Shown: piece by piece, positions 1 through 55,580 of the stretch | Layout: every line of letters starts with the position of its first letter | Numbering within the stretch: position 1 is the stretch's first letter | From: a virus | Strand: one strand, 5' to 3' | IMG/VR virus record: IMGVR_UViG_3300016476_000413 | Span: 1 to 55,580 of that record | DNA: 55,580 nt | The notes under the pieces: model-generated | Told to the model about the DNA's origin: nothing | Database searches by the model: none | Seen by the model: the letters and a program-made list of their open reading frames with translations, nothing else | Made by a program: the position numbers and the translations under genes

Positions 1-21
1 TCCTCATCCGTCAGCCCCACC
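1..21. repeat. Terminal overlap; bases 1-21 are identical to 55560-55580 (closure of a circular contig)
   Basis: Direct reading: TCCTCATCCGTCAGCCCCACC occurs at both ends. A minus-strand ORF reads in frame across the junction. Confidence 0.9.
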
Positions 22-173
22 CACGGCTTGCTTGCTGGTGCTTTGCAGTCAGGACATTCGATCTCTGGTGGTTTTCCAAAGCGTTCTTCCCACCATTCGC
101 GTTGGCCCCTGTCGCCGTCATAGATCAGCTTGACTTCGCATTTACAACAAAGAATGTAGTCACCGAGTGCCAT
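1..173 (-). CDS. N-terminal part of a junction-spanning ORF (97 aa in total, continues at 55439..55559); zinc-ribbon-like small protein
   Basis: ATG at 173..171. The frame runs off the left edge and, after removing the 21-nt overlap, continues in frame to TGA at 55441..55439. Product is MALGDYILCCKCEV...ECPDCKAP...WVGLTDEEFEEIE..., with two CxxC pairs. Confidence 0.5.
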   Translation of the reverse strand, partial: MALGDYILCCKCEVKLIYDGDRGQREWWEERFGKPPEIECPDCKAPASKPWVGLTDE

Positions 174-654
174 TGTTCTTCTCCAATCCAGCATGATGAT
201 TTGCTTTTGCCAACAAGTAGGCTTGGTGCGCTAGTTCTGGCGTGTCGTAATAACCAAGATGCACATTCTTTCCATTGGTTTTGATCTGAGCCTGCCAACG
301 CTTTGCCCATTTGCTCATGGACACCCCAACATATCCGCTTGAGTTACTTGCTTTCTTGCCGATGTTTTGCATATTCAGCGATCTGTCTGCAAGGCGCAGA
401 TTCTCAATTCTGTTGTCTGCGCGGTTGCGGTTGATGTGGTCAAGCTCACTGCTCGGCCATTCACCATGCACATAAAGCCAAGCCAAACGGTGTGCCCGGT
501 GTAGCTTGCCTCCAGCTTGAATTCGCACATAGCCGCGCTCCACGCTTCCAGCCACATCCCAAGGCTGCATCCCGCGCTTGGGTTCATGCCTCCACCGGAA
601 AACGCCGGTTGGCGGGTCATAGTGCAATAGAGTCTTAAGTTCTTGCTGGTTCAT
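160..654 (-). CDS. HNH homing endonuclease with C-terminal AP2-like DNA-binding domain
   Basis: 164 aa. N-terminal LLHYDPPTGVFRW, an HNH_3-type motif ELDHINRNRADNRIENL, then an AP2-like segment GYVGVS..W.AQI..NGK.VHLGYYDTPELAHQAY. Paralogue of 53631..54143. Confidence 0.85.
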   Translation of the reverse strand: MNQQELKTLLHYDPPTGVFRWRHEPKRGMQPWDVAGSVERGYVRIQAGGKLHRAHRLAWLYVHGEWPSSELDHINRNRADNRIENLRLADRSLNMQNIGKKASNSSGYVGVSMSKWAKRWQAQIKTNGKNVHLGYYDTPELAHQAYLLAKANHHAGLEKNNGTR

Positions 655-1124
655 TTGTTCGGCTCCTGCTGCTGTGCTGGCTGTGGGGATGTGTAGAGTG
701 GCGTTTCAAGTGGCAACTCCTCGTACAATCTAACAACAGAACCGCACCACGTTTCACCGACATATACAGCCACCGGCTCCGGCTCCTGCTGCTGTGCTGG
801 CTGGTTCCACCACAACACCATGCCGCCAGTTGTGATCGCGCCTCGACGGACGGTGCCATCTTCCTCGGTGCGCTGAAAGCAAACCCCATTGACCCACCAG
901 CCGGCGGACAGCAAATCGCGCAGCTTGCGCCCTGGCAACCCTGTGAATGTCTGTGTAATAGGTTCCCCGGCCTGCTGCTGTTCTGGCTGCTCGGCCAGTG
1001 CTTCGCGGATAGCGTCAACCGCATACTCATCAATATCACCCCAAAGATCCGGAAAACCTTTTCGCCAGCCATCCAACGCCTCCAGCGCCAGCTTCAGCGC
1101 CTCGATCTGTTTGCCTGTTGTCAT
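651..1124 (-). CDS. hypothetical protein with Q/E/P-rich internal repeats
   Basis: 157-aa ORF whose start and stop overlap its neighbours (translational coupling). PAQQQEPEP-type repeats, mirrored by a 23-nt DNA repeat at about 660 and about 778. Confidence 0.6.
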   Translation of the reverse strand: MTTGKQIEALKLALEALDGWRKGFPDLWGDIDEYAVDAIREALAEQPEQQQAGEPITQTFTGLPGRKLRDLLSAGWWVNGVCFQRTEEDGTVRRGAITTGGMVLWWNQPAQQQEPEPVAVYVGETWCGSVVRLYEELPLETPLYTSPQPAQQQEPNK

Positions 1125-1375
1125 AGTCTCTCCGTAAATCCGTTGATGTAGTCGTGCTTGAGCATTTCGATTGAGCCGATTACCTCGTACACGTTCGAGT
1201 GCTCCCCAAGGATGCAGGACATCCGAAGCCCGTCTGACAGAAACCCTGCCGCCCAGAGAGACTGCAGCCGACCAGACTCCGCATCAGCAAGGATGTCCTT
1301 GAGTGCAGCAATGAGTGCGCGGTTTGGTTCGCTGGTGGGGACTGCGCCTCCCCGAAGTGCTGTTACGTTCGTCAT
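1121..1375 (-). CDS. hypothetical protein (84 aa)
   Basis: Internal ATG at 1375 is preceded by AAGGAGAACCAC. The longer track ORF (to 1447) overlaps the upstream gene and has a non-protein-like N-terminus. Confidence 0.6.
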   Translation of the reverse strand: MTNVTALRGGAVPTSEPNRALIAALKDILADAESGRLQSLWAAGFLSDGLRMSCILGEHSNVYEVIGSIEMLKHDYINGFTERL

Positions 1376-1812
1376 GTGGTTCTCCTTGCTTGCTTTCTTT
1401 CTATGCGCCACCAGAAGTAGGGCATGACCCTGTCGTCTATGTCCCACGGATCGACGCCGGTAAGCTGCCTCTGGTGTTTCCGGAATCGCCGCAACCCCTT
1501 GAGCAGAATCTGTCGAACCCGCTCTGTTGTCCTGCCGCCGAGCTCATCGCCAGCCTCCTTGAGTGTTGCGCCTTCGAGCACACACATTCGCACCACCAGC
1601 TCCTCCTGCTCCGTGAGTGGCGTGATCTCGACCAGCCGGCGAGCAAGGTCGCGCCTGTCTTCCTCGTCTGGATCTGTTGCCAGCATCCAAGAAAAGCCGG
1701 CGGGCTCGCACTCTTCCGGCTCGCTGTTGCGGGTCAGCCATATTTGGTGGACCTCGTGCGGCAAAGACTTCACGTTCAGCTTGCCGTAGTAGGGCAGCGA
1801 GCGGCCCCTCAC
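1372..1812 (-). CDS. sigma-70 region-4-like HTH regulator
   Basis: 146 aa. The C-terminal LTEQEELVVRMCVLEGATLKEAGDELGGRTTERVRQILLKGLRRFRK looks like sigma70_r4. The GTG start overlaps the upstream stop (GTGA). Confidence 0.6.
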   Translation of the reverse strand: MRGRSLPYYGKLNVKSLPHEVHQIWLTRNSEPEECEPAGFSWMLATDPDEEDRRDLARRLVEITPLTEQEELVVRMCVLEGATLKEAGDELGGRTTERVRQILLKGLRRFRKHQRQLTGVDPWDIDDRVMPYFWWRIERKQARRTT

Positions 1813-1973
1813 GCTTCATCCTCCTCGTCGTCCTGCGCCTCTTGTATGAGCTGCATCTTCACCAGATCAAGACAGCCCAGCGCAGTCGGAAGCATCATGG
1901 TCTCGTCGTACTTGTGAACCACCGCAAGCAGTTCATTCACAAGACCCTGCGTAATGCGGCCTTGGTAGTTCAT
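1809..1973 (-). CDS. small hypothetical protein (54 aa, not in the ORF track)
   Basis: Hand translation gives MNYQGRITQGLVNELLAVVHKYDETMMLPTALGCLDLVKMQLIQEAQDDEEDEA. An RBS GGAAGGGGAAG lies upstream. The ORF fills the gap between two coupled genes. Confidence 0.5.
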   Translation of the reverse strand: MNYQGRITQGLVNELLAVVHKYDETMMLPTALGCLDLVKMQLIQEAQDDEEDEA

Positions 1974-2227
1974 GACTTCCCCTTCCGGCTCGCGGCCTCG
2001 AAACTCTTGAGGAGCTGCTCGGCCAGCTTGACCAAGTCCTGCCCGCCACCAAACTCCAACAGATTAAGATCTGTCTCGAACGCATGGACCTCTCCGTGTA
2101 TCGAGACCAGACCATGCAGTCGCACAAGGTGCGGCGCGGCCACCAGCTTGCTCTGCTCTTCCACCACCACAGATTGCAGCGGTTCAAACTGTCGCAGGAA
2201 TTTCTCCACTTCATTTGCTGTCAGCAT
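1970..2227 (-). CDS. hypothetical protein (85 aa)
   Basis: ATG at 2227 is preceded by GAAGGAGAAAGCA. Product begins MLTANEVEKFLRQFEPLQ.... Confidence 0.6.
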   Translation of the reverse strand: MLTANEVEKFLRQFEPLQSVVVEEQSKLVAAPHLVRLHGLVSIHGEVHAFETDLNLLEFGGGQDLVKLAEQLLKSFEAASRKGKS

Positions 2228-2648
2228 TGCTTTCTCCTTCGGTTGATACTGGGATGTCACGCATTCCTCGCCACCGCTGGGGCGGCAGCACAGGGAAGGC
2301 GTCGTCTGTCTTGCGGAACCACTGGCCGGTGTGAGTCTGGAAGAACAGCATCCCTCGATCTGTCTCATACCAGCCGTCGCGCACCGGCCTGCACTCCGTG
2401 AACCAAGGCGTCAGGTACTTGTGCTCCCACAATTCTCGGGCGGTTTCGAATTCCTCCTTGGTGTCAGTCATCATGAAGGCGACCTCGCCCTTGCCCCACT
2501 CGCCAGTCCTCTTGTTGCGTGGGGTGTAGACCTGCTTGCAGATCTTGTGCTGGACGTTTTGGTACTGGCGCAGGCCGTGGGTGTCTGCGCTGTATCCGAA
2601 CGTGTACTGCATGGGCAGCATCTGAAATTCTTCGAACGTCAGTCCCAT
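2211..2648 (-). CDS. hypothetical protein (145 aa)
   Basis: ATG at 2648 follows GAAGGG. Product begins MGLTFEEFQMLPMQYTFGYSADTHGL... and has protein-like composition. Confidence 0.6.
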   Translation of the reverse strand: MGLTFEEFQMLPMQYTFGYSADTHGLRQYQNVQHKICKQVYTPRNKRTGEWGKGEVAFMMTDTKEEFETARELWEHKYLTPWFTECRPVRDGWYETDRGMLFFQTHTGQWFRKTDDAFPVLPPQRWRGMRDIPVSTEGESNADSK

Positions 2649-2658
2649 GTCGGACCCT

Positions 2659-2817
2659 TCACTTGAACCACAGCCACATCCCATGCAGGATGCCGACAGG
2701 GAAGAAGATGGCACCAGCCAGCAGGAACCCCCACAGACCCTCGCTGAAGCAGGTGAAGATGTGGTTGAACCATGCGATGACGCAGAGGATGAAGATAGTT
2801 GGTGCGAACAGATTCAT
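2659..2817 (-). CDS. small membrane protein (52 aa, two hydrophobic helices)
   Basis: MNLFAPTIFILCVIAWFNHIFTCFSEGLWGFLLAGAIFFPVGILHGMWLWFK. RBS AAAAGGAAATCGAA. The start overlaps the upstream stop (ATGA). Confidence 0.6.
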   Translation of the reverse strand: MNLFAPTIFILCVIAWFNHIFTCFSEGLWGFLLAGAIFFPVGILHGMWLWFK

Positions 2818-3020
2818 TTCGATTTCCTTTTCGTGAGTTGCGATGTGAGTTCTTTGCGAGGCACGACCCAAAGCTCGCGCCCATCCCCGCAGTCCATGAG
2901 GAACGCACCACGGATGCGGCCAGCCTTGAGGAGCTGGTGCATCCGCTGACGTGTGACCCCCAACATACCAGCGGCGACTGTTGCTGTGACGTGTCCCCGC
3001 TCAATGCGGATGTCGATCAT
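2814..3020 (-). CDS. HTH DNA-binding protein (excisionase/MerR-like fold)
   Basis: 68 aa. HTH segment VTATVAAGMLGVTRQRMHQLLKAGRI. Strong RBS AAGGAGGACTG. Confidence 0.65.
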   Translation of the reverse strand: MIDIRIERGHVTATVAAGMLGVTRQRMHQLLKAGRIRGAFLMDCGDGRELWVVPRKELTSQLTKRKSK

Positions 3021-3721
3021 CAGTCCTCCTTGAGGATGTCTTTGAACAGAGACTTGGCCGCTTTCTGTTCGGCCTCTTCGAGACGCTCGGCCCAGTTCAT
3101 GAGTTGCCTCGCGTCCTCCATCTCATCCTTGATACCGGCGTGCCTTGCCGCCTTGGCGATGATCTTCGCGTTGATGGTGGAGTTGGCGTGACCCATAGCG
3201 TCAGCCGCCTCACGAGGCAGGATGCCGGACTTCACCGCAATCTCGGCCAGCACCAGAATGAGGTCGGTCTGTTTGCGGCAGAGCAGCGCCACCTCCACAG
3301 CGTCGGCGTAGGTCTGGCCGTGCGCCGCCTTGATCGTGTTCATGATCTCGATGGCGGACCCGAAGGCTTCCTCGATCTTGTCCTTCGGCTTGCCTGCCTC
3401 GGCTTGCTCACGGTGCAGGTCGAGCGTGATCTGCACTCGGTCGACCGCAGTCCTGTTGGTGCCGCCGATGTGCCACTCGGTGATCTGTTCGGTCGGCGTG
3501 CCCTCTTCGCCGCAGTAGTTCTTGCCGTCCTTCCAGTTGTAGATCGTGGCGAGGGTGCCGTCCTCAAACTTGATGCGCCACTCGGCGTCCACCTTGTAGC
3601 CGTCGCCCTCCTGCGGCTTGCCGAACAGACTGGTCAGCTCCTTGTACGTGGCCTTGGTCTCGCCTTGCAGCCATGTGCATTGAAATTCCAAGTCGGCGTC
3701 GTTGTGGGTGATGAAGTTCAT
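3020..3721 (-). CDS. hypothetical protein (233 aa)
   Basis: ATG at 3721 with RBS CAAGGACTCACC lies just downstream of an intrinsic terminator, so the longer track ORF (to 3823) is rejected. Product begins MNFITHNDADLEFQCTWLQGE.... Confidence 0.65.
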   Translation of the reverse strand: MNFITHNDADLEFQCTWLQGETKATYKELTSLFGKPQEGDGYKVDAEWRIKFEDGTLATIYNWKDGKNYCGEEGTPTEQITEWHIGGTNRTAVDRVQITLDLHREQAEAGKPKDKIEEAFGSAIEIMNTIKAAHGQTYADAVEVALLCRKQTDLILVLAEIAVKSGILPREAADAMGHANSTINAKIIAKAARHAGIKDEMEDARQLMNWAERLEEAEQKAAKSLFKDILKED

Positions 3722-3740
3722 GGTGAGTCCTTGAGTTGCG

Positions 3741-3768
3741 GAAAAAGAAAGGGCCGCATCAGCGGCCC
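3741..3768 (-). terminator. rho-independent terminator (minus strand)
   Basis: The minus strand reads GGGCCGC-TGAT-GCGGCCC followed by TTTCTTTTTC. It lies between the stop at 3793 and the start at 3721. Confidence 0.7.
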
Positions 3769-3792
3769 GGGTGGTGGTCTGTTGGGTTGGTG

Positions 3793-4161
3793 TCATGCTG
3801 CCTCCGTGTCCAGCGGCAACCATGCAAGCTCGCCGTTGATGCTGGCTGGCATGACGAAGCGAACCTTGCGGGTGACCTCGTCCAGCGTGGTGTGAGGCGA
3901 AACAGATTCGCCCTCATCGTTGCAGCCCAGCACCAGACCCTTGCCAGCGAGCGGCTGGGGGTAGTCGGCATGGAGGAAGAACGCCTGTTCCTTGTCGCAG
4001 ATCAGGCCTTCGTCATCAACGAAGATGCCATCGCCCTGCCTGTTGATCCGGGCACAGTCGAAGGTCTCGCAGTCGATCAGATCGTAGATCTGTTGGTAGT
4101 TGCCCGAGTACTCGACGTCGGTGATGGTGCGGGTGAAGGGGTCGATCAGGATGGCTTTCAT
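3793..4161 (-). CDS. conserved phage protein (DUF3846-like, tentative)
   Basis: ATG at 4161 follows GGAGAATGAA. The MKAILIDPFTRTITDVEYSGNYQQIYDLI... N-terminus resembles DUF3846 family members as I recall them. Confidence 0.55.
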   Translation of the reverse strand: MKAILIDPFTRTITDVEYSGNYQQIYDLIDCETFDCARINRQGDGIFVDDEGLICDKEQAFFLHADYPQPLAGKGLVLGCNDEGESVSPHTTLDEVTRKVRFVMPASINGELAWLPLDTEAA

Positions 4162-4162
4162 T

Positions 4163-4420
4163 TCATTCTCCGGTGAACAGTGCGAACAGTTGAGGTGCAT
4201 ACATCATGGCGAACAGGACGCCACAGAAAGCCATGAACATGGCGGTGTCCTTGAGGATCAGTCGCCACTCTTGGGTGCGCCAGTCGGGGATGCGCTGGCC
4301 GGACCGAAGCAGCGCAGACTGCAGGCGCTCGGCTTCGGGTGTCATGTGATTCTGTTGCGGCGGGTCGTAGAACAGGCCGATCTTGACCTTGCCGGTGTCG
4401 TATGGTGTTGGCCTGTTCAT
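4163..4420 (-). CDS. hypothetical membrane-anchored protein (85 aa)
   Basis: C-terminal hydrophobic helix AMFMAFCGVLFAMMYAPQLFALF. Tightly packed with its neighbours. Confidence 0.6.
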   Translation of the reverse strand: MNRPTPYDTGKVKIGLFYDPPQQNHMTPEAERLQSALLRSGQRIPDWRTQEWRLILKDTAMFMAFCGVLFAMMYAPQLFALFTGE

Positions 4421-4650
4421 TTGGTCTCCTGCTTAGGTTTGCGTGGGATGTTGACTGCCTCGCGCACCCTGTCGATGGCCCGGGCAATGCCAGCGTCGTA
4501 GCCTCCGTGCTGATCCAACAGATCGAGGACAGCGCCGAAGGCGGCGGTCATGAGTGGCGAGGGCTTGTCTTGCTTGCCCTTGACCATCGTCTCGATCACC
4601 TTGGTCAGTCCGTCGATGGTGTCGAGTCGCAGGTCTTTCATATCGGTCAT
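4417..4650 (-). CDS. hypothetical protein (77 aa)
   Basis: ATG at 4650 is preceded by CAAAGGAGCAAGC. Product begins MTDMKDLRLDTIDGLTKVIE.... Confidence 0.6.
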   Translation of the reverse strand: MTDMKDLRLDTIDGLTKVIETMVKGKQDKPSPLMTAAFGAVLDLLDQHGGYDAGIARAIDRVREAVNIPRKPKQETK

Positions 4651-4814
4651 GCTTGCTCCTTTGCGGGTGTGGTGTTCGTCTGTTTGCTTGCCATCTCGGA
4701 GGCAATCGCTTCGGCAATCTCGCCCTTGAGTCGCTTCCATTCTTCGACGGTCATGGTCTTGCCGGTGACAAGGTCGCGGATCAGCATGGTGCTGCGGCGT
4801 TGGGTCTGTTGCAT
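4647..4814 (-). CDS. hypothetical protein (55 aa)
   Basis: ATG at 4814 is preceded by the conserved leader CGCAACTCACGGAAAGGAAC. Product begins MQQTQRRSTMLIRDLVTGKTMTVEEWKRLK.... Confidence 0.55.
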   Translation of the reverse strand: MQQTQRRSTMLIRDLVTGKTMTVEEWKRLKGEIAEAIASEMASKQTNTTPAKEQA

Positions 4815-4840
4815 GGTCTGTTCCTTTCCGTGAGTTGCGT

Positions 4841-4966
4841 TCAAAGCTCGGGCCAACCCGACACGATGCGGGTCACCAGTTCGTGGAATGTGATGCGGGT
4901 GAGATTGCCGAAGCCATCGTCCACCCACAGCGAGGGGCGTGTCCCTCGTGTGGTGTGCATGGTCAT
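4841..4966 (-). CDS. small hypothetical protein (41 aa, not in the ORF track)
   Basis: Hand translation gives MTMHTTRGTRPSLWVDDGFGNLTRITFHELVTRIVSGWPEL. The ATG lies 1 nt after the upstream stop and the ORF fills an otherwise empty gap. Confidence 0.4.
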   Translation of the reverse strand: MTMHTTRGTRPSLWVDDGFGNLTRITFHELVTRIVSGWPEL

Positions 4967-4967
4967 G

Positions 4968-5369
4968 TCACCACCATGAGTCGTAGAAGACAGCCTTGCC
5001 TTCGGCAATCGCGGCCCTTGCGTCTTTGATGAACTTGGTCAACGACTCCAAGTCGTACTCGTGCAGCTTGTCGTCGCCAAAGAAGAACCCTTTCGTCGGG
5101 GACAGTCGCTTTTCCTGCATGTCTGACTCAAGGTTGTAAAGGTCGTCTGTTGTGAGTCGCACCGTGGCGCAGTTGAATGCCTCGTCGGTCCCACCCTTCT
5201 CGCGGTAGAGCGCCTCCATCCAGCCATGCAGGTGATTGAAATTGCGCCAGTAGGCAATCTCGGTCTGTTCGCAAGTGGCATTGCCGTCTTTGTCGTGGCG
5301 GACGAAGTCCACCTGTGTGTCGCCTGCAGCCTCGGCAGACACGGTGAACGCATACATATCGAGTCCCAT
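4968..5369 (-). CDS. conserved hypothetical phage protein (133 aa)
   Basis: MGLDMYAFTVSAEAAGDTQVDFVRHDKDGN...YWRNFNHLHGWMEALY.... RBS GAAAGGAACAGAC. Confidence 0.65.
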   Translation of the reverse strand: MGLDMYAFTVSAEAAGDTQVDFVRHDKDGNATCEQTEIAYWRNFNHLHGWMEALYREKGGTDEAFNCATVRLTTDDLYNLESDMQEKRLSPTKGFFFGDDKLHEYDLESLTKFIKDARAAIAEGKAVFYDSWW

Positions 5370-5380
5370 GTCTGTTCCTT

Positions 5381-5569
5381 TCAGTGCTCGGTGATGTCGC
5401 AGACACCGACACGGGTGCCGGTCGGTGCGTTCATGATTCGGACGTCGCCAGCCTTGACTTCGTCACTGTCGAGAATCTGTTGGGCCAGTTCGTGCAGCAG
5501 TCGAGCGGCTTCGACCTGTCGAAATTCGGGGGAAATGTGGTCGAGACCACAGATAACGGTGAGTCGCAT
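5381..5569 (-). CDS. hypothetical protein (62 aa)
   Basis: ATG at 5569 is preceded by GAAAGGAACAATC. Product begins MRLTVICGLDHISPEFRQVEAARLLHELAQQIL.... Confidence 0.55.
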   Translation of the reverse strand: MRLTVICGLDHISPEFRQVEAARLLHELAQQILDSDEVKAGDVRIMNAPTGTRVGVCDITEH

Positions 5570-5666
5570 GATTGTTCCTTTCATGTAGCGACAAGGCGGT
5601 ATTGCCTCTGGCAATGCACTCTGTTGAATGCACTCCCAGAGGGGCAGGGTTTCCCCTGCCACCCGT

Positions 5667-6551
5667 TCACGCTGCCTCCAGTTCCGGGGTCTCGATCTTC
5701 GCCATGACTTCGTCAATCCAAGCCTCGGCGGACTCTTTGCTGTTGACCTTGCCCTGAATGAAGGCGTTGGACAGACCCAGCATTGCGGCGTATTGGCCGA
5801 TCATTGCGGCCTTTGGCCGACCCAGCGAAGAGCAGTACCGCTTGCCTGCCAGATCGCAGGCCGTGATGATCCCGGCGAAGCCGCGAGTCCTGAACCACCC
5901 CGGCATGGCAGTCAGCGCTGCCAGTTGCGACAGATCGAGCGGCGAATCTGTTGCCTTGATTTCGACAAACTGGCAGTTGCTGACCGTGTTGTCTTCGCTG
6001 CACTGTTCGGTGTTGACCGAGCCATAGATGCCCACTCCGTAACCTGCAGCGGTGAGTGCATCGGCCAGCTTGAGTGCAGCGGCACCACGCCAGTACAGTT
6101 CCGATGCCGTGACCCCGGCGCTATCACTCAGATTGCAAATCAGAGTGACGGTCCGGAAACCACCGGCCCGGGACTGACGTCGAGTCCGAGTCCAAGCCCG
6201 GGACAGATCGCCACGGTAGACCGCTTGCATGTCCAGTTCGTCGCCCTGATCGGATCGGACACGGCGGCGGCGAATGCTGACCGGGTTGATTTCGCGAGTT
6301 GCAAGCTGTTCCAGCTTGCGGACACCCTCGGGCCAGCCCTTGGTCAACCGTTGGTTGAGTTCGTCAACAGACGCCCCGAGCCAATCATCATTCCGCTGAT
6401 CGCGGAACCGGTCGCCTGTTGCGGACTTCTCGGCCCACTCTTTGTTGGCCGGCAGCTTAAGAGTCGCGGCGATGCGCTCCGGCTCGGTGACGCTATCCCA
6501 GAGGATAGCGACACGGTGCTTGCCGCCCTCGGATTCGATGACGTGGTGCAT
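5667..6551 (-). CDS. partner of the AAA+ ATPase; possible degenerate vWA (CobT-like) domain protein
   Basis: ATG at 6551 with RBS GGAGGTCTGAC, 1 nt after the ATPase stop. 294 aa. The segment VTLICNLSDSAGV resembles a MIDAS DxSxS strand with Asn replacing Asp. The upstream 250 aa of track ORF 5667..7304 overlap the ATPase gene in another frame and are rejected. Confidence 0.45.
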   Translation of the reverse strand: MHHVIESEGGKHRVAILWDSVTEPERIAATLKLPANKEWAEKSATGDRFRDQRNDDWLGASVDELNQRLTKGWPEGVRKLEQLATREINPVSIRRRRVRSDQGDELDMQAVYRGDLSRAWTRTRRQSRAGGFRTVTLICNLSDSAGVTASELYWRGAAALKLADALTAAGYGVGIYGSVNTEQCSEDNTVSNCQFVEIKATDSPLDLSQLAALTAMPGWFRTRGFAGIITACDLAGKRYCSSLGRPKAAMIGQYAAMLGLSNAFIQGKVNSKESAEAWIDEVMAKIETPELEAA

Positions 6552-6552
6552 G

Positions 6553-7671
6553 TCAGACCTCCACCTTGGTTTTCTCGTCGGCTTTCCAGCCGGTGAAGTA
6601 GGTCGCCTTGATCTGTTCAAGGGACCGGCCAGCCTTGACCAACTTCGTTGCGTCAAGAAGGAACCGTGTCGACAGGACACGGGACAGACGGGCTTCGCTG
6701 ATCCGTTTACGGATCGACCAGCCCCATGCCAAGACCTCGGGGTCAACGGCAGACCGTTCGAATTTCGTGTCGTAGTCCAGAAGGACTGTCCCGGCACGGA
6801 ACCGGTCCAGCGTCGACTCATCGAGTCGTTCACGACCGGCGTACACCATGTTGGAACCGGTGCCGAAAGTGTTGGCAGCGGCGATACAGACGAAGTCTGG
6901 GTGACGTTCGACCTTGGTCTTGTTCTTCCTCTGAGGGAGGAAGAACGAGCCGTTGGCCAGCGCTTGGTTGATGAACAACAGAGTGTTCGGGTCAGCGGCG
7001 TCGACTTCGTCGAACAGGAAGACCCCGCCCTGTTCGTACATGGTGACGAAGTCACTGGGGACGTATTCGAAAGCCCCACCGTCACCGGGCAGCATCCAGC
7101 CCTGAAGGGCTGACTCCGACATTCCTGCAGTGCAGGAGATTGCGGCGAAGGGACGACCGAGCGCCTCGGCCACTTGGTGAGCCAAGTGGGTTTTGCCGCA
7201 ACCGGCAGGACCGACCAACAGAATGTTGAGGCCGCACTGGGCTGACACCAGAATGTCCTGAAACTCAGGACGAACGTGACCAGATGGTTTCCATTCGGAA
7301 CCATCAGGGCGGGTCACTTCGATCTTGACGACCGGGGACCGCTCCAGAGCCTTGTTGACTTCGTCAACGACGATCTGTCGGACCGAGTTGGCATCAACCT
7401 TGATGCCAAGCATGTCCCGCAGGGCACCGAGAACAGCGGCAGGGTCACCAGAGGTGACGGCAGGGGCAGGAGTCGCCGGGGTTGCAGGAACCGGGGCCGG
7501 AACAGCCTGAAGGGCTGAGTGGATCTGTTCGCTGTCGTACTGCTGAAGCAGTCGGTCGACGCATTCGGTTTTCTTGGCCCGTTCGTGGTCGAAGCCAACG
7601 GCTCCGCCGTTGAGGTGCTTGAACAGATCGAGAATCGTTGCCTTCGGCAAGGCGAGAAGTTGGTCACGCAT
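6553..7671 (-). CDS. AAA+ ATPase, AAA_5 / CobS-MoxR-like
   Basis: 372 aa from the ATG at 7671 (RBS GAAAGGAACCGAATC). Walker A LLVGPAGCGKTH, Walker B VFLFDEVD, and a downstream RERLDESTLDRF arginine-finger-type region. Confidence 0.85.
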   Translation of the reverse strand: MRDQLLALPKATILDLFKHLNGGAVGFDHERAKKTECVDRLLQQYDSEQIHSALQAVPAPVPATPATPAPAVTSGDPAAVLGALRDMLGIKVDANSVRQIVVDEVNKALERSPVVKIEVTRPDGSEWKPSGHVRPEFQDILVSAQCGLNILLVGPAGCGKTHLAHQVAEALGRPFAAISCTAGMSESALQGWMLPGDGGAFEYVPSDFVTMYEQGGVFLFDEVDAADPNTLLFINQALANGSFFLPQRKNKTKVERHPDFVCIAAANTFGTGSNMVYAGRERLDESTLDRFRAGTVLLDYDTKFERSAVDPEVLAWGWSIRKRISEARLSRVLSTRFLLDATKLVKAGRSLEQIKATYFTGWKADEKTKVEV

Positions 7672-7728
7672 GATTCGGTTCCTTTCGAAGAAAGCGTGGT
7701 TGGGGAAAGAGGACAACAACGTCCAGCA

Positions 7729-7747
7729 AAGCCCTCTTCGAGGGCTT
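7729..7747 (-). terminator. stem-loop (possible attenuator or terminator) between the first small gene and the ATPase gene
   Basis: AAGCCCTC-GAA-GAGGGCTT on the minus strand, followed by a partly U-rich tract. The same CCCTCTTCGAGGG core recurs at 8292-8304. Confidence 0.3.
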
Positions 7748-7759
7748 CACTTGAAGTTG

Positions 7760-7915
7760 TCAGGCGGTGACGTTGCGGTTGACGCCGATGTATCGACCCT
7801 GCCAAGACCAAAGGTCTTGAACACTGTTGAAGATCGGTCCGACGAGGATTTCGTCATTTCCAGAGGAAATGCAGGTCTGCCAGCCACCGACGACTGATTT
7901 GCAAGTGATTTGCAT
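7760..7915 (-). CDS. small hypothetical protein (51 aa), first gene of the leftward operon
   Basis: ATG at 7915 is preceded by CGCAACTCACGGAAAGGAACCCGTC. Product is MQITCKSVVGGWQTCISSGNDEILVGPIFNSVQDLWSWQGRYIGVNRNVTA. Confidence 0.55.
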   Translation of the reverse strand: MQITCKSVVGGWQTCISSGNDEILVGPIFNSVQDLWSWQGRYIGVNRNVTA

Positions 7916-8726
7916 GACGGGTTCCTTTCCGTGAGTTGCGAAACTGGACGAACGTCCAGCACAGGGCGCGGCGACGATGCGGCACGCCCTGCACTTGAAG
8001 CTCGAAGAGCTTGGGAAGGGCCGGAATCGAATGACCCCGACCGTGATGAACATCCCGTAGGGATGAATTCGAGAAACGGGGGAAGCTGTCCCCTCGCCAC
8101 AGACTGTGTCTGTGTCCTCTGGCCGAACAGACCTTGGTCTGTTGAGCGACCCTTCGGTTAAGGCCTGAAGCCAAAGCCAGCTTTGCTGGTGTCTCACGAC
8201 ACGTTCGCTGACTCCTCTGGAGTCCGACGCTACTCCCGCCGTTGGGGTCGAACCGTTCGGTTCAGTGCGTCACTGAGGCCGTTGCTGATCCCCCTCTTCG
8301 AGGGGCTTCGCCTATCGGGCTGTCAGTGCTTTCAGCACCTACTGATCGGGAAGCGATGACCGGGGTCACCGTCGACGTTTTCCATTGGACAGGAACCTTG
8401 TCGCAGTGTCAAGTTTCCTTGTTTGTCCCGTAGGGACAGATCGGGCCGAGTCGGTCCTTGTCGTGCGCTGGGGACGGCTTCGCCGGACACCCCTGACACC
8501 AGCATCACCAGCTCGTGCTCAGGAAGGGATCGAAGATCCCCGATAGGCAGGCAAGGGGCTTCGCTGGCGAGGTTTCCGCGAGCGTTCAATCACGCTGAAA
8601 CCCGCATGAAGCCTAGCGATGAGGGAAAGGGTCGGCCCGGAAACCCCTGACACCAGACGGCCCGAGGCCTGCTTCCCTACAAGGGAACGGAATAGACCAG
8701 AAAGGCACCTTCAGCTTGACGACCAG

Positions 8727-8743
8727 AATGACGTAAGTCATTG
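8727..8743. repeat. Copy 1 of the 17-nt palindromic element AATGACGTAAGTCATTG
   Basis: An exact second copy lies at 8928-8944. Arms are AATGAC/GTCATT with spacer GTAA. Confidence 0.8.
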
Positions 8744-8927
8744 CAGGCAAAGGAAAACGATGCCCAATGAAATTGGATCTCAAGGCAAAACACGGGCAAT
8801 CCGACGAAAAAACGCCGATTTACCCCTATCGGGGTATCGAATCCGCCAACAGATCACGGCAACAGACCGCCATGTCCCACCCCTTACGGGGTGAATCCGG
8901 CAGGGCTTGGTCACAGTTGGGTCACAC

Positions 8928-8944
8928 AATGACGTAAGTCATTG
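8928..8944. repeat. Copy 2 of the 17-nt palindromic element AATGACGTAAGTCATTG
   Basis: Exact repeat of 8727-8743, 201 bp away. Preceded by the direct repeat GGTCACA-N4-GGTCACA. Confidence 0.8.
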
Positions 8945-9005
8945 ATCTGTAAGGCGTCGCACCTGATTGCATGTCAGGCGAGGCCGAAGGCCTGACGCGC
9001 ATGGC

Positions 9006-9028
9006 GGGGGTAGGGGCGGGGGCGTGGG
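9006..9028 (+). other. G-run cluster (G5-TA-G4-C-G5-CGT-G3); G-quadruplex-type motif and candidate cos/pac neighbourhood
   Basis: Read directly. It is followed by the CCCCCGGGGG palindrome (9045-9054) and a 50-nt polypyrimidine tract (9061-9113), about 0.5 kb upstream of terS. Confidence 0.35.
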
Positions 9029-9149
9029 CTGGCCAGCGCGTGTACCCCCGGGGGCCTGAGCCTCTACCTATCTCCCCTATTCACACGCTTGTCCCTCCCC
9101 TCTTCTCCTCTCTGATCCGCTTCTGAAATCAGAGCTGATTCCAGCTCGC

Positions 9150-9190
9150 AACCATTAACCATTAACCAGAAGAGTAAAGAGTAAGGAATA
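9150..9190. repeat. AT-rich tandem repeats (AACCATT x2; AGAGTAA x2) sharing a 13-mer with 48935-48947
   Basis: AACCATTAACCATTAACCAGAAGAGTAAAGAGTAAGGAATA. The 13-mer AACCATTAACCAT is also present inside the DUF1376-like gene. Confidence 0.7.
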
Positions 9191-9546
9191 CGCCACTCGC
9201 TTCGCTCGTTTCAGCCGCTTCGCGCCTGACGGCGGCGTGGCATGACCCCGGGTGGGGTGGTGGACCAAGACGGTGACCCCCGGGGGCTATCAAGGAATCC
9301 TGCCGAATTCTGTATTTCGCGAAAGACCCCTTGTTTTTTCGCGGATCACACAGGTACAGTCCGGCGCAGGATGGAGAAGTCATCTCCAGCGGCAGGTGAG
9401 CAACAGCCGCAGTCGGGGGCCTCTCGGTGTCTCCGGGCTGACCTGACCGCTTGGCCCACGTCACGGGCCTCATTTGTGTCTGACGCTCCGGAAAGACGGA
9501 GTTCAAAAATTTTTCGGTCCCGCTTCGCGGGAGGTCTTGGGAACTT

Positions 9547-9858
9547 ATGCCAACTCGCAAACCTCGGGAAACTGCTTCTGCTCGCCGCGAGGCGCTGCGG
9601 GAGGAGCACGCCCAAGTGGTGCGCGAGAAGATCCAGACGACCAAGCTCGTGGAAGCGCTGGAGTCTTTCGCCCTCGGCAAGACCGAAGGCAAGAAGATGA
9701 CCCCGGCCCGTCTCAAGGCCATTGAGATGCTGCTCGACAAGACGTTGCCCAACCTCGCGTCGGTCAAGCACGAGGTGGACGCCAAGCAGGTTGTGTTCAT
9801 GATCGACACCGCACCACCTGATGGCAACGCAAACAATCCAGTACCGTCCTCCGGGTAA
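9547..9858 (+). CDS. terS: putative terminase small subunit
   Basis: 103 aa, immediately upstream of and overlapping terL. The basic N-terminus and the ARLKAIEMLLDKTLPNL segment resemble small-terminase families. The call rests mainly on position. Confidence 0.55.
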   Translation: MPTRKPRETASARREALREEHAQVVREKIQTTKLVEALESFALGKTEGKKMTPARLKAIEMLLDKTLPNLASVKHEVDAKQVVFMIDTAPPDGNANNPVPSSG

Positions 9859-11266
9859 GGTCGCCGCCGCCTTCCACCAGTCCACCGCCTTCGTTCGCGG
9901 AATCCTTGGACCGGTCGGCTCCGGCAAGTCCTCTACCTGCTGCATGGAGATCGTCAAGCACGCGCTCAAGCAGACCCCGCACAACGGCTGGCGCAAGGCC
10001 CGCTGGGCGGTCATCCGGAACACCTACCCGGAACTGAAGTCGACGACCATCAAGACGTGGTCGCAGTGGATGAACGAGGAGCTCGCCCCGATCAAGTGGG
10101 ACGCTCCGATCACCTGCACCCTGAAGATCAAGGACTGCGGCGACGGCAACGGCCTCGACCTCGAGGTGATCTTCATTGCGTTGGATAAGGCCACAGAGAC
10201 CGGCAAGTTGCGCTCCCTCGAGCTGACCGGTGGCTGGATCAACGAAGCCTCCGAGGTGCCGAAGGAAGTGTTCGACATGCTGACCCAGCGTGTTGGCCGC
10301 TTCCCACCCAAGACTCACGGTGGTGGCCCGGTTCACCCTTGCGTGATCCTCGACACCAACCCGCCAGACGACGATCACTGGTACTACAAGATCGCCGAGG
10401 AAGACCGGCCCGAGGGCTGGGACTTCTTCAATCAGCCCGGGGGGCTGCTCCGCAAGACAGACGGCGAGAACGTCTGGTACGAGCCGAACCCCGAGGCCGA
10501 GAACATCTTCAACCTGCCGGGTGGCTACGAGTACTACCTGCGGCAGGTGGCCGGGAAGTCCGACGACTGGATCAAGGTCTTCCTGATGGGCCAGTACGGC
10601 ACGACCGCCGACGGCAAACCGGTTTATCCCGAGTACAGCGACAAGATCCATGTGGCCGACGAAGAGCTCGAGCCCAACAGATTCCTGCCCGTGTACCTCG
10701 GCTGGGACTTCGGTCTCACCCCGAGCTGCATCGTGGGTCAGATGTCGCCCAAGGGACAACTGCTCATCCTCGACGAGTTCATCGCCGAGGACATGGGCAT
10801 TCGCCAGTTTGCCTCCGAGGTGGTCAAGCCGGCGCTGATGAACAAGTACGCAGGCTGCAAGTTCGAATCTGTTGGCGACCCTGCCGGCATGAACCGCGCA
10901 CAGACCGACGAGCGCACCTGCTTCCAAGAACTCCTCGAGGTCGGCATCGCTTCCGAGCCCGCCGACACCAACGACTTCATCCCCCGCCGTGAATCGGTCG
11001 CGTTCTTCCTGAACAGACTGGCCGGCGGGGAGCCCGGGTTCCTGTTGTCACCGAACTGCCGAATGCTCCGCAAGGGCTTCATCGGCGGTTACCGCTACGA
11101 GCGGCTGAAGGTGGCAGGGGAGCGCTATCGAGATCGCCCCGTGAAGGATCGGTTCTCTCACCCTCACGATGCGCTGCAGTACTTGGCGCTGAAGGTGCGG
11201 GACGGGAATCGCCGCAACGTGCGGGCACGGAGTGTAGGAAAGTCGTCCGCCAAGGCGTGGACGTGA
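9821..11266 (+). CDS. terL: terminase large subunit
   Basis: 481 aa. N-terminal Walker A GPVGSGKSS, ATPase-coupling and nuclease-type acidic motifs, and the canonical position upstream of the portal gene. Confidence 0.85.
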   Translation: MATQTIQYRPPGKVAAAFHQSTAFVRGILGPVGSGKSSTCCMEIVKHALKQTPHNGWRKARWAVIRNTYPELKSTTIKTWSQWMNEELAPIKWDAPITCTLKIKDCGDGNGLDLEVIFIALDKATETGKLRSLELTGGWINEASEVPKEVFDMLTQRVGRFPPKTHGGGPVHPCVILDTNPPDDDHWYYKIAEEDRPEGWDFFNQPGGLLRKTDGENVWYEPNPEAENIFNLPGGYEYYLRQVAGKSDDWIKVFLMGQYGTTADGKPVYPEYSDKIHVADEELEPNRFLPVYLGWDFGLTPSCIVGQMSPKGQLLILDEFIAEDMGIRQFASEVVKPALMNKYAGCKFESVGDPAGMNRAQTDERTCFQELLEVGIASEPADTNDFIPRRESVAFFLNRLAGGEPGFLLSPNCRMLRKGFIGGYRYERLKVAGERYRDRPVKDRFSHPHDALQYLALKVRDGNRRNVRARSVGKSSAKAWT

Positions 11267-11286
11267 AAGCAACACAGGAATAGTCC

Positions 11287-13299
11287 ATGACACAGGTTTA
11301 CCAAGCACAGCCGCCCGTCAGTGCTGACGTCAGCGCCGTGCAGCCGGAAGGCGTGGACAACTCCGACCTCATTGCGTCCGGCATTTCTGGCCACATCACG
11401 AATTGCTGGAACCGAGCGAAGTTCGCCAAGCAACGGATCACTGAGCGCCTGCTGCAGTGCGAGCGCCAGCGCCGTGGCGAATACGACCCCGACAAGGCCC
11501 AAGAGATCGCACAGACTGGCGGCTCCGACATCTACATGATGATCACGGACGTCAAGTGCAATGCGGCCAAGTCGTGGATTCAGGATGTGATGTTCCAAGA
11601 CGAGAGAGGGTTCGACCTTGTCCCAGCTCAGGAACCTGCAATACCGCCTGAAGTCAAGATGTCGATTGTGGACTTTGTCCGCCAAGAAGCTGCTGAGTAC
11701 GTGGCTCAAGGTGGTGCAATCCATCCGGAAGCGTTTCGCACGCGACTCGAAGAAGTCCACGACACCGTCCTGATTCGCGTTCGCGAAGAGGCCAAGGACT
11801 GCGCCGAGCGCATGGCCAAGGTCATTCAGGACCAGATGGCCGAGGGTGGCTACAAGCGTCAGATGGAGGACTTCATCGACGACTTCGTGACCTACCCCAC
11901 CGCCATCCTCAAGGGGCCGACGGTCCGCAAGAAGCCCAAGCTGCAGTGGGGGCCGAACTTCACCCCGGTGGTCCTCAACGACTACTTCCGCGAGATCGAG
12001 CGCGTCAGCCCCTACGACATTTACCCCAGCCCCAACAGCTCCGGCGTGGATGACGGCTACCTGATCCAGCGCCACCGCCTCACCGCTCGCGTGCTCGAGT
12101 CGATGAAGGATGTGCCCGGGTACAGCAACGCCGACATCGACCAAGCCCTGATCCGCTACGGTCAGGCCGGCTACCGGTACTGGGAGTACGGCGACCAGCA
12201 GCGCGACAACCTCGAGGGCAAGTACCTCTCGCGCCTGTATCAGGACGGTCTGATCGAGGCCATCGAGTTCTGGGGTCCGGTGATGGGCCAGATGCTCCTC
12301 GACTGGGGCATGAAGGGTGTCGAGCCTACCAAGGTCTACGAGGTCAATGCGTGGCAGATCGGCTCGTTCGTCATCAAGTGCGTCATCAACCCTGACCCAC
12401 TGGGCCGTCGCCCCTACGAGATCGCATCGTGGCGCGTCATCCCCGGCGCGTTCTGGGGCACCGCCCTGCCGGAGATCATGCGCGACGTGCAGATGATGTG
12501 CAACGCCGCTGCCCGGGCGCTGGCCAACAACATGGGCATCGCCTCCGGCCCACAGGTCGACATCTCGGTGGACAGACTGGCTGACGGCGAAGAGCTCACC
12601 CAGATGTACCCGTGGAAGATCTGGCAGACGACCAGCGACCGCACGGGCGGCAACCAGCCGGCCATCCGCTTCTTCATGCCCGACATGAAGGCCGCTGAAC
12701 TGATGGGCGTGTACGGCAACTTCGCCAAGCAGGCCGACGAAGTCACCGGCATCCCGAACTACATCTACGGCAGCGGCTCCGCAGCCGGCGCAGGCCGCAC
12801 CGCCTCGGGTCTGTCCATGCTGATGGACAACGCCGCCAAGGGCATCAAGGCCGCGATCCTGACCATCGACCACGTGGTAACAATGGTGGTGAGCCGCTTC
12901 TACACCCACAACATGATGTACAACCCAGACCCGTACATCAAAGGCGACTTCAAGATCGTGGCGCGTGGCGCGATGGGCCTCATCCACAAGGAAGCCATCA
13001 ACGTCCGCCGCAACGAGTTCATGGTCGCCACGGCCAACCCGGTCGACCTGCAGATCATGGGTCCGGACGGTCGCGCCTATCTGTTGCGCGAGCAGGCCAA
13101 GGGTCTGCAGATGGACACCGACAAGCTGGTGCCTACCGTCGACCGCATGAAGTTCAAGGCCGAACAGGTGCAGCAGGCCATCGCCGCCCAGCAGGGCATG
13201 AACCAAGGCTCGCTGCCCGCGCCGGCACAGACTGGTGGCGACGGCGCTCCGCCGCCCCAACAGATGAACACCGTCCAACCCCAGATGGAGATCCAGTGA
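11287..13299 (+). CDS. portal protein
   Basis: 670 aa, directly downstream of terL, with size and composition typical of podovirus portals. Confidence 0.7.
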   Translation: MTQVYQAQPPVSADVSAVQPEGVDNSDLIASGISGHITNCWNRAKFAKQRITERLLQCERQRRGEYDPDKAQEIAQTGGSDIYMMITDVKCNAAKSWIQDVMFQDERGFDLVPAQEPAIPPEVKMSIVDFVRQEAAEYVAQGGAIHPEAFRTRLEEVHDTVLIRVREEAKDCAERMAKVIQDQMAEGGYKRQMEDFIDDFVTYPTAILKGPTVRKKPKLQWGPNFTPVVLNDYFREIERVSPYDIYPSPNSSGVDDGYLIQRHRLTARVLESMKDVPGYSNADIDQALIRYGQAGYRYWEYGDQQRDNLEGKYLSRLYQDGLIEAIEFWGPVMGQMLLDWGMKGVEPTKVYEVNAWQIGSFVIKCVINPDPLGRRPYEIASWRVIPGAFWGTALPEIMRDVQMMCNAAARALANNMGIASGPQVDISVDRLADGEELTQMYPWKIWQTTSDRTGGNQPAIRFFMPDMKAAELMGVYGNFAKQADEVTGIPNYIYGSGSAAGAGRTASGLSMLMDNAAKGIKAAILTIDHVVTMVVSRFYTHNMMYNPDPYIKGDFKIVARGAMGLIHKEAINVRRNEFMVATANPVDLQIMGPDGRAYLLREQAKGLQMDTDKLVPTVDRMKFKAEQVQQAIAAQQGMNQGSLPAPAQTGGDGAPPPQQMNTVQPQMEIQ

Positions 13300-13637
13300 T
13301 GATGAAGAAACCCGTTGCCCGCACTGTCAAGCCCGCTCGTGGCGTGATCCCCGCTGGGTTTGCTGATGGCGGCAAGGTGAAGCCTTTCACCGGCAAGGAC
13401 ACCAAGGCCGAAGAGATGGCCGAAGCCCGCGCCGTGCGCTCGGGCAAGGTCACCCCAAAGCAGTACGTTCGCAAGGAAGTGGCCGAAGAGAAGAAGGAAG
13501 GCGAGAAGCCGAATCCGAAGAAGCTCGCAGCCACCGGCAAGGCGCTGGCCAGCGGCAAGATGTCCGCCGAGAAATACGGCTCGATGGCGAAGATGGCCGA
13601 TGGTGGCCGTGTCTCGATGAAGAAAGGCAAGTGCTGA
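13299..13637 (+). CDS. Lys-rich virion-module protein with ADGG motifs
   Basis: The ATG overlaps the portal stop (TGATG). Motifs FADGGKV and MADGGRV are shared with 13639..14307 and 32840..33907. Confidence 0.6.
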   Translation: MMKKPVARTVKPARGVIPAGFADGGKVKPFTGKDTKAEEMAEARAVRSGKVTPKQYVRKEVAEEKKEGEKPNPKKLAATGKALASGKMSAEKYGSMAKMADGGRVSMKKGKC

Positions 13638-13638
13638 A

Positions 13639-14307
13639 ATGGCTGATACCACCGGAATCGACTGGCAGCGCCAGAGCTTCGCCAAAGGCGGCAAGGCTGA
13701 GGCTGCTCCCTCGCAAATGAACCCCAAGACGTGGGGCGGTCCCGCGAGCTCGCTCAACGCCAAGATCGCCAAGCCCACGCATCCGTGCGGCGGCATGGTG
13801 AAGGGCGGCATGGCCAACGGCGGCATGGTCAAGGCCTACGCCGATGGCGGCACTCTGTCCGATGGCGAGTGGATGCGCGGTGAGAACTACGGCGACGGCA
13901 CGACCGGTGACGAGCGCGTGGCGATGGCCCGCGATCCCGGCTACACCGAATCCGCTGTGACCACGCCGCTGCCTGAGCCTGAGCCGATCCGTGGCGAAGA
14001 CGTCAAGGAAGAGCCCAAGCGCGAATCCTTCAAGGAAGCCTTTGCTCGCAACCGCGCTGCCGGTGCCAAGACCTTCGAGTGGAATGGCAAGAAGTACACG
14101 ACCGAGATGGCCGGCGCAAGCAAGCCTCGCGCTGCCGCCAAGGTCACCGACACGGGTGACGAGACCGAGCGCCTGAAGGCTCGCGCTGCTCGATCTGTTC
14201 CGAGCACTGCTGCCCGACCGGTTGCATCCAACCCCAGCAGCCGGCTCGTCACCGACAAGTTCGACCCCAGCAAGGTTGATCCCAAGACGCTGCTTCCGAA
14301 GCGCTGA
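13639..14307 (+). CDS. virion-module protein with GG-motif repeats
   Basis: 222 aa. Motifs FAKGGKA, GGMVKGGMANGGMVKAYADGG, and a FEWNGKKYTTE motif common in phage proteins. Confidence 0.6.
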   Translation: MADTTGIDWQRQSFAKGGKAEAAPSQMNPKTWGGPASSLNAKIAKPTHPCGGMVKGGMANGGMVKAYADGGTLSDGEWMRGENYGDGTTGDERVAMARDPGYTESAVTTPLPEPEPIRGEDVKEEPKRESFKEAFARNRAAGAKTFEWNGKKYTTEMAGASKPRAAAKVTDTGDETERLKARAARSVPSTAARPVASNPSSRLVTDKFDPSKVDPKTLLPKR

Positions 14308-14540
14308 TGCTCAAGAAGCCGTCTCCCCAAGTCACTGCTGCCCTCGCTCACCTCGAGGGCAACCTGCAGTTCGAGACCATCCGTGAATGGTTGACCGAAT
14401 CTCTACAAGACCTGTATCGCAGCTCCACGCACACGAAGGACGACGTTCTGTCCCGGTGGCAACAGGGCGCTGCACAGGCTGTTGAGGATCTGTTGACCAA
14501 AGCCTCTGAGGCTCCGGAGGTCATCCGCAGATCGCGGTAG
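14307..14540 (+). CDS. hypothetical protein (77 aa)
   Basis: The ATG overlaps the preceding stop. Protein-like helical sequence. Confidence 0.55.
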   Translation: MLKKPSPQVTAALAHLEGNLQFETIREWLTESLQDLYRSSTHTKDDVLSRWQQGAAQAVEDLLTKASEAPEVIRRSR

Positions 14541-14668
14541 TCCAGCAATGGGCTAGCGGCGTTCTGCCGCAAAAGGGTGCCGGCCCTTCCCGGCAACCGT
14601 TGAACACCGAACGAATCGCTCGAACACCGCGAGGCTCGAACGCGACCGTCTCGGCTCACGGAGTAACT

Positions 14669-15577
14669 ATGTCTCTACCACGCGCTGTCTTGGAGGCCGA
14701 AGAAAAGGCCAACAAGCTCCACGAAGAACTGCTGAAGCAACAGCAAGCACCTGCGAACGGCGAAACGCCGAGCGATCCTCCCCCGAGTGATCCGCCTCCG
14801 GCAGACCCGCCCGTACCGCCCCAGCCCACGAACGACTCCCCGACTCCTCCTGCATCCGGACAGGACGACAACTGGGAACACCGATTCAAGGTTCTGCAGG
14901 GCAAGTACAACGCAGAGATTCCTCGGCTCGCCGGGGAGAACAAGGATCTGAAGGCAAAGCTCACCGAGCTCGAGGCCAGCCTCGAAAGCCTGAAGAACAA
15001 GCCCGAACCTCTGGTCAAGCCGGAGGAGATCGAAGAGTACGGCGAAGGCCTGATCGACGTTGCCCGACGCATTGCCCGCGAAGAGCTGGCAAGCAAGGAC
15101 GCCGAGATCAACAGCCTCAAAGCCAAGATCGACTCGCTCTCCAACGTCACCACCAAGAAGGTCGAAGCCGACTTCTTCACATCCTTGACGTCGATGGTTC
15201 CCGATTGGGAGCAAGTCAACCAAGACCCGAAGTTCCTTTCGTGGCTCGACGAGGTTGACGAGCTCACAGGCGAGAGCCGACAGACTCTCCTGTCCCGCGC
15301 CGAACAATCACGCGACGCTGCACGCACCGCGAAGTTCTTCAATGCGTTCAAGAAGACATCTTCCACGTGGGCGGCAACAAGCGCCAACGCACTGGATCAG
15401 CAAGTAGCGCCTCCGACGAACAAGGCACCGAATGCTCCACCGGCCAAGAAGGTCTGGACGCGAGCCGAGGTGTCGGACTTCTACGCTCGGATGCGTCGCG
15501 GCGACATCAGTGACGCTGACGCCGTTGCCATTGAAGCTGACATTCACGCAGCTCAAATCGAGGGTCGACTCCGATGA
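14669..15577 (+). CDS. putative scaffolding protein
   Basis: ATG at 14669 follows ACGGAGTAACT. 302 aa with a Pro-rich N-terminus and long coiled-coil-type E/K/L-rich segments, directly upstream of the capsid gene. Confidence 0.55.
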   Translation: MSLPRAVLEAEEKANKLHEELLKQQQAPANGETPSDPPPSDPPPADPPVPPQPTNDSPTPPASGQDDNWEHRFKVLQGKYNAEIPRLAGENKDLKAKLTELEASLESLKNKPEPLVKPEEIEEYGEGLIDVARRIAREELASKDAEINSLKAKIDSLSNVTTKKVEADFFTSLTSMVPDWEQVNQDPKFLSWLDEVDELTGESRQTLLSRAEQSRDAARTAKFFNAFKKTSSTWAATSANALDQQVAPPTNKAPNAPPAKKVWTRAEVSDFYARMRRGDISDADAVAIEADIHAAQIEGRLR

Positions 15578-15606
15578 CCCGTTTTTCTTTCGAGAGGTAA
15601 TTCATC

Positions 15607-16518
15607 ATGGCATTTCCCGTAGCCAACGGTTACACGCAATACAGCGGTAACTTCATCCCCGAGATCTGGAGCGGCAAGCTGCAGGTCAAGTTCTACAAGA
15701 CCACGGTCTTCGCCGAGATCGCCAACACCGACTGGGAAGGCGAGATCAAGGGTCAGGGTGACAAGGTTCACATCCGCACCATCCCGACCATCACCATCAA
15801 CAGCTACACCAAGGGCCAGAACCTGACCAATCAGGTGCCTGACAGCCCGCCCATCGAGCTGCTGATTGACAAGGGCAAGTACTTCGCTGTCGTGCTGGAC
15901 GACGTCGATGCCGTGCAGACCGACATCAAGCTGATGGACGTCTTCACCAACGACGCCACCACGCAGATGAAGATCTCCATCGACGCCGACGTGATGAACG
16001 GCGTTAAGGCTGGTGCTGCTGCCGCCAACAAGGGCGCAACCGCTGGTGCCATCTCCGGCAACCTGAACCTTGGCACCGACGCCGCTCCCCGCGCCGTCAC
16101 CAAGGACAACATCCTCGATCTGTTCCTCGACGCCGGCCAAGTGCTGGACGAGCAGAACGTGCCCGAGGATGGCCGCTGGCTGGTGATTCCGGCTTGGATG
16201 GCTTCGATGGTCAAGCGCTCTGACCTGAAGCAAGCCTACCTGACCGGCGACAGCGTCTCCCCGCTGCGTAACGGCAAGCTGGGCATGATCGACCGCTTCA
16301 TGGTCTACGTGTCCAACAACCTGCCGAAGACCGCCGACGGCGACAGCTACCTGATGGCCGGCACCCGCGACGCCATCACCTTCGCGTCCCAGATGACCAA
16401 CGTTGAAACCCTGCGTGCTCAAACCACGTTCGGCAACATCGTTCGTGGTCTGAACGTGTACGGCTACAACGTCACCAAGCCCGAGGCTCTGGTGAACATG
16501 GTGGCCGTGAAGGGTTGA
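15607..16518 (+). CDS. major capsid protein
   Basis: 303 aa with RBS GAGAGG. The MAFPVANGYTQYSGNFIPEIWSGKLQ... N-terminus is typical of HK97-fold coat families. A strong terminator follows, as expected for a highly expressed gene. Confidence 0.75.
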   Translation: MAFPVANGYTQYSGNFIPEIWSGKLQVKFYKTTVFAEIANTDWEGEIKGQGDKVHIRTIPTITINSYTKGQNLTNQVPDSPPIELLIDKGKYFAVVLDDVDAVQTDIKLMDVFTNDATTQMKISIDADVMNGVKAGAAAANKGATAGAISGNLNLGTDAAPRAVTKDNILDLFLDAGQVLDEQNVPEDGRWLVIPAWMASMVKRSDLKQAYLTGDSVSPLRNGKLGMIDRFMVYVSNNLPKTADGDSYLMAGTRDAITFASQMTNVETLRAQTTFGNIVRGLNVYGYNVTKPEALVNMVAVKG

Positions 16519-16558
16519 TAGCCATCCCCCGGGCCTGACTCCTCCCGGGGCCTCCAGT

Positions 16559-16600
16559 GGGCCGCTCTGGTTAATCGCCGGAGCGGCCCGCTCTTTTTTT
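16559..16600 (+). terminator. rho-independent terminator after the capsid gene
   Basis: GGGCCGCTC-N12-GAGCGGCCC followed by GCTCTTTTTTT. A second hairpin CCCCGGG-N10-CCCGGGG lies just upstream. Confidence 0.8.
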
Positions 16601-16611
16601 GCAGGACACCC

Positions 16612-16821
16612 ATGAAGTTGATGCGAAACAAGCGTACCGGCAGGACCGCCGTGTACGACGAGGCGCTGGTTGCCAGTGGCAACTGGGAGCCCCACGAAGA
16701 GCAGCAAGCTGCGCCGGCCAAGAAAGGCAAGGCGAGCTCGTCTGACAAGGTCGCCGTGAGCGACAAGCTGAAAGTCACTGTGACAAGGAGCTCCGGTGAA
16801 AGCATCGAACATCAAGCGTGA
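16612..16821 (+). CDS. hypothetical protein (69 aa)
   Basis: First ORF after the terminator, with a weak RBS. Overlaps the next gene by 26 nt. Confidence 0.45.
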   Translation: MKLMRNKRTGRTAVYDEALVASGNWEPHEEQQAAPAKKGKASSSDKVAVSDKLKVTVTRSSGESIEHQA

Positions 16822-17107
16822 GGACGGCAAGCTCGTCTATCGCGGTCACGAATTCCCGGGCTTCAACAAGCCCGTCGACGCCCCCAAGGGAGCCACCCAG
16901 AAGAAGATGGTGCTGGCCAAGAAGGGCGACGAAGTCAAGCTGGTGCGCTTCGGCCTTCGCGGCATGGAGGACTTCACCCAGCACAAAGACGCCGACCGGC
17001 GCAAGAACTACCTCGCCCGCTCGGCGGGGATCAAGGACAAGAACGGCAAGCTCACCAAGGACGACGTGTTCTCGGCGAACCACTGGGCCAGAAAAACGCT
17101 TTGGTAA
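16796..17107 (+). CDS. conserved small basic phage protein (ends ...SANHWARKTLW)
   Basis: GTG start 5 nt after AAGGAG. The KKMVLAKKGDEVKLVRFG...DADRRKNYLARS...NHWARKTLW pattern is one I recognise from many phage and large-virus genomes. Function unknown. Confidence 0.6.
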   Translation: MKASNIKREDGKLVYRGHEFPGFNKPVDAPKGATQKKMVLAKKGDEVKLVRFGLRGMEDFTQHKDADRRKNYLARSAGIKDKNGKLTKDDVFSANHWARKTLW

Positions 17108-17116
17108 GGACTCGCA

Positions 17117-17800
17117 ATGCTGGCAAGCGACATCATCTCCCGCGCCGGAATCCTGCTGCACGACACCTCGAACGTGCGCTGGACCACGACCGAGCTTCTC
17201 AAGTGGATCAGCGACGGCCAGCGAGTGATTGCGCTTGTGCGCCCGGACTCTTCCGCCGCCAACACCGTGCTGACGCTGGTCGCCGGCACCAAGCAAACCA
17301 TCCCGACAGAAGCGATGCGTCTGTTGGACGTCGTGCGGAACATCACCGCAGCCGGAGCGCCAGACCGCGCCGTGCGGATGGTGGAGAGGGAGACCCTCGA
17401 CGCACAGGATCTGTTCTGGCACACCCGCGCCTCCACCGGCAAGGTAGCCAACTTCACCTACGACAACCGCGACCCGGCCCACTTCTACGTCTACCCGCAG
17501 GCTGCTGCCGGCATGAAGCTCGAGGTCATCTACTCCAAGGCTCCGACCGAGGTGACCACCACCGGCCAGACGCTCGAGCTCAACGACCTGTACGCCGAGC
17601 CGCTGCTGAACTACGTCATGTTCCGGGCCTACTCCAAGGACGCCGAGTTCGCCGCGAACCAGAGCATCGCGCAGGGCTACCTCAACATCTTCACCACCAT
17701 GCTGGGCATCAAGACCAGCAAGGACTTCGCATTCTCGCCGGACGCCAACAAGCCGGGTGGCACACCCAATGTGGTCGCGGCACAAGCAGGGGGCGTGTAA
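17117..17800 (+). CDS. putative head-tail adaptor or head-completion protein
   Basis: 227 aa in the position after the capsid gene. W..TELLKWISDGQ pattern. The functional call is positional. Confidence 0.4.
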   Translation: MLASDIISRAGILLHDTSNVRWTTTELLKWISDGQRVIALVRPDSSAANTVLTLVAGTKQTIPTEAMRLLDVVRNITAAGAPDRAVRMVERETLDAQDLFWHTRASTGKVANFTYDNRDPAHFYVYPQAAAGMKLEVIYSKAPTEVTTTGQTLELNDLYAEPLLNYVMFRAYSKDAEFAANQSIAQGYLNIFTTMLGIKTSKDFAFSPDANKPGGTPNVVAAQAGGV

Positions 17801-18457
17801 ATGGCCAAGAGTTACGAAGAGTTCTTCCCCTACGTCCTGCCGGACGTGGCGGGATGCCCCGAAATCACCGCCATTCAGGCGATCCGCGACTCGGCCATCA
17901 ACTTCTGCGAACAGAGCCTGATTCATCAGGCAGACCACGACCCGGTCAGCGTCATCGCCAAGATCGCGGACTACGAGCTCGAGTCCCCTGTGCTGAACCA
18001 CCGTGTCACCAAGATCATGAAGGCTTGGTACAAGGGCACCGAGCTCCTGCCTGCGGCCCCCGATCAGGTGCGCGACCCCTCGGTCTACAACCAGCGCATC
18101 GGTGGCTACCAGACGGAATACAGCACGCCGAAATACTTCATCCAGAAGGACTCGGCGACCATGAGTCTGCTGCCAATTCCGGATCAATCACTGCCCGGGT
18201 CCATTACAATGCGCGTGGCGCTGGTGCCCCTGCGTAATTCGACGACCTGCGAGGATTTCCTCCTCGAGCAATGGGTCGAGCCCATCGCCGCAGGAGCGGT
18301 CGCGAAGCTCCAGCTCGCCGCCGGCAAGCCCTACAGCAACCCCGCCGCCGCAGCGATCAATCAGGCCACCTTCATCCGGGGTCTGAACGCCGCCCGCCAG
18401 AAGGCCAATCGCGGCTTCAACCGGTCCAGCCTCAGTGTGCAGATGCGGAGGATCTGA
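17801..18457 (+). CDS. virion structural protein (218 aa), function unknown
   Basis: Tightly coupled (TAAATG) within the structural operon. Confidence 0.55.
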   Translation: MAKSYEEFFPYVLPDVAGCPEITAIQAIRDSAINFCEQSLIHQADHDPVSVIAKIADYELESPVLNHRVTKIMKAWYKGTELLPAAPDQVRDPSVYNQRIGGYQTEYSTPKYFIQKDSATMSLLPIPDQSLPGSITMRVALVPLRNSTTCEDFLLEQWVEPIAAGAVAKLQLAAGKPYSNPAAAAINQATFIRGLNAARQKANRGFNRSSLSVQMRRI

Positions 18458-18750
18458 TGGATCTTCCGCAGTATGTCGCCCGTGCGCTTGCACAACATAA
18501 GGTCGAGCTGGCCGTCTGTTGCTCCGGGGTCGAGATCCTGAAGGTGGCCGCACAGCCCACCATCCAAGAACAGTCTGTCGCCTTTGTCGCCGAGATCGAC
18601 GAGGGCGTCGCCATTGAGCGGTTCAACGAGATCGCCGTCTACGCCGACGGCGAGCTGATCCGCAAGAAGTCCTTCCCGCTCGAGTCCAAGCACCCCGCTG
18701 ACGCCGTCACGGTCAGTTGGTCTGTCGAGATCGGGCTGGCCCAAGAGTAA
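18457..18750 (+). CDS. hypothetical structural-module protein (97 aa)
   Basis: The ATG at 18457 overlaps the upstream TGA. RBS GCGGAGGATC. The longer track ORF (from 18271) overlaps the previous gene. Confidence 0.55.
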   Translation: MDLPQYVARALAQHKVELAVCCSGVEILKVAAQPTIQEQSVAFVAEIDEGVAIERFNEIAVYADGELIRKKSFPLESKHPADAVTVSWSVEIGLAQE

Positions 18751-18761
18751 CGAGGTAGCGA

Positions 18762-21719
18762 ATGTCGATCCCAACCGTACAAGTCACCTGTGTCGCCTAC
18801 GACCAGAACGGCAACCCCGTTGCTGGCGGCACCTTCAGGTTCAAGCTCGACCGCACCGAGATCTACAACGGCTTCGTGGTGCCGGAGGTCGTCGAGGGCA
18901 CGGCCAACGCGCAGGGTGTGTGCGTGGTCAACCTGTGGCCGAACGCGCTGGGCACCAACAGCTCGCAGTACCGGGTACAGGCCTACAACCCGGACACCGG
19001 GGCCAAGTACCTTGACGCCTTTGCTGTCATCCCGAACAGCAACTGCTACCTGCAAGACGTCATCCAGATCCCGCCGTACCCGCCGATTGACCAGTCCCAG
19101 CAGGCCATGATCGCCGCGCAGGCCGCTGCCAGCGCTGCTGCTGCCGAGGCTGACCTTGCTGCAGCCGACGCTGATGCTGCCGCCCTGAGCGCAGCCGCTG
19201 CCGCCGCCTCGGCCACTGCCGCCGCCAACAGCGCTACGGCTGCGGCCAACAGCGCCACCAGCGCCAGCGGAAGTGCGTCGACGGCCACCACCGCTGCACA
19301 GTCGGCCCAGACTTCGGCGGGGACTGCCACGACCAAGGCCTCCGAGGCCAGCACGTCTGCCACCAATGCAGCCGCCAGCGCCAGCTCGGCCAGCACGTCC
19401 ACAACGACGGCGACCAATCAGGCCACCAGCGCAACCAATTCCGCCACCGCTGCGGCCAACAGCGCTACCAGCGCTGCCAACTCGGCCAGCACTGCTACGA
19501 CCAAAGCCAGCGAGGCTGCTGCCAGCGCCGCCGCTGCCTCGAGCTCTGCAACGTCTGCATCGGCGTCTGCCGCTACGGCCACCACCAAGGCAACCGAGGC
19601 CCAGACGAGCGCCAGCCAAGCCGCAACCTCTGCCAGCAATGCGGCATCGAGCGCCAGCCAAGCAGCCACCAGCGCTACGGCTGCTGCAAGCTCGGCATCG
19701 ACGGCCAGCTCCGCTGCAACAACAGCAACTGACGCCGCCACGACTGCAACCGGCGCTGCCTCGACCGCCACCACGCAGGCCAATGCAGCCGCCGCCTCAG
19801 CCTCGAGTGCCGCCGCCAGTGCCGGTGCCGCCAACACCTCGGCCAACAACGCTTCGGGAAGCGCGGATGCCGCTGAGGCAGCGCAGATTGCCGCCGAGCA
19901 GGCTCGCGATCAGACGCTTGCTGCCTTCGACAACTTCGACGACCGCTACCTCGGCCCGAAATCAACCGACCCTACAACCGACAACGACGGCAACCCGCTG
20001 GTCTCCGGTGCGCTGTACTACAACACCAACCCGCTGAATTCTGGCGGCGGCATGAAGGTGTACGACGGCACGGCATGGCTGGCCGCTTACGCCAGTCTGT
20101 CCGGCGCTCTGTTGTCGGCGAACAATCTGTCCGACCTGGCCAGCGCATCCGCTGCCCGTGTCAACCTCGGACTGGGCAACGTCGAGAACAAGAGTGCGGC
20201 GACGATTCTCTCCGAGCTCACGTCGGCCAACGTCACCACCGCACTCGGCTTCACGCCCTACGACGCAGCCAACCCTGCCGGCTATGTGTCGCAGGCCGGT
20301 GCTCGTGCCGCCATCTCTGTTGCGGGCAGTCTGGCCTATGACCCGGTCACTGGCGTCATTACCTACAACCAGCCGACGAACGTCTCGGCGTTCAGCAATG
20401 ACGCAGGCTACCTGACGGGCATCAACAGCTCGCAAGTGACGACTGCGCTGGGGTACACCCCGTACAACGCGACTAACCCCAGCGGTTACGTCGATCAGGC
20501 CGGCGCACGGTCCGCAATCAGCGCTTCCGGCTCTCTGAGCTATGACTCGGCCACTGGTGTCATCAGCTACACCCAGCCGGCCAACGTCTCGGCATTCACC
20601 AACGATGCCGGCTACCTGACCGCCATCACCGGCACACAGGTCATCACCGCGCTGGGGTACACGCCCTATGACGCAACGAACCCGTCGGGCTACATCACCA
20701 GCTCTGCGCTGTCTCCGTATCTGTTGAGCGCCACTGCGGCCAGCACGTACCAGACGCAATCTGGCATGTCGGCCTATCTGACGACCAGCGCAGCATCCTC
20801 GACCTACCTCGCGCTGTCTGGTGGCACGCTGACTGGCGGGCTTGCCTTCACCGGCACTGGCAACCGCATCACTGGTGACTTCAGCAATGCGACTGTTGTT
20901 AATCGGGTGGCATTTCAAGGCGTAAGCGGGGCTACTACGGATGTTGGTTCAATTCCGCCCACTGGCGCTGCAGCAGCAAGTTTTATTGCATTTAACTCGA
21001 CAGATTCTAGTAATTCTGCATTTGCTCAACTGAGAATAGACAGCGGTGACGCTAGATTTGCTTCAAGTAAAACAGGCACCGGCACCTACCTGCCCATGAC
21101 CTTCTACACCGGAGGCAGTGAGCGCGTCAGGATTGATACCAGCGGTAACGTAGGTATTGGGACGAGTTCTCCGGGTGTGAAGCTAGACGTCTATAGCAGC
21201 AGCACAACCAGCACGGTTATTCGCGCTAGAAACGACACCACAAGCGTATATCTAGACGCAAACAACGGTTACGCATACCTAAACACATTCACAGCCCATC
21301 CCCTACTGTTCGGAACCAACAACACAGAACGCGCCCGTATCTCCGCAGCAGGTGGCTTCTCTGTAGGCACCACCGCAGACCCCGGCGCTGGCGCAATCTA
21401 CGCCACCGGCAACATCACCGCCTACTACTCGGACGACCGCCTGAAGACGCGCCTCGGCTACATCGAGAACGCGCTCGACAAGGTCGAACAGCTCTCCGGC
21501 TTCTACTACGAGGCCAACGAGACGGCTCAGGCGCTCGGATACAAGGTCAAGCGCGAAGTCGGTGTGTCGGCCCAGCAAGTGCAGGCCGTGCTGCCGGAGA
21601 TCGTGTCGCCGGCCCCCATCGACCAGCAGTACCTCACGGTCGACTACGAGCGTCTGGTGCCGCTGCTGATCGAGGCCATCAAAGAGCTCCGCGCCGAACT
21701 GCGTGCAATGAAACATTGA
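18762..21719 (+). CDS. tail fibre with C-terminal S74-type intramolecular chaperone
   Basis: 985 aa. About 280 aa are Ala/Ser/Thr repeats, followed by the DDRYLGPKS..GALYYN fibre motif and about 60-aa tandem repeats (VTTALGYTPY.ATNPSGY...NVSAF.NDAGYLT). The C-terminus DDRLKT....LSGFYYE...GVSAQQVQAVLPE matches the peptidase_S74 chaperone pattern. Confidence 0.85.
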   Translation: MSIPTVQVTCVAYDQNGNPVAGGTFRFKLDRTEIYNGFVVPEVVEGTANAQGVCVVNLWPNALGTNSSQYRVQAYNPDTGAKYLDAFAVIPNSNCYLQDVIQIPPYPPIDQSQQAMIAAQAAASAAAAEADLAAADADAAALSAAAAAASATAAANSATAAANSATSASGSASTATTAAQSAQTSAGTATTKASEASTSATNAAASASSASTSTTTATNQATSATNSATAAANSATSAANSASTATTKASEAAASAAAASSSATSASASAATATTKATEAQTSASQAATSASNAASSASQAATSATAAASSASTASSAATTATDAATTATGAASTATTQANAAAASASSAAASAGAANTSANNASGSADAAEAAQIAAEQARDQTLAAFDNFDDRYLGPKSTDPTTDNDGNPLVSGALYYNTNPLNSGGGMKVYDGTAWLAAYASLSGALLSANNLSDLASASAARVNLGLGNVENKSAATILSELTSANVTTALGFTPYDAANPAGYVSQAGARAAISVAGSLAYDPVTGVITYNQPTNVSAFSNDAGYLTGINSSQVTTALGYTPYNATNPSGYVDQAGARSAISASGSLSYDSATGVISYTQPANVSAFTNDAGYLTAITGTQVITALGYTPYDATNPSGYITSSALSPYLLSATAASTYQTQSGMSAYLTTSAASSTYLALSGGTLTGGLAFTGTGNRITGDFSNATVVNRVAFQGVSGATTDVGSIPPTGAAAASFIAFNSTDSSNSAFAQLRIDSGDARFASSKTGTGTYLPMTFYTGGSERVRIDTSGNVGIGTSSPGVKLDVYSSSTTSTVIRARNDTTSVYLDANNGYAYLNTFTAHPLLFGTNNTERARISAAGGFSVGTTADPGAGAIYATGNITAYYSDDRLKTRLGYIENALDKVEQLSGFYYEANETAQALGYKVKREVGVSAQQVQAVLPEIVSPAPIDQQYLTVDYERLVPLLIEAIKELRAELRAMKH

Positions 21720-21731
21720 ACAGAGGACATC

Positions 21732-22082
21732 ATGACCATTACCCACACTTGGCACATCATCAGCCTGCAAACACGCAACCAAGGCCAGAACGCCGATGCA
21801 GTCGTGCAGGTCTTCTGGCGCAAGGTCGGAGTCGATGAGCATGGCAACACCGGGGAGTTTCTTGGCTCCACTCCCATGACCTCCGAGTTTGTGGCCGAGG
21901 GCCAGTTCGTTCCCTTCGAGCAGCTCACCGAGGCGATGGTGCTCGGCTGGATTCAGGAGGTCGTGACCGGCGAGTACGCCGCGCACATCGACAAGCTGAT
22001 CGCGCAGGAGATCAACGACAAGGCCAATCCCATCCAGACCGTAATGCCGCCTTGGGTTGCCCAGAGCGAGGGGGGTGTGTAA
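21732..22082 (+). CDS. hypothetical tail-fibre-associated protein (116 aa)
   Basis: RBS AGAGGACATC. Lies between two fibre genes. Confidence 0.55.
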   Translation: MTITHTWHIISLQTRNQGQNADAVVQVFWRKVGVDEHGNTGEFLGSTPMTSEFVAEGQFVPFEQLTEAMVLGWIQEVVTGEYAAHIDKLIAQEINDKANPIQTVMPPWVAQSEGGV

Positions 22083-23246
22083 ATGCCGCTGCCATCATCC
22101 GGCGCGATTTCGCTGAGTCAGGTCAACGTCGAGCTTGGCCGCTCTGCTTCGGCCCAGATCTCGATGGGTGACTCCGTCGTCCGCACTCTTTTCGGAGTAG
22201 CGAGCGGCGTGATCAGCATGAGCAACGGGTATGGCAAGAGCAACAACTACGCGCCCATCAACACCTCGGCCCCGACGATCTCCGGCACAACACAGGTTGG
22301 TTCGACGCTGTACGTGAGCGTTGGGTCTTGGAATGCCCAGCCCGCCATCAGCTCATACAGCTACCAATGGCAAAGGGGAACAAGCAATATTTCCGGCGCT
22401 ACTGGCAGCAGTTACACGCTTGTCAATGCTGATTTTGGCAACACTATACGCTGCGTTGTCACGGCGACAAACTCCATCGGGTCCACAGCCGCTACCAGCG
22501 CAAGCACTGCAGCAATCACTTTAGCCACTGGGCAGTCCATCTACACCAGCCCGGGTAGCTACACGTGGTATGCGCCAGCAGGAGTTACTGGTATTTCTGT
22601 TGTGGCGGTTGGTGGCGGGGGCGGAAAGACCAGCACGCTTGGTGGTCGAGGCGGCGGTCTTGGTTATAGGAACGCTGCGGCTGTAAGCCCGGGGCAAGCT
22701 GTTGATCTTGTGGTTGGAGCCGGTGCGCCGGGCGGAACTCAGGCTGCACAACAGTCGTGGATGTTCTCCCAGTACTCGTTTGGCGGTAACGCGGTTTATG
22801 GCCAAGGTGGTGGAGGCGGGCAATACGCAGGCGGTTTCCCTCAAGGCGGCCAAGGTGGAACCACAACAACTTCAGCGGCCAGCGGCGCTGGCGGCTACGC
22901 CTTTTATGGTGGAGACGGCGGGGGCTTTGGAACTTCGGGGCAACCCGGAAGCGGTGGCGGTGGCGGTGGCGGTGGCCTTATTAACCAAAACGGCCAATGG
23001 AATGCCGGAGGCGGTGGCGGTGTCGGCATATTCGGTCAAGGTGCAAACGGCGCTGCTGGCATCGGTGGTGGCGGCGGTGGCTCTGGCGGCGGTGACGGGG
23101 CTTTTGCCGGCGGCGGCGGTGCTTATGGTGGCGGCGGTGGCGGCGTTGCGTTTGGCTTTGATGGCGCTGGTGCAAACGGTGTTGTTCGTGTCGTTTGGCC
23201 CGGCTCTTCGCGCCAGTTCCCGTCTACAAACGTGGGTAACTTCTGA
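22083..23246 (+). CDS. glycine-rich tail fibre-like protein with Ig-like domain
   Basis: 387 aa. N-terminal GAISLSQVNVELGR...ISMSNGYGKSN, Ig-like SYSYQWQRG..ISGATGSSYTL...IRCVVTATNSIGS, and long GGGG tracts. GGT-rich codon usage is atypical for this genome. Confidence 0.7.
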   Translation: MPLPSSGAISLSQVNVELGRSASAQISMGDSVVRTLFGVASGVISMSNGYGKSNNYAPINTSAPTISGTTQVGSTLYVSVGSWNAQPAISSYSYQWQRGTSNISGATGSSYTLVNADFGNTIRCVVTATNSIGSTAATSASTAAITLATGQSIYTSPGSYTWYAPAGVTGISVVAVGGGGGKTSTLGGRGGGLGYRNAAAVSPGQAVDLVVGAGAPGGTQAAQQSWMFSQYSFGGNAVYGQGGGGGQYAGGFPQGGQGGTTTTSAASGAGGYAFYGGDGGGFGTSGQPGSGGGGGGGGLINQNGQWNAGGGGGVGIFGQGANGAAGIGGGGGGSGGGDGAFAGGGGAYGGGGGGVAFGFDGAGANGVVRVVWPGSSRQFPSTNVGNF

Positions 23247-23668
23247 TGAAGCTCTACATCCAAGTCCAAAATGGGGAGCCTGTTGGGCACCCCGCGACAG
23301 AAGAGAACCTTGTACATGCGTTTCCGGGCATCGACCTCAACGACCCTGCTTGCGGGTTTGCGGAGTTCCGGCGCGTGCCGCCTCCTCCTCGGGGGCCGTA
23401 CCACGTGCTGGAAGATATGGTCTACATGCAGGTCGACGGGGTTTACGTGGATGTTTACCCCATCCGAAACATGACTCCGATTGAGCGGTTGGAGCACCAG
23501 GCCAAGTACAAAAATGACTGGGCCAACAGTGGGGTTCTGACAACATGGGTTTTTGATGAGAAGACGTGCGCCTTTGTCCCGCCAGTACCCGTGCCGGACG
23601 ACCCCAGCCGTATGTGGGTGTGGGATGACACGTCTGTCTCGTGGGTTGATGTGACGCCAGAGCTTTAG
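23246..23668 (+). CDS. hypothetical protein (possible fibre assembly or chaperone)
   Basis: 140 aa. The ATG overlaps the upstream stop. Confidence 0.5.
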   Translation: MKLYIQVQNGEPVGHPATEENLVHAFPGIDLNDPACGFAEFRRVPPPPRGPYHVLEDMVYMQVDGVYVDVYPIRNMTPIERLEHQAKYKNDWANSGVLTTWVFDEKTCAFVPPVPVPDDPSRMWVWDDTSVSWVDVTPEL

Positions 23669-23691
23669 TTTGATGCAGTAAGGAGGTAGAC

Positions 23692-23904
23692 ATGGAACCC
23701 GGAGAGATCGATCCTGTGAAGTACGGCGTGCTGTGGGAGCGCGTTCAGAACATGGATAAGAAGATTGACCGCATGGAAAACCAAATCGAGCAGCTCCTCG
23801 AGTTGGCCAACAAGTCCAAGGGCGGCTTCTGGATGGGCATGACCATCGCTTCGATGACTGGCGGATTTCTGACTTGGCTGGTGGGTCACTTCCGGGGAGG
23901 TTGA
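23692..23904 (+). CDS. small membrane protein of the lysis cassette (holin/antiholin candidate)
   Basis: 70 aa. Coiled-coil N-terminus and a C-terminal TM helix FWMGMTIASMTGGFLTWLVGHF. Confidence 0.5.
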   Translation: MEPGEIDPVKYGVLWERVQNMDKKIDRMENQIEQLLELANKSKGGFWMGMTIASMTGGFLTWLVGHFRGG

Positions 23905-23905
23905 A

Positions 23906-24373
23906 ATGATTGCAGAACTCGCTGCTGCGAATGCGGCCTTTGCAGTAATCAAGGCCGCTGTTGCGAACGGCGGCGAGATCATGGCGGCGGGCGGCAAGCT
24001 GATCGAGTACTTCGACTGCAAAGCCGCGATTCAAAAGAAAGCCAACGAGAAGGCCGGCGACAGACCAACAGACGGGCGAGGCGATCTCGAAGAGTTCATG
24101 GCGCTCGAGCAGCTCAAGAAGCAAGAGGAAGAGCTGCAGCGGATGATGATCTATCACGGTCGCGCTGGCATGTGGGATGACTGGCTCAAGTTCCAAGCCG
24201 AGTCAGCGCGACGCAGGGCGGAGGCCAAGCGCCAAGCGGAGCGCAAAGAGCAGCTTCGACGCCAGCGTGCCCAGCACATCCTCGAAGTCACAGTCGTGTC
24301 GATTGCCTCGGCGTTTGCTCTGGCTCTGACGCTCTGGGGCATGTACCTTGTTGTGAACTACCTGAAGAAGTAA
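23906..24373 (+). CDS. membrane-anchored coiled-coil protein of the lysis cassette
   Basis: 155 aa with RBS GGAGG. C-terminal TM helix VVSIASAFALALTLWGMYLVV. Confidence 0.5.
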   Translation: MIAELAAANAAFAVIKAAVANGGEIMAAGGKLIEYFDCKAAIQKKANEKAGDRPTDGRGDLEEFMALEQLKKQEEELQRMMIYHGRAGMWDDWLKFQAESARRRAEAKRQAERKEQLRRQRAQHILEVTVVSIASAFALALTLWGMYLVVNYLKK

Positions 24374-24870
24374 TGACGCGCAGTGAACTTGAGATCCTCA
24401 TCAAAAGGAAAGCAGCGATCACCGTAACGATCTTTGCGGCGTTCCTCGCCATCAACACGCTGGTCGGCGGGTCGAACTCCTCAAAGATCCTCGGCAACAC
24501 CATCCAAGCCAACAACCTGTGGGCTTGGTATCAGGCCAAGAACGTCCGGACAGTCGTCTACCAAACGACGGCTGACACCATCCCGGACAAGAAGCTGGCC
24601 CAGTACTACCACCAAGAGATCCAGCGCCTCCGCGACGCCCCCAATGAGGGGATGGAGGCCTTGGCATCCAGAGCTCGCGCCCTTGAGGCGGAGCGAGACA
24701 CTGCCAAGAAGCGGTCGCCGTACTTCACTTACGCCGGCTCGTTCTTGCAGATCGCGATTGTGTTGTCGTCAGCGGCCATCCTTGCGGTGGCCATGCCTCT
24801 GTTCTGGGCGTCTGTTGCTGTGGGGGCCGTCGGCTCGACGCTTTTCTTGTACGGCGTCTTTGGAGTGTGA
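24373..24870 (+). CDS. DUF4337-like membrane protein
   Basis: 165 aa. TM helices at both ends and an NNLWAWYQAKNVR motif as in DUF4337 proteins. Confidence 0.55.
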   Translation: MTRSELEILIKRKAAITVTIFAAFLAINTLVGGSNSSKILGNTIQANNLWAWYQAKNVRTVVYQTTADTIPDKKLAQYYHQEIQRLRDAPNEGMEALASRARALEAERDTAKKRSPYFTYAGSFLQIAIVLSSAAILAVAMPLFWASVAVGAVGSTLFLYGVFGV

Positions 24871-24871
24871 G

Positions 24872-25198
24872 ATGAAGAAACTGCTGTCTGTTCTGGGTTC
24901 GCGCTGGTTCCAGTTTGCGGCCATCCCGCTGGCTGTGCTGGTGTGGTTTGTGGCCACCGACCCGAGCGGCGGTGCTGACACCATGCTGCGCGTCCAGCTC
25001 TGGGGTCAGGCCTTCCTTGTGACCGGCCTCGCCTACCTCGTGGCCAAGGCCATGCTGGGCAAGGCGTCGTCTGAGTCGCTGTACGAGAAGGCGATGGACG
25101 GGATCGTCTCTGCCGGCGTCGCCTACCTCGGCGTCTGTCTGTTGAGAGCGTTCGTCCTGATGGCGTTCCTGATGTTCTTCGCTCAGGTCCAGAGGTGA
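24872..25198 (+). CDS. multi-TM membrane protein (holin candidate)
   Basis: The ATG at 24872 lies 1 nt after the previous stop. 108 aa with 3-4 hydrophobic helices, directly upstream of the endolysin. Confidence 0.55.
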   Translation: MKKLLSVLGSRWFQFAAIPLAVLVWFVATDPSGGADTMLRVQLWGQAFLVTGLAYLVAKAMLGKASSESLYEKAMDGIVSAGVAYLGVCLLRAFVLMAFLMFFAQVQR

Positions 25199-25201
25199 GC
25201 A

Positions 25202-25897
25202 GTGTTGCGCCTGTTGCTGGCACTCTGTCTGGTCTCTACCGCCCACTCCCAGCCGGTCGAGACGTACATTCCGACCCGGGCGCTCGAGCACTTGCCAGTG
25301 CTGTCCGCACAGGTCAAAGAGGTGTGGCCGACGATGGCCACACCCAACTACTTCGCGGCCCTGATCGAGCACGAGAGCTGTATCAGCCTCAAGCACAGCC
25401 GGTGCTGGGCACCAACGTCTCGGTTGAAGTCTGACCGCGAGGAGGGGGCAGGCCTCGGCCAGCTCACCCGGGCGTTCCATGCCGACGGCAGTGTGCGCTT
25501 CGACGCCCTCGAGGACTCCAAGCGGCTTGACCCTCGCGGCCTCAACGAGCTGCGCTGGGAGACGGTCTACCAGCGGCCTGACCTGCAGATGCGGGTCATC
25601 GTCCTTATGACCAGACAGGCGTGGAACAGACTGTCCCCGTTGGTCCCGCAAGAGATGCCCCGGCTTGCAATGGCTGACGCTGCCTACAACGGCGGCATCG
25701 GTGGTGTCATCAACGAGCGGCGGGCCTGTGGCCTGCGGTCCGGCTGTGATCCGAACCAGTGGTTTGGCCACGTGGAGCACGTCTGCCTCAAGAGCAAGAA
25801 GCCACTGTATGCGGGGCGCTCGGCCTGCGACATCAACAGGCACCATGTGCATGACGTGCTGCACACGAGGATGCCCAAGTACAGGGGGAAAGTGTGA
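25202..25897 (+). CDS. endolysin, lytic transglycosylase (SLT domain) with N-terminal signal peptide
   Basis: 231 aa. Signal peptide MLRLLLALCLVSTAHS. SLT motifs ALIEHES, GLGQLT and AYNGG. Confidence 0.8.
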   Translation: MLRLLLALCLVSTAHSQPVETYIPTRALEHLPVLSAQVKEVWPTMATPNYFAALIEHESCISLKHSRCWAPTSRLKSDREEGAGLGQLTRAFHADGSVRFDALEDSKRLDPRGLNELRWETVYQRPDLQMRVIVLMTRQAWNRLSPLVPQEMPRLAMADAAYNGGIGGVINERRACGLRSGCDPNQWFGHVEHVCLKSKKPLYAGRSACDINRHHVHDVLHTRMPKYRGKV

Positions 25898-26403
25898 TGT
25901 GGAAGATCTTCGACATCGTTCCTGGGGTGGTCTGGGCGGCAATGTGCGCCGTTCTGTTGGGCGCAAGCGCCATGACCTACGTCCGGCTGAAGTCGGCGCA
26001 ATCCGAAGTGGCCGAGGTGCGGGCAGAGTTTTCCACGTACAAGTCGGAAGTCGCAGAGAATACGAGGAAGGCTGAAGCAGAGGCTCGCACCAAGGAGCAA
26101 GCCATGCAACGCCAAGCTGAAAGGGTCGCCAATGAAGTCGCCAAGAAACAGACTGTGCTCGCTGCTCGCGCTGCTACCACTGAGCTTGTTGCTGGTCAGT
26201 TGCGCGACGAGATCGCCCGACTCAATGCCCGTCCAGCCCCCGCAGATCCCGTCTCTGCCACCTTCGCTCGCGAAGCCGCCACCGCAAGACAGCTACTTGG
26301 AGCGTGCTCAGAAGAATATCGAAGCGTGGCTCAAGGAGCTGACCAGCTCCGAGACCAAGTGACTGGTCTGCAGGATTACGTCGCCTCTGTTTGCAAGAAC
26401 TGA
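25897..26403 (+). CDS. i-spanin (Rz-like)
   Basis: N-terminal TM helix IVPGVVWAAMCAVLLGASAM followed by a long coiled coil. Position after the endolysin, with an embedded lipoprotein ORF. Confidence 0.75.
   Translation: MWKIFDIVPGVVWAAMCAVLLGASAMTYVRLKSAQSEVAEVRAEFSTYKSEVAENTRKAEAEARTKEQAMQRQAERVANEVAKKQTVLAARAATTELVAGQLRDEIARLNARPAPADPVSATFAREAATARQLLGACSEEYRSVAQGADQLRDQVTGLQDYVASVCKN
26132..26362 (+). CDS. o-spanin (Rz1-like lipoprotein) embedded out of frame in the i-spanin gene
   Basis: 76 aa. Signal plus lipobox LSLLLVSC, and a Pro-rich mature part PVQPPQIPSLPPSLAKPPP. Confidence 0.75.
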   Translation: MKSPRNRLCSLLALLPLSLLLVSCATRSPDSMPVQPPQIPSLPPSLAKPPPQDSYLERAQKNIEAWLKELTSSETK

Positions 26404-26406
26404 ATC

Positions 26407-29139
26407 ATGACCGCCATCGTCGTCAAAGCCTTCAACGGGATCAAGCCGATCTCCGACCCTCGTCTGTTGAACAACAACGAGGCGCAGATCGCCAAGAACG
26501 TCCGCCTGATCTCGGGCGCTTTGACGCCTCTGTCCGACACGACGCTGCTCAAGGCCACCACCAGCATCAACCCGGGCACGATCTTTCGCTACGGCAACAG
26601 CGCCGATGAGATGCAGTACTGGCTCGAGTGGGCCGGCACGGTCGACGTCATGCGATCTCCCGTCGCGCAGGACCAGTTTGACAGGCTCTACTGGACGGTG
26701 CCCGACAACGGGGCTACCAAGTACAGGCCGCGCTATGCCCCCAACAGCTTGATCCTGTCCGGAGTCAACTACCCCGGCGCGTCCTACGAGCTCGGCATCC
26801 CGAAGCCCTCGACGGCTCCGACCATCACGGCCTTCACCCCGGTGGCCAACTACACCCCGGTGACCCGCGAGTACGTCCTGACCTTCTGGAACCCGACCAC
26901 CTCCAAGGAATCTGTTCCCGGTCCGATCTTCACCACGCAGGCGGTGGACGGCAAGCCGGTCAACCTGACCAACCTGACGACCAACAACCTTGGCGACTCC
27001 GGCGTCACTACCAAGCGCCTGTACCGCAAGGTCTCCGGGACGTTCCGTCGCGTGACTGAGCTGGCACTCGACATCACGACCTACGAGGACACGGCAACAG
27101 ACGCCTCGTTGGCCAGCGCACCGACGCTGCCGGCTGGCATTGGCTCCGCCCCGACAGCCTCGACTCGAGCCCCCACGGTTGCAGCCGGCACCGCCGTCAC
27201 CACGGCTGCTGGCGTCTCGCGCAGCTACGTCTACACCATCAAGAACTTCTCGGTGCAGACGGGCTCCGGCGACAGCGTGAGCGTGCAGTACTACAGCGAG
27301 TCCGCACCCAGCCCGGTCCGCAGCATCACGGCAGACACCACCCAGACGGTGACCATTTCTGGCTTCAACAACAACCTGTCGGGCTCGCATTTCCGGATCT
27401 ACCGCCAAGACCCCGGGCAGGCCAACTACCAGCTCGTGGCCGAGATCCCTGTGACGCAGAGCTCGTACTCGGACGTCATCAGCGCCACGGTGCTGGGCGC
27501 TCCCCTGCAGTTCGACGCCCCGGGCACACAGACTCCGAGCTCCACGCCGACGGCCAGCGTCAACGGATCGACCGCCACCTCGACGGTCAAGCGTGTCTAC
27601 ATGGTCACGCTGGTCGATGCCTCCGGCAACGAGAGCGGCAAGAGCCCCGCCAGCGCGGTGGTAGAGGTCGTCGATGGACAGACCACGGTGACTGTTTCGC
27701 ACTCCGACGTGATCCCTGCCGGCGTCACCAAGAAGCGCTTCTACCGCCAGACCGTGACCCAGACCGGTGGCGTGCTCAACATGAACGATGCCAACTGGCG
27801 TCTGGTGGGTGAGAACACGGCCTCAACCACATCCATCACGGACAGAGCGGCTGAGTCCACCCTGACCACGCCACTGGCTCCGGCGCTGCAAGGCCTGCCG
27901 CCCACGCCTACGGCAACGCCTACAGTGAACGCCGAGATTCCGCCCAAGCGAGTCCCGGAGTCCCGCACCTACGTCTACACATTCGTGTCCGCCTATGGCG
28001 AGGAGGGAGCGCCTTCGGATGCCTCGGCAGTCGTCGACCTCGACCCAGAAGAGCCGGTAACCGTGTCGCTGCCCAGCACCCCTTCTGGCAGCTTCAACAT
28101 CACGCTCAAGCGCATCTACCGCTCCTCCACCGTGGGCACCCGGGCGCAGTTCCAGTTCGTGGCCGAGGTGCCAGTTGCGACAAGCAGCTACACCGACAGC
28201 ATCGAGCAAGGCGATCTTGGCGAGGTGATCCCGTCGACGAGCTGGGTGCAGCCGCCGCTGGGCCTGCAGGGGCTGCGCCTGATGGCGAACGGCGCTGCCG
28301 TGGGCTTCGTGGGCAAGACGCTGTACTTCTCCGAGCCCAACCTGCCGCACGCTTGGCCGCACGAGTACCCCATCGACGAGGAGATCGTGGGCATCGGGGT
28401 TTTCGGCCAGTCTGTTGCTGTGCTGACCAAGGGTTATCCCTACCTGTTCCAAGGGGTGGACCCGGCTGCGATGGCGTCGACCAAGTTGCAGCTCCCGCAG
28501 GCCTGCGCCAGCCGGCGCTCGATTGTCGAGACCGGTGACGGTGTGGTCTATGCCTCGCCCGATGGGCTGGTTTCCATTGGTGCCAGTGTCGGCGTCATCA
28601 CGCAGAGCATGGTCAGCCGCACCCAGTGGCAGGCCTACAACCCGACGACCATGCAGGCCTACCTGCACAACGGTCGAGTGGTGGTCTTCCATACCTCAAT
28701 CTACGGCGAGCGCACGACAACCCTGTTCGACCTGTCCGGGCAGGGCGCGGTCATGACGACGGGAGACATCACCTCTGGTGGTGTTGTGACAGCCGGCTAC
28801 CACGATGCCCGCACCGACACGCTGTATCTGGCTCAGGACAATCAGATCGTGCGCTGGGATTCTGGCCTGTCACTGTCGATGGTCTGGCGCAGCAAGACGT
28901 TCCGCCTGCCGTGGCCGGACAACCTGTCTGTCGCACAGGTCCGCGCCTCGGCTTACCCGGTGACCTTCCGCCTGATCGCGGACGGCAACACAGTCCACAC
29001 CGAGACCGTGCAGGGGCCGGATTCGTTCCGCCTGCCCGGTGGGTTCCGCGCCGTCGATTACTGGTTCGAGATCGAGGGCACCAACACTGTCACTGAGGTC
29101 GTCATCGCGACCAGCGCTCTGGAGTTGAAGGCAGCATGA
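26407..29139 (+). CDS. large tail structural protein (910 aa; tail tube or nozzle-type candidate)
   Basis: Large ORF after the lysis cassette, coupled to the J-like gene. The call is positional and size-based. Confidence 0.5.
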   Translation: MTAIVVKAFNGIKPISDPRLLNNNEAQIAKNVRLISGALTPLSDTTLLKATTSINPGTIFRYGNSADEMQYWLEWAGTVDVMRSPVAQDQFDRLYWTVPDNGATKYRPRYAPNSLILSGVNYPGASYELGIPKPSTAPTITAFTPVANYTPVTREYVLTFWNPTTSKESVPGPIFTTQAVDGKPVNLTNLTTNNLGDSGVTTKRLYRKVSGTFRRVTELALDITTYEDTATDASLASAPTLPAGIGSAPTASTRAPTVAAGTAVTTAAGVSRSYVYTIKNFSVQTGSGDSVSVQYYSESAPSPVRSITADTTQTVTISGFNNNLSGSHFRIYRQDPGQANYQLVAEIPVTQSSYSDVISATVLGAPLQFDAPGTQTPSSTPTASVNGSTATSTVKRVYMVTLVDASGNESGKSPASAVVEVVDGQTTVTVSHSDVIPAGVTKKRFYRQTVTQTGGVLNMNDANWRLVGENTASTTSITDRAAESTLTTPLAPALQGLPPTPTATPTVNAEIPPKRVPESRTYVYTFVSAYGEEGAPSDASAVVDLDPEEPVTVSLPSTPSGSFNITLKRIYRSSTVGTRAQFQFVAEVPVATSSYTDSIEQGDLGEVIPSTSWVQPPLGLQGLRLMANGAAVGFVGKTLYFSEPNLPHAWPHEYPIDEEIVGIGVFGQSVAVLTKGYPYLFQGVDPAAMASTKLQLPQACASRRSIVETGDGVVYASPDGLVSIGASVGVITQSMVSRTQWQAYNPTTMQAYLHNGRVVVFHTSIYGERTTTLFDLSGQGAVMTTGDITSGGVVTAGYHDARTDTLYLAQDNQIVRWDSGLSLSMVWRSKTFRLPWPDNLSVAQVRASAYPVTFRLIADGNTVHTETVQGPDSFRLPGGFRAVDYWFEIEGTNTVTEVVIATSALELKAA

Positions 29140-31019
29140 GCCGCGAGACCAAAGTCCCATCCATCCCTGACGTTCGCGACGACAACGTCAAGGACGTCCT
29201 GCGGGCCATCAAGGCGACGCTTGAGGTCCGTGAGGGGTCCATCGGTGATCCGCTGGATCAGGGTGCGACCTTCCGCGATCTGGTGGGCCTCAACCTTGCC
29301 GACCTTGTCGAGACCAACAACAGCGGCTCAAGTGCCGGCGTGGTAGGCCCTGTCGTGGGCGTGCTGCCTCCGATTACGGGCGGCTACAACCCAAGCACTG
29401 ACTACACGGTTCCGCCTGCGCCCACTGGGCTCCGCGCCTCGGGCGGGTTCACCAATGTCTTTCTCGAGTGGGATGGTGCGCCTTACCGCAACCACGCCTA
29501 CACCGAGATCTGGCGCTCACAGTTCGACAACATCGGTACGGCAGTCCTGATCGGCACCACTGCGGCCAACGTCTACGCCGACCCGGCTGACGCCAACACG
29601 ACCTACTACTACTGGATCAGGTTCGTGTCTGTCGCTGCAGTCACTGGACCGTACAACGGCACCAGTGGCACGGTGGCCACAACGGCGCTGGACGTCACGG
29701 CAGCGCTGACGGCCATCTCCAACGAGATCATCAACTCGCAGCTCTTCACGGACCTCAGCACACGGGTTGCGGTGAACACGACCGGCATTCAGGAGCTGCA
29801 ACAGATCACCGCCACCTCGGCCAGTCAGGTCAACACCTTGGCCAGCGTGGTCAACGGCAACACTGCGGCCATCGAGGTGGCGCAACAGTCTGTCGATGGT
29901 CTGCGGGCGCAGTACTCGGTCAAGATTGACAACAACGGCTACGTCAGCGGCTTTGGCTTGTCGTCGTCCCCGGTCAATGGCGTCCCGCGCTCGAGCTTCA
30001 TTGTCCGCGCCGACTCGTTTGCCATCGCCCCGTCTGCGCCTCCGGCGTGGAGCTCGACCACGACCTACTTCAAGAACCAGACGGTGAGCTACACCTCTGG
30101 CGGTCAGACCCGGACCTATCAGGCCAAGCTCGACAGCACCAACGTCCTGCCAACGAACACGACCTACTGGAACGACATCACCTCAATCCTGCCGTTTGCC
30201 GTGCTCACGCAGAACACGGTCATCGACGGGGTGACGTACCCGGCTGGCACGTACATCAAGACCGCATTCATCGCGGACGCGACAATCACCAACGCCAAGA
30301 TCCAGAGCCTGACGGCGGACAAGATCACTACCGGCAGCTTGACTGCTGCAGTCGGCATCACCACTGGCGTGATCTCTGGTGGTGTGGCGGGCTACAACAG
30401 CGGCACCGGCTTTTGGCTTGGCAATGACGGCGGCGTCTACAAGTTCTACGTCGGCTCGTTCAGCCAGAACATGCGCTGGGACGGATCGTCTCTAAGCGTG
30501 ACTGGCAACATCAACGCCACGTCCGGCAGCTTCTACAACATCACCGTCTACGACACCAGTGGCGCGGTTCTGTTGAGCTCTGGGTCGGGCATCAACCTGT
30601 CTGGCTCGACCATTCCGGCGTCCAACGTGACGGGGCTCGGTGCGCTGGCCACGCAGAACAGCGTCACCACCGGTCAGGTCAGCGGTCTCGGTGCGCTGGC
30701 CACACAGAACGACGTTTTCATTGGGTCGAACGTCAAGATCTGGAACGGCAGCACCTATACGGTGCTGAACACTGGCGACTTCGTGAACAGTCTTTCGAAG
30801 ATCACGTCGACCAACATCAGCACCTTCATCGCATCTGCGGCCATCGGCAACGCCTACATCGGCAACCTCGATGCAGCGAAGATCACCACTGGGTCGCTCG
30901 CCACCAACAGGCTGCAGATCGGCAACAACAGCGGGTCGAGCCGCATCCAGATGTTCGATGACCGCATCGAAGTCTGGAATGGCGGCGTCCTCAGAGTGAA
31001 GATTGGGAATCTGGCATGA
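29136..31019 (+). CDS. host-specificity / tail-tip protein (lambda J C-terminal-like, FN3 domain)
   Basis: 627 aa. IKATLEVREGSIGDPLD, FN3-like PPAPTGLRASGGFTNVFLEWDG...YYYWIRFVS, and SFIVRADSFAIAP, as seen in J-type proteins. Confidence 0.65.
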   Translation: MSRETKVPSIPDVRDDNVKDVLRAIKATLEVREGSIGDPLDQGATFRDLVGLNLADLVETNNSGSSAGVVGPVVGVLPPITGGYNPSTDYTVPPAPTGLRASGGFTNVFLEWDGAPYRNHAYTEIWRSQFDNIGTAVLIGTTAANVYADPADANTTYYYWIRFVSVAAVTGPYNGTSGTVATTALDVTAALTAISNEIINSQLFTDLSTRVAVNTTGIQELQQITATSASQVNTLASVVNGNTAAIEVAQQSVDGLRAQYSVKIDNNGYVSGFGLSSSPVNGVPRSSFIVRADSFAIAPSAPPAWSSTTTYFKNQTVSYTSGGQTRTYQAKLDSTNVLPTNTTYWNDITSILPFAVLTQNTVIDGVTYPAGTYIKTAFIADATITNAKIQSLTADKITTGSLTAAVGITTGVISGGVAGYNSGTGFWLGNDGGVYKFYVGSFSQNMRWDGSSLSVTGNINATSGSFYNITVYDTSGAVLLSSGSGINLSGSTIPASNVTGLGALATQNSVTTGQVSGLGALATQNDVFIGSNVKIWNGSTYTVLNTGDFVNSLSKITSTNISTFIASAAIGNAYIGNLDAAKITTGSLATNRLQIGNNSGSSRIQMFDDRIEVWNGGVLRVKIGNLA

Positions 31020-31321
31020 GCTACGGGATGCAGACATTCAGCTCGGCGGGACAGCTTGAGTTCAGCACGAGCAGCATCGGCGGCGTGTACGTCAACCAGT
31101 ACACGATCCCCACGACTGGCGGCTCTCCGGGCTCGCCGGCCTACATCTCGTTCCCGCAATACCCGGGGCGGCAGATCGCTGTGGTCACAATCTTGGCCGG
31201 CGATCAGGAGTTCGTCGTCGACTACGGCGCTGGCTATCCGCGCATCGCCTTCTGGCAGGTGAATGCTTCGGCACCGTCGTCCTACCGCAACGCCTCCAAC
31301 GTGATGGTGTTCCTGCTGTGA
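31016..31321 (+). CDS. hypothetical tail-module protein (101 aa), MSYG-family paralogue
   Basis: The MSYGMQTFSSAGQLEF N-terminus is similar to that of the next gene. ATGA overlap with the upstream gene. Confidence 0.55.
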   Translation: MSYGMQTFSSAGQLEFSTSSIGGVYVNQYTIPTTGGSPGSPAYISFPQYPGRQIAVVTILAGDQEFVVDYGAGYPRIAFWQVNASAPSSYRNASNVMVFLL

Positions 31322-32100
31322 GTTACGGCTTCCAGTTCCTAAACGACTCGGGTCAGATCGTCATCGACGACACCCACGTCAAGCCGTGGTTCGTCGGCAA
31401 GGCGACCTACATCAACGCGACCGGGCCGATCACCTACAACGGCTCCATCGGGATCTCCGGGTACGACTGGTACATCGCAAACTACACAGCGCCGGCTGGC
31501 GCGAGCGGCATCTTCTTCATCACGATGCCGACCGACCGGGGCTTCTACTGGGCGCAACCCCAGTACACCGCTGGTGGCACGATTCAGGTCAACGGCGCTT
31601 GGCCAAGCGGCACGTTGGTGGACATCAGCGAGGTGCCGGAGGTTTACTGCTTTTCGCTTGGGCCTGTCACCCCATCAAACACTGGGTACGGGGCGCAGGT
31701 TTTCGACGCCTATGGCCAGTGCGTGTTCGACACCAACAGGCCGCACATCAACCCGATCTCAACTCCCGGCATTGATCTGCCGCTGGTGCTGCTGACCGGA
31801 TACAACAGCCCACCCTCCATCGGGGCGGACGAGTACAACTCGCTGGGTGCCTACGCCGCCAAGCCGGCCATCTACCTGCCGCGCACCTTTACCCTCGCCG
31901 CGCAGCGCAAGGGGCCACTGGTGAACAGCTCGGACCTCTACGAGATTCAGGCGATGTTCAAGCGCAGCGGCACAACCCTGATCGCGTCCAAGAAGACCAC
32001 CACCCAGTACTTCGAGGACCAAGCCATCACCTATGTGCTCAACGAGGGCAACCCGTACAACCAGACGATTCTGGTTTTGGACGCAAACAGGTATGACTGA
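31318..32100 (+). CDS. hypothetical tail-module protein (260 aa), MSYG-family paralogue
   Basis: The GTG start overlaps the upstream stop. N-terminus MSYGFQFLNDSGQIVID. Confidence 0.55.
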   Translation: MSYGFQFLNDSGQIVIDDTHVKPWFVGKATYINATGPITYNGSIGISGYDWYIANYTAPAGASGIFFITMPTDRGFYWAQPQYTAGGTIQVNGAWPSGTLVDISEVPEVYCFSLGPVTPSNTGYGAQVFDAYGQCVFDTNRPHINPISTPGIDLPLVLLTGYNSPPSIGADEYNSLGAYAAKPAIYLPRTFTLAAQRKGPLVNSSDLYEIQAMFKRSGTTLIASKKTTTQYFEDQAITYVLNEGNPYNQTILVLDANRYD

Positions 32101-32221
32101 CAGTGATCTGTTGCCGGTCGTCATCTGTTGTTGTTGCTTTGCGCGAACAGCCTGAATTTCCCGCGAAATCTGTCGTCCTTCGATAGAATTTGGAGGGGTA
32201 AAAAGCAACCGAAGGGATCTC

Positions 32222-32836
32222 ATGCCAGCACTGAGCCACACCAATCTGCGCCGTGCGCTGGCGTCGCAGCTCGGCCAGTTCCTGACGCCTGAGATTGCCG
32301 CACAGATCGAGCTCGCAGCCTTTGACAACGAGGACCGCGCACACCACCCGAGCAAGTTTGGCGAGCGCGAGTACAAGGGCTTTGTGTTCCGCGCCGAGCT
32401 CTTGCGCGACATCGTCGACGAGATCCACCCGCTGCACCAGAAGCACTTCGAGGAGACCGAGAAGCACCGCCTCGGCTTTGGTCTCGACGTCGACTACGAC
32501 TACATGCGCGAGATGGAGCGACAGGGTCACTTGATCCAGTTCGTTTGCCGCACTCGCGACACAGGGAAACTTGTCGGCAACATCAGGATGTATGTGCAGA
32601 AGAGCCTCCACACCGGGACGCTCTACGCATCGGAGGACACCTTCTACATGCTGCCGGAGTACCGACAGGGCTTCGCTGCCCTGCGGTTCTGGCAGTTCAT
32701 GGAAGACAGTGTTCGCGCCATCGGCGTGCGGGAGATCCGCACCGACAGCAAGGTTGTGAACAAGGTCAACAAGCTCAACGAGTACTGCGGCTACACGCTG
32801 GTGGCTCACAAGTACGTCAAAGTTTTTTCGGAGTAA
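32222..32836 (+). CDS. GNAT-fold acetyltransferase-like protein
   Basis: 204 aa, preceded by a 121-nt intergenic gap. The FYMLPEYRQGFAALRFWQFMEDSVRAIGVREI segment resembles the GNAT acetyl-CoA-binding core. Confidence 0.5.
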   Translation: MPALSHTNLRRALASQLGQFLTPEIAAQIELAAFDNEDRAHHPSKFGEREYKGFVFRAELLRDIVDEIHPLHQKHFEETEKHRLGFGLDVDYDYMREMERQGHLIQFVCRTRDTGKLVGNIRMYVQKSLHTGTLYASEDTFYMLPEYRQGFAALRFWQFMEDSVRAIGVREIRTDSKVVNKVNKLNEYCGYTLVAHKYVKVFSE

Positions 32837-32839
32837 GCC

Positions 32840-33907
32840 ATGTGCAAAGACGCACCATCCCCCGATCCGCTGATCGGTGAAGCCGCCAAGGCGAATGCCG
32901 ATGTCGCCAAGGAAGCTCTGTCCTTCTACAAGGACGTCTACACCAACGAACTGTTGCCGATGCAGAAAGAGCAGCAGGCACTGGGCCGCACGCTCATCGA
33001 CCGTTACCTCGCGTCGATGGACAAGCAGTCCGAGTTCGCGGACAAACAGAACGCCTACTACGAGTCCACGTTCCAGCCGGTCGAGCAACAGATGGTGCGC
33101 GACGCGATGGACTACGACTCGGCCTCGAACATCCAGCGACGCTCCGGCATTGCAGGAGCCAATGTCGAGCAACAGTTCTCGCAGGCTGTTCAAGAGAACA
33201 ACCGCAATCTGTCGCGCTACGGCCTCAACCCCAACAGTTCCGCATTCGCCCGGGTCAACGAGAACCTGATGCGCGAGAAGGCGCTGGGCGTGGCCGGGGC
33301 CAAGACTGGTGCGGCCTTCGACACAATGGACCGTGGCATTGCGCTGCGATCCGGCGCGGCAAACTTCGGACGCAACATGCCGAACACCGCTGCCAACTAC
33401 TACGGCCTGGCCGGCGCATCCGGTGGCCAAGCCTTCGGCACGCAGGGCGGCATGATTAACACCGCCCAACAGACGGCCAACACGATGGGCCAAGGCTACG
33501 GCACGTTCATGAGCGGCATGGGCTCGGCGGCTGGTATCGCCCAGTCCGACTACAACGCACGCCTCAACGCTTACAACCAAGAGCAGGCCGGCATCGGCAG
33601 CTTGATTGGCCTTGGCGTGACCGCTGGCATCGGCGGCATGGCAGGCGGCTGGACGGGTGCGGCCAAGGCACTGACCGGTCGAGGCTGGGCTGACGGCGGC
33701 GCGATCCGTGGCCCGGGCACCGGCATCAGCGACGATGTCCCTGCCGTGAATACCGACACGGGTGAGCCGATCCGAGTCTCCAACGGCGAGTACATCGTGC
33801 CGGCTGACGTTGTCCGTGCCAAGGGCGTCGAGTTCTTCGACAAGCTCAAGGCCAAGTACCACACTCCGGCAGCGATCCAGCGCCGTCAAGCACTCTCGAG
33901 GGGTTGA
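32840..33907 (+). CDS. internal virion / ejection protein
   Basis: 355 aa, Gly/Ala/Asn-rich. The C-terminal GWADGGAIRGPGTGISDDVPA...SNGEYIVPADVV motif is typical of podovirus internal proteins. Confidence 0.55.
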   Translation: MCKDAPSPDPLIGEAAKANADVAKEALSFYKDVYTNELLPMQKEQQALGRTLIDRYLASMDKQSEFADKQNAYYESTFQPVEQQMVRDAMDYDSASNIQRRSGIAGANVEQQFSQAVQENNRNLSRYGLNPNSSAFARVNENLMREKALGVAGAKTGAAFDTMDRGIALRSGAANFGRNMPNTAANYYGLAGASGGQAFGTQGGMINTAQQTANTMGQGYGTFMSGMGSAAGIAQSDYNARLNAYNQEQAGIGSLIGLGVTAGIGGMAGGWTGAAKALTGRGWADGGAIRGPGTGISDDVPAVNTDTGEPIRVSNGEYIVPADVVRAKGVEFFDKLKAKYHTPAAIQRRQALSRG

Positions 33908-33909
33908 AC

Positions 33910-35124
33910 ATGGGAATCGGTTTGCAAGCGGTAGCCGGTGGCATCCGTCAAGGTCTGCGGGATTACCGCGAGAACATGCGCTCGGTCGAGGACGAGGAGC
34001 GCCGTAAGAAGCAGGACGAGCGTCAGAAGCTCATGGATGATCGCGACGCCGAGCGGTTCAAGAACGAGCAGGGCCGCATGGAGGAAGAGAAGCGCCAGCG
34101 CGAAGCCCGTGCCAAGTTCGAGAAGGAGCTGCAACAGATCAACGCTGACGCGATGGCCGGCACCAACGGCTTCGACCAGTTCGGCTTCGTGGGTCAGCCG
34201 CAACAGCCGCAGGGTGCGATTGCCGCCCCGGGCGCTCCAGCCCAGCCGGCTGCGTCCAACCCGTTCAAGGCCACGGCTGACGGCCTGTACCGCAATCAGC
34301 GTGCTGCCGATCAACTGATTGCCGACCGTCGTGCTGCCGCCCTCGAGTCGCTCTACGCCTCGCTGGGCCAGCCCGAGAAGGCGGCAACAGTTCGCAGCCA
34401 GATGATGGAGCTGTTCGACAAGGACGTGGAGCGCAAGACCAAGACGGCGCTGGCCGCTGCAGCTCTCGGCGCACCGGGCTCGCTGGATGCGCTGTCTCGT
34501 GTCTACAGCTACTTCAACGACGGCATCTCGATCAACCCGCAGTCCGGCCAGTGGGACGCCAAGACCAAGTCGTGGAAGGGTATCGAGTTCGTCGACGACA
34601 AGGGCAACGCCACCAAGCGCGACATCACGCAACAGGATCTGTTGGCTCTAGCCAAGCGCGATGCTGCAGCGCTGGCGATGTTCAACATCGAGCAGGACTG
34701 GAAGCAGAAGGACTACGACCTCAAGGAGCGCCAGACCAAGGCCGACGAGACTCGTGCAACTGCCGCAGTCACTAGCGCCAACGCAAGCGCCTCCCGCGCC
34801 ACTGCACTCAATGCTCGCGAGAAGGCGGAGGCGAATGGCACGCAGCAGCGGCAGATGGTCGAAGCCGTGGCCCGCATGTTCCCGCTGGCCGTCAAGGAGT
34901 ACAAGGACGAGGAGCTCTTGGGCAAGGATCGCGAGAAGAAGCTGGCGTCCCAAGAGATGGAGAAGCGCATGTACAACAAGACGCTCGACCTCGCCGGCAT
35001 TAACCCTCGCGTCGATGTCCGCACACTGGCCGGCATCGCTCGCCAAGGCCGTGTCAACGCAGAGATGGATGGCGATGGCCGAGCCTTCACGATGGTCGGC
35101 ACGACCAAGGTGTACCTGCAGTAA
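33910..35124 (+). CDS. internal virion protein (coiled-coil, 404 aa)
   Basis: The ATG at 33910 lies 6 nt after GAGGGG. Highly charged helical sequence, upstream of the giant gene. Confidence 0.55.
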   Translation: MGIGLQAVAGGIRQGLRDYRENMRSVEDEERRKKQDERQKLMDDRDAERFKNEQGRMEEEKRQREARAKFEKELQQINADAMAGTNGFDQFGFVGQPQQPQGAIAAPGAPAQPAASNPFKATADGLYRNQRAADQLIADRRAAALESLYASLGQPEKAATVRSQMMELFDKDVERKTKTALAAAALGAPGSLDALSRVYSYFNDGISINPQSGQWDAKTKSWKGIEFVDDKGNATKRDITQQDLLALAKRDAAALAMFNIEQDWKQKDYDLKERQTKADETRATAAVTSANASASRATALNAREKAEANGTQQRQMVEAVARMFPLAVKEYKDEELLGKDREKKLASQEMEKRMYNKTLDLAGINPRVDVRTLAGIARQGRVNAEMDGDGRAFTMVGTTKVYLQ

Positions 35125-35130
35125 GGATCA

Positions 35131-38100
35131 ATGATGGACCAGTTGCGCTTGGGACGAGTCCCAGACCCCCTTGGAATGGAAGACGACACCGACGAGTTCG
35201 GTCTGTTCAAGTCTTCCGGTCAGGCCTACCAACAGGACGTCGTGCCGCGCTCCAAGGGGATTAGTCCCAGCGCAGCACCTGCCACTCCCGCGCCGAAGGC
35301 TGGCAAGTTCACCTTCGACCTGTACGGCGAGACGCCGGCCCCTGCGGCTGCGCCAGCCTCGCGGCCACAGAAAGCGGGCTCCTTCACCTTCGACCTCTAT
35401 CAGGATCAGACGAAAGCCGAGCCGGCCCAGGCACCAGCCGAAGAGCGTGGCGACACCTCACGCGGATTCCAAGCTGCACTCGAACAGACGCCGGCCCTGT
35501 TGAAGGGCGCTGTTGGCTTCGTTGGCGCTGCCGGCGAGAAGGCCTTCGGCGAAGGCGGCGCGTTCTCCGCACTCAAGAAGTACGGCCTCGAGGGCTACCA
35601 GAAGAGCATGGCCGAGATCCAGTCTCGCGCCAAGGACACCGACGACATCACCAACGCTTGGGACAAGGCCAAGCAGGGTGACCTCGGCGCACTGGTCGAC
35701 TGGGCGCAGTACGGCATTGGCTACCTCGGCGGCAACGTCGTTGACACCGTGGCCACGTCTGTCCTCGGCGGTCTGGCTGGTGCCGCTCTGTCCGGTCCTG
35801 CAGCTCCCGCTGGCGCTGTGGCCGGCGCAGTCACTGGCGCGGCGGGCAAGCAGGCGGTCAAGGGCGTAGCCAAGAACCTGATCGAGGGCATGGTCGCCAA
35901 GGAAGCGGCCAAGCTGGCAGAAAAGGAAGGCCTCGAGATCGCAAGCGAGGCGATGGTCAAGCAGGCCACCAAGAACGTCGCCAAGAGCATCGGCTCTGCC
36001 ACTGCGCTGGCCGGCTCCGGCATCGTCAAGGAGACCGGCAGCATCTACGGCGAGGCTGAGGAAGAGGCTACCAAGAATGGGCGCGAGCTCGACGGCGGTG
36101 ATCTGGCTCGCATCTTCGGCGCTGGCGTGGTCGCCGGCCTGACCGAGTTCGCGACCGACAAGCTGGGTCTCGACGCTGCAGCCGGCAAGATCAAGATCCC
36201 GGGCGGCGGTCGTGTGGGCCGTGCACTGGTGGGTGGCGCTGCAGGCACCGGCATCGAGGGCGGTCAGGAATTGCTGCAGACGGCCATCGAGCGGTTCGGC
36301 GCAGCCAAGGATCTGACTGGCGAAGACGCCATGCGCGACTACATCAACTCGTTCGCGCTGGGCGGTCTGGGTGGCGGCACCATCGGTAGCATCACAGGTG
36401 CGCTGCGCTCCGGCAAACAGACGCCAGACAAGGTGCGCGAGTGGCTCAAGGATGCGGAGGCCGAGCTCTCCAACAACGACGGTCGTCAGGAGCTGTTCGA
36501 CGCCATGAGTCAGGACGAGCGCATGTCGCAGATCCTGCAGTCCAACGGCATCGAGTCCGCCGAAGACCCGCGCTTCCAGTCTGTCATCACCAAGGCCATT
36601 GCGACCCAACGTCTGTTGGCCGACCTCGAGGCACCGACACCCGAGCAGATGGCAGAGACGCGCAAGCAGCGCGAGGCCGACGTGCAGGCTGCATTCGGCG
36701 ACACGGCCAGCACCGGCACAGGTGTGGGCACAAGCGCAGCCGAGCCAGTGATCCAGCGTGACAGCGTGACGCCCAACCTCGAGACCCGCCAGCTCGAGGG
36801 CGAGGCCAAGCCGGTGATCCTGCCCGAAGGAGAGACCACTCCTGCCGGCACCGTGGCGCTGGCCCCCGAGGACATCGTCTCCCGCAATCAGGGGTACGAG
36901 GTGCTGCCTGCATTCGCCGTGGGCGGTCAGGCTGTTGCCAACCGGTTCGTCAGCATGAAGCAGGCCGAGGCCTTTTTGTTCGGCCCGGTCAACAAGGAAA
37001 CTGGTCAACGTGAGGGCGGTTACGCAAGCACCGTTGACGACATGGAGTTCCAGATCCGCCAAGGCAAGCGGAGCAAGGAGGCTGGCGGCGGCACGTTCTT
37101 CTTCGTCGAGGGACGCCAGAAGCCGACGGGCACCCAACAGATCGACGAGGCTGCAAATCAAGCGGCCACCAGCCCCGCGAACGACCTGCCCAAGCCGACC
37201 GAGAAACAGAAGGCGGCGGGCAACTACAAGAAGGGCAACGTCAAGATCGTCGGCCTCGACATCGCTGTCGAGAATCCTCGCGGCTCCGAGCGCAGCGGCA
37301 CCGACGCAAGCGGCCAGTCGTGGAAGACCAACATGGCCCACCACTACGGCTACGTGCGCCGCAGCAAGGGCAAGGACGGCGATCAGGTCGACGTCTTCAT
37401 TGGCCCGAACCCGGAGTCCCAGAAGGTCTTCGTGGTCGACCAGAAGAACCCTGACGGTTCGTTCGACGAGCACAAGGTCATGCTCGGCTTCAACACCCTC
37501 GAGGAAGCGCAGGCCGGCTACATGGCCAACTACTCTGCCGGCTGGCAAGGCATGGGCGCGATCAGCGAGATGCCGGTCGACGCCTTCAAGTCGTGGGTGA
37601 AGGATGGCAAGAAGCGCAAGCCGCTGGCCTACCAGCCGCCGCAACAGACTGCAGCGCCCGCTCCTGCACCAGCTCCTGCCCCAGCTCCTGCGCCGGCACC
37701 CGAGCCGAAGAAGACGGTCGAGCAGAAGCTCAAGGACAAGGTCAAGCAGAAGAAAGCCGAAGCACCCGCACCAGCACCAGCTCCTGCGCCAGCACCAGCC
37801 CCGGCACCCGCACCGAAGCCTTCCCCTGCGCCGGCCCCGGCTCCCAAGCCTGCGCCCGAGAAGAAGGTGACGGTCGAGCAGACGCTGAAAGAGAAGATGC
37901 TGCAGAAGGGCCGCATCGCTCTAGGCAAGAAGCAGTGGGGCACCTACGCCCCCGACGGCGTGAAGTGGACCGACCTGACCCCCGAGGCTCAACAGAAGTG
38001 GGCCGACGCTGTGGCAGAGGGCAAGCCCACGCTGGCGCTGGCCGACGAGCTGTCGCCCGCTCCGAAGAAGACCAAGGAGCAGGAAGCCGCTGACGCCAAG

Positions 38101-41100
38101 ATTGGCGCGGCCAAGGTCGCCAACGAGAAGGTCGTCGAGTTCTGGGAGGATCAAGACGACGGCAGCGTGCCTCACGTCGCTTGGGCCGATCTGTCCAAGG
38201 AGCGCCAGCGCGACTGGAAGGAGGCGGTCGAGGACGGCTACGCCTCGGCAGATCTGCACGACAAGCTGGTTGCAGCACAGCTCCAGAACGAGCGTGCCGA
38301 GCGCACCAACGCCAAGATCGTCAAAGACACCGAGGTCGACGGCGCTTTCCGCACGAGCGGCAAAGCCACCGGCATGGAGAAGTCGGACGTCGAGAAGCTG
38401 TTCAAGCGAATCATCACCGGCTGGCGTCGTCTCCCGTCTGTTGTGGTCTTGCAGTCTGAGGACCAGCTCCCGGTCATTCTGCTGAACCGGATCAAGCGTG
38501 CTGACATTTCGGGCAAGGTGCCCGGGATCTACCACAAGGGCAAGGTCTACCTCGTCGCCGACAACCTGTCGAACGCCAAGGACGTGGTCCTCACGGTCAC
38601 TCACGAGATCGCCGGCCACTACGGTCTGCGCTCGATCCTCGGCTCCGACTATGCGGCCACGATGGACCGCATCTACGAGGGCAACAGATCTGTCCGCAAG
38701 CTGGCCGACCAGATGATGGTCAAGGAAGGCCTGCCCCGCCAAGTGGCTGTCGAGGAAGTGCTGGCCGACATGGCGGAGAACGGCGCATCGCCGGAGGCCC
38801 AGTCTGCTCTGCGGACGCTCTACACCAAGATCCGCCAGTGGCTGCGCGAGCGCTTCAACATCGCGTTCGTGTCCGACAACGAGATCAAGCAGATCATCGC
38901 CAACGCTCGCGAGTACGTGATCGAGGGCAAGGGTGAAGAGGGTGAGGGTGGCACCGCCGCAGCCGACGCGCAGGCGCTGGTGGCCCAGCGTGCCACGGGT
39001 GTGGCCACCTTCTACTCCGCGCTCGAGCGTGCATTCCGCCAGCCCAAGGCACCGAACAAGATGCCCGCCGACCAGTGGCGCAACTGGCTGTACTCCAAGG
39101 ACAAAGACGGGAACATCCTGCCCAAGCAACCCGGCGTGAAGGCCGAGGAGATTGAGTGGGTTGGTGTTGATGACTGGCTGTCGCTGCCCAGCAATCAGGG
39201 CCGCAGCATCAGCAAGCAGGAGGTGCTCGACTTCATTGCCGGCAATCGCGTCTATGTCAACGAGCGCCTGCTGAACGACTCCCCCGATCCGTCGATGGTG
39301 CCCGATGAGGAGCTGCCGCAGTACCGAGATCCGGAGCAAGAGGATCTCTACGAGTACGTGTACGATTACCTTGATCGCGCCGGAGAGCCGCTCGAGGTGA
39401 ACGACACTTCGATTGACGATATGTCGTTCGACGAGCTCAAGGACTTCATCACCAATGAGACCGGTGGTTGGCAGCGGTTCATGTCGCATCACAAGCGACA
39501 GATCGAGCGCGCTCGCATTGGCTATGTAAAGCGCCGGTATGGCTCAAAGCACAACACGTCCTCGCTGACGATCCCCGGTGGCAGGAATTACGCCGAGCTG
39601 GTTCTGTTCGATCCTTCGATTGGCAGCTACAAGCAGTTCGACGACGTTCACTACGGCGACATCACACAAGGCAAGACCATTGGCTGGCTGCGGATGAAGG
39701 TCCGCAATGATGCCAACGGCAACCCGGTTCTGTTCATCGAGGAGATGCAGAGTCAGCGCGAACAGGACATGCGGAAGGGTGAGGACGTTCCTCCGACTCC
39801 ATTCGCCAAGGACTCGCGCTCTTGGACCTCTCTCTTGCTCAAGCGGGCCATTGCGTATGCACAGGCAAACGGCATCGACCGTGTGGCTTGGACTCGCGGC
39901 GAGCAGCAGAACGAACGCTACGACCTCGCGAAGCGGGTCAAGCGCATCGACTACAACCCGATCTCTGGCACGCTGACAACCTACCCGGTTGACGGTGGCC
40001 GAGCCCGGACGCAGGAAGGGGTTGAGCGCAGCAAGCTCGGCGAGTACGTCGGCGAGCAGCTCGCGGAGAAGATCGAGGAACAGATCGGCCCGAAGATGAA
40101 GGCCATCGAGGAAGCCTCGGCCAAGTACAAGGTCACCCAGAAGGAAGGCAAAGACGGCTCTCCGTACTGGCAAGTGACCAAACCTGACGGCAAGTCGGGC
40201 GGTCGCTATGACTCCGAGGAGGAGGCGCGTGGTGTCGTTAACGCCTTCCTGAAGGATCTCGAGAATGTCGACACCAATGTCACGGGCGTAGTGAAGGGCG
40301 AGGCCTTGGAGCTTGGTGGCCCAGACCTGCGCCCGTACTACGACCAGACTGTGCCCTCTGTTGCGAAGGCTGTTCTCAAGCCCTTCGGCGGCACGACTGA
40401 GATCATGGAGATCGACGGCACCGGTCAACAGATCGGCTTCGTGATCCCCGAGAAGCTACAGCAGACCTTGGTCGAAGACGGCCTGCCGATGTTCCGCCGC
40501 AAGGACTACGAGGCCCAGTTCGATGACCTGCCCAAGGATGTGCAGGAGATGGCGGTGGCCAAGGGCCACTACTCGCCGCCGACCATCCGCCAGCGCCTCG
40601 ACTCCCTCAAGCCTAAGCTGTGGCTGCGCGTGGTGCAGGGCACCTTCGACCGCTTCCGCTCGGTCAAGGACATTGACCTCAAGGCCTACATGCAGCTTCG
40701 CATGTCGACCACCGTGGACGGTGCGCTCGAGGGTCTGTTGCATTACGGTCAGGTCTTCAACGACGACGGTGCGCTGAACCTGAAGAAGGGCACCAAGGGT
40801 CTGCTCGAGATCCTCGGAAAGGTTGGTCCGGAGACGGATCGCTTCCTGCTGTGGATTGCGGCCAACCGTGCAGGCGAGCTCAAGAAGCAGGACCGCGAGC
40901 GCTTCTTCTCCGACGACGAGATCGCCAAGCTCAAGCGCCTGAACGCCGGCACAATGAAGGACGGCAAGTCCCGTGTCGCTGTGTACGCAGAGACGCTGCG
41001 CCAGATGAACGAGCTCAACCGCTCGGTGCTGGATGTCGCCAGACAGACCGGCCTGATCGACGAGTCGGCCTACAAGCGCTTCAGCTCCGACATCTGGTAC

Positions 41101-43092
41101 ATCCCGTTCTATCGCCAGATGGACGACGACGCCACCCTGTCTGCAGCTCAGAACAGTTCGGCGTCTGTTGGTCAGTACCTATCGAAGAAGCTCAAGGGCA
41201 GCGAGCGCCAGCTCAACGACCTGATGGAGAACGTGCTGCTCAACTGGTCGCACATTCTGTCGGCGTCCATGAAGAACCAAGCCGCGAACGCGACGCTCGA
41301 CTCCGCGACACAGATGGGTGGCATCGTCACCAAACTGGACCGTCAGGAGAAGGGCGCGGTCAAGACGATGGTCAACGGCAAGGAGACCTTCTGGCGGATC
41401 GACGACGAGTTCCTGCTGGCCTCCCTCGACTCTGTTGCCAACGTCCCGAGCTACGGCTTCTTCACCAACGTGGCTCGCGAGTTCAAGACGACGCTGACCC
41501 GGTTCGTTGCCCTGAGCCCGACGTTCAAGATCAACAACCTGATCCGCGACTCGATCCAGTCCATCGGTCTGACCGAACTCAACAAGAACCCGGTCGCCAA
41601 CGTCATCGAGGGGATGCGTCTTTACAAGGGCGAGCGTGCCGAGGCGCTGGTCGGTGGCGGCCTGTTCGCGATGGGCAACGCCTTCGACGGTGACCGCGCT
41701 GCCAGTGTGAAGCGCCTGCTCAAGGCCGGCGTGCCGGATCAGGACATCTGGTCCACCGACGAGAAGGTGAAGAACGGCCTGAAGAAAGTCTGGACGAAGT
41801 ACGACGAGTTCAGCGACGCGATGGAAAACGCCAACAGACTGGCGCTGTACCAACAGCTCCGGGCGAAGGGAGCGTCACACCTCGAGGCCGCATACGCCGC
41901 TCGCGACCTGCAGGACTTCAGCCTGCAAGGCAACTTCGTTGCGGTGCGCTACCTGTCGCAGGTTCTGCCCTACTTCAATGCCCGCCTGCAGGGCATGTAC
42001 AAGCTGGGCCGCGACGGCATCGACCCCGCGCTTGCGGTGCTCATGGGCCGCGCCAACGAATCTCAGCGCCAGAAGGCCGCGAAGTTCGGCGTGGTGCTGG
42101 GTGCCGTGACGATGGCCGCTCTGGTGCTGTACCTCAGTCAGAAGGACGACGAGGACTGGAAGAAGCGCGAGGAGTGGGATCGCGACATGTTCTTCTGGTT
42201 CAAGATCCCCGGCACTGACACGGCAATCCGCATCCCCAAGCCGTTCGAGATGGGTGCATTTGCCACCATCATCGAGCGCATGACGGAGCAGATGGTCGAC
42301 AAGGATGTCGAGGGCAAGGTGTTCGGCAAGCGTCTGTTGGCGGTTCTGTCCGACAACTTGGCGATCAACCTGATCCCGCAGGTGGTGCGCCCGCTCTACG
42401 ACATCGCCCGCAACAAGGACGGCATCACCGACAGACCAATCGAGTCGATGGGCATGGAGCGTCTGTCGCCAGAGAACCGGGTCAATGCCGGCACCTCGGC
42501 TGCTGCCGTTGCGCTGGGCACGATCAACTCGATGTTCGCGGACGCCGTCTCCAGCGTCACGGGCGGGGCGGTGAGCGCCAACAGTCTGAAGGCATCGCCC
42601 ATCCAATACGACTACCTGATGCGGTCCTACCTCGGCTGGCTGGGTACGGTCATCCAGACCACATCCAATGTGGTGGCCTCGCCGTTCAAGGATGGCGAGT
42701 CGCCGAGCCGCAAGGTCGACGACATCTTCGTGGTCGGCAACTTCGTTAAGTCGATGCCGCAGAGCCAGTCAAAGTACGTGAGCAGCTTCTACGAGAACGC
42801 GAAGGAGATCGCCACGGTGACGGCGGACTACAAGTCGTTCATCGCTGCCGGCGAGGCGGAGAAGGCGATGAAGATCGCCGAGGAGAAGGGTGACATGATC
42901 GCCCTGAACAAGCTGTACTCGAGGGTGCAGGACAAGATGTCCGCAGTCTCGAAGCGCATCAAGCAGGTTCAGGACGACAAGGAGATGCCCGGGGACCAGA
43001 AGCGATCCGAGATCGACAGACTGTCCCAGATCCGCATCGAGTACGCCCGGATGGCCGAGGAGGCTAGGCTCGCCAAGCATCGGGGTGAGTGA
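35131..43092 (+). CDS. giant polyvalent virion protein (2653 aa): Gly/Ala-rich N-region, InPase-like domain, PA linkers, HExxH zincin-like domain, C-terminal TM-containing module
   Basis: One uninterrupted ORF. The InPase-like segment NYKKGNVKIVGLDIAVENPRGS...HYGYVRRSKGKDGDQVDVFIGPN lies at about 37220-37620. The HExxH motif VLTVTHEIAGHYG lies at about 38590-38630. TM helices occur near aa 2310. All antisense ORFs within the gene are rejected. Confidence 0.85.
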   Translation: MMDQLRLGRVPDPLGMEDDTDEFGLFKSSGQAYQQDVVPRSKGISPSAAPATPAPKAGKFTFDLYGETPAPAAAPASRPQKAGSFTFDLYQDQTKAEPAQAPAEERGDTSRGFQAALEQTPALLKGAVGFVGAAGEKAFGEGGAFSALKKYGLEGYQKSMAEIQSRAKDTDDITNAWDKAKQGDLGALVDWAQYGIGYLGGNVVDTVATSVLGGLAGAALSGPAAPAGAVAGAVTGAAGKQAVKGVAKNLIEGMVAKEAAKLAEKEGLEIASEAMVKQATKNVAKSIGSATALAGSGIVKETGSIYGEAEEEATKNGRELDGGDLARIFGAGVVAGLTEFATDKLGLDAAAGKIKIPGGGRVGRALVGGAAGTGIEGGQELLQTAIERFGAAKDLTGEDAMRDYINSFALGGLGGGTIGSITGALRSGKQTPDKVREWLKDAEAELSNNDGRQELFDAMSQDERMSQILQSNGIESAEDPRFQSVITKAIATQRLLADLEAPTPEQMAETRKQREADVQAAFGDTASTGTGVGTSAAEPVIQRDSVTPNLETRQLEGEAKPVILPEGETTPAGTVALAPEDIVSRNQGYEVLPAFAVGGQAVANRFVSMKQAEAFLFGPVNKETGQREGGYASTVDDMEFQIRQGKRSKEAGGGTFFFVEGRQKPTGTQQIDEAANQAATSPANDLPKPTEKQKAAGNYKKGNVKIVGLDIAVENPRGSERSGTDASGQSWKTNMAHHYGYVRRSKGKDGDQVDVFIGPNPESQKVFVVDQKNPDGSFDEHKVMLGFNTLEEAQAGYMANYSAGWQGMGAISEMPVDAFKSWVKDGKKRKPLAYQPPQQTAAPAPAPAPAPAPAPAPEPKKTVEQKLKDKVKQKKAEAPAPAPAPAPAPAPAPAPKPSPAPAPAPKPAPEKKVTVEQTLKEKMLQKGRIALGKKQWGTYAPDGVKWTDLTPEAQQKWADAVAEGKPTLALADELSPAPKKTKEQEAADAKIGAAKVANEKVVEFWEDQDDGSVPHVAWADLSKERQRDWKEAVEDGYASADLHDKLVAAQLQNERAERTNAKIVKDTEVDGAFRTSGKATGMEKSDVEKLFKRIITGWRRLPSVVVLQSEDQLPVILLNRIKRADISGKVPGIYHKGKVYLVADNLSNAKDVVLTVTHEIAGHYGLRSILGSDYAATMDRIYEGNRSVRKLADQMMVKEGLPRQVAVEEVLADMAENGASPEAQSALRTLYTKIRQWLRERFNIAFVSDNEIKQIIANAREYVIEGKGEEGEGGTAAADAQALVAQRATGVATFYSALERAFRQPKAPNKMPADQWRNWLYSKDKDGNILPKQPGVKAEEIEWVGVDDWLSLPSNQGRSISKQEVLDFIAGNRVYVNERLLNDSPDPSMVPDEELPQYRDPEQEDLYEYVYDYLDRAGEPLEVNDTSIDDMSFDELKDFITNETGGWQRFMSHHKRQIERARIGYVKRRYGSKHNTSSLTIPGGRNYAELVLFDPSIGSYKQFDDVHYGDITQGKTIGWLRMKVRNDANGNPVLFIEEMQSQREQDMRKGEDVPPTPFAKDSRSWTSLLLKRAIAYAQANGIDRVAWTRGEQQNERYDLAKRVKRIDYNPISGTLTTYPVDGGRARTQEGVERSKLGEYVGEQLAEKIEEQIGPKMKAIEEASAKYKVTQKEGKDGSPYWQVTKPDGKSGGRYDSEEEARGVVNAFLKDLENVDTNVTGVVKGEALELGGPDLRPYYDQTVPSVAKAVLKPFGGTTEIMEIDGTGQQIGFVIPEKLQQTLVEDGLPMFRRKDYEAQFDDLPKDVQEMAVAKGHYSPPTIRQRLDSLKPKLWLRVVQGTFDRFRSVKDIDLKAYMQLRMSTTVDGALEGLLHYGQVFNDDGALNLKKGTKGLLEILGKVGPETDRFLLWIAANRAGELKKQDRERFFSDDEIAKLKRLNAGTMKDGKSRVAVYAETLRQMNELNRSVLDVARQTGLIDESAYKRFSSDIWYIPFYRQMDDDATLSAAQNSSASVGQYLSKKLKGSERQLNDLMENVLLNWSHILSASMKNQAANATLDSATQMGGIVTKLDRQEKGAVKTMVNGKETFWRIDDEFLLASLDSVANVPSYGFFTNVAREFKTTLTRFVALSPTFKINNLIRDSIQSIGLTELNKNPVANVIEGMRLYKGERAEALVGGGLFAMGNAFDGDRAASVKRLLKAGVPDQDIWSTDEKVKNGLKKVWTKYDEFSDAMENANRLALYQQLRAKGASHLEAAYAARDLQDFSLQGNFVAVRYLSQVLPYFNARLQGMYKLGRDGIDPALAVLMGRANESQRQKAAKFGVVLGAVTMAALVLYLSQKDDEDWKKREEWDRDMFFWFKIPGTDTAIRIPKPFEMGAFATIIERMTEQMVDKDVEGKVFGKRLLAVLSDNLAINLIPQVVRPLYDIARNKDGITDRPIESMGMERLSPENRVNAGTSAAAVALGTINSMFADAVSSVTGGAVSANSLKASPIQYDYLMRSYLGWLGTVIQTTSNVVASPFKDGESPSRKVDDIFVVGNFVKSMPQSQSKYVSSFYENAKEIATVTADYKSFIAAGEAEKAMKIAEEKGDMIALNKLYSRVQDKMSAVSKRIKQVQDDKEMPGDQKRSEIDRLSQIRIEYARMAEEARLAKHRGE
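37654..37900 (+). repeat. in-frame duplicated (Pro-Ala)n linker plus KK(V)TVEQ.LK.K module inside the giant gene
   Basis: The segment translates to APAPAPAPAPAPAPAPEPKKTVEQKLKDK... and APAPAPAPAPAPAPAPAPKPSPAPAPAPKPAPEKKVTVEQTLKEK. Confidence 0.8.
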
Positions 43093-43540
43093 GGGGGGCG
43101 TCCCGCCCCTTCTCGTCCACTGCCGCCGCCCGGTAGACGTGCTCCATCGCGCCGTCGAGCTCTCGCCGGGTGCAGCGCCTCTGCATGTCGTCGGTCAGGT
43201 TCAGGCCGACACCGAGCTGGCCGAGCTCCTCTCCCGTGCCACCCCACTTGCCGGTTCTCTCGTGGCGTTCCCACACGGACTTCAAGGCGCGGCAGGCCAG
43301 ATCCATTGCCTCCTTGGCGTCATCGAAGTAGGTGTAGGCCAGCGTGTTGCCGAGGTTCATGCGAGCCGCCATTGCGTGCCACATGTGTTCTTCGAACCCT
43401 CTGGTCCGCAGGTGCTCGAGGAACTGGTGCGGGATGAGCTGCAGCTTGATCTCGGTGTCCGAGCTGAAGCGGATGTTGATCGGGAGAACCCGAGCGGGCT
43501 TGGCCCGGTACTTCTTCTTGGGTTTCTTGTTGCCTGCCAT
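43064..43540 (-). CDS. conserved prophage protein next to attP/int (function unknown)
   Basis: 158 aa. The basic N-terminus MAGNKKPKKKYRAKP is a family pattern I recognise next to integrases in proteobacterial prophages. The 3' end overlaps the giant gene by 29 nt (convergent). Confidence 0.6.
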   Translation of the reverse strand: MAGNKKPKKKYRAKPARVLPINIRFSSDTEIKLQLIPHQFLEHLRTRGFEEHMWHAMAARMNLGNTLAYTYFDDAKEAMDLACRALKSVWERHERTGKWGGTGEELGQLGVGLNLTDDMQRRCTRRELDGAMEHVYRAAAVDEKGRDAPLTHPDAWRA

Positions 43541-43682
43541 GACTGTGACCAGATTGTGTCCAGAGGTTTTGTTTGTCGATCGTCATCCCCAGTAGGAATG
43601 TGTCGTTGATTGTGCCAGAAAAAGCGGGTAGCTTTGCGCCAAGTGTATGAAGTTGTTGGAGAAAAGCGACGGATTCTGTGGG

Positions 43683-43739
43683 ACTCGAAATCAGGTTTGG
43701 GGCAACCCAACGGGGGTTCGAATCCCTCTCTCTCCGCCA
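43683..43739 (+). other. tRNA-Ser(CGA)-like 3' segment; putative attP core
   Basis: ACTCGAAATCAGG-TTTGGGGCAACCCAA-CGGGGGTTCGAATCCCTC-TCTCTCCGCCA comprises an anticodon loop (CGA), a long variable arm, a T-arm, the 3' acceptor and CCA. The upstream half does not fold as D or anticodon stems. It lies 25 nt from the 3' end of int. Confidence 0.65.
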
Positions 43740-43763
43740 ATCAAATCAGTCAGTTGGGTGCGG

Positions 43764-44837
43764 TCAGGCCACCAGCCGGAGGTGTCGCTTCCCGGGATTG
43801 TGACCAATTTGTGCCCCAGCCTTTTCGGGCTCCGGCACAGGCTTCGGCTCTACCCACTGGCGCAGGGACTCGACGTCGTGGTGAGCGTACTTGTTCACCA
43901 TCGCCAGCGTCTCCCAGCCGCCCAGCTTCTGCAGCGCCTGCGTCGGCACTCCGCGCCGGGTCATGTCCGTCGCCCACGTGTGGCGCAGGTCATGCCAGCG
44001 GAAGTCCTCGATGCCTGCCTTGTCCAGCACCGCCTTCCACGCCTCGTGACTGATCTGGGTGATCGGGCGTCCTTGGTAGGTGAAGACGAACTCCTCGTGC
44101 TTCCCGGTCTCGGCCACGATGGCTGACATCGCCTCCTCGTTGAGGGGGATGCAGAACTCGTTGCCGTTCTTGAACTCGCTGCCCGGGATGGTCACGGTCT
44201 TCGTGGCCAAGTCCACCCACTTCCAGCGCAGTGCTCGGACGTTCGACTGCCGCAGGCCGGTCGCCAGTGACAGCCGCACCATCCCCCGCCAGTGGTCAGG
44301 ACAGGCGTCCAACAGACGGATGCGCTCGTCTGCCGACAGCCAGCGCACGCGCTCCTTCGGCTCGTCGTACTCCACGAACTTGGGGACACGGGCGATCCAC
44401 TTGAGGTCGTGCGCCACGTACAGGCACGCACGCAGGGCGGCGAGGTAGCGGTTGAGGGTGGCGTTGCTGGGCGGGGTGCCCATGTGCGTCACCGTCTCCT
44501 GCTTCTTCAGGATCGCGTTCACGATCTTGACCTCGTCGACCTTCTGCAGGGTCACGTCCTTGAGCTCCTCGAGCCACCAGTCGAGCTGCTGCTCGTACCC
44601 GGCGACCGTCCGCAGGTTCTCGCGGCGCTTGAGCTTGAGGAAGTGCGACACGGCTTCCTTCAACGGTCGGTCTGGTGTGATGCCCATCTGGTGGTACTCG
44701 AAGAGCTCCTGCTTGCGCTTGCTCTCGTACCGTGCTGCCAGTTGCTTGTTGTCCGTCTTGGTGGTCTCGCGGATGCGCGTCCCATCGGGAGCACGCAGGT
44801 CGATCCACCAGACGTTGCCACGCTTGAGAAGTGCCAT
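43764..44837 (-). CDS. int: tyrosine integrase
   Basis: 357 aa. LATGLRQSNVRALRW (Arg), HDLRHTWAT (HxxR) and LGGWETLAMVNKYAH (Tyr). Confidence 0.9.
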   Translation of the reverse strand: MALLKRGNVWWIDLRAPDGTRIRETTKTDNKQLAARYESKRKQELFEYHQMGITPDRPLKEAVSHFLKLKRRENLRTVAGYEQQLDWWLEELKDVTLQKVDEVKIVNAILKKQETVTHMGTPPSNATLNRYLAALRACLYVAHDLKWIARVPKFVEYDEPKERVRWLSADERIRLLDACPDHWRGMVRLSLATGLRQSNVRALRWKWVDLATKTVTIPGSEFKNGNEFCIPLNEEAMSAIVAETGKHEEFVFTYQGRPITQISHEAWKAVLDKAGIEDFRWHDLRHTWATDMTRRGVPTQALQKLGGWETLAMVNKYAHHDVESLRQWVEPKPVPEPEKAGAQIGHNPGKRHLRLVA

Positions 44838-44860
44838 CTGTTGTTCCTTTCGATGGCGCT

Positions 44861-45070
44861 TCAGCTACCCGCCCAAGCGGCGGCTTGATTCTTGTGCTTT
44901 TCGATGTAGGCGTCAATGTCATCGGCGTAGGCTCGCCACTGGCCGACGCCGTTGAACTTGAACACCGGCAGGCGACCGGCCCCGGCCCAGCGACGGGCGG
45001 TCTCGTAGTTGACCCCGAGGCGCTTGGCGACCTCGCGCAGGTTAATCATGGGTTTTGCTGCTTCAGTCAT
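44861..45070 (-). CDS. xis: excisionase / HTH_17-type DNA-binding protein
   Basis: The ATG at 45070 overlaps the upstream stop (ATGA). INLREVAKRLGVNYETARRWAGAGRLPVFK. Immediately upstream of int. Confidence 0.7.
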   Translation of the reverse strand: MTEAAKPMINLREVAKRLGVNYETARRWAGAGRLPVFKFNGVGQWRAYADDIDAYIEKHKNQAAAWAGS

Positions 45071-45207
45071 AGGTTGATGATCCAGATTGCGGCGCGGATG
45101 GCGATGCCGACAAACACGCCAACCACGGCCCAAAGGCCACTGAGGACCGCAGCCCCCAGCAGCACGTTCAGGAGAACAGACAGACCGTCACTCTGTCGCG
45201 GGAGCAT
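45067..45207 (-). CDS. small membrane protein (46 aa)
   Basis: MLPRQSDGLSVLLNVLLGAAVLSGLWAVVGVFVGIAIRAAIWIINL. The start choice is uncertain. Confidence 0.4.
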   Translation of the reverse strand: MLPRQSDGLSVLLNVLLGAAVLSGLWAVVGVFVGIAIRAAIWIINL

Positions 45208-45421
45208 GGCCAGCCTCTTCGAACAGCTCCGGCGTCTCGGCGTCGGCTGCGGCTTCGACCTTGATGCCACGGGTCATGGCCTCGACGATCTCGTCCTGAC
45301 TGGCAACGGCGACGTTGATGGTGCTGCGAGCCACGTGGGCCAGTGCTTGTGCGCGGTGCGCGGCGCGAACCAGACGGATGGTGCTGCCGTGGCCGACGAG
45401 GTAGATGCGATTCTTCTTCAT
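45188..45421 (-). CDS. hypothetical protein (77 aa)
   Basis: ATG at 45421. MKKNRIYLVGHGSTIRLVRAAHRAQALAHV.... The upstream part of the track ORF is S/P/T-rich and overlaps the MazG-like gene. Confidence 0.55.
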   Translation of the reverse strand: MKKNRIYLVGHGSTIRLVRAAHRAQALAHVARSTINVAVASQDEIVEAMTRGIKVEAAADAETPELFEEAGHAPATE

Positions 45422-45431
45422 GGTGGTACTT

Positions 45432-45881
45432 TCAAACGAGGTCTGTGAGATCCGGGGCTTTCCAGCCCACGGGCTTGCCGATCTTGCCGCCCTCGAGGAT
45501 GACGGGCTTGCCGTCCACGAGCTTGGCGTCATTGGAGTCAAGGACTCGGCGGTCAGCCTCCTCCTTGTTGAATCCGGCGAGGAAGGCGACACCGTTGCCG
45601 GTCACCTCGCTGTCGCACAGTGCGTCGAGTGCGGCTTCGCGCTCGAGAGACCGGATGCGACAGACGGCGGTGCGCGTCTTCAGCATTCGCCCCAGCGTCA
45701 TCAGATTGCCGACCACGAGCCGCATGGTCTGGTCGTCATGGCTGGTGCCGAAGTCGAGCGTCGAGAAGAACTCGGCGGTCTCTTCCATGTGGCATCCGAT
45801 CTGCACGGACAGATCTGTGGCGCTCGGCTGCTTGCCGCACGCCGCCAGCCAGTCCGCAGTGCGCTGGTAGTTGCTCTTCAT
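45432..45881 (-). CDS. MazG-like nucleotide pyrophosphohydrolase
   Basis: 149 aa. Helical EExxE...D-type metal motifs (HMEETAEFF ... EAALDALCDSEVTGNG) and SNDAKL, as in phage MazG/HisE-like proteins. Confidence 0.55.
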   Translation of the reverse strand: MKSNYQRTADWLAACGKQPSATDLSVQIGCHMEETAEFFSTLDFGTSHDDQTMRLVVGNLMTLGRMLKTRTAVCRIRSLEREAALDALCDSEVTGNGVAFLAGFNKEEADRRVLDSNDAKLVDGKPVILEGGKIGKPVGWKAPDLTDLV

Positions 45882-46072
45882 CAGTCGGTGCCGCCAACAG
45901 AGTCGGCGGGCTGTTGCGCCTGTTGAGCTGCAGCGGCTGCGGCCTGCTGCTGGGCGTTGACTTCGCCGATGACGTAGTCGATGGTCTGTCGCACGGCTGC
46001 ATGAGGCTGTTGGTCCAGCGCACGCAGGATCGTGTTGATCTGTTCAATCGTGAGACTGAGGTTGAATTGCAC
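45881..46072 (-). CDS. hypothetical protein (63 aa)
   Basis: GTG start after AAGGAGAGCAAC. The stop overlaps the next start. Confidence 0.5.
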   Translation of the reverse strand: MQFNLSLTIEQINTILRALDQQPHAAVRQTIDYVIGEVNAQQQAAAAAAQQAQQPADSVGGTD

Positions 46073-46184
46073 GTTGCTCTCCTTGGTTGATGAAAAGGGG
46101 TGGGCCTACTCGCTGCGTCTGCCTGCAATACCATCCGGGAACCCCCAGCCGGTCGCACAGCAGCATCCGCTTTCGGCCCGAATC

Positions 46185-46559
46185 TCAGAACGGGATGTCG
46201 TCGTCCATGTCGTCGAAGCCGCTGCCCTGCTGACCACGGGGGTCACGGCGGTCGTCGTCGCGGCCACGGCCACGGTCGTCACGGTCGTAACCACCACGGC
46301 CACGGTCATCGCGGCCACGGCCACCACGGTCGTCATCGCGGCGGCTGCTGCTGCGGCGCTGGTCTTCCATCGGCTCGAGCGCGAGGCTGAAGAACTTCTG
46401 GCCGGCGAGCTTGCTGCCTTCCTTGCCGACCTTGATCCATGCGGACAGCCAGTAGTCGACGCCATCGACGTTGACCATTCCGCGATAGTCGGGGTGACTG
46501 TCCTTCTCCTTGCGGTCGTTCTTCTTCAACAGACCGGTGTTGGTGTTGTCGTATGCCAC
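46185..46559 (-). CDS. ssb: single-stranded DNA-binding protein-like (acidic DDDIPF tail, RG/RD-rich linker)
   Basis: GTG at 46559 follows GAAAGGAAACTGAGC. 124 aa. The C-terminal ...GFDDMDDDIPF is the canonical SSB tip. The linker is RRDDDRGGRGRDDRGRGGYDRDDRGRGRDDDRRDPRG. Confidence 0.6.
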   Translation of the reverse strand: MAYDNTNTGLLKKNDRKEKDSHPDYRGMVNVDGVDYWLSAWIKVGKEGSKLAGQKFFSLALEPMEDQRRSSSRRDDDRGGRGRDDRGRGGYDRDDRGRGRDDDRRDPRGQQGSGFDDMDDDIPF

Positions 46560-46561
46560 GC

Positions 46562-47191
46562 TCAGTTTCCTTTCAGGGTGTAGATGATGGGTTCGCTCAC
46601 AGTGATGCTCACTGCAGGCGCTTTGGGTTTCTTGGATCGGGGCGGCTCGATCTCGGCGACCACCCATGACCAGAAGTCGGCGAGCTGCAGGTGCAGCCAG
46701 TCCCAGTACTCGTCGCTGCGCTGGATGCGCTGCACGGACATGCGCTCTGGAGTCCAACAGATGAAGTCGCACCAGTCGCGCTTCGTGACTTGGAGCTGGC
46801 CCTGAACCTGCGCCATGTAATGAGGCGGGACTTCAAGGTAGAGCTCTTGGCTGAACGGGCACTTGATCTCCCCAAGCCCCTTGTCCCCGACAAGAAGATC
46901 GGGTGAACAACCAAGCCAAGGAAGATCCGGGTGGACCACGAAGCCAACAAGATCCGGACTCGTGCCTGCCTCCATGTGGAGCGCGTGATACGCCGCAAGC
47001 GCGTCAGATTCATGGTCCTCACCCCACTGTGTTGCCTCGTTGCCGGTGAAGACTTCGATGTTGAACAGACGCCGCCATGCCTGTTGCCGAGACCCCGGTC
47101 CGAGGCCTGCAGCCTGAGCGAACATGGACGCTGTCAGCTTGCCTTCACGCTCCTTGAACCATTCCTTGGTTCGCTGGTGCGGGTTGTTCAT
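46562..47191 (-). CDS. YqaJ-like (lambda Exo family) recombination exonuclease
   Basis: 209 aa. KEWFKEREGKLTASMF, WGEDHESDA and GLGEIKCP motifs. Confidence 0.8.
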   Translation of the reverse strand: MNNPHQRTKEWFKEREGKLTASMFAQAAGLGPGSRQQAWRRLFNIEVFTGNEATQWGEDHESDALAAYHALHMEAGTSPDLVGFVVHPDLPWLGCSPDLLVGDKGLGEIKCPFSQELYLEVPPHYMAQVQGQLQVTKRDWCDFICWTPERMSVQRIQRSDEYWDWLHLQLADFWSWVVAEIEPPRSKKPKAPAVSITVSEPIIYTLKGN

Positions 47192-47373
47192 TGCTGACTC
47201 CTCGCGATGCTTCGGAAGTCGCCAGCGGTCACGATGGCCGTCGCGCCGTGCGAACAGAAGTGCAGGACGGGCGTGTCATCCGCAATCGGCGGCTCGCCGT
47301 CTGTCTCTCTACTCGCTTCAATGCAGGCCCACCAGAGCAGCAGTGTCGAGAGCGGGTTCTGTTGCTCGCTCAT
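47188..47373 (-). CDS. hypothetical protein (61 aa)
   Basis: ATGA overlaps on both sides, between the SSAP and exonuclease genes. Confidence 0.55.
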   Translation of the reverse strand: MSEQQNPLSTLLLWWACIEASRETDGEPPIADDTPVLHFCSHGATAIVTAGDFRSIARSQQ

Positions 47374-47972
47374 TGCAGACCCTTCGCGAGGGCTTGCGAG
47401 TACTCCTTGGTCGCAGCCTTGAGCGGCTCGTTGAGCGCGGCGTAGACCTTGCGAAGATCCTCGACGGTCTCGCAGTCGGTCAGCATGTCCTTGGCCTTCT
47501 GCAACTCCTCGGCGGTCACCTTCGGCTCGGGCTTCTTGGGTGCGGGTGCATCGTCATCGGGCGGCAGGTCTTCGCCGGCATAGATGTAGAGGCCCAGCCC
47601 GTGCAGTGCGATGGCCTTGGCAAGGCAGCGCTGCATGGCGGTGTTGACTTGGAAGGCGTCCGGATCTTGGATCGGCTTGTTGCGGTGATCCATGATCGGC
47701 AGTTGCGCGGTGCGCTCGACGCCGAAGGCGCGGACGGTGCAGAACACCATCGCGGTGGTGCCGATGTAGACGAAGGGGACCGGCTCCTTGGTCTGCGGGT
47801 CGATGCCGAACCGGTACTCCCACGTGGCCGTGGGGTCGCGCTGCAGGAGCTCGTCAACAGCGAAGGCCCAGCTCAGGTAGCTGAGGCCGTTCTTCTTCTC
47901 GATGCGTCCGTTGACGTCGACGGTGCGGAGCTGGACGTAGCTGTCAAGCTCCCTTGCGGGGATCTGTTCCAT
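47370..47972 (-). CDS. Rad52-superfamily single-strand annealing protein (Sak3/DUF1071-like)
   Basis: ATG at 47972 follows GCAGGAGACACCGA. GLSYLSWAFAVDELLQRDP...GLGLYIYAGEDLP pattern. Adjacent to the YqaJ exonuclease. Confidence 0.6.
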   Translation of the reverse strand: MEQIPARELDSYVQLRTVDVNGRIEKKNGLSYLSWAFAVDELLQRDPTATWEYRFGIDPQTKEPVPFVYIGTTAMVFCTVRAFGVERTAQLPIMDHRNKPIQDPDAFQVNTAMQRCLAKAIALHGLGLYIYAGEDLPPDDDAPAPKKPEPKVTAEELQKAKDMLTDCETVEDLRKVYAALNEPLKAATKEYSQALAKGLQ

Positions 47973-48016
47973 TCGGTGTCTCCTGCGGGAGCACCATGCC
48001 CCCGCTTCTAACACCG

Positions 48017-48045
48017 ATTATCACTCGTCCTTGTAGGACAAACAA
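48017..48045 (-). promoter_or_regulatory. sigma70-like promoter for the recombination operon, overlapped by an inverted repeat
   Basis: The minus strand reads TTGTTT-17 nt-GATAAT. The inverted repeat TCCTTGT (48028-48034) / ACAAGGA (48042-48048) covers the -35 element and spacer. Confidence 0.45.
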
Positions 48046-48090
48046 GGATGCTTTTGCAGTTATCCGCAGAATGTCGCTGTCATACAACAT

Positions 48091-48294
48091 TCAGCGTTTT
48101 CGGTAGGTGCGGTGCTCGGTCATCACGCCGATGACCCGAACAGATTCGTCGGACTGGATGGTTTCCCAGTCTTGGTTCTCTGGCACGAGCTCATACCCGG
48201 GGTGACGCTGGCGGTAGCGTCGAAACACAACTGCGGCACCCTGCAGTAGCGCGGCGACGTAGTCGCCCGGTTCAGGCAGCAGGGCGCTGGCCAA
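48091..48294 (-). pseudogene. orphan C-terminal half of an S24 (LexA/CI-type) peptidase domain; truncated repressor remnant or small derived protein
   Basis: GDYVAALLQGAAVVFRRYRQRHPGYELVPENQDWETIQSDESVRVIGVMTEHR aligns by eye with LexA ...[30 protein letters not shown].... The Ser motif and the HTH domain are absent, and Arg occupies the catalytic Lys position. Only a TTG start without an RBS is available. An RBS-equipped ATG (48316) lies one frame off. Confidence 0.45.
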
Positions 48295-48354
48295 GACTAA
48301 TGGCGTCCGTTGTCATATCGCCTCGTCGAAATTGGGGCTTACCCCAACGATCTC

Positions 48355-48383
48355 ATACTAAAGACTACTTGCTCCACAGTCAA
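48355..48383 (-). promoter_or_regulatory. sigma70-like leftward promoter
   Basis: The minus strand reads TTGACT (48383-48378), a 17-nt spacer, then TAGTAT (48360-48355). Downstream lie a GGGGTAAGCCCC hairpin and GAGGCGAT-ATG (48316). Confidence 0.55.
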
Positions 48384-48412
48384 CTGTAGTTTACCGGCAA
48401 CATCCGACTGGA

Positions 48413-48430
48413 CAACAAGAATTCTTGTTG
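48413..48430. promoter_or_regulatory. 18-bp perfect palindrome CAACAAGAATTCTTGTTG (operator candidate)
   Basis: Read directly. It lies between the divergent leftward and rightward operons and shares the ACAAG/CTTGT half-site core with the 48028-48048 inverted repeat. Confidence 0.55.
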
Positions 48431-48575
48431 CCAGACCGAACAGAAACGCCGACACTTGAGTCCGTCGGATAGGTTTCCGGGTAGCTCCCGGGGCTGAACC
48501 GGGCGGAGTTCGTTCCTTTCGCCGCCCTTTCCGACCCCCTCGCGGGGTTTGTTCAGAAGGGCTCGAGGAACGCAG

Positions 48576-49241
48576 ATGTTCAGCTATTCATTCCACATCC
48601 GGGACTACCTCACCAAGACCCGGCACCTCTCCAACACCGAGGATCTGGCCTACCGCAGGCTCCTCGATTCCTACTACACCGAAGAGCAGCCGCTCCCCAG
48701 CGATGCGGCCCAGTGCGCCCGTTTGGTCGCGATGCGTGAGCACGTGGCCGAGGTCGAGGCCGTGCTCAAGGAGTTCTTCACCCTCACGCCAGAAGGCTGG
48801 CGCAACGAGCGGTGCGACGAAGAGATCGCCAAGTACCGTGCGAAAGCAGATTCGGCACGGAAGGCCAACGAATCCCGCTGGCAGAAGAGAACAGATCTGA
48901 AATCAGATCAGTCGCCAGATGCGGATCAGATCCCAACCATTAACCATAAACCAATAACCAAAGAAGAGAAGACGCCACGGGTGGCGGATCTTTTCCCGGG
49001 GGTCAGTGCTGAGGTGCTGGCGTCCTTCGTCAAGGTGCGTCGTTCCCTTCGCGCCCCGATCACCGAGCTCGCGGCCAAGGGCATCCGTCGCGAAGCCGAG
49101 AAGGCTGGCATCACCCTCGAGCAAGCCCTGACCCTCTGCGTCGAGCGTAGCTGGCGCGGGTTCAAGGCCGAGTGGGTCAAGGATGGGGCCAAGTCCGGCG
49201 AGGGCTTCGACTGGGATTCCGAGCTTCGGGGGGCACTGTGA
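48576..49241 (+). CDS. DUF1376 (YdaU-like) replication-module protein
   Basis: ATG at 48576 follows GAGGAACGCAG. FHIRDYLTKTRHLSNTEDLAYRRLLDSYYTEEQPLPSD matches the DUF1376 signature. It is the first gene of the replication operon. Confidence 0.75.
   Translation: MFSYSFHIRDYLTKTRHLSNTEDLAYRRLLDSYYTEEQPLPSDAAQCARLVAMREHVAEVEAVLKEFFTLTPEGWRNERCDEEIAKYRAKADSARKANESRWQKRTDLKSDQSPDADQIPTINHKPITKEEKTPRVADLFPGVSAEVLASFVKVRRSLRAPITELAAKGIRREAEKAGITLEQALTLCVERSWRGFKAEWVKDGAKSGEGFDWDSELRGAL
48894..48970. repeat. GATC cluster plus AT-rich AACCA-type iterons inside the DUF1376-like gene (candidate origin of replication)
   Basis: Four GATC sites lie within 48894-48932, followed by AACCATTAACCATAAACCAATAACCAAAGAAGAG (48935-48967), an AT-rich island in GC-rich DNA. 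Confidence 0.45.
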
Positions 49242-49669
49242 TGAACCCGAACCTCGACAACCTGCTCTCGCGCCTCGAGAAGGTCAAAGGCCGCAACGGC
49301 AACTACGTCGCCTGCTGCCCAGCGCACGGCGACAAGAACCCCTCGATGACCATCAAGGAAACCGAGGACGGCAAGATCCTGATCCACTGCTTCGCTGGGT
49401 GCTCGGTCGCCGAGATCACCGGAGCCATTGGCTTCGACCTGTCCGATCTGTTCCCGCCGAGTGACCGGGTCGAGTACACCCGCAGCCAGCGGCCCAGCCG
49501 ACCACGCTTCCTCGCGTCCGACCTGCTCAAGGTCATCAGCCTCGAGGCCACCATCGTCGCCGTCGCGGCACACGACATTGCCCGGGGCAAGCCCCTGCAG
49601 CAGCAGGACCGTGAGCGCCTGTTGGTTGCGGCCCAGCGCATCAACGAAGCATTGGAGCTGTCGCAATGA
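49241..49669 (+). CDS. CHC2 zinc-finger (primase-type) protein
   Basis: 142 aa. YVACCPAHGDKNPSMTIKETEDGKILIHCFAGCS. The ATG overlaps the upstream TGA. Confidence 0.7.
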   Translation: MNPNLDNLLSRLEKVKGRNGNYVACCPAHGDKNPSMTIKETEDGKILIHCFAGCSVAEITGAIGFDLSDLFPPSDRVEYTRSQRPSRPRFLASDLLKVISLEATIVAVAAHDIARGKPLQQQDRERLLVAAQRINEALELSQ

Positions 49670-50610
49670 GTTCGTTGACATCCATCGCATCCGTGGCCGA
49701 GCGCCTCGACGCCGCCCGGGCCAGCCGCCTGAAGGAAGAACAGATCGACTTCGACGCCTACATGAAGGCGCGGGACGACGACATTGGCCGCATCAAGACC
49801 TCGACCGACTTCCGCGAGGAGCTCATCGACGAGTTCTTCGGGGACGATCAACAGAAAGGCTGCACCCTGCCGTGGCTCAAGAGCCGCGACTGCTTCCGTA
49901 TCCGCCCGGGTGAGGTCACCGTCTGGACTGGCTACAACGGCCACATGAAGTCGATGGTCACCGGGTTCTGCATGGTCGACCTCGTGAAGCAGGGCGAGAA
50001 GGTCTGCATCGCTTCTTTCGAAATGAAGCCGCGCAAGACCCTGCGCCGCATGGCATCGCAAGCCATTGGCACACGCCAGCCGACCGAGACGTTCATCGAC
50101 AAGTTCCTCGACATGATGGAGGGGAATCTGTTCCTGTACGACCAGCAGGGCGAGACGACACCCGAGCGCATCCTCGGCGTCATCTACTACTGCGCCGAAC
50201 AGCTTGGCGTCACGCAGTTCGTGATCGACTCGCTGATGAAGGTGGTCGCCAACGAGGACGACTACAACGGACAGAAGCGATTCATGGGCCAGCTCTGTGC
50301 TGCGGCCAAGGATCTCAACATCCACATCCACCTCGTGCATCACTCGCGCAAGCGTGACGACGAGAGCAAGCGCCCGGGCAAGCAGGACGCCAAGGGCACG
50401 GGTGCCATTGTGGACCAGACCGACAACTTCATCGCGGTCTACAAGTTCCCGAAGAAGGAAGGTGACGACAGCGACAAGCCATCGCATGGCCTGTACGTGG
50501 ACAAGCAGCGTCACGGCGAATGGGAAGGGCTGATCGCCCTGTGGTTTGACGACAGCAGCCTCCAGTTCTTGGAAGGTGCAAAGGATCGGAGGATGTTCTA
50601 TGTCAACTGA
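49666..50610 (+). CDS. DnaB-like / RecA-fold replicative helicase
   Basis: 314 aa. Walker A-like WTGYNGHMKS, Walker B QFVIDSLMK, and HLVHHSRK...GTGAIVDQTDN, typical of the DnaB C-terminal domain. Confidence 0.7.
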   Translation: MSSLTSIASVAERLDAARASRLKEEQIDFDAYMKARDDDIGRIKTSTDFREELIDEFFGDDQQKGCTLPWLKSRDCFRIRPGEVTVWTGYNGHMKSMVTGFCMVDLVKQGEKVCIASFEMKPRKTLRRMASQAIGTRQPTETFIDKFLDMMEGNLFLYDQQGETTPERILGVIYYCAEQLGVTQFVIDSLMKVVANEDDYNGQKRFMGQLCAAAKDLNIHIHLVHHSRKRDDESKRPGKQDAKGTGAIVDQTDNFIAVYKFPKKEGDDSDKPSHGLYVDKQRHGEWEGLIALWFDDSSLQFLEGAKDRRMFYVN

Positions 50611-50980
50611 AGCTACATGGCGCGAGGCGCTCGAGGTCGCTGCCGAGTTCCTGATGGACCACGGCGTCATCACAACCGGACCAGATCTGGAGCGCGTCTG
50701 TGAACAGATCAAGAATCTGAAGCAGCCCGCACCGTGGGCGAGCAAGCGTGTCATCAAGGCCGAGATCAGTGGATTTGATTTGATGCTGACGCCGCCGGGC
50801 ACCAGTATCGACAACCATGTTTTGCATTTCCTTCGCGACAAGGGAATTCCTGCTCTCGCCGTCAACAAGCGCGAAGGCAAATTCGTTGTTGCGCGTGGCC
50901 GCATCGAGTACCGGCACGACCTTGCGCGGGATGTGCATAGCTTCCGCTGGGAGGAATTGCTTGAGGAGGTGCCGTTCTGA
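50600..50980 (+). CDS. hypothetical protein (126 aa)
   Basis: ATG at 50600 follows GGAGGATGTTCT. Confidence 0.55.
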   Translation: MSTEATWREALEVAAEFLMDHGVITTGPDLERVCEQIKNLKQPAPWASKRVIKAEISGFDLMLTPPGTSIDNHVLHFLRDKGIPALAVNKREGKFVVARGRIEYRHDLARDVHSFRWEELLEEVPF

Positions 50981-51213
50981 TGAGCACCGAACAGAAGCGA
51001 CAACAGAACCGGGAGCTCATGCCGAACGTCGCCGCGCTGGTCGACGAATGGAGGGAGCACTTCCCTGACCTGAAGGTGATCTGGGCCGAGGACTTGGTCA
51101 CCGGCCACAAGGTGGGCAAGAGGCCCGAGCCGGAGCCCAATACCTTCACGATCCCGAAGGATTACTTCCCAACCCAACCCGTCGACCTCAAGCGAAAGGA
51201 GCGCCGCAAGTGA
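50980..51213 (+). CDS. hypothetical protein (77 aa)
   Basis: Coupled start (TGATG). Protein-like sequence. Confidence 0.55.
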   Translation: MSTEQKRQQNRELMPNVAALVDEWREHFPDLKVIWAEDLVTGHKVGKRPEPEPNTFTIPKDYFPTQPVDLKRKERRK

Positions 51214-51395
51214 GCAAGAAGAAAGAAGAGCCGAGGCCTCCGAGCCTCGATGAGCTGACAGTGAAGGATCTCGCCTCGCTGTTCATTCTGTCGGGTCTGT
51301 TGACCCACACCAAGGCCATGACCACCGACCACGTGTTCTGGGTGAAGAAGGCCAACGAGATTGCAGACATGTGGGTGAAGGAGCGCACAGCATGA
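51210..51395 (+). CDS. hypothetical protein (61 aa)
   Basis: GTGA overlap with the upstream stop. Confidence 0.5.
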   Translation: MSKKKEEPRPPSLDELTVKDLASLFILSGLLTHTKAMTTDHVFWVKKANEIADMWVKERTA

Positions 51396-51730
51396 GCGAG
51401 AAGACAGAAGCAAGACTGGCCGAGCTGCGCCAGATGTCGGAGGAGTTTGCGACCGCCTATGCCGAGCGCACCTACCTCGAGGAGTTCCGCAAGTCCAAGC
51501 TGGCGATGCTGATGCAGGACGCAGAGCGGGCCGGGTTCACGAGTGCAGCAGCACAGGAGCGTGAGGCACGCGCCCACAAGGAATACCGCGATCTGTTGGA
51601 CAACCTCAAGCTGGCCGTCGAGAAGAGCGAGAAGCTGCGCTGGCACCTCGAAGTGGCGAAGCTGGGCGTCGCAATCTGGCAGACCGAGAACGCAAACCAA
51701 CGAGCAGAGAGAAGGGCATACGGAGCATGA
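51392..51730 (+). CDS. hypothetical coiled-coil protein (112 aa)
   Basis: The ATG at 51392 overlaps the upstream stop. RBS GAAGGAG. Confidence 0.55.
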   Translation: MSEKTEARLAELRQMSEEFATAYAERTYLEEFRKSKLAMLMQDAERAGFTSAAAQEREARAHKEYRDLLDNLKLAVEKSEKLRWHLEVAKLGVAIWQTENANQRAERRAYGA

Positions 51731-51954
51731 GCGCACTGAACAAGCAGGTATCTGGCGATCACTACAAGAGCAAGCTGATCCAGCCGGTCGAGTACATCCA
51801 TGCCAACGAGATCGGGTTTTTCGAAGGCAACGTCATCAAGTACGTCACCCGCTGGCGGGAGAAGGGCGGCATCGCTGACCTCGAAAAGGCCAAGCACTAC
51901 ATTGAACTGTTGATTGAGTTTGAGGAGAAGCGCCGTGCAGCAGCCAACACTTGA
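51727..51954 (+). CDS. DUF3310-like protein
   Basis: 75 aa. GDHYKSKLIQPVEYIHANEIGFFEGNVIKYVTRWREKGGIADLEKAKHYIELL matches the DUF3310 pattern. Confidence 0.7.
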   Translation: MSALNKQVSGDHYKSKLIQPVEYIHANEIGFFEGNVIKYVTRWREKGGIADLEKAKHYIELLIEFEEKRRAAANT

Positions 51955-52267
51955 GCAAGCCATTCGCCAAGGCGAGCGGGGCGCACTCGCAGCAGCCGAG
52001 CACGCTGACTGGGACTCGATGGGCTGGACACAGAAGGCGTCTGTTCTGTTCCTCGACTATGCCCGCGACGTGATGCTGGGCCAGCCGTTTCTCACAGAGG
52101 ATGCCAGAGCATGGGCTGAGTCCAAGGGCTTGCCGCCACCTCCCGACAAGCGAGCATGGGGCTTCATCGCCAAGGCCATGCGTGAGTCGCGGCACGTGGT
52201 GTTCGCGGGCTACGCGCCAGCCAAGACCTCCAACGGTTCGCCGAAGTGTCTGTGGAGGCTGTGGTGA
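51935..52267 (+). CDS. hypothetical protein (110 aa)
   Basis: GTG at 51935 follows GAGGAGAAGCGCC. Confidence 0.5.
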   Translation: MQQPTLEQAIRQGERGALAAAEHADWDSMGWTQKASVLFLDYARDVMLGQPFLTEDARAWAESKGLPPPPDKRAWGFIAKAMRESRHVVFAGYAPAKTSNGSPKCLWRLW

Positions 52268-52608
52268 GAAAGCCGATTCCTCCACATCTGTCCTTCGCCC
52301 AAGCGCTGTCCCGTGGGTTCGTGGAGCGGATGGAGGATCGGGCCTACATGGATTGGGTCAAGCGCCTGCCGTGCGTCTCATGCCACGCACCAGCCGACGA
52401 CCCGCACCACCCTTACGGTCTGGGCTTCAAGGGGATGGGCACCAAGGTTCCCGACTACTGGGTCATCCCCCTTTGCCGCAACTGCCATGACGCCCTGCAC
52501 CACGACGTCGCGGGGTGGGAGGCGGTCAATGGCACGCAGGATCATCACGCCTTGCTCACCCTCACGCAGGCGCTGTACGAGGGGAGGCTGGCGCGGTGTT
52601 CAGACTGA
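52264..52608 (+). CDS. DUF968-like Cys/His-rich protein (HNH-related)
   Basis: The GTG overlaps the upstream TGA, with GGAGG upstream. YMDWVKRLPCVSCHAPADDPHH...VIPLCRNCHDALHH. Confidence 0.6.
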   Translation: MRKPIPPHLSFAQALSRGFVERMEDRAYMDWVKRLPCVSCHAPADDPHHPYGLGFKGMGTKVPDYWVIPLCRNCHDALHHDVAGWEAVNGTQDHHALLTLTQALYEGRLARCSD

Positions 52609-53141
52609 CTCTTTCCGTCTCCCGTGGGGAGTGCAAGCACGCTGGCTGCGGCAACAAGGCCAGACTGTTCGGCGTCTGTCGGGAGCATGAGAAGCAGGAC
52701 ATCTACCGCTACTTCGAGCAGGCGGTGAAGACCGGGGCTTGCGAGCGCGAGACCCCACCCTGCTTCCGCTCGCCCGAGGAGTGGCACGAGTACGTGGCCG
52801 CATGGGTCTGTGCGAACCACAACAACTTCAGCGGACGAGCTCGCGTGGACTACTGTCGCGACTGCAACCTGAAGTTCAAGGCCGACATGCTCGCGGCCAA
52901 CAGGTGCGGCCACCCAGAGACGGTGTTCATCCGGTCGGAGAAGTTTGGCGGGGATGTCATCGGGGTGTCTGTTGACCACGAGCTGCGCTACACGCAGGCA
53001 TGGGAGACATCTGTTGCCGGTCTGGCCGGCGACGTGGTTGCCATGCCCGACGAGCTCGACCTGACCGAGACCCTGAATAGAATTCAGGTGAAGTCAGCCA
53101 AGAAGAAGCGCGGCCCGAAGCCGAAGAAAGAAGCACCCTGA
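52596..53141 (+). CDS. Cys-rich hypothetical protein (181 aa)
   Basis: GTG at 52596 follows GGGGAGG. Multiple CxxC-type pairs and a basic C-terminus KKKRGPKPKK. Confidence 0.5.
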   Translation: MFRLTLSVSRGECKHAGCGNKARLFGVCREHEKQDIYRYFEQAVKTGACERETPPCFRSPEEWHEYVAAWVCANHNNFSGRARVDYCRDCNLKFKADMLAANRCGHPETVFIRSEKFGGDVIGVSVDHELRYTQAWETSVAGLAGDVVAMPDELDLTETLNRIQVKSAKKKRGPKPKKEAP

Positions 53142-53548
53142 TGTTGTTCTTGCCTTACCCGATCAGCGTGAACAGATACTGGAAAAACTTCCGAGGCCGA
53201 ACGATTCGCAGCGCCGAAGCGATGGCCTACAAGGAAGTGGTTGCCGAGCTCGCCAAGGAGTCCGGCATCAGGATGCACCCCGGCTGTGTTCGCGTCGACA
53301 TGCTGCTGCACCCGGCGCTGCCCAAGGATTGGGAGAAGCGCCAGAAGCGTGACCCGCTGTGGCTGTTGTCTGTTCGCCGGATCGACCTCGACAACGCGAT
53401 GAAGGTCGCGATTGATGCGCTGCAGGGAATCGCCTACGAGAACGACCGACAGATCACCGGGCTGTCCATCGGGCTGGGGCACGCCGTGCAGGATGGTGCG
53501 CTGTCGGTGCGGATCGCGAACGATCTGGTGTGGGGGAGGGCTGCGTAA
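53141..53548 (+). CDS. rusA: RusA-family Holliday junction resolvase
   Basis: 135 aa. LPYPISVNRYW ... RRIDLDNAMKVAIDALQGIAYENDRQI. Confidence 0.85.
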   Translation: MLFLPYPISVNRYWKNFRGRTIRSAEAMAYKEVVAELAKESGIRMHPGCVRVDMLLHPALPKDWEKRQKRDPLWLLSVRRIDLDNAMKVAIDALQGIAYENDRQITGLSIGLGHAVQDGALSVRIANDLVWGRAA

Positions 53549-53630
53549 TGGACCGCCCATATAATCGAAACGCCGAGGTGCGCTAACACCCCGGCGTCTC
53601 TTCCCTACCATCGCCGAAGGAGGGCGACAG

Positions 53631-54143
53631 ATGAGCAAGACGAATTCTCTCACAGCCGAGCGACTGCGCGAGTTGCTGCACTACGATCCTGAGACTGGCC
53701 TCTTTACATGGGCAGTGGAGCGCCGCCGCAAGGTGCAGGCTGGCGCTATTGCAGGGACGTTGAACAAAGTCGGATACAGGGTGATCCGGGTTGATTACCG
53801 GCTTTACCTCGCCCACAGATTGGCATGGCTCTATTCGTATGGCGATTGGCCAAGGGGCGTTATCGACCACGTCAATGGAGAGCACGCAGACAACAGGCTC
53901 TGCAATCTGAGGGATGTTGACGACACGATCAACGCACAGAACGTAATCAAGCCGAGAGCGCACTCGCGCAGCGGAGTGCTTGGCGCACACCTACACATCC
54001 GCGCAGACGGACTGCCATCTTGGAGAGCGACCGTTCGAGTTGATGGCAAGACCGTATACCTCGGCAGTTTTCAGACGCCAGAGCAGGCGCACGAGGCCTA
54101 TCTGTCGGCCAAGCGAGAGCTGCACGACGGTTGCACTTTGTAG
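53631..54143 (+). CDS. HNH homing endonuclease with AP2-like domain (second copy)
   Basis: 170 aa with strong RBS GAAGGAGGGCGACAG. LLHYDPETGLFTW, IDHVNGEHADNRLCNL, and an AP2-like W.ATVRVDGKTVYLGSFQTPEQAHEAY. By-eye identity to 160..654 is roughly 35-40%. Confidence 0.85.
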   Translation: MSKTNSLTAERLRELLHYDPETGLFTWAVERRRKVQAGAIAGTLNKVGYRVIRVDYRLYLAHRLAWLYSYGDWPRGVIDHVNGEHADNRLCNLRDVDDTINAQNVIKPRAHSRSGVLGAHLHIRADGLPSWRATVRVDGKTVYLGSFQTPEQAHEAYLSAKRELHDGCTL

Positions 54144-54152
54144 GGGTGGTGA

Positions 54153-54647
54153 ATGATTTTCCGTAGCGCAGAACAGGCGGTCCGCTTTTCCTACAACGTC
54201 TCCGAGCGGGCCGAGTACGCAAGGACGAATCTGTTTGGGATGAGGGGAACGAGTCAGGAGGATCTGACCCCGATGGATCTTCACGCACAGGCGGCGATGA
54301 TCCAGAGCCAAGTGAGTCGGCTGCACCCGGTCGAGCGCAGTTCGATCTTGGCGATGTATGGGAGGGGGAAGGATAGGACAGACGCGATCCGTGAGCTGGC
54401 CCTGTACCTTGAGCCGCTGGTCTCCGGTTCATTACCCGGGAAGGGAGACCTGATGATCGTGATCTGTCACTGGACGACGCGCCGTCCTTCGATCCGGGCA
54501 ATCGCAGAGGACAGGGGTGTGAGTTACAGGAAGGTGTGCGCTTGGAGGTCCGCCGTACTCCGGGCGTTGGTGCCACTGCAGGCCAGAGCAATCGGCAGAC
54601 TCCATGAACAGTTGGTCAGCTCAGGCTTTGAGATTCAATCGGCCTGA
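54153..54647 (+). CDS. sigma-like / HTH late-gene regulator candidate
   Basis: 164 aa. LHPVERSSILAMYG and SIRAIAEDRGVSYRKVCAWRSAVLRAL resemble sigma regions 3-4. It is the last gene of the rightward early operon. Confidence 0.45.
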   Translation: MIFRSAEQAVRFSYNVSERAEYARTNLFGMRGTSQEDLTPMDLHAQAAMIQSQVSRLHPVERSSILAMYGRGKDRTDAIRELALYLEPLVSGSLPGKGDLMIVICHWTTRRPSIRAIAEDRGVSYRKVCAWRSAVLRALVPLQARAIGRLHEQLVSSGFEIQSA

Positions 54648-55062
54648 GACCCGGGCCGTACCATACGCGCCGGTTGGCCGTGACTGACGGGTACTTGCGG
54701 TAGTCATAGGCACCCGGTCTGTCGCAGTTGTCGCCGAGCTCCTTGCCGTCGTACACGGGGCGAGCAAAGAGGTCGTTGTGGTTGGCCGACTTGCGCCAGC
54801 GCACCGACTCCACCGCCTTGCCGCCCAGCACGAGGTAGGCGTCCATGCCGTCGTTGGTGATCGTCCACTGGTCGAACCCAACAGATCGGATGTAGCCCCT
54901 GCGGTTGAGCTCCGCCAGCACGAGGCGCAGGTTGGTGATGTCCTTGCGCCGGCCCATCTTGGTGACGATGTTGAGCGTGGACAGATTCTCTTCGCACAGC
55001 ATGGTCAGGATCTTGTGCTGCAGGCTGTTGCGTTCGAAGTAAAGGTCGTAGGGTTGAATCAT
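54616..55062 (-). CDS. winged-helix DNA-binding protein candidate (148 aa)
   Basis: The ATG at 55062 overlaps the upstream stop (ATGA). KILTMLCEENLSTLNIVTKMGRRKDITNLRLVLAELNRRGYIRSV. The 3' end overlaps 54153..54647 by 32 nt (convergent). Confidence 0.5.
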   Translation of the reverse strand: MIQPYDLYFERNSLQHKILTMLCEENLSTLNIVTKMGRRKDITNLRLVLAELNRRGYIRSVGFDQWTITNDGMDAYLVLGGKAVESVRWRKSANHNDLFARPVYDGKELGDNCDRPGAYDYRKYPSVTANRRVWYGPGLRPIESQSLS

Positions 55063-55466
55063 GATGATGCGCGAGTTGCTTTGCCGAAGAGTGCAGCGAC
55101 GAGTGGGTCGCGCTGCGGTTGCTTTTTGCGCCAGTATGCGGCGCGGCTCTTTGCCTTGATGTCCTCCCATGCGCCAGACTTGCGAGCGTTGCGCCGGTAC
55201 TTGCGTGTCCGCTCGAGGTCTGTTGATAGTCGGGGCTTGGGTGGAACGTACCCCTTCCGCGCAGGGCCGGGGTGGTAGATCGCAATCAAGGGTCCGCCGC
55301 TGGGCGACACCTTGTAGCGATGTAGGTGGGCTTCGTTATTGGCGACAAGGTCTTCGACCCAGCGCCAGACTGTTGCAAGACCGAGGCCGGTGGCGGCGAT
55401 GATCTCATCCCGTGATCCGGGCATCGCCTCCAAGACCTTCAGTCTGTTGGCTCGCTTGGTTGCCAT
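55059..55466 (-). CDS. HTH DNA-binding protein (135 aa)
   Basis: N-terminal SRDEIIAATGLGLATVWRWVEDLV and a basic C-terminal half. Confidence 0.55.
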   Translation of the reverse strand: MATKRANRLKVLEAMPGSRDEIIAATGLGLATVWRWVEDLVANNEAHLHRYKVSPSGGPLIAIYHPGPARKGYVPPKPRLSTDLERTRKYRRNARKSGAWEDIKAKSRAAYWRKKQPQRDPLVAALFGKATRASS

Positions 55467-55580
55467 GCGTTCTTCTCCCGCAGCTTGGCTTCGACTTTCC
55501 GCATCGCCTCGATTTTTCCAAACAGGGTGCTGCGGCAGCCAAGTTCAATTTCTTCAAACTCCTCATCCGTCAGCCCCACC
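55439..55580 (-). CDS. C-terminal part of the junction-spanning ORF (see 1..173)
   Basis: In frame with 173..1 once the 21-nt overlap is collapsed. The segment ...EEFEEIELGCRSTLFGKIEAMRKVEAKLREKNAWQPSEPTD ends at TGA 55441..55439. Confidence 0.5.
   Translation of the reverse strand, partial: VGLTDEEFEEIELGCRSTLFGKIEAMRKVEAKLREKNAWQPSEPTD
55560..55580. repeat. Terminal overlap (identical to 1-21)
   Basis: See the first feature. Confidence 0.9.

Follow-up and report, generated by a model that had tools for sequence, protein, structure and literature searches.

The window, meaning the whole 55,580-nt stretch of viral DNA analysed here, belongs to a temperate phage. A tyrosine integrase gene (43764–44837) lies on the minus strand together with a candidate attP (43682–43739), which is formed by the 3' portion of a tRNA-Ser(CGA) gene; the pair spans 43682–44837. 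A Rec module on the same strand (46185–47972) is composed of SSB (46185–46559), a YqaJ exonuclease (46562–47191), a small ORF, and a Sak SSAP (47370–47972). On the plus strand are a CHC2 Zn-ribbon protein and a DnaB-like helicase (49238–50610), a DUF968 (HNH-like) gene (52246–52608), a gene for a 181-amino acid Cys4 protein (52596–53141), and a RusA Holliday-junction resolvase (53141–53548). Dispersed over the entire window (1–55580) is the word TCTGTT, or AACAGA on the complementary strand, with a total of 128 copies and an average of one per 434 bp.

Frequency and placement of TCTGTT

The plus strand has 73 copies of TCTGTT and 55 of AACAGA by exact count, close to the ~70 and ~50 estimated by eye in the first-pass annotation, while 6.0 and 8.8 are expected from the base composition of the window. 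Markov models of order 0, 1, 2, and 3 predict 14.8, 21.4, 24.0, and 42.1 copies for both strands combined, and TCTGTT/AACAGA ranks first among hexamers in all four. The excess over chance is ~6-fold, on both strands and in all reading frames. A maximal-order model gives a z-score of only 3.0, since the embedded TCTGT already ranks first among pentamers (z 8.3). The flanks are biased as first described, with the −1 position being A in 49 copies, G in 46, T in 20, and C in 13 (R, 74%), and the +1 position being G in 74, C in 44, T in 10, and A in none (S, 92%). The consensus is thus R-TCTGTT-S, and there is no information in the flanks beyond these positions. GATCTGTT occurs 29 times in the window, and the proposed overlap of many copies with GATC amounts to nothing beyond chance and a mild preference for G at −2. 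A full-text literature search yielded no matching motif, as the first-pass annotation had supposed.

Enrichment is independent of frame and strand. Coding sequences contain 118 copies, as compared to 22.7 ± 4.2 after within-gene shuffling of synonymous codons (maximum 35 in 500 shuffles) and 12.9 ± 3.3 after shuffling of codon order, and six of six frames are enriched (e.g., TCT GTT, 23 vs. 2.0 expected). The Ser-Val dipeptide is not in excess in the window (77 vs. 72), but it is written TCT GTT in 23 cases when 1.2 are expected, among them the rare codons of TerL at 10868–10873 (plus strand). This example and TAT CTG TTG at 13078–13086, both previously cited as instances of rare codon use, are present, and the motif accounts for 19% of all TCT codons. 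These results bear out the earlier proposal that selection acts on the DNA and not on a peptide. The commonest frames of the motif are the cheap ones (xxT CTG TTS and SAA CAG AYx), as might be expected of a by-product of codon, codon-pair, or peptide preference. That explanation, along with one invoking a dispersed repeat element, is refuted by the codon-aware shuffles, the six-frame excess, the ordinary dipeptide counts, and the bare flanks, and we consider its probability negligible. The window also has an excess of AGTAC, which unlike that of TCTGTT is restricted to one frame.

Position, spacing, and strand order of the sites are random along the window, and neither orientation is favoured (73:55; runs test z 0.59). 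Genes contain 119 of the 128 sites (93%), and the nine intergenic sites are in proportion to the noncoding fraction. Orientation is unrelated to transcription (61 sense, 57 antisense). The leftward early block (1–8200) is densest, with 4.15 sites/kb, followed by the replication/nin block (2.8/kb) and the structural genes (1.8/kb). The local pairs noted in the first-pass annotation all exist: the sole palindromic pair, AACAGACC-TT-GGTCTGTT (8126–8143); direct repeats of GGTCTGTT at 4803 and 4815; CAACAGA at 8847 and 8860; and two direct plus-strand copies at 32107 and 32124 (32107–32129) within the intergenic spacer 32101–32221. However, such pairs occur at the frequency expected by chance (8 gaps of <30 nt between sites vs. 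8.1).

Distribution among phages and chromosomes

A family of freshwater temperate SU10-like podophages (G+C contents, 48–62%) shows the same enrichment, and the trait is limited to this one phage lineage. Twenty-seven loci of 4–21 kb (at least 67% helicase identity among the matches listed, plus L277 at 65%; G+C 50 to 62%) are enriched 3- to 9.6-fold. None of the other loci listed at ≤66% helicase identity is enriched, nor is the word enriched in the closest outgroup phages. Among helicase orthologs, 23 from motif-positive phages (65–85% identity) have 1–3 copies each at shifting positions, whereas fifty-odd from motif-negative phages have none or, rarely, one. Individual sites turn over between relatives while density is maintained: 27 of 57 window sites are conserved, as compared to 21 expected for any hexamer, and the relatives hold 57 private sites that do not occur in the window.

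A second set of phages, group II, has the TCTGT word with a helicase only 45–48% identical and no close homologs of the Zn-ribbon protein, Sak, cI, or integrase, while motif-negative phages have helicases and Zn-ribbons with 55–66% and 47–62% identity, respectively. These identities rule out the helicase, Zn-ribbon protein, Sak, cI, and integrase as the reader. The trait does not follow the capsid genes either. Primases use short recognition sites that must occur at high density, and the DnaG-type Zn-ribbon adjoins the DnaB-like helicase, such that the word could be a lagging-strand priming signal read by these two proteins in the manner of T7 gp4. We regard this as extremely unlikely, since Pfam found no primase catalytic domain, the sites show neither a strand preference nor a switch of strand along the genome, and the Zn-ribbon and helicase homologs are closer in motif-negative relatives than in group II.

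The integrase and candidate attP were used to find lysogens and the chromosomal DNA flanking the integration site. In 74 kb of such DNA, there were 17 copies as compared to 22.0 expected (upper 95% limit, 1.24-fold). Two lysogens carrying related phages and three related genomes supplied this DNA, because the host of the window phage was not found; the tRNA-Ser of the window phage is unlike the one in these chromosomes. The density is 0.23/kb in this chromosomal DNA and 2.3/kb in the phage. Lysogen L246 shows the contrast within one sequence: 20 copies in its prophage portion (4.1 expected) and one in its 9.8-kb host flank (2.5 expected). The word is therefore not a chromosomal feature of the examined lysogens of related phages. 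This, along with the absence of enrichment in outgroup phages, argues against a host Chi, uptake, or architecture-imparting sequence, all of which had been put forward in the first-pass annotation.

A Chi-like site, or other signal for a host enzyme such as RecBCD or AddAB, could protect or recombine a circularly permuted genome. Pfam found no Gam among the non-structural genes scanned, as had been noted before, and the P22-type TerL suggests headful packaging, for which genome-wide sites in both orientations would be useful. There are also Chi-rich phages, the lambdoid phages LLS, P1, and MD8 (Zheng et al. 2025; PMC12315714), in which Chi is likewise a short asymmetric word that is far over-represented. 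Like TCTGTT, Chi occurs in coding DNA regardless of the protein encoded, is gained and lost in evolution, and is thought to be selected for number. However, Chi is a host word enriched in the host chromosome, and the Chi-rich phages lack a Rec module, whereas an exonuclease, SSAP, and SSB are all encoded by the window phage. Chi is also strongly oriented in these phages (20:3 in LLS; 32:0) and occurs once per 1.9 kb, a density ~4-fold lower than the one per 0.43 kb observed here (PMC12315714). Moreover, TCTGTT varies among phage subclades, and it is absent from phages with nearby replication modules and probably similar hosts. A host Chi-like role is thus largely refuted and very unlikely. The DNA uptake sequences of Neisseriaceae (DUS) and Pasteurellaceae (USS) resemble TCTGTT in having about one copy per kb or more, in both orientations and several frames, with site turnover and occasional inverted pairs. 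These differ in belonging to the host genome and in having an extended consensus of 9–12 nt, whereas TCTGTT is lacking from the chromosomal DNA tested and specifies only 6–8 nt.

A candidate reader encoded beside RusA

Enrichment in the phages but not in the chromosomes of their lysogenic hosts makes the word look like a phage-read signal, and its reader is most likely phage-encoded. The comparative data point toward binding by an abundant phage protein, one of the explanations offered initially. The candidate is the 181-amino acid Cys4 protein (52596–53141, plus strand), located between the DUF968 HNH nuclease and RusA, with which it co-occurs. It has four invariant cysteines (C56, C87, C90, and C104), a C/C/C/H knuckle at the N-terminus, and an AT-hook-like C-terminal tail (KKRGPKPKK; KMGRPRK in relatives), and a basic RGP/GRP tail recurs in its homologs. 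The protein has no Pfam or PHROG family, and its AlphaFold2 model (pLDDT 93.1) has no match in the PDB.

The trait follows the gene block holding this candidate, an association that is confounded by shared ancestry. The gene is present in 14 of 16 motif-positive loci and in 0 of 42 motif-negative loci, and no motif-positive locus that covers the slot lacks it. In an HMM search, 42 of 45 strong matches were in enriched loci, and the three exceptions matched only about profile positions 50–160. Where locus length permitted a test, every full-length homolog retrieved with alignments A1 and A2 was in an enriched locus. Other genes likewise occur in both groups I and II but not in L274, the closest motif-negative relative; these are g45188, RusA, g54616, g3020, DUF3846, g5381, DUF7192, and the AAA_5 ATPase. 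The candidate evolves quickly, with 28–45% identity where its neighbours have 55–79%, and its subfamilies pair with the motif variants R-TCTGT-T or A-TCTGT-Y. A partial homolog (in L357) pairs with GTTTGTC (23 copies vs. 2.7), and short homologs having only the central domain pair with other or strand-biased words. The locus of a more distant, tail-less homolog (P0155, in L417) has no strand-symmetric enriched word. The order of DUF968, Cys4 protein, and junction nuclease is kept, with a PDDEXK nuclease in the RusA slot of L417. HTH fusions occur among distant relatives, and since some relatives carry separate HTH domains, the DNA may be read by a part of the protein other than the Cys4 domain.

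Possible roles of the word

The AT-hook-like tail, the density peaks in the early blocks, and the temperate lifestyle are consistent with dispersed sites for a nucleoid-associated or silencing phage protein, acting as roadblocks in either orientation to coat, compact, or silence the phage DNA. The effect would be akin to that of stoperators or of xenogeneic silencers with AT-hook-like motifs. A precedent is provided by Cluster A mycobacteriophages, whose genomes have numerous asymmetric stoperator sites read by a phage protein (L5 gp71) with a specificity that co-evolves with the phage lineage (PMC9283540). The reader here is a predicted one. Stoperators are 13-mers present at >20 per genome in promoters or short intergenic spaces and oriented with transcription (PMC9283540), whereas the 128 copies of this 6–8-nt word are overwhelmingly genic with no such orientation. 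In addition, the window retains no more than a remnant of the cI-like repressor, whose gene does not track the motif, and the candidate lies in a late-early nin-like operon, away from the immunity region. Silencing is therefore an unlikely role.

A still less likely role is as the target of a covalent mark or nick directed by the phage, through base modification or site-specific HNH nicking. Such enzymes typically act on short asymmetric words, and the phage encodes two HNH_3+AP2 genes, DUF968 (all HNH-type by Pfam), and a 2653-amino acid polyvalent virion protein. However, Pfam found no methyltransferase or base-modifying enzyme among the non-structural genes and ten large structural proteins, the HNH_3+AP2 genes are missing from motif-positive relatives, and there is no evident reason for enriching a modification target. 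Many palindromic restriction sites are strongly avoided in the window, which points to a lack of general protection of the DNA by modification.

We tentatively favour, with confidence well short of even, a private phage word that is read by the candidate protein and acts in recombination or junction processing. TCTGTT (core TCTGT, here R-TCTGTT-S) would be a DNA-level signal private to the temperate SU10-like family, with the selective force acting on copy number (~2–4 per kb) and not on position, strand, or frame. The candidate protein may recognise the word on double-stranded DNA and might direct or license the phage's own recombination and junction-processing enzymes; close sites in either orientation could conceivably speed the processing of branched replication products ahead of headful packaging. 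Holliday-junction resolvases have sequence preferences, (A/T)TT|(G/C) for RuvC and 5' of CC for RusA, and they cut once branch migration has brought the junction to a suitable short sequence, whatever its orientation or place in the genome. By analogy, the motif ends in TT followed by G/C, and the candidate gene adjoins that of RusA. However, known preferences are 2–4 nt in length and do not require enrichment, and we know of no junction resolvase requiring a 6–8-bp word, which counts against the junction-processing model.

An identical pattern would be produced by a drive without function, in which biased repair or gene conversion, for example by a nuclease of the DUF968/RusA operon acting on mismatches or heteroduplexes, turns near-matches into TCTGTT whether useful or not. 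One-mismatch neighbours are mostly depleted (0.3–0.8-fold vs. 6-fold for the exact word), but this is nondiscriminating, because selection for new sites depletes neighbours too. Turnover like that of any hexamer at a maintained density, the random position, strand, and spacing of sites, the rich set of recombination enzymes and nucleases in the phage, and the tracking of the trait with the gene block containing these nucleases are also in keeping with drive. We nevertheless consider it improbable. The enrichments attributed to very-short-patch repair are far weaker than 6-fold, Pfam found no Vsr-like or MutS/MutL-like gene, and the identical word is kept across phages whose G+C contents range from 48 to 62%.

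TCTGTT is a DNA-level word independent of frame and strand

The hexamer TCTGTT occurs 73 times in the window and its reverse complement AACAGA 55 times, and the sum of 128 copies compares with 14.8, 21.4, 24.0, and 42.1 expected under Markov models of orders 0, 1, 2, and 3, respectively. The pair ranks first among hexamers under each of these orders, and the core TCTGT ranks first among pentamers, the maximal-order model included. The maximal-order model masks the hexamer because its sub-words are also enriched, and we therefore used orders 0 to 3 along with codon shuffles. The genome-wide excess proposed in the first-pass annotation is borne out by these counts and persists under a codon-aware null. 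Our gene calls, which match those made on the source contig (ENA ERZ27292626, k141_76387, 55,700 bp), make the window 93% coding; 118 in-gene copies were counted, as compared with 22.7 ± 4.2 upon synonymous-codon shuffling within genes and 12.9 ± 3.3 upon shuffling of codon order.

The word is enriched in all six frames, including TCT GTT (23 observed, 2.0 expected), xxT CTG TTx (34 observed, 4.1 expected), and xAA CAG Axx (40 observed, 9.9 expected). Ser-Val dipeptides are not in excess (77 versus 72 expected), but 23 of them are spelt TCT GTT as compared with 1.2 expected from codon shares, and the word therefore arises mostly through synonymous choice. Codon or dipeptide bias is refuted as the source, as the excess survives a null that preserves codons and protein and is present in six frames; the earlier proposal of frame-independent selection at the DNA level holds. 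The control word AGTAC (104 versus 30) has nearly all of its excess in one frame, xAG-TAC, and therefore reflects a codon effect, unlike TCTGTT.

The hexamer is preceded by a purine in 95 of the 128 copies and followed by G or C in 118, and never by A, which confirms the flanking bias noted at first pass. Information is limited to positions −1 to +1 around the hexamer, plus a mild preference for G at −2, and both outer flanks (−10 to −3 and +2 to +9) are close to background. A dispersed repeat or miniature mobile element was rejected, as there is no conserved sequence past the core and the far flanks are near background. One-mismatch variants of TCTGTT are for the most part depleted.

A test of strand and positional skew had been suggested at first pass, and strand order and spacing both proved random. 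The sites form 67 runs of plus and minus orientation versus 63.7 expected (runs test z 0.59), with no strand domains. Their spacing has a CV of 0.96 and a longest gap of 2,068 bp, with no regularity; close pairs occur at the level of chance (8 versus 8.1 expected), with no cooperative spacing. Orientation relative to transcription is even, with TCTGTT on the coding strand 61 times and AACAGA 57 times. Predicted genes contain 119 of the 128 sites, and the nine intergenic sites correspond to the share of non-coding DNA. Density is 4.15/kb in the early block, 2.8/kb in the replication block, and 1.8/kb in the structural genes.

Distribution of the word in phages and chromosomes

Judged on its gene content, the window phage is temperate, as it has a tyrosine integrase and an excisionase-like HTH protein. 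A 3' fragment of a tRNA-Ser(CGA) gene, spanning the anticodon loop through CCA, lies just downstream of the integrase (43682–43739) and is likely to be the attP core. Logan contig L120 stops at 43711, within this candidate site. The phage also encodes SSB, YqaJ exonuclease, and Sak SSAP, as well as DUF1376, CHC2 Zn-ribbon, DnaB-like helicase, DUF968 HNH, and RusA proteins.

Two lysogens, L245 (Massilia sp. PWRC2) and L246, were traced in NCBI assemblies by way of integrase homologs, and both have the gene order prophage, int, tRNA-Ser, and then serS-rarA-lolA-ftsK. The taxon of lysogen genome GCA_006365035.1 was assigned only from gene order and from Massilia and Polaromonas integrase matches. 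The prophage part of L246 carries 20 copies of the word where 4.1 are expected, and the neighboring chromosomal stretch of 9.8 kb carries one where 2.5 are expected. Across five genomes, the two lysogens and three related ones, we sampled 74 kb of chromosomal DNA next to the tRNA-Ser attachment site and found 17 copies versus 22.0 expected. This corresponds to 0.23/kb (upper 95% limit, 1.24 times expectation), as compared with 2.3/kb in the phage. Candidate host genomes, to which the first-pass annotation had pointed, thus showed no enrichment in this sample. The window phage has a differing tRNA-Ser fragment, and the chromosomes compared here are those of lysogens carrying related phages and of their relatives, not of its proven host. 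A 28-nt tRNA T-arm/acceptor pattern searched in metagenomes was too generic, and the window's host was not among the 80 loci listed; a 41-nt attP pattern in viral contigs recovered only episomal relatives; and exact look-ups of the capsid protein and integrase returned phage-form contigs only.

Among related phages, the word is enriched in the lineage and has a sharp boundary in helicase identity, as the helicase loci show. IMG/VR has about 600 capsid relatives of this family. At comparable capsid identity, enriched loci are seen alongside ones that are not: those at 74–94% identity and some at 67–70% are enriched 3- to 4.4-fold, and many at ~70% are not enriched. Among 80 listed helicase loci, those with at least 67% identity, together with L277 at 65% (27 loci, 4–21 kb), are enriched 3- to 9.6-fold, with densities up to 3.9/kb and G+C contents of 50 to 62%; none of the remaining listed loci, at 66% identity or less, is enriched. 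Within the 915-nt helicase gene itself, all 23 motif-positive orthologs (65–85% identity) hold one to three copies, at positions that differ between subclades, versus zero, rarely one, in more than 50 motif-negative orthologs. When the window was aligned pairwise with relatives of 70–94% identity, conservation was seen at 27 of 57 window sites versus 21 expected for any hexamer, and the relatives carry 57 sites of their own. At the level of sequence comparison, the word is private to the phage lineage and not the host, and its density is maintained while single sites come and go, so that it is kept in number and not in place.

A candidate reader and competing explanations

A presence/absence survey over helicase loci singled out the ORF at 52596–53141 (+), which was present in 14 of 16 enriched loci and in none of 42 non-enriched ones; RusA and the cI-like gene likewise stood out. 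This ORF, flanked by DUF968 and RusA, encodes a 181-amino acid protein with four invariant cysteines (C56, C87, C90, and C104), here called the Cys4 protein. A single-sequence search of viral contigs found no match to it, and alignment searches gave more relatives. Full-length homologs (28–61% identity) in loci long enough to test are all in enriched loci, as are 42 of 45 strong HMM matches; the three exceptions cover only about profile positions 50–160.

Group II phages, more distant relatives that bear the word, have a G+C content near 50%, the same gene order, and a candidate protein 28–37% identical to that of the window. Their word is the TCTGT core as A-TCTGT-Y, with ATCTGTC and ATCTGTT each occurring ~30 times versus ~3.5 expected. 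The group II helicase is only 45–48% identical to that of the window, and close homologs of the Zn-ribbon protein, Sak, cI, and integrase are absent, whereas motif-negative phages have helicases of 55–66% and Zn-ribbon proteins of 47–62% identity. As group II keeps the word with remoter homologs than the motif-negative phages have, the replication proteins, SSAP, repressor, and integrase are ruled out as readers; their distribution does not follow the word. Recognition by a primase, as for T7 gp4, where specificity is set by the Zn-binding domain of an enzyme that also has a catalytic domain, is likewise not supported, since the Zn-ribbon protein and helicase do not follow the motif and the phage has only a 143-amino acid CHC2 Zn-ribbon protein, with no TOPRIM or AEP domain.

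At its N-terminus the Cys4 protein bears a C/C/C/H knuckle, and at its C-terminus a basic, AT-hook-like tail (KKRGPKPKK or KMGRPRK). Its central domain (residues 50–130) is common to hundreds of small proteins in public genomes and metagenomes. An exhaustive profile search yielded 638 relatives, 23 with E below 1e-30; many are proteins of 70–130 amino acids in which the match is confined to the central domain, and a few are fused to HTH domains. No family was found in Pfam or PHROGs. AlphaFold2 gave a pLDDT of 93.1 and a pTM of 0.84 with 53 sequences (model me8d9064bc33e), and a pLDDT of 60 with 13 sequences. Foldseek found no match to the model in the PDB (best E 0.99) and a single, uninformative match in BFVD to an uncharacterised phage protein.

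The candidate is far less conserved (28–45% identity) than its neighbors DUF968 (65–78%) and RusA (56–62%). In the distantly related locus L417 (9663–10881), a PDDEXK_15 nuclease occupies the RusA slot after a Cys4-family gene, with DUF968 upstream as in the window, and the order of HNH protein, Cys4 protein, and junction-type nuclease is therefore conserved. The L417 homolog is distant and has no C-terminal tail, and its locus has no strand-symmetric enriched hexamer; nor does a symmetric word accompany the short proteins consisting of the central domain only. A partial homolog in L357 accompanies GTTTGTC (23 versus 2.7 expected, both strands). The notion that every protein clade has its own strand-symmetric word was rejected, as it is true only for the full-length subfamily and L357 and fails in L417 and the short proteins. 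Searches with the helicase or the Cys4 domain also led to further phage clades, each with over-represented words of its own: GCGTCTA in L296, L306, and L317 (G+C 41%), GTTTGTC in L357, CGCCGAC in L379–L415, and CTCGAG(C) in L274. GCGTCTA occurs 16 times versus 2 on both strands, CGCCGAC is strand-biased (up to 12:0) and more promoter-like, and CTCGAG(C) occurs 27 times versus 8.8 expected.

The gene association is not phylogenetically independent, and eight other genes show a like distribution when L274, the nearest outgroup, is taken as the reference. In the leftward early block (5667–7671, −), a conserved gene pair for a DUF7192 protein and an ATPase of the AAA_5 (MoxR/McrB) type is present in groups I (the window-like phages) and II and absent from L274, and these two proteins are therefore still alternative candidates. 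We infer that the reader of the word is phage-encoded, with the Cys4 protein and its AT-hook-like tail as the best candidate.

To our knowledge, genome-wide over-represented words are so far of two kinds, those owned by the cell and oriented stoperators. Chi, uptake sequences, and KOPS are words of the cell that phages only borrow, and recognition of Chi by the host helicase-nuclease attenuates degradation. Stoperators are regulatory sites with orientation. TCTGTT fails every testable defining feature of Chi-rich phages, stoperators, and uptake sequences. In Chi-rich phages, sites occur once per 1.86 kb, no Rec module of their own is present, and site orientation is strongly biased with respect to the packaging end (20:3 in LLS and 32:0 in MD8) (PMC12315714). 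The window, in contrast, has a 73:55 split and its own Rec module (YqaJ, Sak, and SSB). With Chi being over-represented in the host chromosome, TCTGTT not being enriched in the 74 kb sampled from related phages' lysogens and their relatives, and the word differing between phage subclades, the host Chi-like sequence suggested at first pass is now unlikely. The suggested uptake signal fares no better, as DUS/USS are enriched genome-wide in the competent host and have a 9- to 12-nt consensus, whereas TCTGTT is neither enriched in the chromosome tested nor informative beyond −1 to +1.

Stoperators are intergenic, oriented 13-mers (PMC9283540). They lie in promoters and short intergenic spaces and their orientation tracks transcription, whereas 119 of 128 TCTGTT sites are inside genes and their orientation is even (61 versus 57). 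Stoperators are bound by the immunity repressor; the window's cI-like gene is a remnant with no close homolog in motif-positive group II. This remnant (48091–48294, −) encodes only the C-terminal 67 amino acids of an S24 repressor. Its HTH half, found in L246 and L248, is missing, and the window phage may have arisen as a derepressed derivative or a virulent one.

A full-text literature search turned up the hexamer only in unrelated contexts, in agreement with the initial statement that no described motif matches. TCTGTT belongs to the known kind of genome-wide selected short words, and there is a real chance that it represents a new class, a virus-private word with a virus-encoded reader. Our guess is that it would serve the phage's own recombination and junction processing, in a function that would depend on density but not on orientation, frame, or location, and that would have no counterpart in the host chromosome. 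A virus-encoded self-word system, in which a fast-evolving Cys4/AT-hook-like reader of unseen fold co-evolves with a word written ~130 times (R-TCTGT-T, A-TCTGT-Y, and GTTTGTC), is a tentative proposal that we consider possible but doubtful. If true, the self-word would give the phage its own counterpart to Chi or uptake sequences, a host-independent mark on DNA for the phage's own recombination, junction processing, or protection. Biased-repair drive would yield the identical pattern, and a coating or silencing protein is a further rival. The word might instead be a target for modification or nicking; against this, Pfam, applied to the non-structural genes plus ten large structural proteins, revealed no cognate methyltransferase or base-modifying enzyme; Gam, described at first pass as not obvious, was likewise not found among the proteins scanned.

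The private word is kept at one copy per 250–500 bp by a widespread family of freshwater temperate phages, across G+C contents of 48–62% and against codon preference, while the sampled chromosomes beside the integration site are without it. Confirmation of a phage-encoded reader would reveal a novel means by which a virus distinguishes its own DNA from any other, and would assign a function to the uncharacterised Cys4 family, which has a confidently predicted fold with no PDB match. The word could mark metagenomic contigs and prophage borders as belonging to this phage family by composition, and, as a clean case, would allow one to measure how far a hexamer under selection or drive can shape synonymous sites.

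Other features of the window genome

The window is a metagenomic contig of 55,580 bp and 61.4% G+C, with an SU10-type podovirus structural module consisting of portal (PF23899), adaptor (PF24175), capsid protein (PF25209), and P22-like TerL. Megablast of 15 kb of the window against GenBank phages gave no match, and tblastn with TerL gave only distant matches (identity at most 45%). A 2653-amino acid polyvalent protein (35131–43092, +) has an inorganic-pyrophosphatase-like InPase domain (residues 691–824) and an LPD38 domain (residues 2340–2534); it adjoins attP and is kept in motif-positive relatives whose loci span the region. Two homing-endonuclease-like genes (HNH_3+AP2) are located at 160–654 (−) and 53631–54143 (+), the second being inserted between RusA and the next conserved gene, in a slot that is empty in relatives.

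The word ATTAACCA is very improbable for DNA of such high G+C. It occurs as the tandem ATTAACCATTAACCA at 9154–9168, upstream of the terminase genes, with three further copies at 22980, 48939, and 16568, and may be a regulatory or pac-related element.

Six-base palindromes are avoided in a very strong, bimodal manner, with 20 of 64 at zero to two copies versus 8–61 expected. CGCGCG (59 expected), GGCGCC (38), CGGCCG (37), CAGCTG (29), CCATGG (17), GGATCC (16), and AAGCTT (9) are all absent; palindromes at or above expectation include CTCGAG, CTGCAG, and GCCGGC. CCWGG words are almost missing (CCTGGA, 0 versus 36 expected), and CTAG occurs 12 times versus 81.

Follow-up and report, generated by a model that had tools for sequence, protein, structure and literature searches.

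Organization of the locus

The analyzed window (55,580 nt, positions 1 to 55,580 of IMG/VR record IMGVR_UViG_3300016476_000413) represents a circular assembly of a temperate and lambdoid phage genome; the assemblies of the relatives L036 and L100 are circular as well. A block at positions 7916-9546 separates two sets of genes with opposite orientation. Three genes on the minus strand are located to its left: the DUF7192 gene (5667-6551), the gene for an AAA_5 (MoxR/CobS-like) ATPase (6553-7671) and a 51-aa ORF (7760-7915), which has a strong RBS and is unique to this genome. On its right side, a small-terminase-like ORF (9547-9858) and the large terminase (9821-11266) are encoded on the plus strand.

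The block had been described as protein-free in the initial annotation, and the comparison with relatives confirmed this description. None of its small ORFs matched a Pfam or PHROG entry, and the block matches the relatives in several frames simultaneously. A 145-aa ORF (7760-8197, minus strand) was ruled out by indels of 1, 2, 8 and 14 nt together with equal mismatches at the three codon positions, and the same kind of evidence excluded ORFs of 44 and 56 aa at 8760 and 8767. Because of these frame-breaking indels and equal mismatch rates, the block is considered to be non-coding. The protein-free gap is 1.3-1.9 kb long and, outside of one conserved island, mostly poorly conserved; BLASTN of the block against GenBank phages gave no match.

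Several elements could be recognized within the block. The stretch from a promoter-like element to the first leftward-operon gene (7916-8383, minus strand) is a non-coding leader densely filled with hairpins; in the relatives L025 and L031, several of these hairpins carry compensatory changes. The conserved non-coding island (8150-8445) has 76-84% nucleotide identity in relatives and contains covarying hairpins, for example CCCCTCttcGAGGGG / CCCTTCtacGAAGGG and GTCCCgtaGGGAC / ATTCCgtaGGAAT / AACCCgtaGGGTT. The leftward promoter-like element (8384-8412, minus strand) was read by eye from the alignments and consists of a -35 sequence TTGACA (8407-8412), a 17-nt spacer and a -10-like TCCAAT (8384-8389); a scan for consensus sigma-70 promoters called none, 8384-8412 included. 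The element sits inside a conserved CTTGnC-N5-GTCAAG inverted repeat and is kept even in hairpin-poor relatives, and 9 hairpins are found in the 590 bp upstream of it. Two direct repeats CCGGA[C/A]ACCCCTGACACCAG (8483-8502 and 8637-8656, plus strand), which are also retained in relatives including hairpin-poor ones, are probably protein-binding sites. Two identical 17-bp palindromes AATGACGTAAGTCATTG (8727-8743 and 8927-8943) look like operators and are not conserved in the relative L007. Finally, a G-run tract (9003-9029) is followed by an invariant 33-bp motif CTGAGCCTCTACCTATCTCCCCTATTCACACGC (9056-9088; both plus strand). This segment (9003-9088), which is located 460-540 bp upstream of the small terminase gene, is a candidate cos/pac or other packaging or regulatory site. 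Contig starts were rejected as evidence for a genome terminus, as they are scattered, the positions in question are spanned by other contigs, and the assemblies of the window, L036 and L100 are circular.

A dense array of perfect hairpins

A hairpin-dense zone was delimited at approximately 6250-9000. This 2.8-kb array contains 64 perfectly paired hairpins (stem of 5-10 bp, loop of 2-5 nt), approximately one per 37 bp, that span about 39% of the bases in its core. All 17 inverted repeats listed in the initial annotation were recovered in place, several of them being 1-2 bp longer than written. The excess noticed there in the block is likewise supported, as 24 perfect hairpins are present at 7916-9000 versus 4.6±1.9 (maximum 10) in 300 dinucleotide shuffles (stem of at least 5 bp, loop of 2-5 nt). 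With stems of at least 6 bp, 17 hairpins compare to 1.2±1.1 in the shuffles. At 9001-9546, enrichment is not clear (6 hairpins, 2.4±1.6 expected).

The protein-free block is, however, not the unit of the phenomenon. The array runs from non-coding DNA through the 51-aa gene (4 hairpins) and the AAA ATPase gene (28 perfect hairpins versus 6.7±2.3 upon synonymous shuffling) into the start of the DUF7192 gene, which is hairpin-rich only in its 5' 300 nt (5 hairpins at 6252-6551 versus 1.3±1.1 expected) and forms the left edge of the zone. Hairpin density amounts to 16, 27 and 22 per kb at 6-7, 7-8 and 8-9 kb, respectively, versus about 5 per kb elsewhere, and it is similar in the coding DNA of the AAA gene and in non-coding DNA (about 25 and 22 per kb). 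Codons, and in some cases the amino acid, are chosen such that the palindromes are preserved. On the right, the array is bounded by the invariant motif upstream of the terminase genes; density decays leftwards from this motif and nothing comparable is found to its right. Both terminase ORFs show background density, and the hairpin counts of terminase, portal, capsid and integrase genes match the expected values.

The stem sequences are unrelated to each other, with 59 distinct outer 5-mers among the 64 hairpins and only the closing pair in common, which rules out that the array is a repeat family. A repeat search for dispersed palindromic elements (REP/BIME, MITE-like) gave only few families of 2-3 copies. 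DnaA-box matches were absent from the window and tandem repeats from the hairpin zone, and intrinsic terminators at 7600-9700 are not in excess (3 sites versus 2.6±1.5 expected). Even spacing was rejected as a sign of design: hard-core exclusion, estimated by hand for 15-nt hairpins with a mean spacing of 37 nt, predicts a CV of about 0.59, which covers most of the observed regularity (0.52).

Strict Watson-Crick pairing and loop chemistry

The initial annotation offered two readings of the hairpins, either as a GOLLD/ROOL-like RNA or structured leader or as a DNA-level array, and leaned towards the latter on the basis of the pure Watson-Crick stems. This argument is borne out by the hairpin counts. 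Perfect Watson-Crick hairpins occur at 19.6 per kb in the zone versus 5.1 per kb in the background, whereas hairpins with one internal G·T pair are not enriched on either strand (1.10 and 1.29 per kb for sense and antisense versus 1.26 and 1.28 per kb in the background). Hairpins with other single mismatches amount to 3.0 per kb in the zone and 4.2 per kb in the background. At hairpin columns of homologues without the hairpin, G·T is about as frequent as A·C (672 versus 748), as in the controls. Triloops make up 54% of the hairpins (30% in the background), the closing pair is C·G in 72%, and GNA and TNC loops together account for 54% of the triloops (8% in the background). GNA loops are distributed symmetrically between the strands (74 sense versus 76 on the other strand; 41 versus 48 in the non-coding gaps alone). 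As only strict Watson-Crick hairpins are enriched, the triloops are strand-symmetric, and the array passes through coding DNA and is also found upstream of the only promoter-like element, the structure is assigned to DNA and not to RNA.

Single-strand folding energy, calculated with DNA parameters, is below that of shuffles (z of -3.4 for the leader and -5.8 for an AAA segment). No Rfam family, GOLLD and ROOL among them, matched the whole window at the gathering score, and only two chance-level matches were obtained at 6000-9700 with E<=1. The tRNA/tmRNA scan found none. RNAalifold returned a covariation term of -0.05 for the conserved island and detected local hairpins only, with no supported long-range pairing. 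Together with the missing G·U pairs and the extension of the array into genes, these results lend no support to the first of the two readings.

Conservation and loss of the array among relatives

The same array is present in more than 30 related metagenomic contigs, in which the hairpins occur at homologous positions and carry compensatory changes; the array-bearing group consists of freshwater temperate phages. The 11 relatives that were gathered initially, from the viral contig set, have 15-28 hairpins per AAA gene versus 4-8 expected, and about 25 further metagenome contigs show enrichment with z of at least 4. The array measures 3-5.5 kb in relatives and, in their long loci, covers the gap, the AAA and DUF7192 genes and a further 1-3 kb.

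The conservation extends to individual base pairs. In the hairpin pair TCGACgaaGTCGA / TCGATgaaATCGA, a Val-to-Ile change is paired with a synonymous change of an Asp codon, and further compensated pairs are TGACGGCtctGCCGTCA / TGACGGTtctACCGTCA and ACCTACtttGTAGGT / ACCTTCtttGAAGGT. Synonymous sites within stems are conserved among homologues with 60-80% protein identity. In closely related pairs, stems are less variable than the average site, and double changes that compensate each other occur far beyond expectation. At 1.9% divergence, L091 and L092 differ by 2 single stem changes (11 expected) and by 2 compensated doubles, where 0.1 doubles of any kind are expected (approximately 0.03 compensated by our own estimate). 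For L108 and L109, 19 single stem changes (45 expected) and 6 compensated doubles were counted, with 1.8 doubles of any kind expected (approximately 0.6 compensated, again our own estimate).

At least two relatives are devoid of the array. L089 and L100/L036 show background hairpin density, yet their branches fall within the hairpin-rich clade, and the genes, the promoter-like element and the repeats are all retained in them, together with a variant form of the motif. A dense zone is also absent from the nearest isolates (BPP-1-like BcepC6B, TerL about 41% identical), whose ends are unlike the motif. A general property of the AAA gene family was rejected, as the homologue of Acinetobacter phage AM24 has normal hairpin density and distant homologues also speak against it. 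Dense spots in L084 and L078 turned out to be ordinary repeated operator or origin-like palindromes and not the same phenomenon. A trans-acting or co-varying gene for the array was not found in the leftward-operon flanks examined.

Origin and possible role of the array

The array looks selected at the DNA level. The explanation that we favor, and regard on balance as probable, is that short perfect DNA palindromes able to extrude are kept by selection on DNA structure. Less firmly, we propose that they may have a conflict-type role at a genome end that would be exposed first. No description of such an array was found in the literature. If the arm is underwound by negative supercoiling, or unwound by a helicase, resection, replication or transcription, the palindromes would snap into pairs of mini-hairpins. 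This extrusion is modelled on the early promoter hairpins of phage N4 (5-7 bp stem, 3-nt loop), which have the same C(GNA)G chemistry. The arm would then act as folded DNA, and about 94 helical turns would be absorbed if all hairpins were extruded. Exposure of the end could take place after terminase cutting or at entry, and self-folding would hinder host enzymes moving inwards, such as RecBCD-type processing, guide or spacer capture and RecA/SSB loading.

A conflict-type benefit is favored because the array is anchored at a cos/pac-like site, fades away from it, is strand-symmetric and is patchy in close relatives; this is the weakest step of the proposal, and supercoiling buffering is the second candidate benefit. 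The strand symmetry would be expected for cruciforms, or if both strands were unwound, and not for a single resected 3' tail, and 5-bp stems are marginal for extrusion. The array would also be a liability, because hairpin DNA triggers Lamassu/DdmABC (PMC11707656) and attracts type III-A spacer uptake (PMC8860593). We suggest only tentatively, and with more doubt than confidence, that it represents an undescribed feature, a kilobase-scale 'hairpin cushion', in which dozens of extrudable mini-hairpins, placed by selection in both genes and spacers of the arm beside the likely packaging site, shield first-exposed DNA or clamp supercoiling and are gained and lost in an arms race. Such a cushion would guard against host end-processing and nucleic-acid-guided immunity.

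The main rival explanation is template-switch mutation, which we consider unlikely. The arm would often be single-stranded or stalled, short-range template switching would perfect quasi-palindromes, and the hairpins would be a functionless footprint of this process. Perfect arms, paired changes and persistence are equally predicted by such correction without any function. Correction of imperfect to perfect inverted repeats has been published for Proteobacteria (PMC5941160), as has hairpin maintenance by the same route (PMC8794818), and the phage encodes a RecE-like exonuclease, a Sak-type annealing protein and an SSB. The strand symmetry of the array, the enrichment of perfect inverted repeats but not of decaying ones and the paired changes at very low divergence, with 3-4 changes clustered in one hairpin, point in the same direction. 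Loop inversions do exist (TCC/GGA in L108/L109, and GAA/TTC), but at 3 of 115 they are not above chance. A mutational by-product is also difficult to reconcile with a constrained protein gene that is as dense in hairpins as non-coding DNA, with the conserved synonymous sites and slow evolution of the stems, and with loops that belong to the thermodynamically special C(GNA)G class instead of being arbitrary. Relatives within the clade have the same architecture and no array, and the correction of 5-6 bp stems would have to outpace point mutation.

The remaining alternatives place the hairpins in RNA or in promoters. Folding within the first 2 kb of the leftward transcript could block Rho, resist ribonucleases or prevent backtracking in a polymerase that pulls DNA in. 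This would agree with the location of the densest part (7000-8380) downstream of the conserved left-pointing promoter-like element, with the low folding energies of the leader and the AAA segment, and with the short spacing of the hairpins, whose longest gap of 98 nt leaves few long unstructured stretches. Such an RNA-level role nevertheless appears improbable: G·U-containing hairpins are not enriched on either strand, triloops prevail and not the tetraloops typical of stable RNA hairpins, and GNA loops are about as frequent as their complement, which is unexpected for a single transcribed strand. The array also reaches some 600 bp beyond the promoter-like element on its upstream side, as far as the packaging-like motif, and neither the covariation term of the island nor Rfam lends weight to it. 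N4-type hairpin promoters, or single-strand initiation signals for a virion-delivered polymerase or primase, are very improbable. In stem and loop size and in C(GNA)G chemistry, the hairpins correspond to what N4 early promoter hairpins require, and the phage encodes a single giant virion protein, a 2653-aa polyvalent protein that is probably ejected and of which large parts have no assigned function. However, Pfam, PHROGs and a PDB sequence search detected no RNA polymerase or primase in this protein and gave InPase, LPD38 and structural matches only. Furthermore, there are 64 sites versus three N4 promoters, no conserved bases past the closing pair and no orientation bias, and the genome, that of a temperate and lambdoid phage, has an ordinary promoter-like element at the array. 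The analogy to N4 promoters that had been drawn initially thus holds for hairpin geometry and loop chemistry only, as a shared promoter sequence, a strand orientation and a virion RNA polymerase signal were not detected. We give the least credence to a large ornate ncRNA (GOLLD/ROOL-like) or other structured RNA gene filling the block. The gap is long, conserved and protein-free and harbors a conserved 300-nt island, but it is mostly poorly conserved beyond this island, pairing is local, Rfam and tRNA/tmRNA matches are missing, and the neighboring genes are filled by the same hairpins. A large ncRNA, a set of N4-type promoters and a repeat family are all rejected as descriptions of the array.

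Comparison with known systems

The leading region of conjugative plasmids carries single-strand promoters and initiation signals on the DNA that enters first, next to early anti-defence genes. These signals are few, long and imperfect hairpins that act on transferred single strands, whereas the array consists of dozens of mini-hairpins in a double-stranded phage genome. The N4 early promoter hairpins resemble the array in their 5-7 bp stems, 3-nt loops, C·G closing pair and G..A loop ends and in lying on the genome arm that is presumed to be the first to act, and the C·G closing pair and G..A loop permit their extrusion from the duplex at physiological superhelicity (PMC4496689). The three N4 promoters share conserved bases and a single orientation and are served by a dedicated virion polymerase, in contrast to the array with about 64 unrelated sequences, which lie in either orientation, also within genes, and for which no polymerase was detected. 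In Proteobacteria, perfect short inverted repeats are over-represented and conserved, which was attributed to template-switch correction (PMC5941160; PMC8794818). Perfect arms, conservation beyond expectation and paired changes are shared with the array; the Proteobacterial effect is modest and genome-wide, whereas the array is a four- to five-fold local excess within 3-5 kb, with a specific loop chemistry and a patchy occurrence in close relatives. Mitochondrial genes of Nematomorpha contain perfect inverted repeats within functional coding genes (PMC6649704), so that both protein sequence and DNA or RNA structure are preserved, as in the array. Their arms reach up to 284 bp, whereas the array has very dense stems of 5-10 bp in a dsDNA phage and continues into non-coding DNA. 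The injection-stop region of phage T5 is a conserved non-coding segment of 1-1.7 kb on the first-entering arm that is rich in inverted repeats and palindromes (bioRxiv 10.1101/866236). It contains fixed, named direct and inverted repeats and DnaA boxes, none of them coding; the array, in contrast, has no DnaA boxes or tandem repeats, its stem sequences turn over and it includes genes.

Implications

If the array is selected, DNA secondary structure would be a trait that can evolve across a whole region of a double-stranded phage genome and that prevails over codon choice and even over amino acids. It would add a layer of constraint that is missed by gene-centered annotation. Hairpin-dense arms may also break assemblies and can mislead RNA-structure scans. 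The close relatives that have the same genes and no array are natural controls, which enable a direct test. Should the array be the footprint of template switching, it would mark where and how phage DNA is single-stranded and provide an unusually clean system for this mutational process. If its benefit is the protection of first-exposed DNA, it would represent a new, protein-free strategy of counter-defence.

Genome organization and likely host

The window ends are identical over 21 bp (1-21 and 55560-55580), so that the assembly is circular and represents a complete genome of approximately 55.56 kb rather than a fragment. The phage is temperate and podovirus-like, and encodes small and large terminase subunits (9547-11266), an SU10-type portal (11287-13299), capsid, tail fibres and an internal virion protein. 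It also has an integrase gene and, for replication and recombination, a module of lambdoid type (RecE-like exonuclease, Sak-type annealing protein, SSB, O-like initiator, DnaB-like helicase and RusA). A polyvalent virion protein of 2653 aa (35131-43092) contains an inorganic-pyrophosphatase domain, LPD38, a HEIAGH zincin-like motif and long PAPAPA linkers. Within the gene for the 985-aa tail fibre, about 200 bp are duplicated in tandem with 73% identity (20232-20683), and two HNH endonuclease paralogues of the same PHROG family lie on opposite strands (160-654, minus; 53631-54143, plus), one of them closing the leftward operon. The closest isolates are BPP-1-like and other podoviruses, with TerL identities of just 41-45%. 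One related contig is part of a Limnohabitans MAG, and a freshwater bacterium of the Comamonadaceae is thus the probable host.

Extent of the hairpin array

Perfect hairpins were defined by stems of at least 5 bp and loops of 2-5 nt, and expectations were obtained from dinucleotide shuffles. All 17 inverted repeats listed in the initial annotation were found in the window. Positions 7916-9000 contain 24 perfect hairpins (4.6±1.9 in shuffles), including 17 with stems of at least 6 bp (1.2±1.1). The hairpins had been assigned to one block (7916-9546), which holds inside 7916-9000, but densities of 16, 27 and 22 hairpins per kb at 6-7, 7-8 and 8-9 kb, versus roughly 5 per kb in the rest of the window, demonstrate that the array runs leftward into genuine minus-strand genes. 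These are a 51-aa ORF (7760-7915), an AAA_5/CobS-like ATPase gene (AAA gene, 6553-7671) with 28 hairpins versus 6.7±2.3 after synonymous-codon shuffling, and a DUF7192 gene (5667-6551), of which the array covers the first 300 nt. The region 6250-9000 harbors 64 hairpins with mutually unrelated stem sequences that cover approximately 39% of the core; terminase, portal, capsid and integrase genes have the expected counts. The array zone contained no tandem repeats, no DnaA boxes were found, and terminator-like sites in the array region did not exceed chance. A second, far smaller cluster of perfect hairpins (seven with stems of at least 6 bp in 1 kb) is located at 48100-48550, in the divergent stretch that separates the recombination genes from the O-like/DnaB replication genes; this is probably the immunity or origin region.

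The block had also been described as protein-free, and family searches and comparison with relatives bear this out. Its small ORFs yielded no family matches, it resembles relatives in several reading frames simultaneously, and its leader aligns with related contigs L025/L031 with indels of 1, 2, 8 and 14 nt and mismatches evenly spread over the three codon positions. ORFs at 8760 and 8767 were rejected as genes, being not preserved in the related contig L007.

Several other elements accompany the array. A G-run tract of G-quadruplex-capable GGCGGG repeats, followed by CCCCCGGGGG and a 33-bp motif invariant across relatives, occupies 9003-9088 and is a candidate cos/pac or late regulatory site; contig L009 begins with a long poly-G run exactly at this tract. 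Direct repeats CCGGA[C/A]ACCCCTGACACCAG (8483-8502 and 8637-8656, 154 bp apart) show conservation among relatives that extends to the hairpin-poor L036 genome, and a packaging or regulatory protein probably binds to them. Two identical copies of a 17-bp perfect palindrome, AATGACGTAAGTCATTG (8727-8743 and 8927-8943, 200 bp apart), lie on either side of a small ORF that is not conserved and has a good RBS. These palindromes look like operators and are not conserved in L007, the closest relative for that stretch.

Distribution and conservation among relatives

Searching viral and metagenome contigs with TerL and AAA recovered many relatives that share a module of DUF7192, AAA, a 1.3-1.9 kb gap, TerS and TerL. 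In all 11 relatives of the initial collection, drawn from the viral contig set, the AAA gene has 15-28 hairpins versus 4-8 expected, and approximately 25 more metagenome contigs reach z of at least 4, one homologue being just 43% identical. In long loci, the zone comprises the gap, AAA, DUF7192 and 1-3 kb further, and structural genes remain at background. It starts at the invariant motif (9056-9088 in the window), with the G-run tract ahead of it, and its hairpin density falls off leftwards over 2.75-4.5 kb; no comparable zone was found to the right. Contigs L032 (approximately 3300-5300) and L027 carry an almost hairpin-free insertion of about 2 kb between the conserved island (8150-8445 in the window) and the terminase genes, so that DNA newly acquired by the zone is not rich in hairpins. 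Two distant relatives (L084, 4680-4870; L078, 4000-4240) have long palindromes repeated upstream of their terminase genes (GAGACTAGTCTctgAGACTAGTCTC, twice); these were rejected as the same array and represent an ordinary operator/origin-like repeat set.

Hairpins frequently occupy the same codon-alignment columns across relatives and differ by paired changes, as in TCGACgaaGTCGA / TCGATgaaATCGA, TGACGGCtctGCCGTCA / TGACGGTtctACCGTCA and GATTCGTaaACGAATC / GATCCGTaaACGGATC. Even amino acids co-vary (Y-F-V, ACCTACtttGTAGGT, versus F-F-E, ACCTTCtttGAAGGT), and in the non-coding island 8150-8445 the variants GTCCCgtaGGGAC, ATTCCgtaGGAAT and AACCCgtaGGGTT likewise all retain the loop. Between closely related contigs, substitutions are rarer in stems than at the average site, and compensated doubles far exceed expectation. 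At 1.9% divergence (L091/L092), 2 single stem changes were found versus 11 expected, with 2 compensated doubles versus 0.1 doubles of any kind (about 0.03 compensated by our estimate). At 7.4% (L108/L109), there were 19 single changes versus 45 and 6 compensated doubles versus 1.8 of any kind (about 0.6 compensated, similarly estimated). Many hairpins are lineage-specific, and density is maintained as much as individual hairpin sites.

Normal hairpin density was found in the homologous AAA gene of Acinetobacter phage AM24, and background density in L089 (the Limnohabitans MAG contig; AAA 70% identical, same synteny) and in the 53.4-kb circular genome L036/L100. The latter two retain the promoter-like element, and L036/L100 additionally has the direct repeats and a variant form of the motif. 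Hairpin-poor relatives encode identical peptides with non-palindromic codons (THLAHQVA, CCACTTGGCTCACCAAGTGG in the window versus CCACCTCGCTCACCAAGTGG in L089). Both lineages branch inside the hairpin-rich clade in a rough neighbour-joining tree, which implies that the array was lost or replaced at least twice. No gene tracking its presence or absence was found in the flanking sequences examined. In the AAA gene, contigs L097 and L101 (97% identical) differ by a cluster of six synonymous substitutions that destroys the most conserved hairpin, CACTTGGctcaCCAAGTG (zone-alignment column 1092); this patch looks like recombination from a hairpin-poor relative.

DNA as the probable structured molecule

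Three results point to DNA rather than RNA as the structured molecule: perfect-only pairing, loop class and strand symmetry. Across 21 kb of homologous zones, perfect hairpins reach 19.6 per kb versus 5.1 in background. Hairpins with one internal G·T are at background on both strands (1.10 and 1.29 versus 1.26 and 1.28 per kb), and those with other single mismatches are, if anything, depleted, which agrees with the nearly pure Watson-Crick stems noted initially. At hairpin columns of hairpin-lacking homologues, G·T equals A·C, as in controls. The proposed GNA-triloop class of stable DNA mini-hairpins is matched by the loop statistics, as triloops make up 54% of hairpins in array zones, 5'-C...G-3' closes 72% of them, and 54% are GNA or TNC versus 8% in background. 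A review of N4 names exactly this closing pair and these loop ends as requirements for 5-7 bp hairpins to extrude under supercoiling (PMC4496689). GNA loops are strand-symmetric (74 versus 76 overall; 41 versus 48 in non-coding gaps alone), and about nine hairpins lie upstream of the sole promoter-like element (8384-8412, minus strand), which is kept in all relatives. Strand symmetry and wobble-free pairing are not what a transcript from one strand predicts. A large non-coding RNA or structured leader had been considered, and neither an Rfam scan nor an RNAalifold covariation check gave any result; the alternative of a DNA-level array accords with all three observations.

Origin and possible role of the array

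These data support a selected DNA-level hairpin array. The main rival explanation, that template-switch correction left a footprint without function (PMC5941160, PMC8794818), accounts for both perfect arms and paired changes. However, it is not easily reconciled with a hairpin density as high in a constrained gene as in spacers, with stems whose synonymous sites are conserved, with so specific a loop chemistry or with hairpin-free relatives within the clade, nor with loop inversions that do not exceed chance. Among known systems, the suggested analogy to N4 promoters stands for geometry and loop chemistry but not for the other defining features of N4 hairpins. The T5 injection-stop region is similar only as a palindrome-rich region on an early-acting arm, and the 'coding palindromes' of Nematomorpha mitochondria as structure overlaid on coding sequence. 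The literature searched contained no account of a mini-hairpin array on a kilobase scale that passes through phage genes. Given these partial likenesses, we rate the array as related to known functional DNA hairpins and perfect inverted-repeat enrichment, with a considerable probability that it forms a class by itself.

On physical grounds, underwinding or unwinding of the arm should make the palindromes extrude as pairs of mini-hairpins. Extrusion of all hairpins would absorb approximately 94 turns, compared to a linking deficit of about 317 across the entire genome at sigma -0.06. Hairpin DNA is also known to trigger host systems or to be targeted by them (PMC11707656, PMC8860593), and the array thus carries costs. 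As for its benefit, a possible conflict-type role at whichever DNA end is exposed first is suggested by its anchoring at the packaging-like motif, decay with distance, strand symmetry and uneven presence in close relatives, and supercoil buffering is the second candidate.
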